Positions 1-34,605 of a DNA stretch of 34,605 nt are shown in pieces. Origin of the DNA: Clostridiales bacterium. GTDB lineage: Bacteria > Bacillota > Clostridia > Lachnospirales > Lachnospiraceae. Where the stretch lies: positions 1 through 34,605 of the forward strand of contig JAAZDA010000177.1 in assembly GCA_012512995.1 (NCBI GenBank), written 5' to 3'. The translations under genes and the position numbers were made by a program. The stretch's first letter is position 1; each line of letters begins with the position of its first letter. The notes under the pieces are model-generated. The model was not told the DNA's origin. It searched no databases and saw nothing but the letters and a program-made list of their open reading frames with translations.

Positions 1-1
1 A

Positions 2-166
2 ATGATTCCAGTGAAATTTATCAGAAGAAAAAACATTAACAACAAAATCCAAGAGAATAAGCAAAGTATAGAAAAAACCCTTTACTCTTATGCCTTCCTG
101 ACGACAGAAGAACTGTTTGCACACCTCTCCACCACGCAGGCCGCAATTAAAGACTCGCGGAATTAA
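2..166 (+). pseudogene. Possible truncated 5' fragment of a host cation-transporting P-type ATPase (MgtA-like)
   Basis: Frame 2 reads MIPVKFIRRKNINNKIQENKQSIEKTLYSYAFLTTEELFAHLSTTQAAIKDSRN*. 'TTEELFAHLSTTQ' resembles the Cation_ATPase_N start (..EE.L..L.T...GL), but the frame stops where 'GL' would be expected. Not in the ORF track. Confidence 0.35.
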
Positions 167-262
167 GCAAAAAAGCCAGTAATATCAAGGGTTTTCGGCA
201 TCGAAAACTGATGAAAATACGGCTTCAAAAATCAGGTTTTTTTGCCTGAAATAAGTCCTATA

Positions 263-307
263 AACGGGTATCTGTTCATTTGTTGATCAGATACCCGTTA
301 TTTTTTT
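263..307 (+). terminator. Intrinsic terminator-like hairpin
   Basis: 12-bp perfect stem AACGGGTATCTG (263-274) / CAGATACCCGTT (288-299) followed by ATTTTTTT. Confidence 0.6.
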
Positions 308-320
308 GCTTATTTTTATC

Positions 321-352
321 GCACCTCATCATTTTGATGTGGTGCTTTTTTT
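321..352 (+). terminator. Second tandem intrinsic terminator-like hairpin
   Basis: GCACCTCATCA / TGATGTGGTGC (one mismatch) followed by T7. Confidence 0.55.
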
Positions 353-436
353 ATTCGCTGGAGGAGCTTATGAAAAAATTTTTTCAACTTTTTTTATTTT
401 TGCCGCGGTTTTTGGCTATTCTCGCTGCCTACCTAT

Positions 437-480
437 TGAGGGGCAAAAAAACTCTCACCTGTACTTTGACAACTGAATAC
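437..480 (+). promoter_or_regulatory. Small hairpin followed by an rrn boxA-like sequence
   Basis: Hairpin TGAGGG..CTCTCA (437-457), then TGTACTTTGACAACTGAATA (460-479), similar to boxA (E. coli TGCTCTTTAACA; Firmicutes rrn ..TCTTTGAAAACT..). The TTGACA inside it has no -10 box at 16-18 nt. Confidence 0.4.
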
Positions 481-484
481 ACAT

Positions 485-733
485 TCATCAGGTACGTTCC
501 TGTGCGGGGGCGAGAGCTCCAGCCGAATGAAGGTGCGCCAAGACCCTCCTGCCCATCCGGGTTATAACGGAAAGCAAGGTGGCGAGCGTTTCCGAACCAT
601 TCTGAAATATCCGACAGCTACGGATATGGCAATGAAACGCTACAGGGCTAACGATACTTCTCTACGGAGCTGGCGGAGAACCCGGCAGGGGTGAGATTCC
701 CATGGACCCGATTCGCTATCGGGCATCTGATGA
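485..733 (+). ncRNA. Putative structured leader RNA (multi-stem)
   Basis: Closing helix TCATCAGGT (485-493) / ATCTGATGA (725-733); GGGGC-GAGA-GCTCC GNRA hairpin (507-520); AGCGTTTC (585-592) / GAAACGCT (634-641) enclosing ATATCCG/CGGATAT (607-627); GGGGTGAGATTCCC (688-701); CCCGAT/ATCGGG (707-723). Confidence 0.55.
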
Positions 734-776
734 TTTCCTTTTTTGCACTTGGGGTTCGAGGAAAAATTAAGTGCAA

Positions 777-815
777 CCACTAAAGCCCCAAAGATTATCT
801 TTGAGGTTTTAGTGG
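777..815. repeat. Long imperfect palindrome upstream of parA
   Basis: CCACTAAAGCCCCAAAGAT-T-ATCTTTGAGGTTTTAGTGG, 19-nt arms with two non-Watson-Crick positions. Confidence 0.7.
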
Positions 816-854
816 ATCAGAAATGATTCAAATAAAAAGAAAGGAGGATACCAC

Positions 855-1679
855 ATGGAAAACTGTAAAGTGATCGCCATCACGAACCAGAAAGGCGGAG
901 TCGGTAAAACGACAACCGCAGTCAATCTCGGTGTGGGACTTGCCGACTCAGGCAAAAAGGTTTTGCTTGTTGACGCTGACCCGCAAGGCAGCTTAACGGT
1001 AAGCCTCGGAGTGAAGAACCCAGATGAACTGGATGTGTCGCTTTCTTCCCTAATGCAGTCGGTCATTGATGATGAACAGCCGCCCAGTGATGCCATTATT
1101 ACGCATCCGGAAGGTGTTGACTTGCTTCCTTCTAACATTGAGTTGTCTGGTATGGAAACCGGCTTGTTCAATGTTATGAGTCGCGAGTATGTTCTGAAAA
1201 ACGCTATCGACGGCATGAAGAAGAATTACGATTATATTTTGATCGACTGCATGCCTTCCCTGGGAATGATGACAATCAACGCACTGGTTGCCGCAGACAG
1301 TGCAATCATTCCATCCCAGCCGAGTTTCCTGTCAACGAAAGGCTTAAATTTGCTGTTGCATTCGATTAACAAAATCAAACGCAGCATAAATCCGAACCTG
1401 AAAATCGATGGGATACTCTTTACTATGGTAGATAACCGCACAAATAACGCTAAGGACATTATCGGAGCTATGCGTGATACAGTGGGCCAGAATATTAGGG
1501 TATTTGATACTGAAATCCCTCACTCGGTTCGCGCAGCTGAATGCAGCGTTACCGGAGAAAGTATCTTCACACACGACAAGGGCGGGAAGGTCGCTGCGGC
1601 ATATGAAGCTTTGACGAAGGAGGTGGAGAGTATTGAGAGAACGTCCCAAAATCGATCTCGGTCTGACTGGGTACGATGA
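855..1679 (+). CDS. parA: ParA/Soj-family ATPase
   Basis: Deviant Walker A QKGGVGKTTT, LLVDADPQG, DYILIDCMPSLG; SD AGGAGG upstream. Confidence 0.95.
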   Translation: MENCKVIAITNQKGGVGKTTTAVNLGVGLADSGKKVLLVDADPQGSLTVSLGVKNPDELDVSLSSLMQSVIDDEQPPSDAIITHPEGVDLLPSNIELSGMETGLFNVMSREYVLKNAIDGMKKNYDYILIDCMPSLGMMTINALVAADSAIIPSQPSFLSTKGLNLLLHSINKIKRSINPNLKIDGILFTMVDNRTNNAKDIIGAMRDTVGQNIRVFDTEIPHSVRAAECSVTGESIFTHDKGGKVAAAYEALTKEVESIERTSQNRSRSDWVR

Positions 1680-2568
1680 GATGTTTATGAATGACCAGGA
1701 ACGTGCTGAGAACCGACTCCCGAAGATCTACGATATTCCGATTGATGAAATCGATGACTTTCCGGACCATCCGTTCAAGGTTCGTCTAGACGAGGACATG
1801 GATCAGCTGGTTGAAAGCGTAAAGAGTCGTGGCGTCATTACTCCTGTCACCCTTCGTCAGAAAGAAGACGGCAGATACGAAATCGTATCCGGTCACAGAC
1901 GCAGAAAGGCCTGCGAGCTTGCCGGACTTGAAACGGTACCGGCTGAAATCAAAAACCTGACCAGAGATGAGGCCATTATTTTGATGGTTGAATCCAACCT
2001 GCAGCGTTCCGTGATTCTTCCAAGCGAGAAAGCCTTTTCTTACAAGATGAGGCTGGAGGCTATGACAAGGCAAGGACAACGTACAGACTTAACTTCGACA
2101 CCAGTGGAGTCGAAGTCTCGTGCAAATGAGGAACTAGGCAATCAGGTCGGAGAAAGCCGTGAACAAATCCGTCGTTACATCCGTCTTACTGAGCTTATTC
2201 CTGAACTTCTTGAGATGGTGGATGAAGGCAGGATTGCAATGCGGCCTGCCGTTGAGCTTTCTTATCTCAATGACATCGAACAGCAGGATCTGCTTCCAGC
2301 TATGGAGATTGCAGACGCCACGCCTTCTCACGTACAGGCCATCAAGATGCGACGGTTCTCAGAAGAAGGCAAACTCACACCAGAAGTCATTGAATCCATC
2401 ATGTGCGAAGAGAAACCCAATCAGAAGGAAAAGGTCAGCATTCGATATGAGGATGCCAAACGATACATTCCTTCAAATGTTCCGTATAAGGAGACTGGGG
2501 CATATATTCTGAAAGCGCTGGAATATTACCACCGTCACCTGGAACGAATGAGAGATGACGCAAGGTAA
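1633..2568 (+). CDS. parB: ParB/RepB/Spo0J-family partition protein
   Basis: ParB motif YEIVSGHRRRKA, ESNLQR and an HTH (ELGNQVGESREQIRRYIRL); TTG start with AGGAGG SD; overlaps the parA end. Confidence 0.93.
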   Translation: MRERPKIDLGLTGYDEMFMNDQERAENRLPKIYDIPIDEIDDFPDHPFKVRLDEDMDQLVESVKSRGVITPVTLRQKEDGRYEIVSGHRRRKACELAGLETVPAEIKNLTRDEAIILMVESNLQRSVILPSEKAFSYKMRLEAMTRQGQRTDLTSTPVESKSRANEELGNQVGESREQIRRYIRLTELIPELLEMVDEGRIAMRPAVELSYLNDIEQQDLLPAMEIADATPSHVQAIKMRRFSEEGKLTPEVIESIMCEEKPNQKEKVSIRYEDAKRYIPSNVPYKETGAYILKALEYYHRHLERMRDDAR

Positions 2569-2574
2569 AGTAAC

Positions 2575-2700
2575 CCCTACGCCAAGGGAGTAGTGTACCC
2601 TTTTGAAGAAAGGAGACTCGTTCCCCCTCTCACACTCTCCCCTTATTATCAACAAGCATCCTGACTACCTGAAAAGAAAGAAGATTCGCAGACTTGCTTA
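2575..2700 (+). other. oriT-like / relaxosome-like non-coding site
   Basis: C-rich tract CCCCCTCTCACACTCTCCCC, then CAACAAGC (2650-2657)...CTTGCT (2693-2698), the same arm pair seen on the minus strand upstream of mobC; contains CATCCTG (2657-2663), resembling the MOBP nic core YATCCTG. Confidence 0.35.
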
Positions 2701-2721
2701 TCAGAAAGCTATCCGTACAAT
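2694..2721 (+). promoter_or_regulatory. Putative sigmaA promoter for the lipoprotein gene
   Basis: TTGCTT (2694-2699) - 16 nt - TACAAT (2716-2721); SD GGAGGT before ATG 2744. Confidence 0.4.
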
Positions 2722-2743
2722 ATGACACTACGGAGGTGGCACT

Positions 2744-3487
2744 ATGAAAAGAACACTGATACTGCTGCTGGCCCTGTTGATGATCACGCTTACGGCCTGC
2801 AGCAATGCGTCTGAAACTTCTTTTTCAGGCAGCGAACCGGAATCAGAAATTGAAGAAGCGTCTTCGTCTGAAACCGAGACAGCCAAAACTGAAGATTCCT
2901 TTTCTCAGGAAGTAAGCGCTGAAACAAATACTGATTCAACAGATCCAATCGATGAAGTAACAAAGAAATCTTCGGAATCTATTACAACAGGAATCACAGA
3001 GGTTGAACCGAAGCAGGATGAGGCACCTTCTTCTCAGGCAGTGAACAATCTGCCACACGATAAAGATAAAGAAAAGGGGTCCAGCACTCCTGAGCCTGAA
3101 GTCCTCCAGCCCAAAACGGAAACAACACCCCCAGAAGAGCCAAAGCCTGTTGAGAGGCCCGAACCAGCCTCAGAGTCGCAAGAAACATCGGTCCAGGAAT
3201 CGGAACCGCAGCCGGAATCTGAACCTGAGCCGGTCCAATCTTTCGATATCGAATACTGGATCAGCTATGCTAAATCTGTAGCTACCGGTAAAGGCTTGGT
3301 TCTGGAAAGTTCTGCAGTTGACTGCTGGGACAATCCGATAACGGCCAATCCGGATTGCATTTACCTTGAACGCGATATTTCAGGATATCTCTCTCGGTAT
3401 GCTGCTGATGAGGATATCACGGACGTCTGGATCTGGTATGAATGTATCGGAGAAAACAAGTATCTGATATACATCGGATACGCTTAA
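2744..3487 (+). CDS. Lipoprotein with long acidic E/S/P/T linker and small C-terminal globular domain
   Basis: Signal peptide with lipobox LTA-C; low-complexity PE/SE-rich middle; aromatic/Cys C-terminal domain (DCWDNPI..., VWIWYE). Confidence 0.85.
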   Translation: MKRTLILLLALLMITLTACSNASETSFSGSEPESEIEEASSSETETAKTEDSFSQEVSAETNTDSTDPIDEVTKKSSESITTGITEVEPKQDEAPSSQAVNNLPHDKDKEKGSSTPEPEVLQPKTETTPPEEPKPVERPEPASESQETSVQESEPQPESEPEPVQSFDIEYWISYAKSVATGKGLVLESSAVDCWDNPITANPDCIYLERDISGYLSRYAADEDITDVWIWYECIGENKYLIYIGYA

Positions 3488-3502
3488 AACAAAACAGAAA
3501 AT

Positions 3503-3545
3503 GGCATGAAAGGGCATCGTAGAAATACGGTGCTTTTTTCATGCC
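3503..3545 (+). promoter_or_regulatory. GAAA-tetraloop hairpin before the adhesin SD (terminator/processing-like)
   Basis: GGCATGAAAGGGCATCGTA-GAAA-TACGGTGCTTTTTTCATGCC; the inner stem is followed by T6. Confidence 0.6.
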
Positions 3546-3562
3546 CTGAAGGAGGAAACTGA

Positions 3563-6500
3563 ATGAAAAATATCTTGAAGAAAGGCATTTCGGGCCTGAT
3601 GGCGGTCCTGGTGTGCCTTACCACTTTTATCGGCATCGGAGCCACTCCGGCCTTCGCTGCCAGTGAAACGGCGGAATCCTACATGGTCTCGTATCCTCGT
3701 GACGGGGATGCTGTTCAGGTTTATGATCAGGACACTTGGGGACATTCCGCCAAGACTTATATGAACGGTTGGTATACGGGTACCTCAAATATGACCACCA
3801 TTCACTGTATGGATTCTTACGATGGCAAGGTCTGCTACTGCATTGAGCCCGGTATTGAAAGAAATGTTGGAGATACCTATACAAAGTTTGATGAGAACTT
3901 CTGGGACAACTATCCCGGCAGCCTGAACAATACTATTGAGCCGTATACGATCAAGCTTCTGCTTGGCCGAATCATGCAGTACGGATACCAGGGCAATATT
4001 TCAACTTCCTGGAAATCTCAGAATTCCGCTGATGCAGACAAGATGTCTCACGCAATCGCCACACAGCTCCTCGTATGGGAAACTGTAGTAGGTGAACGCG
4101 ACGCAGATTTCAATCATGTAAGTACCGGCGGTTGTGACACGGTTAAATCTGTTATCAGTAAGAATCATCCGCTTTACAGCAAGATCAACGCTTACTACGA
4201 CAGTATCGTTTCCAGCGTTAAGAACCATACCACTCTGCCCAGCTTTATGGCAGGCAGCAAGGGAAAAGCGCAGACTGTTGAACTCGAATGGGATGGCAGT
4301 AAGTATATTGCGACTCTCACCGATAGCAACAATGCGCTCTCTAAATTCACCTTTACCGCTAGCGTAACCGGCGTGAAGTGTACCGTAAGCGGTAATAAGC
4401 TTATTGTGACTTCTGATACGGCACCAGCTGATGATGTTACGATCACTGCTACCAAAGAGCAAATGAGATCCGGCATTATCGTTTGGTCCGATGGAGCTCA
4501 TCGCTCCAGCGGCGTTCAGGATACCGTCACCTATTCCGCATCTGTCAGCGACCCTGTGAAGGCCTATATCAACCTGAAGGTCAGCTACGGTTCTGCCAAG
4601 ATCATCAAGACATCTGAAGACGGTAAGGTAGACGGTATCAGCTTTACTATTACCGGCGAAGGGATCAATGAATCCGTTAAGACTAACATCAAGGGCGAAA
4701 TCACCGTGGACAACCTGAAGCCCGGTACCTATACCGTGACTGAACAGGGCTACGACAAGTATGAGCCTCAGGAAACCCGCCGCGTTACTGTGCTTGCCGG
4801 TCAGACTGCGACCGTCTCCTTCAACAACGTACTCCGTCGCGGGGATCTCGTTGTGACCAAGACCTCTGAAGATGGCCTTGTGGAAGGTGTGAAGTTCCAT
4901 CTTTTCGGTACCAGTCTCAGCGGCATTGAAGTCAACGAATTTGCTGTTACCGGAAAGGACGGCAAGGCCCATTTCGATGATGTTCTTATCGGAACCGGCT
5001 ATACCATCGAAGAGATCGACACCGCTGTCCGCTATGTGGTTCCTGCAAATCAGACCGCAGCCGTTGAATGGAACTCCGTTACCAACAAGAGCTTCAGCAA
5101 CGTACTCAAGAAGTTCAATGTGATTGTTACCAAGTCTGATATTGAAAATGGTAATTCTCAGGGCGACGCTTCTCTTGCGGGTGCGAAGTACGGTATCTAC
5201 AAGGGCGAACAGCTCGTTGACACCTACGTTACCGATCAGAACGGCCAGTTCACCACCACCTACTATGTCTGCGGAAATGACTGGAGCATCCGAGAGATCG
5301 AACCTTCCGAAGGATATCTCCTGGACACCAATTCCTATCATGTCGGCGCAGAGGCTGAAAACTACACAGTGGAACTCAATTCCGCCCCTGCCGTTGATGT
5401 CTTTGAGCAGGTCATCAAGGGAAATATGACCATCATCAAGCACACCGATGACGGCGAGACTCAGATCGAAACGCCTGAAGGAGGGGCTGAATTCTCAGTT
5501 TATCTCAAGTCCTCAGGCAGCTATGACGCAGCCAAGGATACTGAGAAGGATTATCTGGTCTGCGATGAAAACGGATTTGCCCAGAGCAAGGACATGCCCT
5601 ACGGCATTTACACTGTGCATCAGGTAAAAGGCTGGGAAGGCCGTGAACTGATGAAAGACTTCGATGTCTTCATTGCAAAGAACGGCGCGACTTACCGATA
5701 TCTGATCAACAACGCCAACTTTGAATCCTTCATCAAGGTCATCAAGGTTGACGCGGAAACCGGAAACACCATCCCCTACGCGGGTGCTGCTTTCCAGACC
5801 TACACTCCTGAAGGCGAGCTCGTGAGCATGACCTTCACTTATCCTGAAATCACTACCATCGATACCTTCTACACCGATGCTGCCGGTATGCTGATCACTC
5901 CGGAACGCCTGGAATACGGCAAGGGCTATTCGCTGATTGAAGTCACTGCGCCTTACGGATACGTGCTGAACTCTGATCCTGTGAAGTTTGACGTTACCCA
6001 GGATGATTCCACCGAGGAAGGCGGCATCACCGTTGTTGAGGTCAATAAGGAAAACATGGCGCAGAAGGGCGTCATTAAGATCTCCAAGTTCGGTGAAGAG
6101 TTCGCAAGCGTCACCGAGAACGGCGGGATCTACCAGCCTGTTTACGAGGTAAATGGCCTTGCGGGTGCAACCTACGAGATTACCGCAGCTGAGGATATCT
6201 ATACGCTGGACGGTACTCTCCGCTACAGCGCAGGCGAAGTTGTGGATACCGTAACTACCAATGAAGATGGCATTGCCGAAAGCAAGGCGCTCTATCTTGG
6301 TAAGTACGAGATCTGCGAGACTGAAGCTCCTTACGGCATGGTTATCAATAATGAGATCCATTCCGCAGAGCTTGTTTATGCAGGACAGGAAATCGAGATC
6401 ACCGAAACCTCCGCAAGCTTTACCAATGACCGTCAGAAGGCAGAAGTATCTCTTTCCAAGGTCATGGCACAGGATACGAAGTTCGGCATCGGCTCCGGTA

Positions 6501-7783
6501 ATGAGCTTTCCGCTGTTACCTTTGGCCTGTATGCTGCTGAGGATCTGACCGCAGCTGACGAAACCATGATTCCTGAAGGCGGCCTCATTGAGATCCTGTC
6601 CGTAAGCGAAAACGGCAAGGATTCCGTAAAGTCGGATCTTCCTTTCGGCAGCTATTACGTGCAGGAAATCAGCACGGACTGCCACTATATTCTCTCTGAT
6701 GAGAAATATGAGATCACCTTCGATTATGCCGGTCAGGACGTAAACATCGTCGATCTGAAGGCAAACGAAGGCAAGAGCATCGTGAACGAATTGATCTATG
6801 GTGAAGTCCATGGCATGAAAAAGGATGACAATGGCAACGGTCTCGGCGGTGCGACCATCGGTCTTTTTACCACGGAAGGCAAGGAACCGATCATGACTAC
6901 CGTTTCTGCTGAAGACGGAAGCTTCTCCTTCGAGGATGTTCCTTACGGAGAATATGTTGTCCGTGAGATCAGCGCACCTGAGAAATACGTTATGGATGAT
7001 AAGCCTTATGACGTGAAGATCGACGCAGACGGTGCTGTCGTTGAAATCGAAATCATCAACAAGCTCATTCACGGCAATGTTCAGCTGACCAAGGTGGACG
7101 CCAACTATCCGGATCATCATCTGTCCGGCGCTGAGTTCGAGATCTACCAGAATGGCGAGCTTATCGGCAAGATGGAAGAACTCTCTGACGGCGTTTATGA
7201 GATGGATGATCTGCCTTATGGTGATTACACCCTGAAGGAAACCAAGGCTCCGGAAGGCTTCTACCTGGATGATAACACCTATGCCTTCTCCATCAAGGAA
7301 GACGGCAAGACTTTAATCGTTGAAAATGAAGCTGGTAAGGGGTTCATCAACAACGCTCAGGTTGGCGATATCCGTATCGAAAAGACATCTGAAGATGGCG
7401 TTTTGAAAGGCTTCACTTTCCGCGTGGAAGGCACCGATATTACCGGCAATGCTTTCAGCAAGGACTATGTGACTGACGAAAACGGTCAGATCCATATCGA
7501 GGGTCTCCGCGTCGGTGATTATGTGATCTCCGAGGTGTCCAACAAGGCTAACGAGAATTACGTCCTGCCTGACAATGTAACCGTCACGGTTCATGAGGGA
7601 AAGACCGTTGTAGCTAAGTTCTATAACGAACTGAAACCGGTCATTTCTGACATTCCTAAGACCGGTGACAGCACGAACCTGACGCTGTGGGCTTCTCTTG
7701 CGGGTGCTTCTCTCCTGGGAGCCTGCGCCGCAGCGTTTGTGACTTTCCGAAAAAAGAAAGAAGGTGGCAAACATGAGCGCTAA
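3563..7783 (+). CDS. Sortase-anchored surface adhesin: N-terminal Cys-Gln thioester domain (TED) plus multiple SpaA/CnaB-type isopeptide repeats
   Basis: Signal peptide (PAFA-AS); YCIEP and ATQLLVW motifs; repeated K..ED/G..F...G...Y.V.E..AP.GY domains (KTSEDG x3); C-terminal IPKTG + hydrophobic helix + RKKK. Confidence 0.9.
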   Translation: MKNILKKGISGLMAVLVCLTTFIGIGATPAFAASETAESYMVSYPRDGDAVQVYDQDTWGHSAKTYMNGWYTGTSNMTTIHCMDSYDGKVCYCIEPGIERNVGDTYTKFDENFWDNYPGSLNNTIEPYTIKLLLGRIMQYGYQGNISTSWKSQNSADADKMSHAIATQLLVWETVVGERDADFNHVSTGGCDTVKSVISKNHPLYSKINAYYDSIVSSVKNHTTLPSFMAGSKGKAQTVELEWDGSKYIATLTDSNNALSKFTFTASVTGVKCTVSGNKLIVTSDTAPADDVTITATKEQMRSGIIVWSDGAHRSSGVQDTVTYSASVSDPVKAYINLKVSYGSAKIIKTSEDGKVDGISFTITGEGINESVKTNIKGEITVDNLKPGTYTVTEQGYDKYEPQETRRVTVLAGQTATVSFNNVLRRGDLVVTKTSEDGLVEGVKFHLFGTSLSGIEVNEFAVTGKDGKAHFDDVLIGTGYTIEEIDTAVRYVVPANQTAAVEWNSVTNKSFSNVLKKFNVIVTKSDIENGNSQGDASLAGAKYGIYKGEQLVDTYVTDQNGQFTTTYYVCGNDWSIREIEPSEGYLLDTNSYHVGAEAENYTVELNSAPAVDVFEQVIKGNMTIIKHTDDGETQIETPEGGAEFSVYLKSSGSYDAAKDTEKDYLVCDENGFAQSKDMPYGIYTVHQVKGWEGRELMKDFDVFIAKNGATYRYLINNANFESFIKVIKVDAETGNTIPYAGAAFQTYTPEGELVSMTFTYPEITTIDTFYTDAAGMLITPERLEYGKGYSLIEVTAPYGYVLNSDPVKFDVTQDDSTEEGGITVVEVNKENMAQKGVIKISKFGEEFASVTENGGIYQPVYEVNGLAGATYEITAAEDIYTLDGTLRYSAGEVVDTVTTNEDGIAESKALYLGKYEICETEAPYGMVINNEIHSAELVYAGQEIEITETSASFTNDRQKAEVSLSKVMAQDTKFGIGSGNELSAVTFGLYAAEDLTAADETMIPEGGLIEILSVSENGKDSVKSDLPFGSYYVQEISTDCHYILSDEKYEITFDYAGQDVNIVDLKANEGKSIVNELIYGEVHGMKKDDNGNGLGGATIGLFTTEGKEPIMTTVSAEDGSFSFEDVPYGEYVVREISAPEKYVMDDKPYDVKIDADGAVVEIEIINKLIHGNVQLTKVDANYPDHHLSGAEFEIYQNGELIGKMEELSDGVYEMDDLPYGDYTLKETKAPEGFYLDDNTYAFSIKEDGKTLIVENEAGKGFINNAQVGDIRIEKTSEDGVLKGFTFRVEGTDITGNAFSKDYVTDENGQIHIEGLRVGDYVISEVSNKANENYVLPDNVTVTVHEGKTVVAKFYNELKPVISDIPKTGDSTNLTLWASLAGASLLGACAAAFVTFRKKKEGGKHER

Positions 7784-7859
7784 AGCGATCATCGGAATCT
7801 GCCTCGTGGTATTCATTGTCGCGGGGCTGATCTTCCTAAAGCTCAGAAACAGAAAATAA
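7773..7859 (+). CDS. 28-aa single-pass membrane peptide (MSAKAIIGICLVVFIVAGLIFLKLRNRK)
   Basis: Not in the ORF track; ATG overlaps the adhesin end with SD GAAGGTG; clean TM helix plus basic tail. Confidence 0.6.
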   Translation: MSAKAIIGICLVVFIVAGLIFLKLRNRK

Positions 7860-7871
7860 TGGACAAACTAA

Positions 7872-7899
7872 GGGCAGCATCTGAAATACGGTGCTGCCC
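7872..7899 (+). promoter_or_regulatory. Hairpin sharing a 13-mer with the 3503-3545 hairpin
   Basis: GGGCAGCATC-TGAAATAC-GGTGCTGCCC followed by GGTTTT and TGAAGGAGG SD. Confidence 0.55.
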
Positions 7900-7923
7900 G
7901 GTTTTATGAAGGAGGTAATGCTT

Positions 7924-8175
7924 ATGGGAATGTTTCCTGATGAGAAATATGTGGAGGACCTCAGAAAGAGATTTCCTGAGGGCTGCAGGATCTGCCTTGA
8001 CTATATGGGCGACGATCCGCGTCCCATTCCTCCCGGAACCAAAGGAACGGTGAAGCACGTCGATGATATCGGCACAGTCCACTGCGACTTTGATAACGGC
8101 AGGCGTCTCGGCCTGGTACCCGGTGAGGATTCCTTTCACAGGATCAAAGAGAAAGACAGGGGTGATGAGCGATGA
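7924..8175 (+). CDS. DUF4314-family small protein
   Basis: Recalled signature: P.G.RI.L..M.DDP.PIPPGTKGTV..VDDIGTVH..FDNGR.LGLVPGEDSF; start placed at ATG 7924 after GGAGGT. Confidence 0.85.
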   Translation: MGMFPDEKYVEDLRKRFPEGCRICLDYMGDDPRPIPPGTKGTVKHVDDIGTVHCDFDNGRRLGLVPGEDSFHRIKEKDRGDER

Positions 8176-8921
8176 GTATTGAGCTTACGATTCGTCCTAC
8201 CACCCCGACGGAGGACATGTACACCTATACTCAGTCCTCGCAGATTCAGGGGCAGACAGGCTGCATCGGCCATCTGAGAGCCGATATGGATTCCAACGGA
8301 GCAGGCTTCTTCTCAACCTGGGATGATCATCGCGGATATCTCAAGACGGATCAGTTCAAGGAAGAGTTCGATCAGGTGATCAATCGCCTGCGCTTCAGTG
8401 TCGGTGATGAAAACGCTATCCGGCATGAAGACGGTGACTGCTTCCTGAAGAACAGATCCGCACTTGCTCAGTATTGCTGGAGTCAGCCCTCTGCCCGAAT
8501 GAAGACGGACGAAGAAAACTACGGTTTCCGAGTGGATACTGACAACTACACCTATATGATGAGACTCAACCCGAACAAGGGCGTTTATAACTTGTACTGC
8601 TACTGCTACCGGCGTGACTGGCTGGATCAGCATCTGCATAATGCGGAGCGTGGTATCCGGTTCATTGATAGTCATTACAACAACCTGTTCAAGGTTCCGG
8701 ATGGCGGGAAGGTGCGGGTCGCGTATTCGGACGGCGAGGTACGGGATGTGGCCTGCCGCTATATCGATGAGTATCATCTGGAGTTCGGCGGTGACAGCTG
8801 CAATCTGCTACATATCTGCGAACTGGCAGAAAAAATGGAGAAGAACGGTCACAAAATCGAGCCTATCGATGTGATGCCGGAACCTGAAAAGAAAAGCAGA
8901 AACAGAGGTGAGGCTCGATGA
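8172..8921 (+). CDS. Conserved ICE hypothetical protein (two small domains)
   Basis: 249-aa ORF coupled by ATGA overlaps at both ends; motifs GCIGHLRAD, YNLYCYCY and IRFIDSHYNNLF.VPDGG typical of Clostridiales ICE proteins. Confidence 0.8.
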   Translation: MSIELTIRPTTPTEDMYTYTQSSQIQGQTGCIGHLRADMDSNGAGFFSTWDDHRGYLKTDQFKEEFDQVINRLRFSVGDENAIRHEDGDCFLKNRSALAQYCWSQPSARMKTDEENYGFRVDTDNYTYMMRLNPNKGVYNLYCYCYRRDWLDQHLHNAERGIRFIDSHYNNLFKVPDGGKVRVAYSDGEVRDVACRYIDEYHLEFGGDSCNLLHICELAEKMEKNGHKIEPIDVMPEPEKKSRNRGEAR

Positions 8922-9100
8922 GATATTTCGTTGATATCAAAGCTACAAGCTACGCAACCATTACGGTGGAGGCAGATTCCCTTGAGGAAGCCGAAGAAAA
9001 GGCGCAGGAAGCCTATTACAACGGAATGGTCGAATGGAGGAACTGCGATCTCGATATCGAGGCGCGGATCATGGAAAAGGATCGAGGTGAAGAAAGATGA
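8918..9100 (+). CDS. DpnD/PcfM-like small protein
   Basis: Y.V.I......I.VEADSLEEAEEKAQEAY pattern; ATGA coupling. Confidence 0.65.
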   Translation: MRYFVDIKATSYATITVEADSLEEAEEKAQEAYYNGMVEWRNCDLDIEARIMEKDRGEER

Positions 9101-9390
9101 TGGAAGATTACAAGCGTGAAAGCTTTTACGGTGATGACAATTTCAAGGACTATGAGTTCATTTCCGATGAAGGCACCTTTGAGTGCGAATACGTCGGTCG
9201 CTGGATGAACAAGGACGAAAACCTTGTGTGCTGCTTCGACTTTGATGACGGACGTAAGGTCCGCTCTATGGCCTGGCAGAACAACGGCTATTACAAGCTG
9301 GAGCAGATTCCTCTCGGAAGCAGGCTCCGCCTTGAATTCAAGATGTCCAATACCGGCAAAAACTACCTGAGAAAAGTAGTGATTCTCTGA
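9097..9390 (+). CDS. Hypothetical beta-rich protein (possible OB-fold)
   Basis: 97-aa coupled ORF; alternating hydrophobic strands, G.RLRLEFK....GKNYL. The fold is a guess. Confidence 0.7.
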   Translation: MMEDYKRESFYGDDNFKDYEFISDEGTFECEYVGRWMNKDENLVCCFDFDDGRKVRSMAWQNNGYYKLEQIPLGSRLRLEFKMSNTGKNYLRKVVIL

Positions 9391-9935
9391 TGGATAGCCG
9401 GGACAGACTGATATGGACCAGTCAACCTGACTTTGAAGAGTACCGGGAAGATCTCAAGGCAGACTTCCCGGAATGCTCTGAGGATGAGCTGCGCGATATC
9501 CTGCAGCAATCCAACTGGGACAGGCTGCAGTTTGATCGTGAGGAACTGGCCCATTTATATGATGACAGCATCCTAGTGATTGCGGATCTCGGCTTATGGG
9601 ACGGAAGACATACCGCCTATAAGGAAATCGAGTCCGGGAATCTCATGGATTGCTTTGAAACGTCCAGAGATACGCTGGATATTGAATGGTTCGTGGATAA
9701 GAACGGCGATCTTCGCTGCAATGATTATCACCACGATGGTACCAATCATTATCTCTACCGCGTATGGAAAGACAATATATCAGAGGCGCAGAAAGATAAT
9801 CTGCGCCTCAAACTTTATCACGGAGACTACAGCCGAGCGGATGTTACCCGCTGTACGAAAAGGTTGGGAGATGAAATCGGGAAGGTTTACGGCTGGACCT
9901 TCCCGGAAAGAAAGGAAAGGAGTTGCGAAAGATGA
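9390..9935 (+). CDS. Conserved ICE hypothetical protein
   Basis: 181-aa ORF, TGATG-coupled; ADLGLWDGR and HHDGTNHYLYR motifs. Confidence 0.8.
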   Translation: MDSRDRLIWTSQPDFEEYREDLKADFPECSEDELRDILQQSNWDRLQFDREELAHLYDDSILVIADLGLWDGRHTAYKEIESGNLMDCFETSRDTLDIEWFVDKNGDLRCNDYHHDGTNHYLYRVWKDNISEAQKDNLRLKLYHGDYSRADVTRCTKRLGDEIGKVYGWTFPERKERSCER

Positions 9936-10360
9936 TAGATACTTGTGTATGCTGCGGCGTGTATGTGCCTGAAGGCTTTATGATCTGCCCCGGATGCTTG
10001 AAATACGAGCCGAAGATCCCGGCAAATAAGAAGGACGCCATTCTCGAATACCTGAGAAAGTACCACTGCGGAAGACGCAACGCGGTTCACAGCAAAGAGC
10101 TTCAGGAGATCTTCAAACTGGATGACCGTGCGGTACGCCGCAAAATCAGTGCTCTTCGTCAGGAAGGACATCCGATCTGCAGCGGAGATATGGGCTACTA
10201 CTATGCCGAAAGCCAGAAGGAAATCAATTCGACCGTCAATAGGCTCAATGATCTCGTGACGGGAGTTGCTAATGCCAGAACCGGTCTGCTTTATGCTCAG
10301 GTTATGGAACCGGTCATGACCGTAAAGGTCACCCTTAATATGGCAGGCGGTGATGCTTAA
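9932..10360 (+). CDS. Zinc-ribbon + winged-HTH DNA-binding protein
   Basis: N-terminal CVCCG..CPGC, then SKELQEIFKLDDRAVRRKISALRQEGHPICS...GYYY (HTH_11-like); ATG 9932 overlaps the upstream TGA. Confidence 0.75.
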   Translation: MIDTCVCCGVYVPEGFMICPGCLKYEPKIPANKKDAILEYLRKYHCGRRNAVHSKELQEIFKLDDRAVRRKISALRQEGHPICSGDMGYYYAESQKEINSTVNRLNDLVTGVANARTGLLYAQVMEPVMTVKVTLNMAGGDA

Positions 10361-11397
10361 TGCCGGAGGATATTTATAAGCAGGATCGCTTCTATGTGAA
10401 TCTGGATCAGGACGAGATCATTTGGATGTACCAAAACCCTGATGCCGTCAGCGGCGACCAGTTTGTGTGTAACAGATTCGGAGTCGAGCTGCTCAGAGAA
10501 GCGATACGTGAGTGTCCCATTGGTCCTGACAGCGGTTTTGAGGCATATCCGGTCTATGATTATATCGAGGAACATAGCAGACAATACCTGACGGATGTGG
10601 GCGATTTCCTTTATCCGTTGGAGGAAGAAAAGTTTAGGAGCGAGCCTGTAGCCGTTGCTCAAGGGCACGGCACCTTGGAAACATTACAGCTGTTGTTCCA
10701 GGCAAAAGAACTGATCGATCAGTTCTGCGTGGAAGAGTTCGGAAGTCCCGCCGATTTCAAAGATCTGAAAAAGGTGGGGCTTGCTTATACCACTACGGAA
10801 GATGATAAGCATGAGATCCAGGCCTATGCAAACCTCATTGATCATCAGACAGAGGTTTATCTGGACGGTGAAATCATAGCTACTCAAAAAGTAGAATCCC
10901 TGAAGCAATACGTAGAGAACCTTCTCCCGTATTTGGACTTCAACGAGCTCGTTGACATTCCCGAATGGGTAATGGATGAGCATCTTGGCCGTGGAGCTTT
11001 CCGTGAGGACCTGCAGTTCATGCAGCATCATGCCTGGGGAAATACCTATGACCTTTGTTTTGAGGTCAGCAGCTATATGTATGGCGGCGGACTGGCGATT
11101 GAGCTTTATGACAGAACAGACGGTGATTTGGAACCGTATTCAAATCTCACTGTGAATATCGATGCCAGACTTTCGGGACCGGATTGTGCTTTTGTGGACA
11201 CCAATAATTTTGGTACTGCTGAGGAACTGATTCGGAACAACAAGCTGGGTAAGCCTACCGGAAGGATCGGATACAGCGGCTACTGTTCCTATCCTGAGTA
11301 TCGCTTTGATATGAAGGAAATCTACAAGTACTGCATCAACCCGGATGACATTCCGGCTATTGAGCCGAAAAAGAAAGAAAGGAGCTATGAGAGATGA
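10360..11397 (+). CDS. Multi-domain acidic protein with C-terminal DUF4313 domain
   Basis: C-terminal Y..GGLAIEL....EPY..LTVN....AFVDTNN......LGKPTGR...SGYC.YPEY.F recalled as DUF4313. Confidence 0.75.
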   Translation: MPEDIYKQDRFYVNLDQDEIIWMYQNPDAVSGDQFVCNRFGVELLREAIRECPIGPDSGFEAYPVYDYIEEHSRQYLTDVGDFLYPLEEEKFRSEPVAVAQGHGTLETLQLLFQAKELIDQFCVEEFGSPADFKDLKKVGLAYTTTEDDKHEIQAYANLIDHQTEVYLDGEIIATQKVESLKQYVENLLPYLDFNELVDIPEWVMDEHLGRGAFREDLQFMQHHAWGNTYDLCFEVSSYMYGGGLAIELYDRTDGDLEPYSNLTVNIDARLSGPDCAFVDTNNFGTAEELIRNNKLGKPTGRIGYSGYCSYPEYRFDMKEIYKYCINPDDIPAIEPKKKERSYER

Positions 11398-11480
11398 AGA
11401 AAGAAATCATTTTTATAGACGAGGACACCCTCACTCCGGAAGAATGGGAGGCGATTGCAGATGAGCAGACCGAAGAATAA
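11394..11480 (+). CDS. 28-aa acidic peptide (MKKEIIFIDEDTLTPEEWEAIADEQTEE)
   Basis: Not in the ORF track; ATGA overlap with the upstream stop, SD AAGGAG (11379-11384), overlaps the ArdC start. Confidence 0.5.
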   Translation: MKKEIIFIDEDTLTPEEWEAIADEQTEE

Positions 11481-12468
11481 AGAAGAATACCGCGTAGAGC
11501 TTGCGGAAGCCTTTGCTCATGTGCTTGAGGAAAAGGGCCTTGAATGGAAGAAAGAATGGACCGGTCAGGGCGGCGGTGCTCCGCATAATGGAATTACCAA
11601 AGCCTGTTACCGGGGAACCAATGCTTTCTGGCTGTCCCTGATTTCCATGATGAAGGGCTACGACGATCCCCGTTGGGTGACCATGATCCAGATCATGGAT
11701 AACGATGGAAAATACCATCCGAACCAGCAGTGGCATCTGAAGAAAGGCAGCAAGGCCACTTATGTTGAATACTGGTATCCTTACGACACCAAAGATAAGA
11801 AAGCTCTCACCTGGGAACAGTACAAGGATGCCCTGGCGAACGGCAGAGACGAAAAGGAATTTACTCTCTCCACCAGATACACGGCAGTATTTAATGCTCG
11901 TGATGTGGAAGGCATGCCGGAGTTTCAGATCCAGAGCAACCCGGAAGTGTCTCAGGATGAACTGATCCGAAAGCTTTCCGAAGGAATGGGCGTGGAGATC
12001 TTTACTGATGGCGGTGATCAGGCGTACTATTCACCGTCACAGGATAAGATTCATCTACCGACTCCTGAATCCTTCATCAGCGAATATGCCTTCAATGCTA
12101 CGGCACTGCATGAGCTTTCACACAGCACCGGCCATCCTACAAGGCTGAACAGACCGCAGAGCGCTTTCTTCGGAACCAGCCAGTATGCATATGAGGAGCT
12201 TGTGGCGGAGATGTGTTCCTGCTTTATGGGAGCTGAGCTTCATACAGAAGCTACTCCTGAGCATATCGATAACCACAAAGCCTATGTGCAATCCTGGATC
12301 CAGGCGATTACGGAAAAGCCTGAAACGCTGGTTAAGGCAATCAAAGACGCTCAGGCAGCTGCCAACTATATGGACTTCAAAGCCGGGCTTATTACTGAAG
12401 TGGAATACGCCAAGACCTGCGGCTCAGTAATGGAGGTCAAGCCGAAGGACAGAAGTCTGGAACGCTGA
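11461..12468 (+). CDS. ardC: ArdC-like antirestriction protein (DUF1738 ssDNA-binding + zincin/MPTase domain)
   Basis: W.K.W....P.N..T...YRG.N..L, DPRW.T..Q, VFNA; HELSHSTGH (HExxH) and YAYEELVAE; AYVQSW; ATG 11461 after GGGAGG. Confidence 0.88.
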   Translation: MSRPKNKEEYRVELAEAFAHVLEEKGLEWKKEWTGQGGGAPHNGITKACYRGTNAFWLSLISMMKGYDDPRWVTMIQIMDNDGKYHPNQQWHLKKGSKATYVEYWYPYDTKDKKALTWEQYKDALANGRDEKEFTLSTRYTAVFNARDVEGMPEFQIQSNPEVSQDELIRKLSEGMGVEIFTDGGDQAYYSPSQDKIHLPTPESFISEYAFNATALHELSHSTGHPTRLNRPQSAFFGTSQYAYEELVAEMCSCFMGAELHTEATPEHIDNHKAYVQSWIQAITEKPETLVKAIKDAQAAANYMDFKAGLITEVEYAKTCGSVMEVKPKDRSLER

Positions 12469-12533
12469 AATCGCACATTTGTAATGGTTGATTCTTCCGT
12501 GTACCATAAAGAAAAAACGGAAGGTGAAGATAT

Positions 12534-12689
12534 ATGTTTAAGAAGAAAGCTGAAAAAAGAGTCGTTGAATTGAATCCTTCTGAGGTTCGCCTTCTGCTTA
12601 CTGCGCTGATGAATTTCAGAAACAAGGTTGCAAAGACGGGAAGACCTACGGAAGATATCAATGAGCTGATCCTGATGGTCACCAAGTAA
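12534..12689 (+). CDS. 51-aa protein, paralog of the 18094-18291 ORF
   Basis: MFKKKAEKRVVELNPSEVRLLLTALMNFRNKVAKTGRPTEDINELILMVTK; SD GAAGGTG; not in the ORF track. Confidence 0.8.
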   Translation: MFKKKAEKRVVELNPSEVRLLLTALMNFRNKVAKTGRPTEDINELILMVTK

Positions 12690-12754
12690 AAGAGACTCTA
12701 TAATACGATAACGAGCCGTGAAGTTTATGAGAAATCAGAACTTCACGGCTCGTT
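12676..12754 (+). promoter_or_regulatory. Putative promoter plus 16-bp perfect hairpin
   Basis: TGGTCA - 17 nt - TATAAT (12699-12704); stem AACGAGCCGTGAAGTT (12710-12725) / AACTTCACGGCTCGTT (12739-12754) with inner TGA-GAAA-TCA. Confidence 0.5.
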
Positions 12755-12777
12755 CTATATACGGAGGTGGAACTACG

Positions 12778-13263
12778 ATGATTTATTTCGGAGTGTTGTT
12801 TTTGGCAAAGGTTTTGGACAACGCTCTATCAACTACAAAAACCATAATGATACAGAGAAGCCGGTGGATCCTTGCGGGCATTGCGGTGATTCTGTCCGAC
12901 TTCATTTATTACTGGATTACGAAGCGCGTGGTATCTGCCGACGGAGAGCTGGCAATGCTCATTGTTTCCGTCGCGGGCGGTATCGGCTGCAGTCTGGCCT
13001 GTCTGGTCAGCGATAAACTTTCCAAGGACAGGACCTACGTAAATGTAATCATGTCAGATAATCTGGAAGCTATGAAAGCATTCCGTGATTTTCTGGCGGA
13101 GCATCATATCACCAATGTGGCAGCCGACACATATACCCTCGACTGGAATAAGAAAACAATTTCTATTACTGCATACCCGGAGACAAAGGCTGAGAGTCGC
13201 CTGATCCGCGATTATATCGCAAACAGTCATTTGAAGTTCAAGCTTGTGGTTCAGCCGGGTTAA
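12778..13263 (+). CDS. Membrane protein, UPF0316/DUF5698-like (three TM helices + soluble C-terminal domain)
   Basis: LFLAKVLDNALSTTKTIMIQR resembles the UPF0316 N-terminus; GGIGCSL helix; ATG 12778 after GGAGGT. Confidence 0.7.
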   Translation: MIYFGVLFLAKVLDNALSTTKTIMIQRSRWILAGIAVILSDFIYYWITKRVVSADGELAMLIVSVAGGIGCSLACLVSDKLSKDRTYVNVIMSDNLEAMKAFRDFLAEHHITNVAADTYTLDWNKKTISITAYPETKAESRLIRDYIANSHLKFKLVVQPG

Positions 13264-13279
13264 GAGAAAGAGAGGTCAC

Positions 13280-13612
13280 ATGAACAGTGAAGAACTGAAT
13301 GTCGCGGTCTATAACAAAATGAACCGCGAGCAGGCGATCTATACCGACTGGCTTCTGACACTTCCTCCTGAAGAGATCCTTCAACATTCCTATGAGTATA
13401 CAGTCCGTCAGGATATTCTGTTTGCCATGGAATACATGGAGCTTCAGCCGAAGCAGTGCGAGGCGCTTCTGAAATCCAAGGACATCATCGGTGACGTGCT
13501 TTCCGACTTCAACAAGATCGAGACCGGATATATGGATATCATCCGGGATTGCATAGAAGGCCGTGCGGACAAGATGATCTGTCTGGAAGCAGAACGCAAG
13601 GAGGCAAGATAA
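13280..13612 (+). CDS. DUF3848-family protein
   Basis: Y.KM..EQ..Y..WLL..PPEEIL.H.YEYTVR.DIL recalled as DUF3848; ATG 13280 after GAGGT. Confidence 0.8.
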   Translation: MNSEELNVAVYNKMNREQAIYTDWLLTLPPEEILQHSYEYTVRQDILFAMEYMELQPKQCEALLKSKDIIGDVLSDFNKIETGYMDIIRDCIEGRADKMICLEAERKEAR

Positions 13613-14559
13613 TGCCATATGTAGATCAGCAGCTTCTGGAGCAGGCACGGCAGGTGGATCTTCTGAGTTATCTCCAAAGCAGTGACCCTGGAAACCTTGT
13701 GAGGATCTCCGGGAACAACTACTGTACGAGAGAACATGACAGCTTGAAGATTTCTAACGGCAAGTGGTACTGGTTCTCCAGAGGCATCGGCGGTGTTTCC
13801 GCCGTAGATTACCTGATGAAAGTAAAAGAATATTCCTTCCCCGATGCGGTGGAGGCAGTGCTAGGCAGGACGGTTGCAGAAAGGCCGTCCTTTTCTTATG
13901 CCAGAAGGCCTGCAGAGCCGAGGAAACTCCTGATGCCGGAGCTGGTAAAGGATCCGGTACAGGCCAGAAAGTATTTAGAAAAGCGTGGAATTCATCACGA
14001 AATTATTGATTATTGCGTGAAACACAGCCTGCTTTTCGAGACAAGTGAGTATCACAATGCGGTGTTCGTCGGCTACGACGCTCACGGCATTGCAAGATAC
14101 GCCGCCATGCGCGGCACAATATCAGCCTACAAGGGAGAGGTCACCGGGAGTGACAAACACTTCTCGTTTTCAATGTCGGAAACCCCTGACGCGGAACACG
14201 TCCATCTTTTCGAGTCCGCTATTGACGCGATGAGCTTTGCGTCCCTTGCGGTGATGGAAGGACGTGACTGGAAACAGGACGCCCTCCTTTCCCTTGCAGG
14301 CGTATTCCAAACCAAACGAAAGGATGTGGTGCCTGTTGCTCTAAGTCAATACCTGACCGATCATCCGTCGGTAAAAGAGATCCACCTTCATCTTGATAAC
14401 GATGAGGTGGGACGCGGAGCGGCTGCCGGAATCGTCAGAGGGCTCTCGGATCGATATCAGGTCCTTGATGAGCCTCCGGATTCCCGCTACAAGGATATGA
14501 ACGATCAGGTCAAAGACAAAGTAAGAATGATGAAAAGGAAGGAGGAACCTGAACGATGA
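13612..14559 (+). CDS. DUF3991 + Toprim domain primase-like protein
   Basis: EHDSLKIS..KWYWFSRGIGG, YL.KRGI, LFESAIDAMS, LHLDND.VGR, KD.ND Toprim motifs. Confidence 0.88.
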   Translation: MPYVDQQLLEQARQVDLLSYLQSSDPGNLVRISGNNYCTREHDSLKISNGKWYWFSRGIGGVSAVDYLMKVKEYSFPDAVEAVLGRTVAERPSFSYARRPAEPRKLLMPELVKDPVQARKYLEKRGIHHEIIDYCVKHSLLFETSEYHNAVFVGYDAHGIARYAAMRGTISAYKGEVTGSDKHFSFSMSETPDAEHVHLFESAIDAMSFASLAVMEGRDWKQDALLSLAGVFQTKRKDVVPVALSQYLTDHPSVKEIHLHLDNDEVGRGAAAGIVRGLSDRYQVLDEPPDSRYKDMNDQVKDKVRMMKRKEEPER

Positions 14560-15290
14560 TGGAAATTTCAATTTACCAGATTGATCTGGACAAGGATGAG
14601 AACCGTGTTGCTTTTATCGGTCACGAAGCCCTGGAGCATTATCAGGGCACTTCGGAGATCGATTCCGCAATCTATGAAAAGGTCTACGAAGGAACCGTTG
14701 ATGCAAAGGATCTTGAAGATGTCTTCCGCATTTTCAACGTAGATCAGCCGGAGGATTACAGAGGCAGATCGCTCTCTGTTTCCGATATCGTTGAGACTGT
14801 TGATGAGAGAACCGGAGAATGTACCTGGCATTACTGCGATACCATCGGATTCAAGGATGTTGCTTTTGACCCCGATAAGGTATCGGAAATGAGGGCAACT
14901 CAGATCACGGTCGTATACATGGAACCCGGAAAGCTTGCAAAAACCGCCGAAATTGGCACCAGACTTGAAGACTTGCAGGCCGCTGTCGGCGGCTGCATCG
15001 AGGCTTTCTATCCCTTTGAGGATGAAGTCTGTATCGTCTGTAATGACGAAGGCAAGTTCAACGGCATGCAGCTGAACCGTGGCATCTACGGTGAAGACGG
15101 CAAACTCATGGACATTATTGCCGGACCGTTTTTCATCTGTGACTGCAGCGGTGAGAATTTTGGTTCTCTCAGCCAGGAGCAGCTTGAGCGATACGAAAAA
15201 CTCTATAAGAAGCCGGAGCGCTTCTACAGACAACACGGCGAGATTATCGCCGTACCTTATGAACCCAGAGAAAAATCTAACGAAAGATGA
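14556..15290 (+). CDS. YodL-domain + DUF3846 fusion protein
   Basis: YEKVY.G...LEDVF.IFN...PEDYRGRSLSVSDIV (YodL); LEDLQAAVGG.IE..VCNDEGK..G..LNR..DIIAGPFFI (DUF3846). Confidence 0.88.
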   Translation: MMEISIYQIDLDKDENRVAFIGHEALEHYQGTSEIDSAIYEKVYEGTVDAKDLEDVFRIFNVDQPEDYRGRSLSVSDIVETVDERTGECTWHYCDTIGFKDVAFDPDKVSEMRATQITVVYMEPGKLAKTAEIGTRLEDLQAAVGGCIEAFYPFEDEVCIVCNDEGKFNGMQLNRGIYGEDGKLMDIIAGPFFICDCSGENFGSLSQEQLERYEKLYKKPERFYRQHGEIIAVPYEPREKSNER

Positions 15291-15300
15291 GGAGAATGAT

Positions 15301-15504
15301 ATGGCGAAATTTGATGTATTCGTAACCATGCTCGATGTCGAGCATGCCATTGTGGAAGCGAAGGATGAGCAGGAAGCTCGTGAGAAGGTTGACCATTATA
15401 TTGACCATCTGATTCAGAAGGACATTATGGACCCTGGTGATCTCATGAATGCAAATATCGAAATCAGACCAGTCGAGTGGAACCGTCTGGAAGGCCTTGA
15501 GTAA
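15301..15504 (+). CDS. Small DpnD/PcfM-like protein (67 aa)
   Basis: MAKFDVFV......IVEAKDEQEAREKV; ATG 15301 after GAGGAG (the track ORF from 15079 is over-extended). Confidence 0.65.
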   Translation: MAKFDVFVTMLDVEHAIVEAKDEQEAREKVDHYIDHLIQKDIMDPGDLMNANIEIRPVEWNRLEGLE

Positions 15505-15600
15505 AAGGCACGGGTCCGTGGCATTTTACCAGCCAGCAAGCATCGCCTTTGGGAACCCAAAGTCAGCTTGTTGGGGTAGCCCCAAACCCTTACTGAAGAA
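15505..15600 (-). other. Putative origin of transfer (oriT)
   Basis: Non-coding gap directly upstream of mobC-relaxase with clustered inverted repeats CACGG/CCGTG (15509-15520), CTTTGGG/CCCAAAG (15547-15562), TTGGGG/CCCCAA (15571-15585); the minus strand reads CAACAAGC...CTTGCT. Confidence 0.65.
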
Positions 15601-15616
15601 ATCGAGGTGAACACAA

Positions 15617-15931
15617 GTGAGGACAAGAGAATATAGCCTGCATCTTCGTATGACACAGGCAGAGATGAGCCTGCTGAGAAAGCAGGCATCAAAGGCAGGG
15701 CTGAAGCCGCAGGCATATATTCTTGCCTTGCTGAAAGATAAGCCGGTTAAAGAGCTTCCTCAAATGGAGTTCTATGACGTGCTTAAGGTTTTACGACAAA
15801 TCAGCCTGAACATGAATCAGATTGCTGTGAAAGCAAATGCCATCGGCTTTGTGGACACGGCTGAGTACTGGAAGAATGTCGATGCGGTTCAGGCGGCTAT
15901 CAGCGAAATAAAGGAGGCGGTGAGAAACTGA
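15617..15931 (+). CDS. mobC: Relaxosome accessory protein MobC
   Basis: RHH-like N-terminus and L.QI..NMNQIA..AN motif; directly upstream of the relaxase. Confidence 0.9.
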   Translation: MRTREYSLHLRMTQAEMSLLRKQASKAGLKPQAYILALLKDKPVKELPQMEFYDVLKVLRQISLNMNQIAVKANAIGFVDTAEYWKNVDAVQAAISEIKEAVRN

Positions 15932-17361
15932 TGGCAACAACTTCAATATGGCGGGTCAAAGGATATCTCAGTAAGGTCCTGCTTTACGCGGAGAATCCGG
16001 ACAAGACCACGGACCCGCATCCGGTCGAAGTTCCAAAAGGCGTGAATCTGAACGCTTTGGAAGATGTCATTTCCTATGCGAAACGAGAGGATGCCACAGA
16101 GCAGCGGCGCTTTGTAAGCGGTGTCAATTGCACTCCGGAAAATGCCCGTGAGGTGATGATGCGAACCAAGCAACAGTTTGAAAAGCTGGGCGGGACGATT
16201 GCTTATCATGGATACCAGTCCTTCAAAGAAGGCGAGGTTACTCCGGAGATAGCTCACCAGATCGGGAAGAAACTTGCGGAGGAATTATGGGGCGACCAAT
16301 ACGAGGTGCTGGTCACTACCCATGTGGACAAAGAGTCTCATATCCATAATCATTTCGTCCTGAACACAGTATCCTTTGTGGACGGTATCAAGTATCACCG
16401 TACCAAAGAGGACTATCAGGCGATGCGGGATGCTTCCGACAGACTCTGCCGGGAATACGGCCTTTCCGTTGTGAAGCATCCGGAAGGCCGTGGAAAGAAC
16501 TACGGCGAATGGAGAGCCGAACAGAATGGCAAGCCCACGTATCGGGATCGCATCAAGCGTGATATTGATACGGCCATTTCCATGTCTCTGACAGATAATG
16601 AATTCTTCCGTAATCTGAAGGACATGGGTTATGAGATCAAATGGGAAGGAAAGCACAAAGAGCTACAGCACCCCTCTCTCAAACCCAAAGGCGCGAAAAA
16701 GTATTTCCGCTTTGACCGATTGGGTGAGGAATACAGTCTCGATGAAATCTACAATCGCATTCTGGAGAACATCCGGCGGAAGGATCCATTTCCTGAAGAA
16801 ACGCAGGAGGAGGTTCGTAAATATCGCCATGAGCATCCTCCGAAGGTGGATCTCGGAGGCCTGACCAAACTTTATTACTACTACTGCTATGAACTGCATA
16901 TTATCGTCAGATACCCGACTTCCGTAAGCCGGGTATCTCATTTTATGAGGGAGGATCTTATGAAGCTGGATCACTTGGATGAACAGAGCCGGTTCCTGGC
17001 AACAAACAAGATCCAGACGATGGATGATATCGCTGCCTACAGAGAAAGCACAGGATCGGAAATCGAAAGGCTGAAGGCTGAGAGAAAAGATCTTCGCAAT
17101 GAACTTAAACGTGTGCTTCGGAGCGGCAACGAAGATGCGGCTTTGGCAGTAAAAATGAAAATAGCAGACACTTCTGCCAAATTGAAAAAGCTTCAGGATT
17201 CTCTTGTAATCTGCGACAGTGTTGAAGAACGATCCACGCAGATGCAGGCAGAGCTTGGAGATATTCGAAAACAAACTGGAGAAAAGGAGGTAGATAACGA
17301 TGAGCAGTTATTCGGGAGAAGCAGCGGAACAAGTCGTGAGGATGAGCCTAAACGGCGTTGA
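15931..17361 (+). CDS. Relaxase/mobilization nuclease (MOBP-type)
   Basis: YAENPDKT, AYHGYQSF..GEVTPE.AH.IG, THVDKESHIHNHFVLN (HUH 3H motif). Confidence 0.95.
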   Translation: MATTSIWRVKGYLSKVLLYAENPDKTTDPHPVEVPKGVNLNALEDVISYAKREDATEQRRFVSGVNCTPENAREVMMRTKQQFEKLGGTIAYHGYQSFKEGEVTPEIAHQIGKKLAEELWGDQYEVLVTTHVDKESHIHNHFVLNTVSFVDGIKYHRTKEDYQAMRDASDRLCREYGLSVVKHPEGRGKNYGEWRAEQNGKPTYRDRIKRDIDTAISMSLTDNEFFRNLKDMGYEIKWEGKHKELQHPSLKPKGAKKYFRFDRLGEEYSLDEIYNRILENIRRKDPFPEETQEEVRKYRHEHPPKVDLGGLTKLYYYYCYELHIIVRYPTSVSRVSHFMREDLMKLDHLDEQSRFLATNKIQTMDDIAAYRESTGSEIERLKAERKDLRNELKRVLRSGNEDAALAVKMKIADTSAKLKKLQDSLVICDSVEERSTQMQAELGDIRKQTGEKEVDNDEQLFGRSSGTSREDEPKRR

Positions 17362-18097
17362 AGTCGCTGCAAAGATCAGCGGCAAAGCAGCCGAACGGCT
17401 GGCTGTTTTGCTGTATGCGGTCCTGACAGACCAGAAGAAAACCAGAGGCAAGATCCGCCTTTCCAACATGCTGAAAAGCGGTAAGGAACTGAAGGTATTC
17501 GCGGTAAGAGATCAGGACCTTGCAAAGTTCTGTGAGGAAGCCAAGAAATACGGTGTTCTGTACTGCGTACTGAAGGATGCGAATGCCGATGACGGTCTGA
17601 CGGACATCATGGTACGTGCGGAAGACGCCAGCAAAATCAACCGCATCTTTGAGCGCTTCGGCCTGGCTGTTGCCGAGATGGGCACTGTTAAGACCGCTAT
17701 CGAGCAGAATAAGGAGGTGCCGCTAGATATAGAAGGAACGGAAAAGGAAGTCCCGGAGCGGGTACAGACCGTGGATGACAAGCTGGATCAGTTCCTTGAT
17801 TCAGTGACCGAACCGAAAGAAAATCCTACGGCGCAGAAGGCGGAAACCGAAAACCCCACCATGGCCCGGACTGGGAAGTCCCGTCAGTCCGAGCCTTCAT
17901 CCGCGAGCAGAAAGAGCCGGTCAGAAGGCGAAACTGAAAGAAGTGCCAGCAGCCGTCCTTCCGTAAGAAAAGAGATGGAGGAGATCCGTGCGGAACAGGG
18001 ACAGCAGAAAGGACGCGAACGGGAGGAACGTGTTCCCAATGTGGAGCCACCGCATATCCCCGTTCCCGTTAAGAAAGACGAGAAGGAGGTAAGATGA
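17300..18097 (+). CDS. PcfB-family (DUF3801) protein
   Basis: F...AKKYGVLYCVLKD......DIMVRAEDASKINRI motif; sits between relaxase and coupling protein. Confidence 0.85.
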   Translation: MSSYSGEAAEQVVRMSLNGVEVAAKISGKAAERLAVLLYAVLTDQKKTRGKIRLSNMLKSGKELKVFAVRDQDLAKFCEEAKKYGVLYCVLKDANADDGLTDIMVRAEDASKINRIFERFGLAVAEMGTVKTAIEQNKEVPLDIEGTEKEVPERVQTVDDKLDQFLDSVTEPKENPTAQKAETENPTMARTGKSRQSEPSSASRKSRSEGETERSASSRPSVRKEMEEIRAEQGQQKGREREERVPNVEPPHIPVPVKKDEKEVR

Positions 18098-18291
18098 TGG
18101 CACCCGATGAAAAGGTAGTTGTGACGCTGGACAATTTTGAACAGCGTCTGATGGTAACCGGCCTTGCCGACTTTCGTAATGATCTTCTCAGAGCGGAAAA
18201 GCCTACTGAAGACGTGAACGCTCTGCTTCTGAAGGTCATAGATGCCCCAACGCAGAAAGAAAAAAAGAAGGCGGACCGTGAGGCAAGATAA
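18094..18291 (+). CDS. Small conserved ICE protein upstream of the coupling protein
   Basis: 65 aa, coupled; LD.FE..L....L..FRN.L....KPTEDVN.LLLKVIDAP. Confidence 0.8.
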   Translation: MMAPDEKVVVTLDNFEQRLMVTGLADFRNDLLRAEKPTEDVNALLLKVIDAPTQKEKKKADREAR

Positions 18292-20101
18292 GCTCTCCAA
18301 GCAGAACATTCTGCTCTACTGCTTCGGCATAATCCCTGTCACATGGATCGGACTTTTGATCGCACCTTGTATGACGGACGGCCTGAAAGGACTGATTGCC
18401 AGCTTCGGCACCGTAATGGAAAACCCGTTTATGATTACGCTTTGTGAGGACAGCCTGAAAACTGTCCTCATTCTGCTTTTGATCTACGGCGTTGCCATCG
18501 GCGTGTATCTTTCCAATGACCGGAATTACAGAAGGCGTGAAGAACACGGCTCGGCCAAATGGGGCTCGCCGGGTCAGGTCAACAATAAGTATGCCGACAG
18601 GAGCAAAACCGAAAACAAGATCCTTACGCAGAACGTGGCTATCGGTCTTGACGGAAGAAAGCACAGGAGGAACCTGAATACCCTCGTGGTCGGCGGTTCC
18701 GGTGCGGGCAAAACCCGTTTTTTCGCCAAGCCCAATATCATGAATGCCAATACGAGCTTTGTGGTTTTAGACCCGAAAGGAGAACTCCTTGCTTCGACAG
18801 GGAAAATGCTTTCGGACAAAAACTACGATGTGAAAGTCCTGGACCTCATAAATATGGAGAAGAGCCATTGCTACAATCCCTTCGTTTATCTGAGGTCCGA
18901 CAATGACATTCAGAGACTGGTTACAAATCTGTTTAAGAACACCACACCGAAAGGGTCCCAAAGTCAGGATCCGTTCTGGGACCAGGCGGCAACCATGCTG
19001 CTTCTGGCCCTTATTTTTTATCTTCATTACGAGGCACCGCCTGAGGAGCAAAATTTCCCTATGGTCATGGACATGATCCGTGCGGGTGAAGTCCGGGAGG
19101 ATGATGAGGGATTCAAATCGACGCTGGACATCCTCTTCGACCGCCTTGAAATGAGAAATCCGGAGCATATAGCCCTGAAATATTACAAGAGCTATCACTC
19201 CGGTTCGGGTAAGACTCTGAAGTCGATTCAGATCACCCTGATATCCCGCCTTGAAAAGTTTAACCTGGAATCGCTTGCGAGCATCACGCAGACGGATGAG
19301 CTGGAGCTGTGGAACCTGGGAGAAAAGAAGACGGCGATCTTCGCTGTCATCCCGGACAATGACAGCTCCTTCAATTTTATCGTCGGGATGCTCTACACGC
19401 AGATGTTCCAGCAGCTTTACTATCAGGCGGATTCGAAGCCGGACAAGCGACTGCCCGTACACGTTCACTTTGTCATGGACGAATTTGCGAACGTAGCCTT
19501 GCCCGATGAATTTGACAAGCTGCTCTCAACCATGAGATCGAGAGAAATCTCGGTGTCCATCATTATCCAGAACCTTGCGCAGCTCAAGGCTCTGTTCGAA
19601 AAGCAATGGGAATCCATCATCGGTAACTGTGATGAGTTTCTGTATCTTGGCGGCAATGAGCAATCCACTCATGAATACGTATCAAAGCTTCTCGGAAAAG
19701 AGACCATTGATACCAACACTTACGGCCAGTCCAAAGGCAGAAACGGCAGCTACTCTACCAACTGGCAGCTTACAGGTCGTGAGCTGAAAACCCCTGATGA
19801 GGTTCGAAGGCTTGATAATCAGTACGCCATGCTGTTCATCCGAGGCGAATACCCTGTGCTGGATCTGAAATACGACATCATGAAGCACCCGAATATCGCT
19901 TTGACAACAGATGGAGGGGCCGAGCCGTACCGACACGGCGAAGACTCTATCAGCATTGCTACCCTTGAGATCGATGAGGTTGCTCTGAAGAACGCCCACG
20001 CCGATCCTGTCGGAGAAGATGAGTATTTCTTCTTCTGCGAGGAAGAACTCGAAGAACTTATTAAGAAAAAACTGGAGGAAAAACGAAATGAGAAAAACTA
20101 A
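18278..20101 (+). CDS. virD4: Type IV coupling protein VirD4/TraG
   Basis: Two N-terminal TM helices, EEHGSAKWG, Walker A GGSGAGKT, DPKGE, Walker B MDEFAN, QNLAQL; probable GTG start at 18278. Confidence 0.95.
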   Translation: MRQDKLSKQNILLYCFGIIPVTWIGLLIAPCMTDGLKGLIASFGTVMENPFMITLCEDSLKTVLILLLIYGVAIGVYLSNDRNYRRREEHGSAKWGSPGQVNNKYADRSKTENKILTQNVAIGLDGRKHRRNLNTLVVGGSGAGKTRFFAKPNIMNANTSFVVLDPKGELLASTGKMLSDKNYDVKVLDLINMEKSHCYNPFVYLRSDNDIQRLVTNLFKNTTPKGSQSQDPFWDQAATMLLLALIFYLHYEAPPEEQNFPMVMDMIRAGEVREDDEGFKSTLDILFDRLEMRNPEHIALKYYKSYHSGSGKTLKSIQITLISRLEKFNLESLASITQTDELELWNLGEKKTAIFAVIPDNDSSFNFIVGMLYTQMFQQLYYQADSKPDKRLPVHVHFVMDEFANVALPDEFDKLLSTMRSREISVSIIIQNLAQLKALFEKQWESIIGNCDEFLYLGGNEQSTHEYVSKLLGKETIDTNTYGQSKGRNGSYSTNWQLTGRELKTPDEVRRLDNQYAMLFIRGEYPVLDLKYDIMKHPNIALTTDGGAEPYRHGEDSISIATLEIDEVALKNAHADPVGEDEYFFFCEEELEELIKKKLEEKRNEKN

Positions 20102-20432
20102 GAATCCTATCAACAAGCTGGAGACTCCTTCCAAGGTGAAGAAGGGCTTCAGAGCATACGTGGCTATGGTGCTTGCCTGCACCGCCATGTTCGTGTGTGC
20201 CGTCCCCGCTTTTGCGGCAGGCGATCCTATCACCGTCGTGAACAACCTCAGCAGCTTCATCTTCGGTCTCATCCGTGCGGTGGGTCTGATCCTGCTCGGT
20301 TGGGGTATCGTGCAGGTCGGTCTGTCTCTTCAGAGCCATGACCCTTCTCAGCGTTCCAACGGTTTCCTTACCCTTGCGGGCGGCATCGTCATTACCTTTG
20401 CTAAGGAAATCCTTGACCTGATCGTGGGTTGA
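20088..20432 (+). CDS. VirB2/Maff2-like pilin-type membrane protein
   Basis: Signal-like PAFA-A, two hydrophobic helices, SHDPSQRSNG loop; ATG 20088 after GGAGG. Confidence 0.75.
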   Translation: MRKTKNPINKLETPSKVKKGFRAYVAMVLACTAMFVCAVPAFAAGDPITVVNNLSSFIFGLIRAVGLILLGWGIVQVGLSLQSHDPSQRSNGFLTLAGGIVITFAKEILDLIVG

Positions 20433-20449
20433 TCCGGTTATCCCAAAAA

Positions 20450-20479
20450 CGGGGCGGCTCAGGTAACCGGGCCGTCCCG
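20450..20479 (+). promoter_or_regulatory. GC-rich intergenic hairpin after the pilin-like gene
   Basis: CGGGGCGGCTC-AGGTAACC-GGGCCGTCCCG directly before an AGGAGG SD; no U-tract. Confidence 0.55.
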
Positions 20480-20496
20480 GATAGGAGGTGAGATGA

Positions 20497-21333
20497 ATGT
20501 CGGATAATTGGGTAGTACAGAACCTGGAAAACGCACTGGAGGTCTGGAACGAAAAACTGTCAGAAATCTGGACACTGCTTACCCAGTCACCCCAGTCATT
20601 CAAAAGCGGATCCATCTGGTCCGTAATCGTAAATATTCACGGAGCACTTCAGGCTGTCGGACTGGCGCTATTGGTGCTCTTTTTCGTTGTGGGCGTCATG
20701 AAGACCTGCGGAAGCTTTGCAGAACTGAAAAAGCCGGAGCACGCTCTTAAACTCTTCATCCGCTTTGCTATCGCTAAAGGCGTCATCACTTACGGTATGG
20801 AGCTGATGCTTGCTTTCCTTGAAATCATCCAAGGCGTCATCAGCAGCATCATGAATGCGGCGGGCTTTGGAACGGCCACGCAAACGGTGCTGCCAGCGGA
20901 GGTTGTAACGGCCATTGAGGACTGCGGCTTTTTCGAAAGTATTCCTCTATGGGCGGTAACTCTGATCGGCGGCCTGTTCGTATGGGTGCTGAGTTTTGTA
21001 ATGATCCTCAGTGTCTATGGACGTTTCTTCAAGCTCTATATGTATACGGCAATCGCGCCGATTCCTCTTTCCACCTTTGCCGGTGAACCTACGCAGAATG
21101 TGGGCAAAAGCTTCCTGAAAAGCTATGCCGGGGTCTGCTTGGAGGGAGCAATCATCGTACTGGCCTGCATTATCTTCTCGGTATTTGCCGGAAGCCCGCC
21201 TACAGTCAACCCGGACGCAGCAGCAGCCAGTATGGTATGGAGCTATATCGGAGAACTGATCTTCAACATGCTGATTCTTGTGGGATCCGTCAAGATGGCT
21301 GACCGGATCGTAAGAGAGATGATGGGACTGTGA
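20497..21333 (+). CDS. VirB6/TrbL-like polytopic T4SS membrane protein
   Basis: Multiple TM helices; YGRFFKLYMYTAIAPIPLSTF.GE...GKSFLKSYA.VCLEG motif. Confidence 0.85.
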   Translation: MSDNWVVQNLENALEVWNEKLSEIWTLLTQSPQSFKSGSIWSVIVNIHGALQAVGLALLVLFFVVGVMKTCGSFAELKKPEHALKLFIRFAIAKGVITYGMELMLAFLEIIQGVISSIMNAAGFGTATQTVLPAEVVTAIEDCGFFESIPLWAVTLIGGLFVWVLSFVMILSVYGRFFKLYMYTAIAPIPLSTFAGEPTQNVGKSFLKSYAGVCLEGAIIVLACIIFSVFAGSPPTVNPDAAAASMVWSYIGELIFNMLILVGSVKMADRIVREMMGL

Positions 21334-21341
21334 GGCGAATC

Positions 21342-21530
21342 ATGAACGTGAATTTTGAATGTGTACCTGACTGCGGTACCGATAACTGTAATTGCAAAGA
21401 CTGCATGTTTTACGGCGGCATGAGCCACGGCGCAGTTCGCTGTCTTGCTGAGGAGGAAATCAGCAAGGCGGCGGCCAAGCCCAGAAGACATGCAAGAAAG
21501 GACAAGAAAGAAAATGGAAGTGAAAATTAA
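21342..21530 (+). CDS. Small Cys-rich protein
   Basis: CVPDCGTDNCNCKDC....C (6 Cys) plus basic tail; fills the virB6-prgI gap; start could be 21330 or 21342. Confidence 0.5.
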   Translation: MNVNFECVPDCGTDNCNCKDCMFYGGMSHGAVRCLAEEEISKAAAKPRRHARKDKKENGSEN

Positions 21531-21879
21531 CCGGGAGATCCGTGATTATACGGAATCCATGTTTTTCGGACTGTCCATGCGGCAGTTCTTTTTTTCTGTC
21601 GCAGCGGTAGTCGTTGCGGTACTGCTTTACTTCCTTCTTAAGCCTTATGTGGGAGCTGAGACAGTTTCGTGGATGTGTATTCTCGGCGCATTTCCTTTTG
21701 CGGCAATGGGCTTTATCAAGTACCACGGCATGACCGCCGAACAGTTCATCTGGGCGTGGCTTCGCTCAGAGCTGATTGAGCCGAAAGAACTGCATTTCGA
21801 ATCCGAAAACATCTACTACGAGGCACTGAAGGAAACCATAGAAAATCATGAAAAGGAGGCTGTGAAAATCCATGATTAA
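21514..21879 (+). CDS. prgI: PrgI-family (VirB3-like) protein
   Basis: MEVKINREIRDYTESMFFGLSMRQ, two TM helices, YHGMTAEQF. Confidence 0.9.
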   Translation: MEVKINREIRDYTESMFFGLSMRQFFFSVAAVVVAVLLYFLLKPYVGAETVSWMCILGAFPFAAMGFIKYHGMTAEQFIWAWLRSELIEPKELHFESENIYYEALKETIENHEKEAVKIHD

Positions 21880-24211
21880 GTCAATCAAGTCAATCCTGAG
21901 CACGGATAAAGAGAAATATAAGGTTCCGAAGAAGGTTCAGGACGTAATTCCAATCAAGCGCATCTGGCCCGACGGAATCTTCCTTGTGGGCAATAAGTTC
22001 GTGAAGAGCTGGAAGTTCACCGATATCAATTATCTGGTCGCAAGCCGCGAGGATAAGGAAACCATGTTCCTGGCTTATTCCGAGCTCCTCAATTCTCTGG
22101 ACAGCGGCGCAACCACGAAGATCACCATCAACAATCATCGTATGAAGAAGGAAGACTTTGAGCAGTCCGTCCTGATGCCGATGAAGGGAGACGGCCTGGA
22201 CGAATACCGTGAAGAGTATAACCAGATGCTGCTCGATAAGGCTATGGATGCCAACGGCATCATGCAGGAGAAGTATATCACGGTGACCATTGCTAAGAAG
22301 AACGTCGAGGAAGCCCGTGCATACTTTGCGCGAGTCGGCGCAGATCTGTCCGCTCACTTTACAGCGCTTGGTTCCAAGTGCATGGAGATGACCGCCAATG
22401 ACAGGCTGAGAGCACTGCATGACTTCTATCGCTCCGGCGAGGAAAGCGCCTTCGATTTCAACATGAGGGACAACCTCCGCAAGGGCCACTGCTTCCGCGA
22501 TTATATCTGTCCGGACAGCATTGAGAAGAATGCGGACTACCTGAAGCTGGGTGAAAAGTTCGCCCGTGTCCTTTACCTGAAGGACTACGCCAGCTATATC
22601 AAGGATTCCTTTGTAGCTGAGCTTACGGACCTGAACCGTAATATGATGCTTTCCATCGACATTATCCCCGTCCCCACAGATGAGGCAGTACGTGAGGTGG
22701 AGAGCCGTCTGCTCGGCGTGGAGACTAATATCACCAACTGGCAGCGCAAGCAGAATCAGAACAACAACTTTTCCGCTGTCGTTCCCTATGACATGGAGCT
22801 GCAGAGAAAGGAATCCAAGGAGTTCCTGGATGACCTGGCCACCCGCGATCAGCGCATGATGTTCGGTGTCATCACTATGGTCATTACGGCTGATACCAAG
22901 GAACAGCTCGAAGCAGACACGGAAACGATCCTGTCTACTGCCCGAAAGCACATGTGCCAGATGGCCGTGCTGAAGTATCAGCAGCTGGACGGCCTTAATA
23001 CGGTTCTTCCTATTGGAACCCGTAAGATCAATGCTTTCCGTACTCTGACCACCGAAAGCCTTGCGGTATTCATTCCGTTCAAGGTACAGGAGATTATGGA
23101 TGAAGGCGGGATCTACTTCGGCGAGAATGCTATTTCGCATAATCTGATTATGTGCAATAAAGCGAAGCTGCTGAACCAGTCGGCGTTTCTGCTCGGCGTT
23201 CCCGGCTCCGGTAAATCCTTCAGTGCAAAGGAACTGATCACATTTCTGATCCTGAACACAGAAGACGATATTCTCATCTGCGATCCTGAAGGCGAGTATG
23301 CACCTCTTATTGAAGCGATGGGAGATATCGGATCTGTGATCCGCGTATCCGCAGGCGGACGCGACCGTCTGAACGCCATGTATATGGTTGACGGCTACGG
23401 CGAGAACAATCCTATCGTGGTTAAGTCCGAGTTCATCATGTCCCTCATCGAGCAGATTGATAAGAAGGGAGTCGGCCCGCAGCACAAGTCCATTATCGAC
23501 CGCTGTATCGCCAACGTATACCGCAATGCTTCGGAGACCGGTACGGTGCCTACGCTTTGTACTCTCCGCGAGATGCTGCTTGAGCAGCCTGAGCCTGAAG
23601 CAAAGCAGATCGCCCTTTCCCTTGAACTTTATACCACCGGCTCGCTGGATATCTTCGGACATCAGAGCAACGTGGATCTGGACAAGCGCGTTGTGGTGTT
23701 TGATATCCATGGCCTTGGTGCTCAGCTGAAGCCTACCGGCCTTCTTGTGATCACCGATACCATGCTGAACCGTGTCACTCTCAACTGGAAGAAGGGAAAG
23801 AGAACACACGTCTTCATCGACGAATTTCATGTGGTATTCGAGAATGAATTCTCCGCGCAGTTCTTCAACTCCGCATGGAGACAGTTCCGTAAGCGTAACG
23901 CTTACCCCACTGCTATCACTCAGAACGTGGAATATCTGCTGGATTCTGTTCAGGCCAGCACGATGCTTTCCAACTCGGAATTCATCGTCATGCTGAACCA
24001 GGCTGCCTCCGATAGAGGCGAGCTTGCCAAACTCCTGAACATTTCCAATGAGCAGATGAGCTATATCACCAACGCCGATCCCGGATGCGGACTCGTCAAA
24101 TACGGCGGTTCGCTGGTTCCTTTCGTGAATAGGTTCCCGAAAGATACCAAGCTGTATCAGCTGATGACCACTCGTCCCGGTGAGGGTATTTTTGCAGGGC
24201 AGGCTTCTTAA
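21872..24211 (+). CDS. virB4: VirB4-like conjugal transfer ATPase
   Basis: Walker A GVPGSGKS, DPEGEY, Walker B FIDEFH, RKRNA.PTAITQN. Confidence 0.95.
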   Translation: MIKSIKSILSTDKEKYKVPKKVQDVIPIKRIWPDGIFLVGNKFVKSWKFTDINYLVASREDKETMFLAYSELLNSLDSGATTKITINNHRMKKEDFEQSVLMPMKGDGLDEYREEYNQMLLDKAMDANGIMQEKYITVTIAKKNVEEARAYFARVGADLSAHFTALGSKCMEMTANDRLRALHDFYRSGEESAFDFNMRDNLRKGHCFRDYICPDSIEKNADYLKLGEKFARVLYLKDYASYIKDSFVAELTDLNRNMMLSIDIIPVPTDEAVREVESRLLGVETNITNWQRKQNQNNNFSAVVPYDMELQRKESKEFLDDLATRDQRMMFGVITMVITADTKEQLEADTETILSTARKHMCQMAVLKYQQLDGLNTVLPIGTRKINAFRTLTTESLAVFIPFKVQEIMDEGGIYFGENAISHNLIMCNKAKLLNQSAFLLGVPGSGKSFSAKELITFLILNTEDDILICDPEGEYAPLIEAMGDIGSVIRVSAGGRDRLNAMYMVDGYGENNPIVVKSEFIMSLIEQIDKKGVGPQHKSIIDRCIANVYRNASETGTVPTLCTLREMLLEQPEPEAKQIALSLELYTTGSLDIFGHQSNVDLDKRVVVFDIHGLGAQLKPTGLLVITDTMLNRVTLNWKKGKRTHVFIDEFHVVFENEFSAQFFNSAWRQFRKRNAYPTAITQNVEYLLDSVQASTMLSNSEFIVMLNQAASDRGELAKLLNISNEQMSYITNADPGCGLVKYGGSLVPFVNRFPKDTKLYQLMTTRPGEGIFAGQAS

Positions 24212-24236
24212 GCCTGCTCTTTGATGGAGGTAACTT

Positions 24237-25037
24237 ATGACTAAGAAAAAGAAAATCGGAATCGTAATTACGGCAGTCCTTGCAGCAGCCACTCTCTTTT
24301 GCGGGATCATGTTCGCAAGGCAGTACGGCGATGCGAAAAACAGCGAGGAGTCCTTCAATGCTCTGACGGATCTGATCGTAGAAACAGAACCGCAGGAGGT
24401 GTGCGTGACGGATGCAGAAGAACCTGAGACTGAAACCTCCGAGGAGGATCTGGCAGCAATCGAAGCCGCAGCAGCGTTGGAACGTTATAGCGCCCTCTTT
24501 GATCAGAATAATGATTTTATCGGCTGGATTTGCATTGAAGGCACCAATATCAACTATCCGGTCATGCAGACACCCAACAATCCTGATTACTACCTGAAGC
24601 ACAGCTTCGAGAAGACCTACAGCGATTACGGTGTTCCGTACATCGAGGAGTCCTGCGCAGTCGGTCTCAGCAACAATGTCGTGATCTATGGGCATCATAT
24701 GAAGAACGGCAGTATGTTTGCGGATCTCTGCAATTATACGGATAAGGATTTCTACGAGAAACACAAGACCATTCAGTTCGACACGCTTTCTTCTCTCGGA
24801 CAGTACGAGGTCGTGGCGGTCTTTAAGTTCAATACGAACAAGGAAGATTTCCGCTATAACGAGTGCTGCACAATGAACGAAAGCGCATTCAAGGACTTTA
24901 TGAGCCAGGTTCACGCGAGACAGCTGTATGATACCGGCGTTGATGCCGAGTATGGAGATCAGCTTCTGACGCTTTCTACCTGTGAGTATACCTACAACAA
25001 CGGACGTCTGGTGGTGGTTGCAAAGAAGGTGAGCTGA
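24237..25037 (+). CDS. srtB: Class B sortase
   Basis: N-terminal TM, INYPVMQ..N.DYYL.H, IYGHHM..GSMF, LTLSTC and GRLVVVA. Confidence 0.92.
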   Translation: MTKKKKIGIVITAVLAAATLFCGIMFARQYGDAKNSEESFNALTDLIVETEPQEVCVTDAEEPETETSEEDLAAIEAAAALERYSALFDQNNDFIGWICIEGTNINYPVMQTPNNPDYYLKHSFEKTYSDYGVPYIEESCAVGLSNNVVIYGHHMKNGSMFADLCNYTDKDFYEKHKTIQFDTLSSLGQYEVVAVFKFNTNKEDFRYNECCTMNESAFKDFMSQVHARQLYDTGVDAEYGDQLLTLSTCEYTYNNGRLVVVAKKVS

Positions 25038-26824
25038 TGGCGGATATCAAAACCAGGGACTCTGTAAAAGACATCAAGGTCCTGGATAAGGCAAACGTTG
25101 CCGGTGAGCGGATGAAGAAAGCCTTTATCCGCTCAAAGAATACGGCTGAAAACCTTATGGATGATGGCCAGGTATCGCCTTCGGAATACGCGGAGGACAA
25201 GGTACGCTACGCTGCGGAGGATGTGGTAAGTGATACCGGTCATGCCATCAAAAGAGAAACGGATAAGGCAGTGGACAAGGGCCGCGAGGCTTTCCGTGAG
25301 CACCGCAGAGAAAAGAAAATCGAAAGACAGGAACGGAGGGCTGATGAAGCCCTCCACCGTTTCTCTGAGGAAACGCAGCAAACACAGTCGGTTTATCAGA
25401 ACACCGCCCGTATGCGTCGTGGCGCTCAGGCAAGGAATACGACCATTAAAACTGCGGAACAGACCGAAAGGTCTACTAAGCAAACTGCAAAGTCTACCGG
25501 CAAGGCTACGGTGAAGACTGCGGAAACGTCGGTAAAAGCAACAGAGAAGACAATCAAAACCGCTGAAGCCACGTCCAAGGCGGCTGTGAAGACCGCTGAA
25601 GCCACTGCCAAGGCTGCCGAGAAAGCGGCTGAGGCAGCTGCGAAAACTGCGCAGAAGATGGCTGAGATGGCCAGACAGGCAGCTATCGCAGCTTATAAGG
25701 CGGCGGTCGCTGTCGGTAAAGCTGTTGCAGCGGCAGTTAAGGCAATTATCGCTGCGGTGAAAGAACTGATTGCTGCTATTGCTGCAGGCGGATGGGTTGC
25801 GGTTGTTGTAATCGTCGTTATCTGTTTGATAGGCCTTATTGTCGCGTCTTGCTTTGGAATCTTCTTTTCCAGCGAGGATAAAAACGACGGTTCTCAAACT
25901 ATGCGTGAAGTAGTCGTAGAGATTAACCAGGACTATCAGGATCAGCTTGATTCTATCAAGGCTAATAATCCTTATGATACTCTTGAAATGTCGGGATCTC
26001 GCGCCGTATGGCCGGAGGTTCTGTCTGTTTATGCAGTGAAGACTACCACAGATCCGGATAATCCACAGGAAGTTGCTTCGCTCAATGATGAGAAGAAACA
26101 GCTGTTGACGGATATCTTCTGGGAGATGAACGATATATCTTATCGGACTAAGACAGAAACTGAAACTGAGATCATAGAATCCGACGATGGACACGGCAAT
26201 ATTCTGGAGGAGACGGTTGAGGTTACTAAGACTACGCTTTACATCACGGTCAGCCACAAAACAGCAGACCAAATGGCAGATCAGTATCGCTTCAATGATG
26301 ATCAGGACTCGCAGCTGGAGGAACTGCTTGGTGTGGATAATTCCATGTGGCTAGCAGTGCTTTATGGCGTATACGGCTCTGACGATATAATTGTTCAGGT
26401 AGCACTGTCGCAGCTTGGTAACGTAGGCGGTGAACCCTACTGGTCCTGGTACGGATTCGGAAGCCGTGTTGAATGGTGCGCCTGCTTCGTCAGCTGGTGC
26501 GCAGATCAGTGCGGTTATATTGAAACCGGCGTCTGCCCGAAGTACGCAGGCTGCGTAAATGGCGTGGCATGGTTCCAGGAACGAGACCAGTGGCTCGACG
26601 GATCAGCGACTCCTTCGCCAGGCATGATCATCTTCTATGACTGGGACAGCCCGGACGGCGAATCTGGTCCTCAGGATGGTCTGTCAGATCACACGGGTAT
26701 CGTAGAGAAGGTAGAAAACGGTATCGTTTATACCGTGGAAGGCAACTCCGGTGATGCTTGCCGGCAGAGGCAGCGAGCTGTCGGAGATGACGAAATCCTG
26801 GAATACGGTGTACTTATCCCATAA
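25037..26824 (+). CDS. Conjugation cell-wall hydrolase, C-terminal CHAP domain (VirB1-like)
   Basis: [10 protein letters not shown] and DHTGIVE...TVEGNS; N-terminal K/T/A-rich helical region and a TM helix. Confidence 0.9.
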
Positions 26825-26830
26825 TAATAT

Positions 26831-26883
26831 GCTCCGGCATCAGGCTCTGAGATGGGCTTGGTGCCGGAGCTTTTTCTTTTTTT
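26831..26883 (+). terminator. Strong intrinsic terminator ending the conjugation gene run
   Basis: 17-bp stem GCTCCGGCATCAGGCTC / GGGCTTGGTGCCGGAGC followed by TTTTTCTTTTTTT. Confidence 0.9.
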
Positions 26884-26935
26884 GTGGTTTTGGAGAGCAG
26901 GTGTTGTCAAATGACGACAGAGTACGCATAAACTT

Positions 26936-26985
26936 GTGAATATTCACGCTAAAATATTGACATTTTGCGAATATCGCGCTATAAT
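26936..26985 (+). promoter_or_regulatory. Consensus sigmaA promoter of the HTH-BREX operon with palindromic operator candidates
   Basis: TTGACA (26957-26962) - 17 nt - TATAAT (26980-26985); palindrome GTGAATATTCAC (26936-26947) and GCGA-ATA-TCGC (26967-26977). Confidence 0.85.
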
Positions 26986-27061
26986 ATAATTTGCTATATT
27001 ATAGGCTTACTGTAACCTTGTATAGTTTGTTCGTGATGATGCTATTTGGAGAGGACTTAAC

Positions 27062-27265
27062 ATGAAAATCAGCTATGAAAAACTTTGGAAGTTGGTTGTT
27101 GACAATAAAATGAAACGGCAGGATCTGGCCCGTGCTGCTGAAATCAGCGCGAATACAGTAACAAAGTTGGGCAAGAATGAAGCTGTTTCTTTGGACGTTC
27201 TTATGCGCATTTGCAAGGTCTTCCACTGTGATATTGGCGACATTATGGAAATAATCGAAGATTGA
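27062..27265 (+). CDS. Cro/C1-type (XRE, HTH_26-like) transcriptional regulator
   Basis: ISY.KLWKL..D..M...DL...A.IS..T..KLGKNE.VSLDVL.RIC....CDIGDIME. Confidence 0.92.
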   Translation: MKISYEKLWKLVVDNKMKRQDLARAAEISANTVTKLGKNEAVSLDVLMRICKVFHCDIGDIMEIIED

Positions 27266-27281
27266 GTATTGAGGTGAGCAC

Positions 27282-27881
27282 ATGACCTGTGATTATAACG
27301 GCGGATTGACGAGAGAACAATTCCTGTTTTTCGAAATCCGGATTGTTGCAAAGTTTATTTGTGATGGTTTACAGCGCGAGGAGATTCTGAAAAGACTGAC
27401 GGAAGAGAACCTGTTTCAATTTCCGACCGAGAGAATGATTTCTTCCATAGCAGCAACATGCTTTAAGCGAATTGACGCTCTCGAATCTGAATCATTAGTT
27501 TATCAGTTGGCTAATTCGCCTGTAGAGGTTGCAAAACAGATTAATCTATATGCCATGATGAAATACAACAAGATTGTGTGGGATTTCATGACAACTGTTA
27601 TAGGCGAAAAGTTTAGGACACAAGAGTTTGATTTCTCGAAAAAGGATCTAAACGTCTTCTTCTTTCGCTTGCAGGAACAGAATGATGCAGTTGCCTCATG
27701 GAGTGATTCTACTATTAGCAAGATAAAGCAGGTATTAACAAAGTCGCTTGTCGAGTGCGGATATTTGGATACTACAAGATCTACCCAATTGAACAATATA
27801 TCAATTGAGCCCGAACTGGAAGATGAAATCAGAGCATCCAGTGATTTTGCTGCACTTTCGGCTTTCAACTGTTTTAGATGA
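27282..27881 (+). CDS. brxA: BREX protein BrxA (DUF1819)
   Basis: 199 aa, ENLFQ and WSDSTI.K.KQ motifs; upstream of brxB/brxC. Confidence 0.88.
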   Translation: MTCDYNGGLTREQFLFFEIRIVAKFICDGLQREEILKRLTEENLFQFPTERMISSIAATCFKRIDALESESLVYQLANSPVEVAKQINLYAMMKYNKIVWDFMTTVIGEKFRTQEFDFSKKDLNVFFFRLQEQNDAVASWSDSTISKIKQVLTKSLVECGYLDTTRSTQLNNISIEPELEDEIRASSDFAALSAFNCFR

Positions 27882-27891
27882 GGAGTAGCTT

Positions 27892-28449
27892 ATGGATAAT
27901 ATTATGACCAATCTTAATAAAGTCTCGGCAAGACTGTCTGAAGAAGCATTCCTCAGCAATAAAGGCTTATCCAACGAGGTTGGAATTCACGTTTTCTGTT
28001 ATGATCCGGCGGATGAGTTGACTGTCAGGGCATACTTTGAAAACTTAAAAAACCAGACTGATAAACCCTATCGCCTAATAGAATGTGACCTATATAAGAT
28101 ATTCCTCGAAATTTGTGAAGAGAAGAGAATCTTGAAAAGCATTCCCAATATGGAAGAACGCAAAGGCAAAGAGTACCTGTCAGAGCAGATTCAAAAGATC
28201 GCTACTCCGGAGGCATTCGTAGAAAAGATGAAGTACGAGCCTCGTAAACACGGTGATGTTCTTATGATTACCGGAGTTGGAAAAGTTTATCCCTTCATGA
28301 GATCGCACAAAATCTTGGATAACATTCAACATATCTTTGCAGACATTCCTGTTTTGATGTTGTATCCGGGAACTTTCAATGGGCAGGACCTTGGCCTATT
28401 TGGAAAGTTTTTGGACGGTCATTATTACAGAGCATTCAACTTGCTGTAA
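27892..28449 (+). CDS. brxB: BREX protein BrxB (DUF1788)
   Basis: GLSNEVG..VF.YDP, TGVGKVYPFMRSH, LYPG.F.GQ.L.LF, YYRAF. Confidence 0.93.
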   Translation: MDNIMTNLNKVSARLSEEAFLSNKGLSNEVGIHVFCYDPADELTVRAYFENLKNQTDKPYRLIECDLYKIFLEICEEKRILKSIPNMEERKGKEYLSEQIQKIATPEAFVEKMKYEPRKHGDVLMITGVGKVYPFMRSHKILDNIQHIFADIPVLMLYPGTFNGQDLGLFGKFLDGHYYRAFNLL

Positions 28450-28467
28450 AACTGGGAGGGTCAAAAA

Positions 28468-31400
28468 ATGCAATTACAGTACATTTATAAATCAGATATC
28501 AATCGTGACATAAACGGCGTTATCAAGGTTGCCCAGAATGATGAAAAGAGCATCGAGCAGGAATTGCGTGAGTACATCATTACCAGAGAACTGAGAAAGC
28601 ATTTTAACACGTTCTTTAATAATTATGAGAAGTCTTTGAGTTATCCTACTGACAAAATCGGAGTATGGATTTCCGGCTTCTTTGGAAGTGGTAAATCTCA
28701 CTTCTTGAAGATCCTTTCTTATTTGCTTTCCAACGATACCGTTGCAGGCAAACCTGCTGTTGAGTATTTCACGGATAAGTTTGATGATCCTATGATGTTT
28801 GCTCAGTTGGAACGCTGCGCAAAGGTTCCTACGGATACAATCCTTTTCAATATCGATTCCAAAAGTCCTATCAATAAAGATAAGACTGCTATTCTGCGCG
28901 TCTTTGCAAAGGTTTTCTATGAGTATCGTGGCTTCTATGGTGACGATCTTAAGGTTGCAAGGCTTGAGCAGTTTATCGACAAGTCCGGAAAGACCGCCGA
29001 CTTCAAAGCTAAATTTGCTGAAGTCAACGGTGATGAATGGGAAAATGTGCGTGATGCCTTTGCTTTCTTTGAAGACGATCTTGTTGCGACCCTCGTCGAA
29101 ACGCTCGGTATGAGTGAAACAGCGGCCCGCAACTGGTTTAACGGAACCGAAACTGCTGATATGTCTATCGAGCAGCTCGTGAAAGAAATCAAAGAATATA
29201 TTGACTCCAAGGGGAAAAGCTTCCGCTTGATGTTTATGATTGACGAGGTCGGTCAGTACATCGGCTCTGATGGCAGCCTTATGCTTAACCTTCAGACCAT
29301 CGTTGAAGAAATCGGCTCCAAGTGCGATGGACGTGTTTGGGTTATGGTTACAAGTCAGGAAGCCATCGACTCTATTACGAAAATCAGCGGTGATGATTTC
29401 TCAAAAATTCAGGGACGCTTTAACACTCGTCTGAGCCTGTCTTCTTCTTCAGTAGATGAAGTTATCAAAAAGCGTATTCTTGCCAAAACGGAGACAGCTG
29501 AACAGATGCTTCTTATGAGTTACGGCAAAAACAGTGCTGTACTGAAGAACCTCTTTACTTTCAATGATGCTGTGCTGGACCTCAAAGGATATTCCGGTGA
29601 ATATGACTTTGTTGAGACATATCCGTTTGTTCCGTATCAGTTCAGATTGATGCAGAATGTTCTTGCTCAGATCCGTAAACACGGTAATTCCGGAAAGCAT
29701 CTTTCCGGCGGCGAACGTTCGATGCTTTCCGGCTTTCAGGAGGCCGCACAGGCTATTGAAAACAAAGACGAGAATGCACTTGTTCCGTTCAGCCTCTTCT
29801 ATAATACCGTTCATACATTCCTCGAAAGTGCTATTCGTCGGGTAATCGACCGTTGTCAGACTGCTGCAGATAGCCACGACGGAATTGAGCAGTACGATGT
29901 CAGCATCTTAAAGCTTTTGTATTTGATCCGCTATGTTGATGATATCAAGGCCAATGTAGATAACATCACAACATTGATGGTGGACGATATCCGTGCTGAC
30001 AAGATCAACATGCGCAAGTCTATTCAGGAATCTCTGGACCGTTTGGTTTCACAGAACTACATCGCGAGAAACGGAGACACCTATACATTCCTGACCGATG
30101 ACGAGCAGGATATTGAAAGAGATATCCGCAATACTCCTGTAGACAGCGCTACTATTGTTCAATCTATATCTCAGATTATCTTCGGGGATCTGTATGTCAG
30201 CAAGAAATTCAAATACGGGAAATATGACTTCCCGTATGATCAGATCATCGACGAGACCACGATTGGCCAGCTGACCGGCGCGGTTCGTCTGCGCATTCTG
30301 ACAGTTGCATCCGACCTGTATAATGCAGGCGATCAGGCTCTGTTGATGCGCTCCAATGTGGATAACGAGGCAATTCTTGTGCTCTCTGATAAGTATCCTT
30401 ATTTTGATGATCTGGAGAGCGCTGCAAAGATCCGTAAGTATGTAAAGAGCCGTAACGTTGCCCAGTTGCCGGAAGCAATCCAGCATATTATCCGTGGAAA
30501 GCAGCAACAGGCCTCTGCGTACGAAAAGACTGCCAAAGAGCATATTTCCGCTGCTATTCTCGAAGCTAATGTATATGTGTCGGGTGAGACAAGTTCTATC
30601 AAGACTTCTTCTGTGAAGGATAAGATTGAAACGGCACTGTCCAGTCTGGTTGAAAGTGTTTATTCCAAGCTCGGTTATATCAAACATAACTTCGATAATG
30701 ATAATGAACTGCTGCAGATTCTCTCAAATCAGAATAAGCAGATGACCATTGGCGGCGGCATTGCCGTTTATAATCCTGAAGCAGTAGATGAGGTTGAACA
30801 GTTCCTTGAACTGCAGGGGATGAAAATGCTTCCTACATCTATGGGGGATATCCAGCGCCGTTTCTCTGCTATTCCGTACGGCTGGCGCGAAATCGATATT
30901 GCATCTGTGGTTTGCTCGCTGATTTCGATTCAGAAAGTTGCATTGCAGTACAGTGGCAGCATGATTCAGCCCACTGACAAGCACATCCCGGATTATCTGA
31001 GAAGAAAAACGGAAATCGACAAGACTCTGGTTGCTCGCAGAACAGCTATTTCCGATTCTTTGATGAAGAAATCCCGCGAGTTCTTAAAAGAATACTTCAA
31101 TACAATGGATCTGCCTTCCGATGAAGACAGTCTGATTTCCTATGTCCTTGATAGTTTTACAGCAGAAAGAGATAAACTGCAAAGCCTGTTGGATAATCAG
31201 TATGCATCCGGTACCTATCCGGATAAGGCTGTTGTTGAAAACGGAGTCAAGCTTTGCACGGATCTGCTTTCTCAGAAGAAGGATAATACGGCACTGCTTA
31301 CCAAAATGGTCGCTATGGAAGACGAATTCCTCGATTTGAGTGAAGACATGGCCGATGTCCTTGCCTTCTTCAAAAATCAGAAAACCATTTTTGACAGTGC

Positions 31401-31953
31401 TTCTGATCTTCTTTACACGCTTACTGCCGAGTCAGAATATCTGCAGGCCGAACAGGAAGCTACAAGAGCTCTTGCTCAGATTAAGAATATCCTTGCTATG
31501 CAAAAGCCGTATAAGAACATCGCTGATTTACCTACGCTGATGCAGCAGGTGCAGATGGTATACGGGCAGCTTCTTGACCTCAAGAAACAGGACGTATATG
31601 CAGAGATCCAGGGTGCTATGGGAGAAATCCACCAGACCGCTCAGTATGATCAGAAGGATATTGTCGCCAAAGCAGATGATGCTCTTGGCACAAAGAAAAA
31701 AGCTGCCGCAGACGCCACGACATTGACCCAACTGGATGCTATGAAGATTCAAATTGCAAGCATTCGCCAGCAATATATTAAGGCGCTTATGGTTCCTGCA
31801 AAGCCTGATGAAAAGGCAGCCACAGCTTCCAGAAGCAGCCTCGGTTATAGCATCAAGCTTAAAAGTGAAGACGACGTTGATAAGTATGTTGCGGACATTA
31901 AAGAAAAGCTTATGGAAATGCTCGACGGCAACGATGTGCTGCATATCATCTAA
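28468..31953 (+). CDS. brxC: BREX P-loop ATPase BrxC
   Basis: DINRDINGVIKV, WISGFFGSGKSHFLK (Walker A), IDEVGQYI, FSKIQGRF, YPFVPYQF, GERSML. Confidence 0.96.
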   Translation: MQLQYIYKSDINRDINGVIKVAQNDEKSIEQELREYIITRELRKHFNTFFNNYEKSLSYPTDKIGVWISGFFGSGKSHFLKILSYLLSNDTVAGKPAVEYFTDKFDDPMMFAQLERCAKVPTDTILFNIDSKSPINKDKTAILRVFAKVFYEYRGFYGDDLKVARLEQFIDKSGKTADFKAKFAEVNGDEWENVRDAFAFFEDDLVATLVETLGMSETAARNWFNGTETADMSIEQLVKEIKEYIDSKGKSFRLMFMIDEVGQYIGSDGSLMLNLQTIVEEIGSKCDGRVWVMVTSQEAIDSITKISGDDFSKIQGRFNTRLSLSSSSVDEVIKKRILAKTETAEQMLLMSYGKNSAVLKNLFTFNDAVLDLKGYSGEYDFVETYPFVPYQFRLMQNVLAQIRKHGNSGKHLSGGERSMLSGFQEAAQAIENKDENALVPFSLFYNTVHTFLESAIRRVIDRCQTAADSHDGIEQYDVSILKLLYLIRYVDDIKANVDNITTLMVDDIRADKINMRKSIQESLDRLVSQNYIARNGDTYTFLTDDEQDIERDIRNTPVDSATIVQSISQIIFGDLYVSKKFKYGKYDFPYDQIIDETTIGQLTGAVRLRILTVASDLYNAGDQALLMRSNVDNEAILVLSDKYPYFDDLESAAKIRKYVKSRNVAQLPEAIQHIIRGKQQQASAYEKTAKEHISAAILEANVYVSGETSSIKTSSVKDKIETALSSLVESVYSKLGYIKHNFDNDNELLQILSNQNKQMTIGGGIAVYNPEAVDEVEQFLELQGMKMLPTSMGDIQRRFSAIPYGWREIDIASVVCSLISIQKVALQYSGSMIQPTDKHIPDYLRRKTEIDKTLVARRTAISDSLMKKSREFLKEYFNTMDLPSDEDSLISYVLDSFTAERDKLQSLLDNQYASGTYPDKAVVENGVKLCTDLLSQKKDNTALLTKMVAMEDEFLDLSEDMADVLAFFKNQKTIFDSASDLLYTLTAESEYLQAEQEATRALAQIKNILAMQKPYKNIADLPTLMQQVQMVYGQLLDLKKQDVYAEIQGAMGEIHQTAQYDQKDIVAKADDALGTKKKAAADATTLTQLDAMKIQIASIRQQYIKALMVPAKPDEKAATASRSSLGYSIKLKSEDDVDKYVADIKEKLMEMLDGNDVLHII

Positions 31954-31974
31954 TAAATAAACAGGAGGACGGAC

Positions 31975-33444
31975 ATGAACTTTGATTTTCTGAAAGAGCT
32001 TAGAGGACTTGGGCATGTTTACGAGAATTGCAATAATGCAGAAAAGCTTGCAATGACAATGCCGGTTCAGAGCGTTTTTACCTCTCGTAAAAGCGCAGAA
32101 TTACTTGCAAAATTTATTTATATGGCCGCTCATAATCAGGAAATGGAAGAATTGACATTTGCAGATATTCTCTCTGACATGACCGTCCGTAAGTTTATTA
32201 ACTCCAGAGATGTCATGGACGCTTTTCACTATATCAGAAAAAACGGTAATAGAGCGGTTCATAGTGATGATGAGAATACCGCGGAAGATGCAGTAGCTGT
32301 TCTTCAGGATCTTCATTATATTGCAGGTGAAACCGCTTCCATGCTTGGCCTAATTCACAATTATCCATCGTTTGATGATAGAATTGCTTCCTTCCCGGAA
32401 GCCAAGTTTGTCGATGAAGAAGATATTGATAAAAAGGCACGAGCAATGGTTCTTGCATATATTGCGGAGTTCAACGCTCAAGAGGAACGCGACAAATACA
32501 TTGAGACGAAGGACTACGATTGGGTTACTTATTCAATTGAGGGAAATGTTGAGATGCACGAGTACCTTGAATTTAAGTACAAGCCAAAGCAAGTTGAGAT
32601 AATTGAATATCTTCAGACCTACCTTGCTACGTTAATTCGTTTTTCAATTGAGCGCTCACCGGAAAATGCTGAAGAACTGGAATTGTCGTATCCGGTTACT
32701 CTTGATGCGAAGCTTATCATCGGAGGCACAATATATTCTTCTGAAAACATGGAATCTTTTATATTAGCAATTGTTGATGAACTCCCAAAAGCAAACGGAT
32801 TTATCATAGACTGCACATGTACCGGTAACCTTCGTGAGTATTTCAATGATGAACCAAATGAAAACGGCGATGAACGTTTGAATATGATTCGAAAAGATGC
32901 TGTTTGGACTGGCGCTGGAATGCTCGATACATTAGAACAGTTTAAACGTCGCAATGTATTTGAGTACAAACTTGCTATTTTTTATCCTGACAGTGGCGAA
33001 TCCAAGTACAAAAAAATACATAACGGAAAAGAAATAGATGTAATTTCATCCTGCACCGAAGAAATTGTGGATCATGTTTTCGATGAAGAATGGTGGTCTT
33101 GGAGCTTAAATTTATGTGCCGAATTTGATATTAATAAACATCATGATGAACTGATGAAACTACAGAGTATTGTCAGAGACAATATCCCTGAAAGCCAAGT
33201 TTCTTTTTGTGAAGATGCTTGGGAAGATGGCGATTTCCATATTTTTTGCAACGGCATTCAGTGGAACTGCAAATGTTTGCGAGAGATTCAAAATTTTCTT
33301 GATAAAATAAACGAAGTCTTCTTGCCGATTAAGGATGATGTTGATGCCGTATGCGATGGAACTTGGGAGATAAAAAACCGTTTTGCAGTTGCTACGTGGG
33401 AGTGGACAAAACAAGGGTTTAAGGTAAAGGGGACCTGCTTTTAA
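31975..33444 (+). CDS. DUF4145 (HEPN-like) N-terminal domain protein with unknown acidic C-terminal region
   Basis: MNFDFL...AE......RKSAELLAK.IY and IRKNGNRAVH, as at the N-terminus of some type I HsdR subunits; no helicase motifs follow. Confidence 0.75.
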   Translation: MNFDFLKELRGLGHVYENCNNAEKLAMTMPVQSVFTSRKSAELLAKFIYMAAHNQEMEELTFADILSDMTVRKFINSRDVMDAFHYIRKNGNRAVHSDDENTAEDAVAVLQDLHYIAGETASMLGLIHNYPSFDDRIASFPEAKFVDEEDIDKKARAMVLAYIAEFNAQEERDKYIETKDYDWVTYSIEGNVEMHEYLEFKYKPKQVEIIEYLQTYLATLIRFSIERSPENAEELELSYPVTLDAKLIIGGTIYSSENMESFILAIVDELPKANGFIIDCTCTGNLREYFNDEPNENGDERLNMIRKDAVWTGAGMLDTLEQFKRRNVFEYKLAIFYPDSGESKYKKIHNGKEIDVISSCTEEIVDHVFDEEWWSWSLNLCAEFDINKHHDELMKLQSIVRDNIPESQVSFCEDAWEDGDFHIFCNGIQWNCKCLREIQNFLDKINEVFLPIKDDVDAVCDGTWEIKNRFAVATWEWTKQGFKVKGTCF

Positions 33445-33464
33445 GCGTGAAATGAGGATGGAGT

Positions 33465-33971
33465 ATGGCAAAGAAAAAGGATTATCGCGAATTACTAAAA
33501 ACACCTTTTGATACTGGAATTCGTAACTTCGCAGAAGTCGCAAAGTACTTCTTATATTATACTCCATCTATTGATAGCGCTCATTCTTCAGGGCCAATTC
33601 CCGATAACAGAGCTACTGAATTGCTTGCTGAGATGCTGGACAGCACTGGGTTAGCTGGAAATACGAGATTTCTAAAAAGAATCCTTCAGGCATCGTGGAA
33701 AAATTCCGAACTGGACGAATATGTTATCGACTTTGAGAAATCGAGAATGCTGTGTGATATGTACAATAATGAAAATGAACTTCACGCACTATTAAGACAT
33801 ATTAGGAATTCCCTTGCACATGGATATGTTTACGTTTGGAAAAAGAAAAAGGGTAACTTTATCATGCTGGTTGATTATGACGCAGGTAAGCATAAACCAA
33901 CAGCAAAAATTTTGATAACATCAACAATCCTAGAGCAATGGAAGGCTATTTTGGAAAACGAAATAGTATAA
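33465..33971 (+). CDS. Small HEPN-like protein (RxxxxH motif)
   Basis: LLRHIRNSLAHG: R-N-S-L-A-H at 33804-33821, followed by beta strands. Confidence 0.65.
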   Translation: MAKKKDYRELLKTPFDTGIRNFAEVAKYFLYYTPSIDSAHSSGPIPDNRATELLAEMLDSTGLAGNTRFLKRILQASWKNSELDEYVIDFEKSRMLCDMYNNENELHALLRHIRNSLAHGYVYVWKKKKGNFIMLVDYDAGKHKPTAKILITSTILEQWKAILENEIV

Positions 33972-33983
33972 AGGAGAACATCC

Positions 33984-34605
33984 ATGAATAAAACAGCCAT
34001 AAAAAACTTTGCTATCTGGGTACGAGTTCAGTTGATTGAATCCGCTAAGCAGAGAGCATTCGAATATGAAATCACAGAGAACGGTGAGAATAGTGTCAAT
34101 ATAGAAAGCATTGGCGGTCGTTTGCTGTCCAAAGACGAAAAAGAACAACGCGGGCAATTGATTGCTAAGATCCATCAAAAAGGCTACACCCAGGTAATGG
34201 AAGAAGCCGCCTACACCTGGTTTAACCGTTTTATTGCACTCCGATTCATGGAGGTCAATGGCTATCTTCCTTCAAAGATTCGTGTATTTACTGATGAAAA
34301 TGGTACGTTCAAACCTGATATCCTGAAGCAGGCTATGTCTGTTGAATTAGATGGACTGGACAGAAAAAAAGTCCTGAAGCTTCTTGATGCGCAGGCTAAT
34401 GAGGAGCTTTACAAGTATCTCCTCATCACCCAGTGTAACGCACTGAACGCCGCCCTACCGGAGATGTTCGAGAAGCTCGGCAGCTATACCGAAATGCTTC
34501 TGCCCAACAATATTCTAAAGCCAGATAGTGTTCTTGGGCGGCTTGTGACGGATATACCAGAAGAAGATTGGAAAGACGCGGTGCAGATCATCGGGTGGAT
34601 GTATC
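33984..34605 (+). CDS. pglX: BREX-1 adenine methyltransferase PglX (5' part, runs off the window)
   Basis: Not in the ORF track: MNKTAIKNFAIW..., EEAAYTWFNRFIALRFMEVNGYLP, QCNALN..LPEMFE, VQIIGWMY; SD AAGGAG. Confidence 0.95.
   Translation, partial: MNKTAIKNFAIWVRVQLIESAKQRAFEYEITENGENSVNIESIGGRLLSKDEKEQRGQLIAKIHQKGYTQVMEEAAYTWFNRFIALRFMEVNGYLPSKIRVFTDENGTFKPDILKQAMSVELDGLDRKKVLKLLDAQANEELYKYLLITQCNALNAALPEMFEKLGSYTEMLLPNNILKPDSVLGRLVTDIPEEDWKDAVQIIGWMY

What the first reader, a model, noticed from the sequence alone, without database searches (positions are those of the whole stretch)
485..733. ~250-nt multi-stem leader RNA upstream of parA
Seen: at least six compatible helices, including a long-range closing stem (485-493/725-733), G-U pairs and a GNRA loop that favour RNA on the + strand. 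From memory, short blocks (GCGCCAAGACC, GGCGAGCG, GATACTTC, GAGAACCCGGCAGGGGTGAGATTCCC) resemble non-coding sequence of Tn916-like elements, which I cannot verify here. Known: pLS20-type conjugation operons use an RNA component (conAn2) for processive antitermination. Inference: an antiterminator, ribozyme-like or regulatory RNA controlling the transfer operon.
Basis: partly seen in the sequence, partly recalled or inferred. Interest (0 to 1): 0.7.

Follow-up and report, generated by a model that had tools for sequence, protein, structure and literature searches.

The report
canT-family antiterminator RNA heading conjugation operon
This stretch is a conserved, folded RNA related to canT of the transposon Tn916, and it likely lets RNA polymerase read through stop signals so that a gut bacterium's mobile element can express its 26-kb set of DNA-transfer genes.

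Summary
The RNA is real and runs from about 460 to 733. Its 3' part (648-705) is the Rfam pemK motif (63.9 bits, cut-off 34.8). The same motif lies in the Tn916-type canT antiterminator, starting exactly at the published inactivating S3 site. Homology to canT also covers the 5' two-thirds (profile E=4e-11 without the pemK part). In 69 diverse homologs the core helices covary. The comparison adds a four-way junction, a loop-loop pseudoknot (616-618 with 715-717), two kink-turn-like motifs and a 5' copy of the rRNA boxA signal. Here the RNA leads a parA-parB to type IV secretion operon, behind tandem terminator-like hairpins; the operon ends in a 17-bp-stem terminator. Best reading (0.8): a cis-acting processive antiterminator. 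Activity and transcription were not shown for this copy. Published canT truncations argue that boxA is not needed for short-range read-through. My paper searches found no pemK-canT link, fold or boxA in print, but this scan reached the same reading before on other DNA (six earlier notes). New member of a known kind.

The parts
263..307 (+). Terminator-like hairpin with U-tract, first of two upstream of the leader (predicted insulator against host read-through)
   Evidence: -23.0 kcal/mol fold; 15 of 15 parA-type loci have at least one such hairpin
321..352 (+). Second terminator-like hairpin with U-tract
   Evidence: -14.3 kcal/mol
415..457 (+). Predicted promoter region (no sigma-70 consensus) and small hairpin 437-457 just before boxA
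   Evidence: no sigma-70 site in 1-1000; a similar GTGARGGG-type block 30-45 nt before boxA in many homologs and before sig7 of the pCF10 element; hairpin; promoter role is inference
460..479 (+). boxA-like signal (rRNA operon type)
   Evidence: 116 of 120 matches with enough flank carry it, against 23 of 540 control windows; the same 19-mer pattern marks 3 rRNA spacers and 4 family members in one complete genome
485..733 (+). Folded RNA body closed by P1 (485-493 with 725-733)
495..653 (+). 5' domain: P2 (495-506 with 638-653), optional GNRA hairpin P3 (507-520), P4-P6 arm (525-602), hairpin P7 (607-627)
521..636 (+). Kink-turn-like motif 1 (AGC 521-523 with GC-NNN-GA 629-635); motif label is recalled, not from a call
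   Evidence: G629 69/69, C630 69/69, G634 65/69, A635 69/69
536..588 (+). Kink-turn-like motif 2 (CGC-NNN-GA 536-543 with GA-GCG 584-588); arm beyond it missing in about 9 of 69
   Evidence: G542 57/69, A543 58/69, G584 52/69, A585 60/69
616..717 (+). Predicted loop-loop pseudoknot, AGC 616-618 with GCU 715-717
   Evidence: 54 of 68 parsed homologs have 3 or more complementary bases, 33.5 +/- 3.5 on permutation; 92.6% paired in A1; held-out set p = 0.008
648..705 (+). Rfam pemK motif RF02913: four-way junction with UNCG hairpin (660-669), P9 (670-688) and T-loop-like hairpin (689-701); 648-650 aligns to the canT S3 site
   Evidence: 63.9 bits
707..723 (+). Hairpin P11 carrying the 3' half of the pseudoknot
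855..26824 (+). Co-directional operon: parA, parB, adhesin, ArdC-like, toprim, mobC, relaxase, VirD4, VirB2, PrgI, VirB4, sortase, CHAP
3513..3541 (+). Intergenic terminator-like hairpin with U6 before the adhesin gene, kept in a second element
7872..7899 (+). Intergenic terminator-like hairpin after the adhesin gene (weak U-tract)
26831..26885 (+). 17-bp-stem terminator closing the conjugation operon, ahead of a perfect sigma-70 site (26957-26985) and a BREX cluster
   Evidence: -35 kcal/mol, z = -6.7

Best explanation
The leader is a homolog of the Tn916 canT RNA and likely acts in cis as a processive antiterminator: once transcribed it would fold, stay bound to the RNA polymerase that made it, and let it pass the terminators inside the 26-kb partition and conjugation operon. 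Shown here: homology to canT over its length, the conserved fold, the gene context. Inferred: the pseudoknot would clamp the 5' domain onto the four-way junction to form the polymerase-binding surface; boxA would load host NusB-S10, more likely aiding range or protection from Rho than basic read-through; the upstream tandem hairpins would keep host transcription out so that only the element's own promoter makes the RNA; the 17-bp terminator would resist antitermination and end the operon.
For: pemK model hits the Tn916-type element of pCF10 at 55 bits starting on the ATA that the canT(S3) allele changes; the published 162-nt deletion removes P7, the junction and half of P11. The pCF10 element matches the paper's landmarks (ATA at +283, 83-codon orf5, codon 30 GCA). 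A profile built without the three Tn916/Tn1549-like rows finds it at E=1.3e-25; the 5' part alone at 4.2e-11, and 3e-4 without boxA. A650, inside the S3 site and outside my search pattern, is kept in 67 of 69. canT is cis-acting, orientation-specific, processive and needed for conjugation (PMC11658703). Covariation. Of 52 loci with flanks, 17 lead into parA/parB and 21 have a recombinase or integrase within 3 kb downstream. 14 of 14 pemK hits from a phylum sample carry the 5' domain and 13 of 14 boxA. B. subtilis boxA AUGAUCUUUGAAA binds NusB (PMC13753749, passages); the host encodes a NusB-family protein and Rho. Long stems resist conAn antitermination (PMC10325885 section 22); a long-stem terminator of unrelated sequence also closes the syntenic operon in OY725878.1.
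Against: No activity or transcript was shown for this copy. Identity to the Tn916-type RNA is only 35% over the alignment. The active 452-nt canT fragment starts inside boxA (+126; boxA starts at +121), fragments of 400, 373, 349 and 341 nt stay active, and S3 had little effect in the 400-nt fragment, so boxA and perhaps part of the fold are dispensable in that reporter; the fragment ends are in a figure I could not see. Terminator-like sites in the operon are not clearly above shuffles (24 vs 17.6 +/- 4.7; 18 vs 12.8 +/- 3.8, both strands). A third element has only an 11-bp hairpin without U-tract after its CHAP gene, so the long end stem holds in 2 of 3. Plain folding of the Tn916-type RNA does not recover helix P2a. 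The pseudoknot pair 616-717 is not significant alone (E about 3-7). No sigma-factor gene for the predicted promoter was found in this genome with my queries.
Confidence: 0.8

Rival explanations
1. The RNA is mainly a folded scaffold that presents boxA, so the element borrows the host rRNA antitermination complex (NusB-S10-NusG-NusA) and the fold has no polymerase-modifying activity of its own.
For: boxA precedes 116 of 120 matches and 13 of 14 held-out hits; in one complete genome the 19-mer occurs only in rRNA spacers and in this family.
Against: Published canT fragments that lack an intact boxA are active, and a deletion that leaves boxA intact is dead.
Confidence: 0.08
2. In the parA-leading elements the RNA has been repurposed as a local switch (attenuator or translation control of parA, or a protein or ligand sensor) and not as a processive antiterminator.
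For: Different position from Tn916: directly in the leader; further hairpins lie between it and the parA start (749-815). Rfam lists pemK as cis-regulatory.
Against: No U-tract terminator follows the RNA on +; downstream genes vary (parA, PemK-like, xis, recombinases) while the fold is kept.
Confidence: 0.08
3. It is a ribozyme or a trans-acting structural RNA whose link to antitermination is indirect.
For: Large, compact fold with tertiary motifs.
Against: No ribozyme or intron family at E up to 10; canT did not complement in trans.
Confidence: 0.04

Closest known systems
canT of Tn916 (Wirachman and Grossman 2024, PMC11658703)
   Same: Homologous over boxA, P1, P2, both kink-turn-like blocks, P7, junction and P11; same pseudoknot bases AGC/GCU; upstream of conjugation genes in the transcript.
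   Different: 35% aligned identity; short UNCG hairpin where Tn916 has a long arm; extra GNRA hairpin and longer P6 arm; sits in the leader of the operon behind insulating hairpins, so coupling to excision is not obviously needed.
Rfam pemK RNA, RF02913
   Same: Full-model hit, 63.9 bits over cut-off 34.8.
   Different: The model covers 58 of about 275 nt; no PemK gene among the 32 window proteins scanned; a PemK-like gene follows in 11 of 52 loci.
conAn2/ConAn1 of pLS20 (PMC8191782)
   Same: RNA at the start of a long conjugation operon with long-range closing repeat; long-stem end terminator (PMC10325885).
   Different: Needs the ConAn1 protein encoded just upstream; none here. Sequence homology to conAn2 was not tested.
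rRNA operon boxA antitermination signal (PMC13753749)
   Same: Same 5' sequence block, preceded by a small hairpin.
   Different: Followed here by a 250-nt folded RNA on a mobile element; NusB binding not tested.

Membership tests
Rfam pemK (RF02913) | Score above the gathering cut-off over the whole model | tested here: met
   63.9 vs 34.8 bits, positions 1-61 of 61
canT-type antiterminator | Sequence homology to the Tn916 canT region | tested here: met
   E=1.3e-25 full, 4.2e-11 for the 5' part, against the pCF10 Tn916-type element, not Tn916 itself
canT-type antiterminator | Keeps the positions whose loss kills canT (S3 site, 162-nt deletion) | tested here: met
   A650 kept (67 of 69); all helices of the deleted part present. 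Window reads CTA where Tn916 reads ATA
canT-type antiterminator | Sense orientation upstream of conjugation genes with terminators between | tested here: met
   the internal terminators are predictions
canT-type antiterminator | Cis-acting, processive read-through of heterologous terminators | not testable with these tools
   needs a reporter assay
canT-type antiterminator | Transcribed | tested here: inconclusive
   only assembled contigs were available
conAn (pLS20) system | conAn1 protein gene directly upstream of the RNA | tested here: not met
   only a family-less 95-aa frame overlapping the RNA in 1-850
conAn (pLS20) system | Homology to conAn2 | not tested
   no conAn2 sequence was fetched
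rRNA-type boxA | Same motif as in rRNA operon spacers of related bacteria | tested here: met
   3 of 7 pattern matches in G400 lie in 16S-23S spacers
rRNA-type boxA | Binds NusB-S10 | not testable with these tools
   shown only for B. subtilis rrnO boxA (PMC13753749)
Self-cleaving ribozymes and group II introns | Match to a described family model | tested here: not met
   none among 14 matches at E up to 10 in 1-1000

The most novel reading that the evidence does not exclude
A widespread family of 230-400 nt RNA antiterminators on Bacillota conjugative and mobilizable elements, of which canT is the one tested member and pemK a fragment, joins a pseudoknotted polymerase-binding fold to a stolen rRNA boxA, so that the elements co-opt the host Nus machinery for 25-kb processivity without any antitermination protein of their own.
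Probability: 0.35. Interest if true: 0.75.

Novelty: new member of a known kind. Interest (0 to 1): 0.5.

Why it matters
The canT paper left the RNA's structure and limits open and could not recognise distant relatives. The alignment gives limits, a fold, a pseudoknot with compensatory changes and a host-factor signal, each directly testable. It also gives a likely function to an orphan Rfam family and extends canT-type control to parA-led conjugative elements of gut Clostridia, where it would be the switch for transfer-gene expression.

Tried and rejected
Single-sequence folding: not significant, no strand preference. First collection scan found 0 matches because my gap length was wrong; corrected. 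A covariance model of the full RNA could not be calibrated in the time allowed; profile HMMs were used, so E-values ignore structure. The Tn916 reference record is not in the collections; the pCF10 element stood in. RNA evidence: eight runs were laid, all as contigs. One RNA-library contig covers 446-777 only and another 409-763, but their ends differ, DNA can be in such libraries and depth cannot rank parts: no evidence either way. Folding wild-type and S3 forms of the Tn916-type RNA did not recover P2a in either, so the effect of S3 was not modelled. Sigma-factor gene for the promoter: not found with my queries in this 88% complete genome nor among 17 proteins at the far end of the OY725878.1 element. 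The CHAP gene of the element was found in only 1 of 5 further genomes at high identity. A link to PemK toxin regulation was rejected for this locus: no PemK gene here. A possible pairing of boxA with the segment at 755-760 was seen by eye in a few homologs and not tested.

Full report
Observation. The window is one whole contig. Bases 485-733 lie in a non-coding stretch ahead of parA (855-1679). Rfam gives one hit in the window: pemK, RF02913, 648-705 on +, 63.9 bits against a cut-off of 34.8. No ribozyme or intron model is among the 14 matches at E up to 10 in 1-1000. Downstream, all main frames to 26824 are on + and encode a conjugative system: ParA, ParB, an adhesin, ArdC-like, toprim, MobC, relaxase, VirD4, VirB2, PrgI, VirB4, sortase and CHAP proteins, then a BREX cluster.

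Homologs. A pattern scan of one genome per species returned 120 stretches, with about 400 estimated in the collection; most titles name Bacillota, a few other phyla. Across the loci held, 130 matches were parsed, 104 distinct full-length sequences kept and 69 left at under 90% identity (duplicates and kin are among the 130). Positions 653-658, 676-682 and 690-700 were fixed by my pattern, so their invariance is not evidence; indeed the GAGAA loop varies in hits found by the Rfam model alone. As a held-out test, 12 of 141 genomes of the phylum have a pemK hit; all 14 hits outside this window carry the 5' domain by a profile trained only on the 5' part (E at most 6e-6), though only 3 of 14 fit my pattern, and 13 of 14 have boxA (two were elements seen earlier and some are close kin). 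So the Rfam motif is the 3' piece of a longer RNA.

Structure. On the structure-blind alignment of 69 sequences and 260 columns, 11 pairs beat the maximum of two tree-based nulls: 675-683, 674-684, 661-668, 709-721, 689-701, 662-667, 672-686, 614-620, 707-723, 529-603, 610-624 (my own R-scape-like script, not R-scape). On 36 shorter members, a 65-pair model is 87.8% paired, with 51 pairs changed on both sides; slid controls give 35-46% (the model leans to this alignment, and helix 4 is out of register in about 10 rows). The fold is: P1 closing stem; P2 leading past an optional GNRA hairpin to a junction with the P4-P6 arm and hairpin P7; a four-way junction (657-704) with a UNCG hairpin, P9 and a T-loop-like hairpin; hairpin P11. 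The loops of P7 and P11 are complementary: AGC/GCU here and in Tn916, UGC/GCA in most, and GGC/GCC, UGG/CCA, UAC/GUA, GGU/ACC, GAU/AUC in others. 54 of 68 parsed sequences have at least 3 such pairs against 33.5 +/- 3.5 (maximum 46) in 1000 permutations. In the held-out set I gave 11 of 14 (three near-duplicates dropped), 10 parsed, mean 3.5 against 2.76 +/- 0.25, p = 0.008. The names kink-turn, T-loop and UNCG are recalled consensus labels; the base counts are.

Identity with canT. Wirachman and Grossman (PMC11658703; I read parts 1-5 of 11, sections 30 and 41, passages and the S1 Data rows; figures not seen) showed that the orf8-xis region of Tn916 is a cis-acting, orientation-specific, processive antiterminator, most likely RNA, and did not pursue its structure. 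The Tn916-type element on pCF10 fits the paper's landmarks. The pemK model hits it at 55 bits, starting on the ATA changed in the dead S3 allele. Profiles built without it and two like rows find it at E=1.3e-25, by the 5' part alone at 4.2e-11, and without boxA at 3e-4. The dead 162-nt deletion takes out P7, the 3' strand of P2, the junction and half of P11. A vanB-linked element on pMG2200 has the motif at the same place before xis.

boxA. A boxA-like block stands 128-273 nt before the core in 116 of 120 matches with enough flank, against 23 of 540 control windows. In the genome of L030 an exact 19-mer pattern has 7 matches: 3 in 16S-23S spacers and 4 at the 5' end of family members, two of them seen only by my profile; in G179 it is 2 of 2 at family members. 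B. subtilis boxA binds NusB (PMC13753749, passages). The host has NusB-family and Rho genes. Against an essential role: the active 452-nt canT fragment begins five bases inside boxA, and fragments down to 341 nt are active.

Context. Of 52 loci with flanks, 17 lead into parA/parB like this one, 20 follow a sigma-70 region 4 gene, 21 precede a recombinase or integrase and 11 a PemK-like gene (classes overlap). 15 of 15 parA-type loci with enough flank have a terminator-like hairpin 30-330 nt before boxA, against 2 of 16 chosen loci of the other type; that control is imperfect because it is mostly coding DNA. No sigma-70 promoter is found; a block like the one before sig7 recurs 30-45 nt before boxA. 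A preprint reports Sig7-8 as a split sigma factor for that promoter (10.64898/2026.10.01.756105, passages), but I found no such gene here. The operon ends in a 17-bp terminator; in pLS20 a 15-bp stem resists antitermination (PMC10325885, abstract and section 22). The syntenic operon in OY725878.1 ends likewise; a third element does not. Terminator counts inside the operon are not clearly above chance.

Mechanism. Most likely (0.8) the RNA is a cis-acting processive antiterminator for the transfer operon. Homology, fold and context are shown; polymerase binding, the role of the pseudoknot, NusB loading, insulation and resistance of the end terminator are inferred. Transcription is not shown.

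Novelty. Searches for 'pemK motif' (0 papers), 'pemK RNA', 'RF02913', canT with Tn916 and antiterminator (2 listed), kink-turn with antitermination, and boxA with conjugative terms showed no paper linking pemK to canT or describing the fold or boxA; I judged most from listings, and read one passage each of 10.1101/2020.02.04.933952 and PMC11701678, which mention pemK only as an improved structure. That pemK comes from the 2017 survey PMC5737381 is recalled: its main text lacks the word and its supplement could not be read, and it may describe a longer motif. Most subscription papers are not searched. For conAn I saw passages of PMC8191782. Six earlier notes of this scan give the same reading on other genomes; I saw them after reaching mine and they are not independent evidence. 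Verdict: new member of a known kind, interest 0.5.

Noticed in passing
window 27282-34605: BREX type 1 cluster (brxA, brxB, brxC, start of pglX) with a DUF4145 protein and a HEPN pEK499_p136 protein inserted between brxC and pglX; perfect sigma-70 site at 26957-26985.
   Followed up: no
window 12712-12752: 18-bp inverted repeat (-27 kcal/mol, weak U-tract) just after a sigma-70-like site at 12676-12704; possible internal promoter with operator.
   Followed up: no
window 3513-3535 and 7872-7899: The two hairpins flanking the adhesin gene share the loop-and-stem word GAAATACGGTGC.
   Followed up: partly
window 749-815: Two overlapping hairpin options between the RNA and the parA start, one about 17 bp long; a GGGG..TCGAGG..AAAT block here recurs in homologs.
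   Followed up: no
L168 1618-1900 and L167 35256-35546 (OY725878.1): Two parA-led elements in tandem, each with its own copy of the RNA behind two or three terminator-like hairpins.
   Followed up: partly
L051, L064, L074, L108: Four parA-led elements lie directly behind a gene of one tRNA-synthetase cluster, a possible shared insertion site.
   Followed up: no
L154 2186-2415: Rfam SQ2397 (RF03532) lies between orf9 and the sig7 promoter region of the Tn916-type element.
   Followed up: no
G000:C210:1712-1730 (L190): The only other exact boxA 19-mer match in this genome; no family match there.
   Followed up: no

What the first reader, a model, noticed from the sequence alone, without database searches (positions are those of the whole stretch)
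2545..18291. Shared C-terminal basic...[E/A]R tail on about 11 unrelated ICE proteins: candidate T4SS protein-translocation tag
Seen: C-termini are ParB RMRDDAR (2568), DUF4314 EKDRGDER (8175), RNRGEAR (8921), EKDRGEER (9100), RKERSCER (9935), KKERSYER (11397), ArdC KDRSLER (12468), DUF3848 ERKEAR (13612), primase KRKEEPER (14559), YodL REKSNER (15290), KKADREAR (18291), and more loosely PcfB KKDEKEVR (18097). Core consensus is [KR]-[DEN]-[RK]-[GS]-x-[EA]-R-stop. The 8175 and 9100 tails share 7 of 8 residues, yet 6 of those 7 use different codons (GAG AAA GAC AGG GGT GAT GAG CGA vs GAA AAG GAT CGA GGT GAA GAA AGA), which points to selection on the peptide. VirB2, VirB4, VirB6, PrgI, sortase, CHAP, MobC and the complete BREX proteins lack the tail. 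Known: Gram-negative T4SS substrates often carry positively charged, Arg-rich C-terminal signals, and primases (Sog/TraC), ParB-like proteins and SSB are co-transferred by some plasmids. Inference: the tail marks a protein cocktail delivered to the recipient, mostly proteins of unknown function. Caveat: SD plus ATGA overlaps bias ends toward G/E/R, but ParB, ArdC and YodL keep the tail without an overlapping credible downstream gene, and coupled genes ending at 9390 (RKVVIL) and 10360 (AGGDA) lack it.
Basis: partly seen in the sequence, partly recalled or inferred. Interest (0 to 1): 0.85.

Follow-up and report, generated by a model that had tools for sequence, protein, structure and literature searches.

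The report
Arginine end-tag on conjugation proteins
About half of the proteins of this self-transmitting bacterial DNA element end in the same short basic tail with a last arginine that relatives keep at the protein level, and the tail likely serves as an address label that sends them into the mating partner through the element's own transfer machine.

Summary
The tails are real. 15 of 29 ICE genes end in Arg and 12 in [E/A]R. The rest of the genome has 103 and 17 of 1,860. Host genes ending in an SD-like motif plus ATGA end in Arg in 1 of 45 cases, so gene overlap is not the cause.

In 19 related elements, recurrent soluble proteins end in Arg 145 of 199 times, machine/surface proteins 2 of 117. 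Where no gene overlaps, the Arg stays, with all six codons. ArdC keeps it in 120 of 120 homologs.

The tail follows the element, not the family or host. DUF4314 lacks it in 14 phage-like loci and takes the local tail type in ICEs; one host carries elements with different tails.

Best reading (0.6): a C-terminal substrate signal read by the element's T4SS, likely VirD4. No binding or transfer is shown.

The scan noted this tag before on other DNA (e1-2645653). Not found in print in 10 searches. A new variant of known T4SS C-terminal signals.

The parts
1653..1679 (+).
   Evidence: 5 of 6 clade homologs end in Arg
2542..2568 (+). ParB tail ERMRDDAR*, 175 nt from next gene
   Evidence: 9 of 9 homologs end in Arg, 8 of 8 without a near gene
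7757..7783 (+). Sortase-anchored adhesin end KEGGKHER*: look-alike produced by overlap with a 28-codon ORF, not part of the tag set
   Evidence: 0 of 4 homologs end in Arg
8149..8175 (+). DUF4314 tail EKDRGDER*
   Evidence: tail absent from 14 phage-like DUF4314 loci
8895..8921 (+). Tail SRNRGEAR* of 249-aa unknown protein (8172-8921)
   Evidence: 5 of 5 homologs end in Arg
9074..9100 (+). DpnD/PcfM-like protein tail EKDRGEER*
   Evidence: clade DpnD/PcfM family 3 of 4 Arg; pCF10 PcfM lacks it
9909..9935 (+). Tail RKERSCER* of 181-aa unknown protein
   Evidence: 4 of 5 homologs end in Arg
11371..11397 (+). DUF4313 protein tail KKERSYER* (ATGA overlap with a 28-codon acidic ORF)
12442..12468 (+). 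ArdC tail PKDRSLER*, 65 nt from next gene
   Evidence: 120 of 120 listed homologs end in Arg
12534..12689 (+). 51-aa paralog of the 18094 protein that ends without a tail (internal control)
   Evidence: 49% identity over 43 aa
13586..13612 (+). DUF3848 tail EAERKEAR*
   Evidence: 5 of 5 homologs end in Arg
14533..14559 (+). DUF3991/Toprim primase-like tail KRKEEPER*
   Evidence: 28 of 28 distinct DNA tails end in Arg in close relatives; 10 of 15 in the diverse set
15264..15290 (+). YodL-DUF3846 tail PREKSNER*
   Evidence: 5 of 5 homologs end in Arg
17335..17361 (+). Relaxase end REDEPKRR*, inside a 62-nt overlap with pcfB; Arg end only partly conserved
   Evidence: 10 of 20 PcfB-coupled relaxases end in Arg, none in [E/A]R
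17954..18097 (+). PcfB (DUF3801) C-terminus: RPSVRKEM helix, linker, tail KKDEKEVR*
   Evidence: 19 of 19 end in Arg; helix and disordered tail predicted
18265..18291 (+). 65-aa protein tail KKADREAR*, dual-coded with the VirD4 start
   Evidence: 10 of 11 homologs end in Arg, all overlapping virD4
18278..20101 (+). VirD4 coupling protein, inferred reader of the tag; no tail
   Evidence: Pfam PF02534; 1 of 19 end in Arg
20088..26824 (+). T4SS genes VirB2-like, VirB6-like, PrgI, VirB4, sortase, CHAP hydrolase; no tails

Best explanation
The tail (a K/R-rich stretch, usually an acidic residue, then E/A and a last Arg) is a peptide kept by selection on many soluble proteins of this ICE clade, and it likely acts as a substrate signal that the element's own type IV secretion machine, probably the VirD4 coupling protein, would read to send these proteins into the recipient cell. 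Shown: enrichment, independence from gene overlap, synonymous variation under a fixed Arg, absence from machine, membrane, MobC and regulator proteins, and a tail type that follows the element. Inferred: the free carboxyl-terminal Arg docks on VirD4 (or on a VirD4-bound helper such as PcfB); the protein is unfolded and threaded; and the cargo (ParA, ParB, primase-like protein, SNF2/methylase, ArdC, RadC-like JAB protein, several DUFs) helps establish the incoming single strand before its genes are expressed. The ICE's own relaxase would often reach the machine by another route (internal signal, MobC or PcfB).
For: Host control: Arg end 103 of 1,860, [E/A]R 17 of 1,860; host genes ending in SD-like motif plus ATGA: 1 of 45 Arg, 0 [E/A]R. 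In 19 elements of the window's VirD4 clade (tree), with classes set without looking at tails: recurrent soluble proteins 145 of 199 Arg, 59 of 86 where the next gene is 20 nt or more away; machine/surface/MobC 2 of 117; 19 of 40 recurrent families are majority-Arg. Non-overlapped tails use all six Arg codons and all three stops; Lys at -1 is about 1%. In close relatives Arg is fixed while its codon varies: primase 28 of 28 (CGT13, CGC12, CGA3), SNF2 protein 18 of 18 (CGT9, CGG5, AGG4). ArdC 120 of 120 while -3, -4, -6, -8 vary. DUF4314: no Arg end in 14 of 14 phage-like loci, Met-rich tail in 5 loci with Met-tailed neighbours, EHEI beside EMEL/ELEV neighbours, ER in the window and G363. Same host, different elements: G463 0 of 31 vs 9 of 26 Arg ends, G315 3 of 27 vs 13 of 28. 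Relaxases not coupled to pcfB end in [E/A]R in 10 of 21. Known: C-terminal signals carry Cre through VirB/D4 and F systems, and ParA/ParB are transferred by pED208 in a TraD-dependent way (PMC10025392, PMC11288057, PMC8406263; passages).
Against: No binding or transfer data exist here. The ICE's own relaxase ends in Arg in 10 of 20 elements and never in [E/A]R. 5 of 15 primase homologs do not end in Arg; four of them end in RE or RT. PcfB, always next to relaxase/virD4 and possibly a donor-side helper, is tagged 19 of 19, so the tag need not mean export. One tagged family is about 2,500 aa. The tails are near neutral in net charge and do not fit the recalled Agrobacterium Arg consensus. ArdC on pLS20-family plasmids is described as expressed after arrival in the recipient, not delivered (PMC8708921, passages). 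The elements are related, so counts overstate independence.
Confidence: 0.6

Rival explanations
1. Docking tag without export: the tail binds an element-encoded hub (VirD4, VirB4, PcfB) and gathers the proteins at the donor's mating site or relaxosome, but they stay in the donor.
For: All sequence evidence for an element-encoded reader fits equally. PcfB and the 65-aa protein overlapping virD4 are nearly always tagged. [quoted passage not shown]
Against: Tagged families include anti-restriction, primase-like, Par and phage-shared DUF proteins with no evident donor role; MobC, the obvious relaxosome partner, is untagged (0 of 13). Twenty unrelated families converging on one free terminus suits a substrate queue better than a fixed complex (inference).
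Confidence: 0.18
2. Stability or degradation signal: the Arg end sets protein half-life through host proteases, as an extreme case of the general bacterial bias to K/R at C-termini.
For: K/R ends are enriched across bacteria and change expression up to fourfold through degradation (PMC7246954, abstract). Establishment proteins need transient activity (PMC8708921, passages).
Against: That bias favours Lys, which is about 1% at -1 here and the commonest last residue in the host (285 K vs 103 R). Elements in one host carry Arg, hydrophobic or Met-rich tails. No protease was among the 78 recurrent families scanned, apart from peptidase-like domains of cargo proteins.
Confidence: 0.1
3. Non-specific basic tails that help binding to DNA or membrane, arising separately in each family.
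For: Several tagged proteins bind nucleic acid (ParB, primase, ArdC, SNF2); positions -5 to -10 are K/R-rich.
Against: Does not explain the fixed E/A-R-COOH, the acidic residue at -4, near-neutral net charge, or the switch of tail type with element.
Confidence: 0.07
4. By-product of SD plus ATGA overlaps, or of a shared DNA module at gene junctions.
For: It does explain the R-[G/S] seen in five window tails, the K/E/G-rich run before host overlaps, the adhesin's HER end and possibly part of the dual-coded 18291 tail.
Against: 1 of 45 host SD+ATGA ends is Arg; 65 of 70 non-overlapped tails in tagged families end in Arg, only 9 of those 65 with an SD-like word, using six codons and three stops.
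Confidence: 0.03

Closest known systems
Arg-rich C-terminal translocation signal of Agrobacterium VirB/VirD4 substrates (VirF, VirE2, VirE3, VirD2) and RSF1010 MobA (Vergunst et al. 2005, as reviewed in PMC10025392 and PMC11288057)
   Same: Short C-terminal, Arg/Lys-containing, shared by unrelated proteins beside a VirD4/VirB4 system; also seen on relaxases.
   Different: Gram-positive-type ICE; the fixed feature is the very last residue with E/A before it; net charge near zero; 0 of 30 window proteins fit the recalled R-X7-R-X-R-X-R pattern; no transfer shown.
Protein co-transfer by F-type pED208 (ParA, ParB1/2, SSB, PsiA/B; 'conjutome'; PMC8406263, PMC11288057)
   Same: Same kinds of cargo (Par, DNA metabolism); dependence on the coupling protein; some C-terminal signals.
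   Different: F substrates have diverse, partly internal signals with no shared motif; here one visible motif marks about half of the recurrent families.
Proposed positively charged C-terminus of the pLS20 primase (PMC8557374, one passage)
   Same: Gram-positive conjugation, primase, C-terminal signal suggested from sequence.
   Different: One protein, no motif, no family-wide analysis or test.
Legionella E-block/DotM, Xanthomonas XVIPCD and Bartonella BID signals (PMC10025392 section 3.2)
   Same: C-terminal labels read at the coupling complex.
   Different: Different chemistry or whole folded domains; dedicated effector systems of Gram-negative bacteria.
Enterococcus pCF10 PcfB, PcfC, PcfD, PcfG
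   Same: PcfB-VirD4 gene pair and related accessory families (PcfM, ArdC-like PcfD).
   Different: No ER tails; PcfB, PcfD and PcfG end in GRKL, PTRF and KPKL, possibly a separate tail type (inference).

Membership tests
C-terminal T4SS translocation signal (VirB/VirD4 type) | Shared by unrelated soluble proteins encoded with a VirD4/VirB4 system and absent from machine subunits | tested here: met
   145 of 199 vs 2 of 117
C-terminal T4SS translocation signal (VirB/VirD4 type) | Short, terminal, modular and under peptide-level selection | tested here: met
   paralog pair with and without tail; DUF4314; low-confidence coil in PcfB model
C-terminal T4SS translocation signal (VirB/VirD4 type) | Present on the known substrate, the relaxase | tested here: inconclusive
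   PcfB-coupled relaxases 10 of 20 Arg and 0 [E/A]R; other relaxases 12 of 21 Arg and 10 of 21 [E/A]R
C-terminal T4SS translocation signal (VirB/VirD4 type) | Necessary and sufficient for VirD4-dependent transfer of a reporter | not testable with these tools
   needs mating assays
C-terminal T4SS translocation signal (VirB/VirD4 type) | Direct binding to the coupling protein or its adaptor | not testable with these tools
   needs binding assays or a solved complex
Agrobacterium Arg consensus (pattern recalled, not from a call) | R-X7-R-X-R-X-R near the C-terminus with clear net positive charge | tested here: not met
   0 of 30 window proteins match; net charge of last 10 residues -1 to +4
XVIPCD / BID / E-block signals | Shared folded C-terminal domain or Glu block | tested here: not met
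   No shared Pfam domain among tagged proteins; the upstream [KR]PS helix occurs in 11 of 499 clade proteins, 9 of them PcfB
General bacterial C-terminal K/R bias (PMC7246954) | Genome-wide, modest, favouring Lys | tested here: not met
   Confined to element proteins, Arg 92% vs Lys 1%; host ends K 285, R 103
ICE/conjugative element with VirD4, VirB4 and MOBP-type relaxase | Relaxase, MobC, VirD4, VirB4, VirB6-like, PrgI, wall hydrolase | tested here: met
   (VirB6 and VirB2 hits are weak, below Pfam cut-off)
ICE/conjugative element with VirD4, VirB4 and MOBP-type relaxase | Integrase and attachment sites (ICE rather than plasmid) | tested here: inconclusive
   No integrase in the window, which is a whole contig; relatives lie on chromosomal contigs and some carry recombinases

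The most novel reading that the evidence does not exclude
Gram-positive conjugative elements are protein injectors with a readable address code. Each ICE lineage tags a dozen or more of its proteins with its own C-terminal label (Arg here; hydrophobic or Met-rich ends in other lineages), read by its own coupling protein. Genes recruited from phages gain the local tag, and mobilizable relaxases copy it to hitchhike. The tag would then list each element's injected anti-defence cocktail directly from sequence and give a ten-residue handle for protein delivery between gut Firmicutes.
Probability: 0.4. Interest if true: 0.9.

Novelty: new variant of a known kind. Interest (0 to 1): 0.68.

Why it matters
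A 2025 review calls it a long-standing question whether Gram-positive T4SSs move proteins, and says nearly all known functions are limited to DNA transfer (PMC12857230, passages). This tag turns that question into a one-residue experiment. It predicts which uncharacterised ICE proteins (DUF4313, DUF4314, DUF3846, DUF3848, YodL, DpnD/PcfM, RadC-like) act in the recipient, which makes them anti-defence and establishment candidates. Lineage-specific tails offer a route to find the substrate-specificity site on coupling proteins. The element family was seen in 41 of 251 sampled genomes of the class searched (DUF3801 matches).

Tried and rejected
Co-folding of two VirD4 cytoplasmic domains with ArdC residues 302-335 gave no verdict (score 0.00, controls not run). 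It is not counted for or against binding.

The PcfB model (mean pLDDT 68.8, pTM 0.39) had no Foldseek match at E<=0.001, only weak ferredoxin-like folds. The PDB sequence search with the VirD4 profile found only Cag5 and TrwB.

A shared helix upstream of the tail was rejected for this clade except in PcfB. The adhesin's HER end was rejected as a tag.

The viral collection gave only 3 DUF4314 loci, two of them identical, none with an Arg end. Class-level searches around G133 and G181 were too small to help. Three recalled accessions for Gram-negative comparators (RSF1010, RP4) were not in the collections, so no such sequence was compared.

The careful VirD4 tree did not finish; the quick tree was used. 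Covariation between VirD4 residues and tail type was not attempted because five label changes give too little power. Paper searches returned nothing. A weak similarity of 15301-15504 to the DpnD/PcfM-like protein was not significant (E 0.11).
Full report
1. Setting. The window is a whole contig (C459) of a fragmented 2.4-Mb genome. From 855 to 26824 it holds one co-oriented conjugative module: ParA, ParB, a sortase-anchored adhesin, accessory genes (DUF4314, DpnD/PcfM-like, DUF4313, ArdC, DUF3848, DUF3991/Toprim, YodL-DUF3846), MobC, relaxase, PcfB (DUF3801), VirD4, VirB2-like, VirB6-like, PrgI, VirB4, sortase and CHAP, followed by BREX genes. No integrase lies in the window, so 'ICE' rests on relatives.

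2. Observation. All stated tails are present. By my count, 15 of 29 module genes end in Arg and 12 in [E/A]R. I wrote a simple gene caller (76% of the genome called as coding; starts are approximate, stops reliable).

3. Overlap artefact. In the window 6 of 6 ATGA-coupled genes end in Arg; in the host 1 of 57 does. Of 211 host genes ending in ATGA, 13 end in Arg and none in [E/A]R; of the 45 with an SD-like word in the last 22 nt, 1 ends in Arg. Overlap does give K/E/G-rich ends, and it explains the R-G or R-S in five window tails (8175, 8921, 9100, 9935, 11397; sequence) and the adhesin's HER (0 of 4 homologs). It does not give the last Arg.

4. Selection on the peptide. Eighty loci were fetched with the primase, mostly one close clade. 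For families with a majority of Arg ends, after dropping members under 80% of median length (primase 70 of 78 kept, SNF2 protein 32 of 38), the last residue is Arg in 28 of 28 and 18 of 18 distinct DNA tails. Its codon varies (CGT/CGC/CGA; CGT/CGG/AGG) and the next gene is mostly 70-80 nt away. The 120 best of 1,769 ArdC homologs (75-95% identity) all end in Arg, 109 in ER, while positions -3, -4, -6 and -8 vary.

5. Who carries it. I assembled 57 stretches of up to 40 kb around DUF3801 or primase matches. A quick VirD4 tree of 49 rows (the careful search did not finish) puts the window in a 19-element group (support 90). With classes defined without looking at tails, recurrent soluble proteins end in Arg in 145 of 199 cases (59 of 86 when the next gene is 20 nt or more away), machine, surface and MobC proteins in 2 of 117, recurrent membrane proteins in 5 of 11, and sporadic or flanking genes in 28 of 172. 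By family, 19 of 40 are majority-Arg: PcfB, ParA, ParB, primase-like, SNF2/methylase, RadC-like JAB, DUF3848, DUF6075, YodL-DUF3846, DpnD/PcfM and unknown proteins. RepA (0 of 4), recombinase (1 of 4), MobC (0 of 13), VirB4 (0 of 17) and a sigma-like regulator (0 of 3) lack it. In 20 tagged families chosen by eye, non-overlapped tails end in Arg 65 of 70 times with all six codons. Profile over 153 tails: -1 Arg 92%, Lys 1%; -2 Glu 58%, Ala 15%; -4 Asp/Glu 47%; -7 Lys/Arg 64%. The elements are kin and the stretches include flanks and nested elements, so these are descriptions, not independent trials.

6. The tail follows the element. In 26 elements of the other, short-PcfB group only 38 of 233 recurrent soluble proteins end in Arg; many end in a basic patch, an acidic residue and L/I/V/M, often after a [KR]PS helix, and Arg and hydrophobic ends can mix in one element. 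One host can hold both types: G463 0 of 31 vs 9 of 26 Arg ends, G315 3 of 27 vs 13 of 28; G321 and G301 also hold an element with Met-rich tails. DUF4314 was found at 26 places in 21 of 201 genomes (one weak match dropped). In 14 loci that share a phage-like neighbourhood (terminase and portal confirmed in the 5 tested; no conjugation hit in 20 kb) it never ends in Arg, and mostly stops at the domain edge. In 5 loci it ends in a Met-rich tail like its neighbours (VirB4 or VirD4 found near 3 of them), in 1 in EHEI beside EMEL and ELEV, in 1 (G363, this clade) in DMER; 4 loci are unclassified and not Arg-ended. Within the window, the 65-aa protein at 18094 has the tail and its 49%-identical paralog at 12534 stops without it. 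pCF10 has no ER tails; its PcfB, PcfD and relaxase end in GRKL, PTRF and KPKL.

7. Relaxases. The clade's own relaxases overlap pcfB by 17-62 nt and have Arg-rich ends, but only 10 of 20 end in Arg and none in [E/A]R. Relaxases not followed by pcfB end in Arg in 12 of 21 and [E/A]R in 10 of 21 (two share one tail); four end in a hydrophobic residue. I did not establish which of these belong to mobilizable elements. This is the main result against a universal requirement. F-plasmid TraI uses internal signals (PMC8406263, passages), so it is not fatal.

8. Mechanism. Shown: a modular, selected, Arg-specific C-terminal label whose type is set by the element. The components common to all elements are VirD4, VirB4, VirB6, PcfB and relaxase. 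From established T4SS biology, the coupling protein recruits substrates, often through C-terminal signals, and substrates are unfolded (PMC10025392 section 3.2, first part read). pED208 transfers ParA and ParB in a TraD-dependent way (PMC8406263, passages), and positively charged C-termini generally supported Cre transfer (PMC11288057, passages). The tagged set resembles establishment functions and excludes most donor-side replication, integration and regulation proteins. I put export through the T4SS at 0.6, docking without export at 0.18, stability control at 0.10, non-specific binding at 0.07 and artefact at 0.03. PcfB is predicted to have a small alpha/beta domain, a linker, one helix and a disordered tail; it may be cargo or an adaptor that lends its tag to the relaxase (speculation).

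9. Known and new. It works like the C-terminal signals of VirB/VirD4 substrates but fails the recalled Agrobacterium Arg pattern, and membership needs a transfer test. Ten searches of the held library listed no paper describing this tag. I read listings and abstract starts, passages of PMC12857230, PMC11288057, PMC8406263, PMC8708921 and PMC8557374, passages and one section of PMC10025392, and the abstract of PMC7246954; Vergunst 2005 is known only through those reviews and recall. Subscription papers and supplements were not seen. The nearest Gram-positive precedent is a one-line suggestion for the pLS20 primase. Earlier notes of this scan report the same Arg tag and sister tails in other genomes; they are unchecked AI notes, not support.

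10. Verdict. Real and under selection; mechanism plausible but untested. New variant of a known kind; interest 0.68.

Noticed in passing
window 15931-17361 / 17300: The relaxase overlaps pcfB by 62 nt; in 20 relatives the overlap is 17-62 nt, and several relaxases run on past an HEHR/YEQR-like point into the pcfB reading region.
   Followed up: partly
window 11394-11480: 28-codon acidic ORF coupled by ATGA to the DUF4313 gene and overlapping the ArdC start; a similar ORF lies at the same place in L002 (5913-6056).
   Followed up: partly
window 7773-7859: 28-codon hydrophobic ORF with a basic end overlapping the adhesin stop; likely a small membrane peptide.
   Followed up: no
window 12710-12754: Perfect 16-bp inverted repeat with a 13-nt spacer upstream of the membrane-protein gene at 12778; that gene with a small upstream ORF may be an inserted module.
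   Followed up: no
window 263-299 and 777-815: Two long hairpins upstream of parA, in an AT-rich region with runs of A and T; possible promoter, origin or centromere-like region.
   Followed up: no
window 15505-15616: Intergenic stretch before mobC, the usual place of oriT; no repeat found at the settings used.
   Followed up: partly
window 27062-33971: Low-GC cargo: Cro-like HTH, BrxA, BrxB, BrxC, DUF4145 and HEPN pEK499_p136 genes; the BREX locus is cut by the contig end.
   Followed up: no
G000 contig C191: Second element fragment in the same genome with ParA/ParB ending in GVR and SMER but PcfB ending in ERDL.
   Followed up: partly
L116 (pCF10) 9857-16974: PcfB, PcfD and the relaxase PcfG end in GRKL, PTRF and KPKL: a possible pCF10-type end tag.
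   Followed up: no
L233, L235, L236, L240, L244, L254, L255: Elements whose proteins end in Met/Gly-rich tails (MGM, GMSM, ITM), including DUF4314.
   Followed up: partly
L100-L101, L003, L117, L147, L169: Many elements of the clade carry a second tagged gene of about 290 aa between pcfB and virD4 that the window lacks (no Pfam hit).
   Followed up: no
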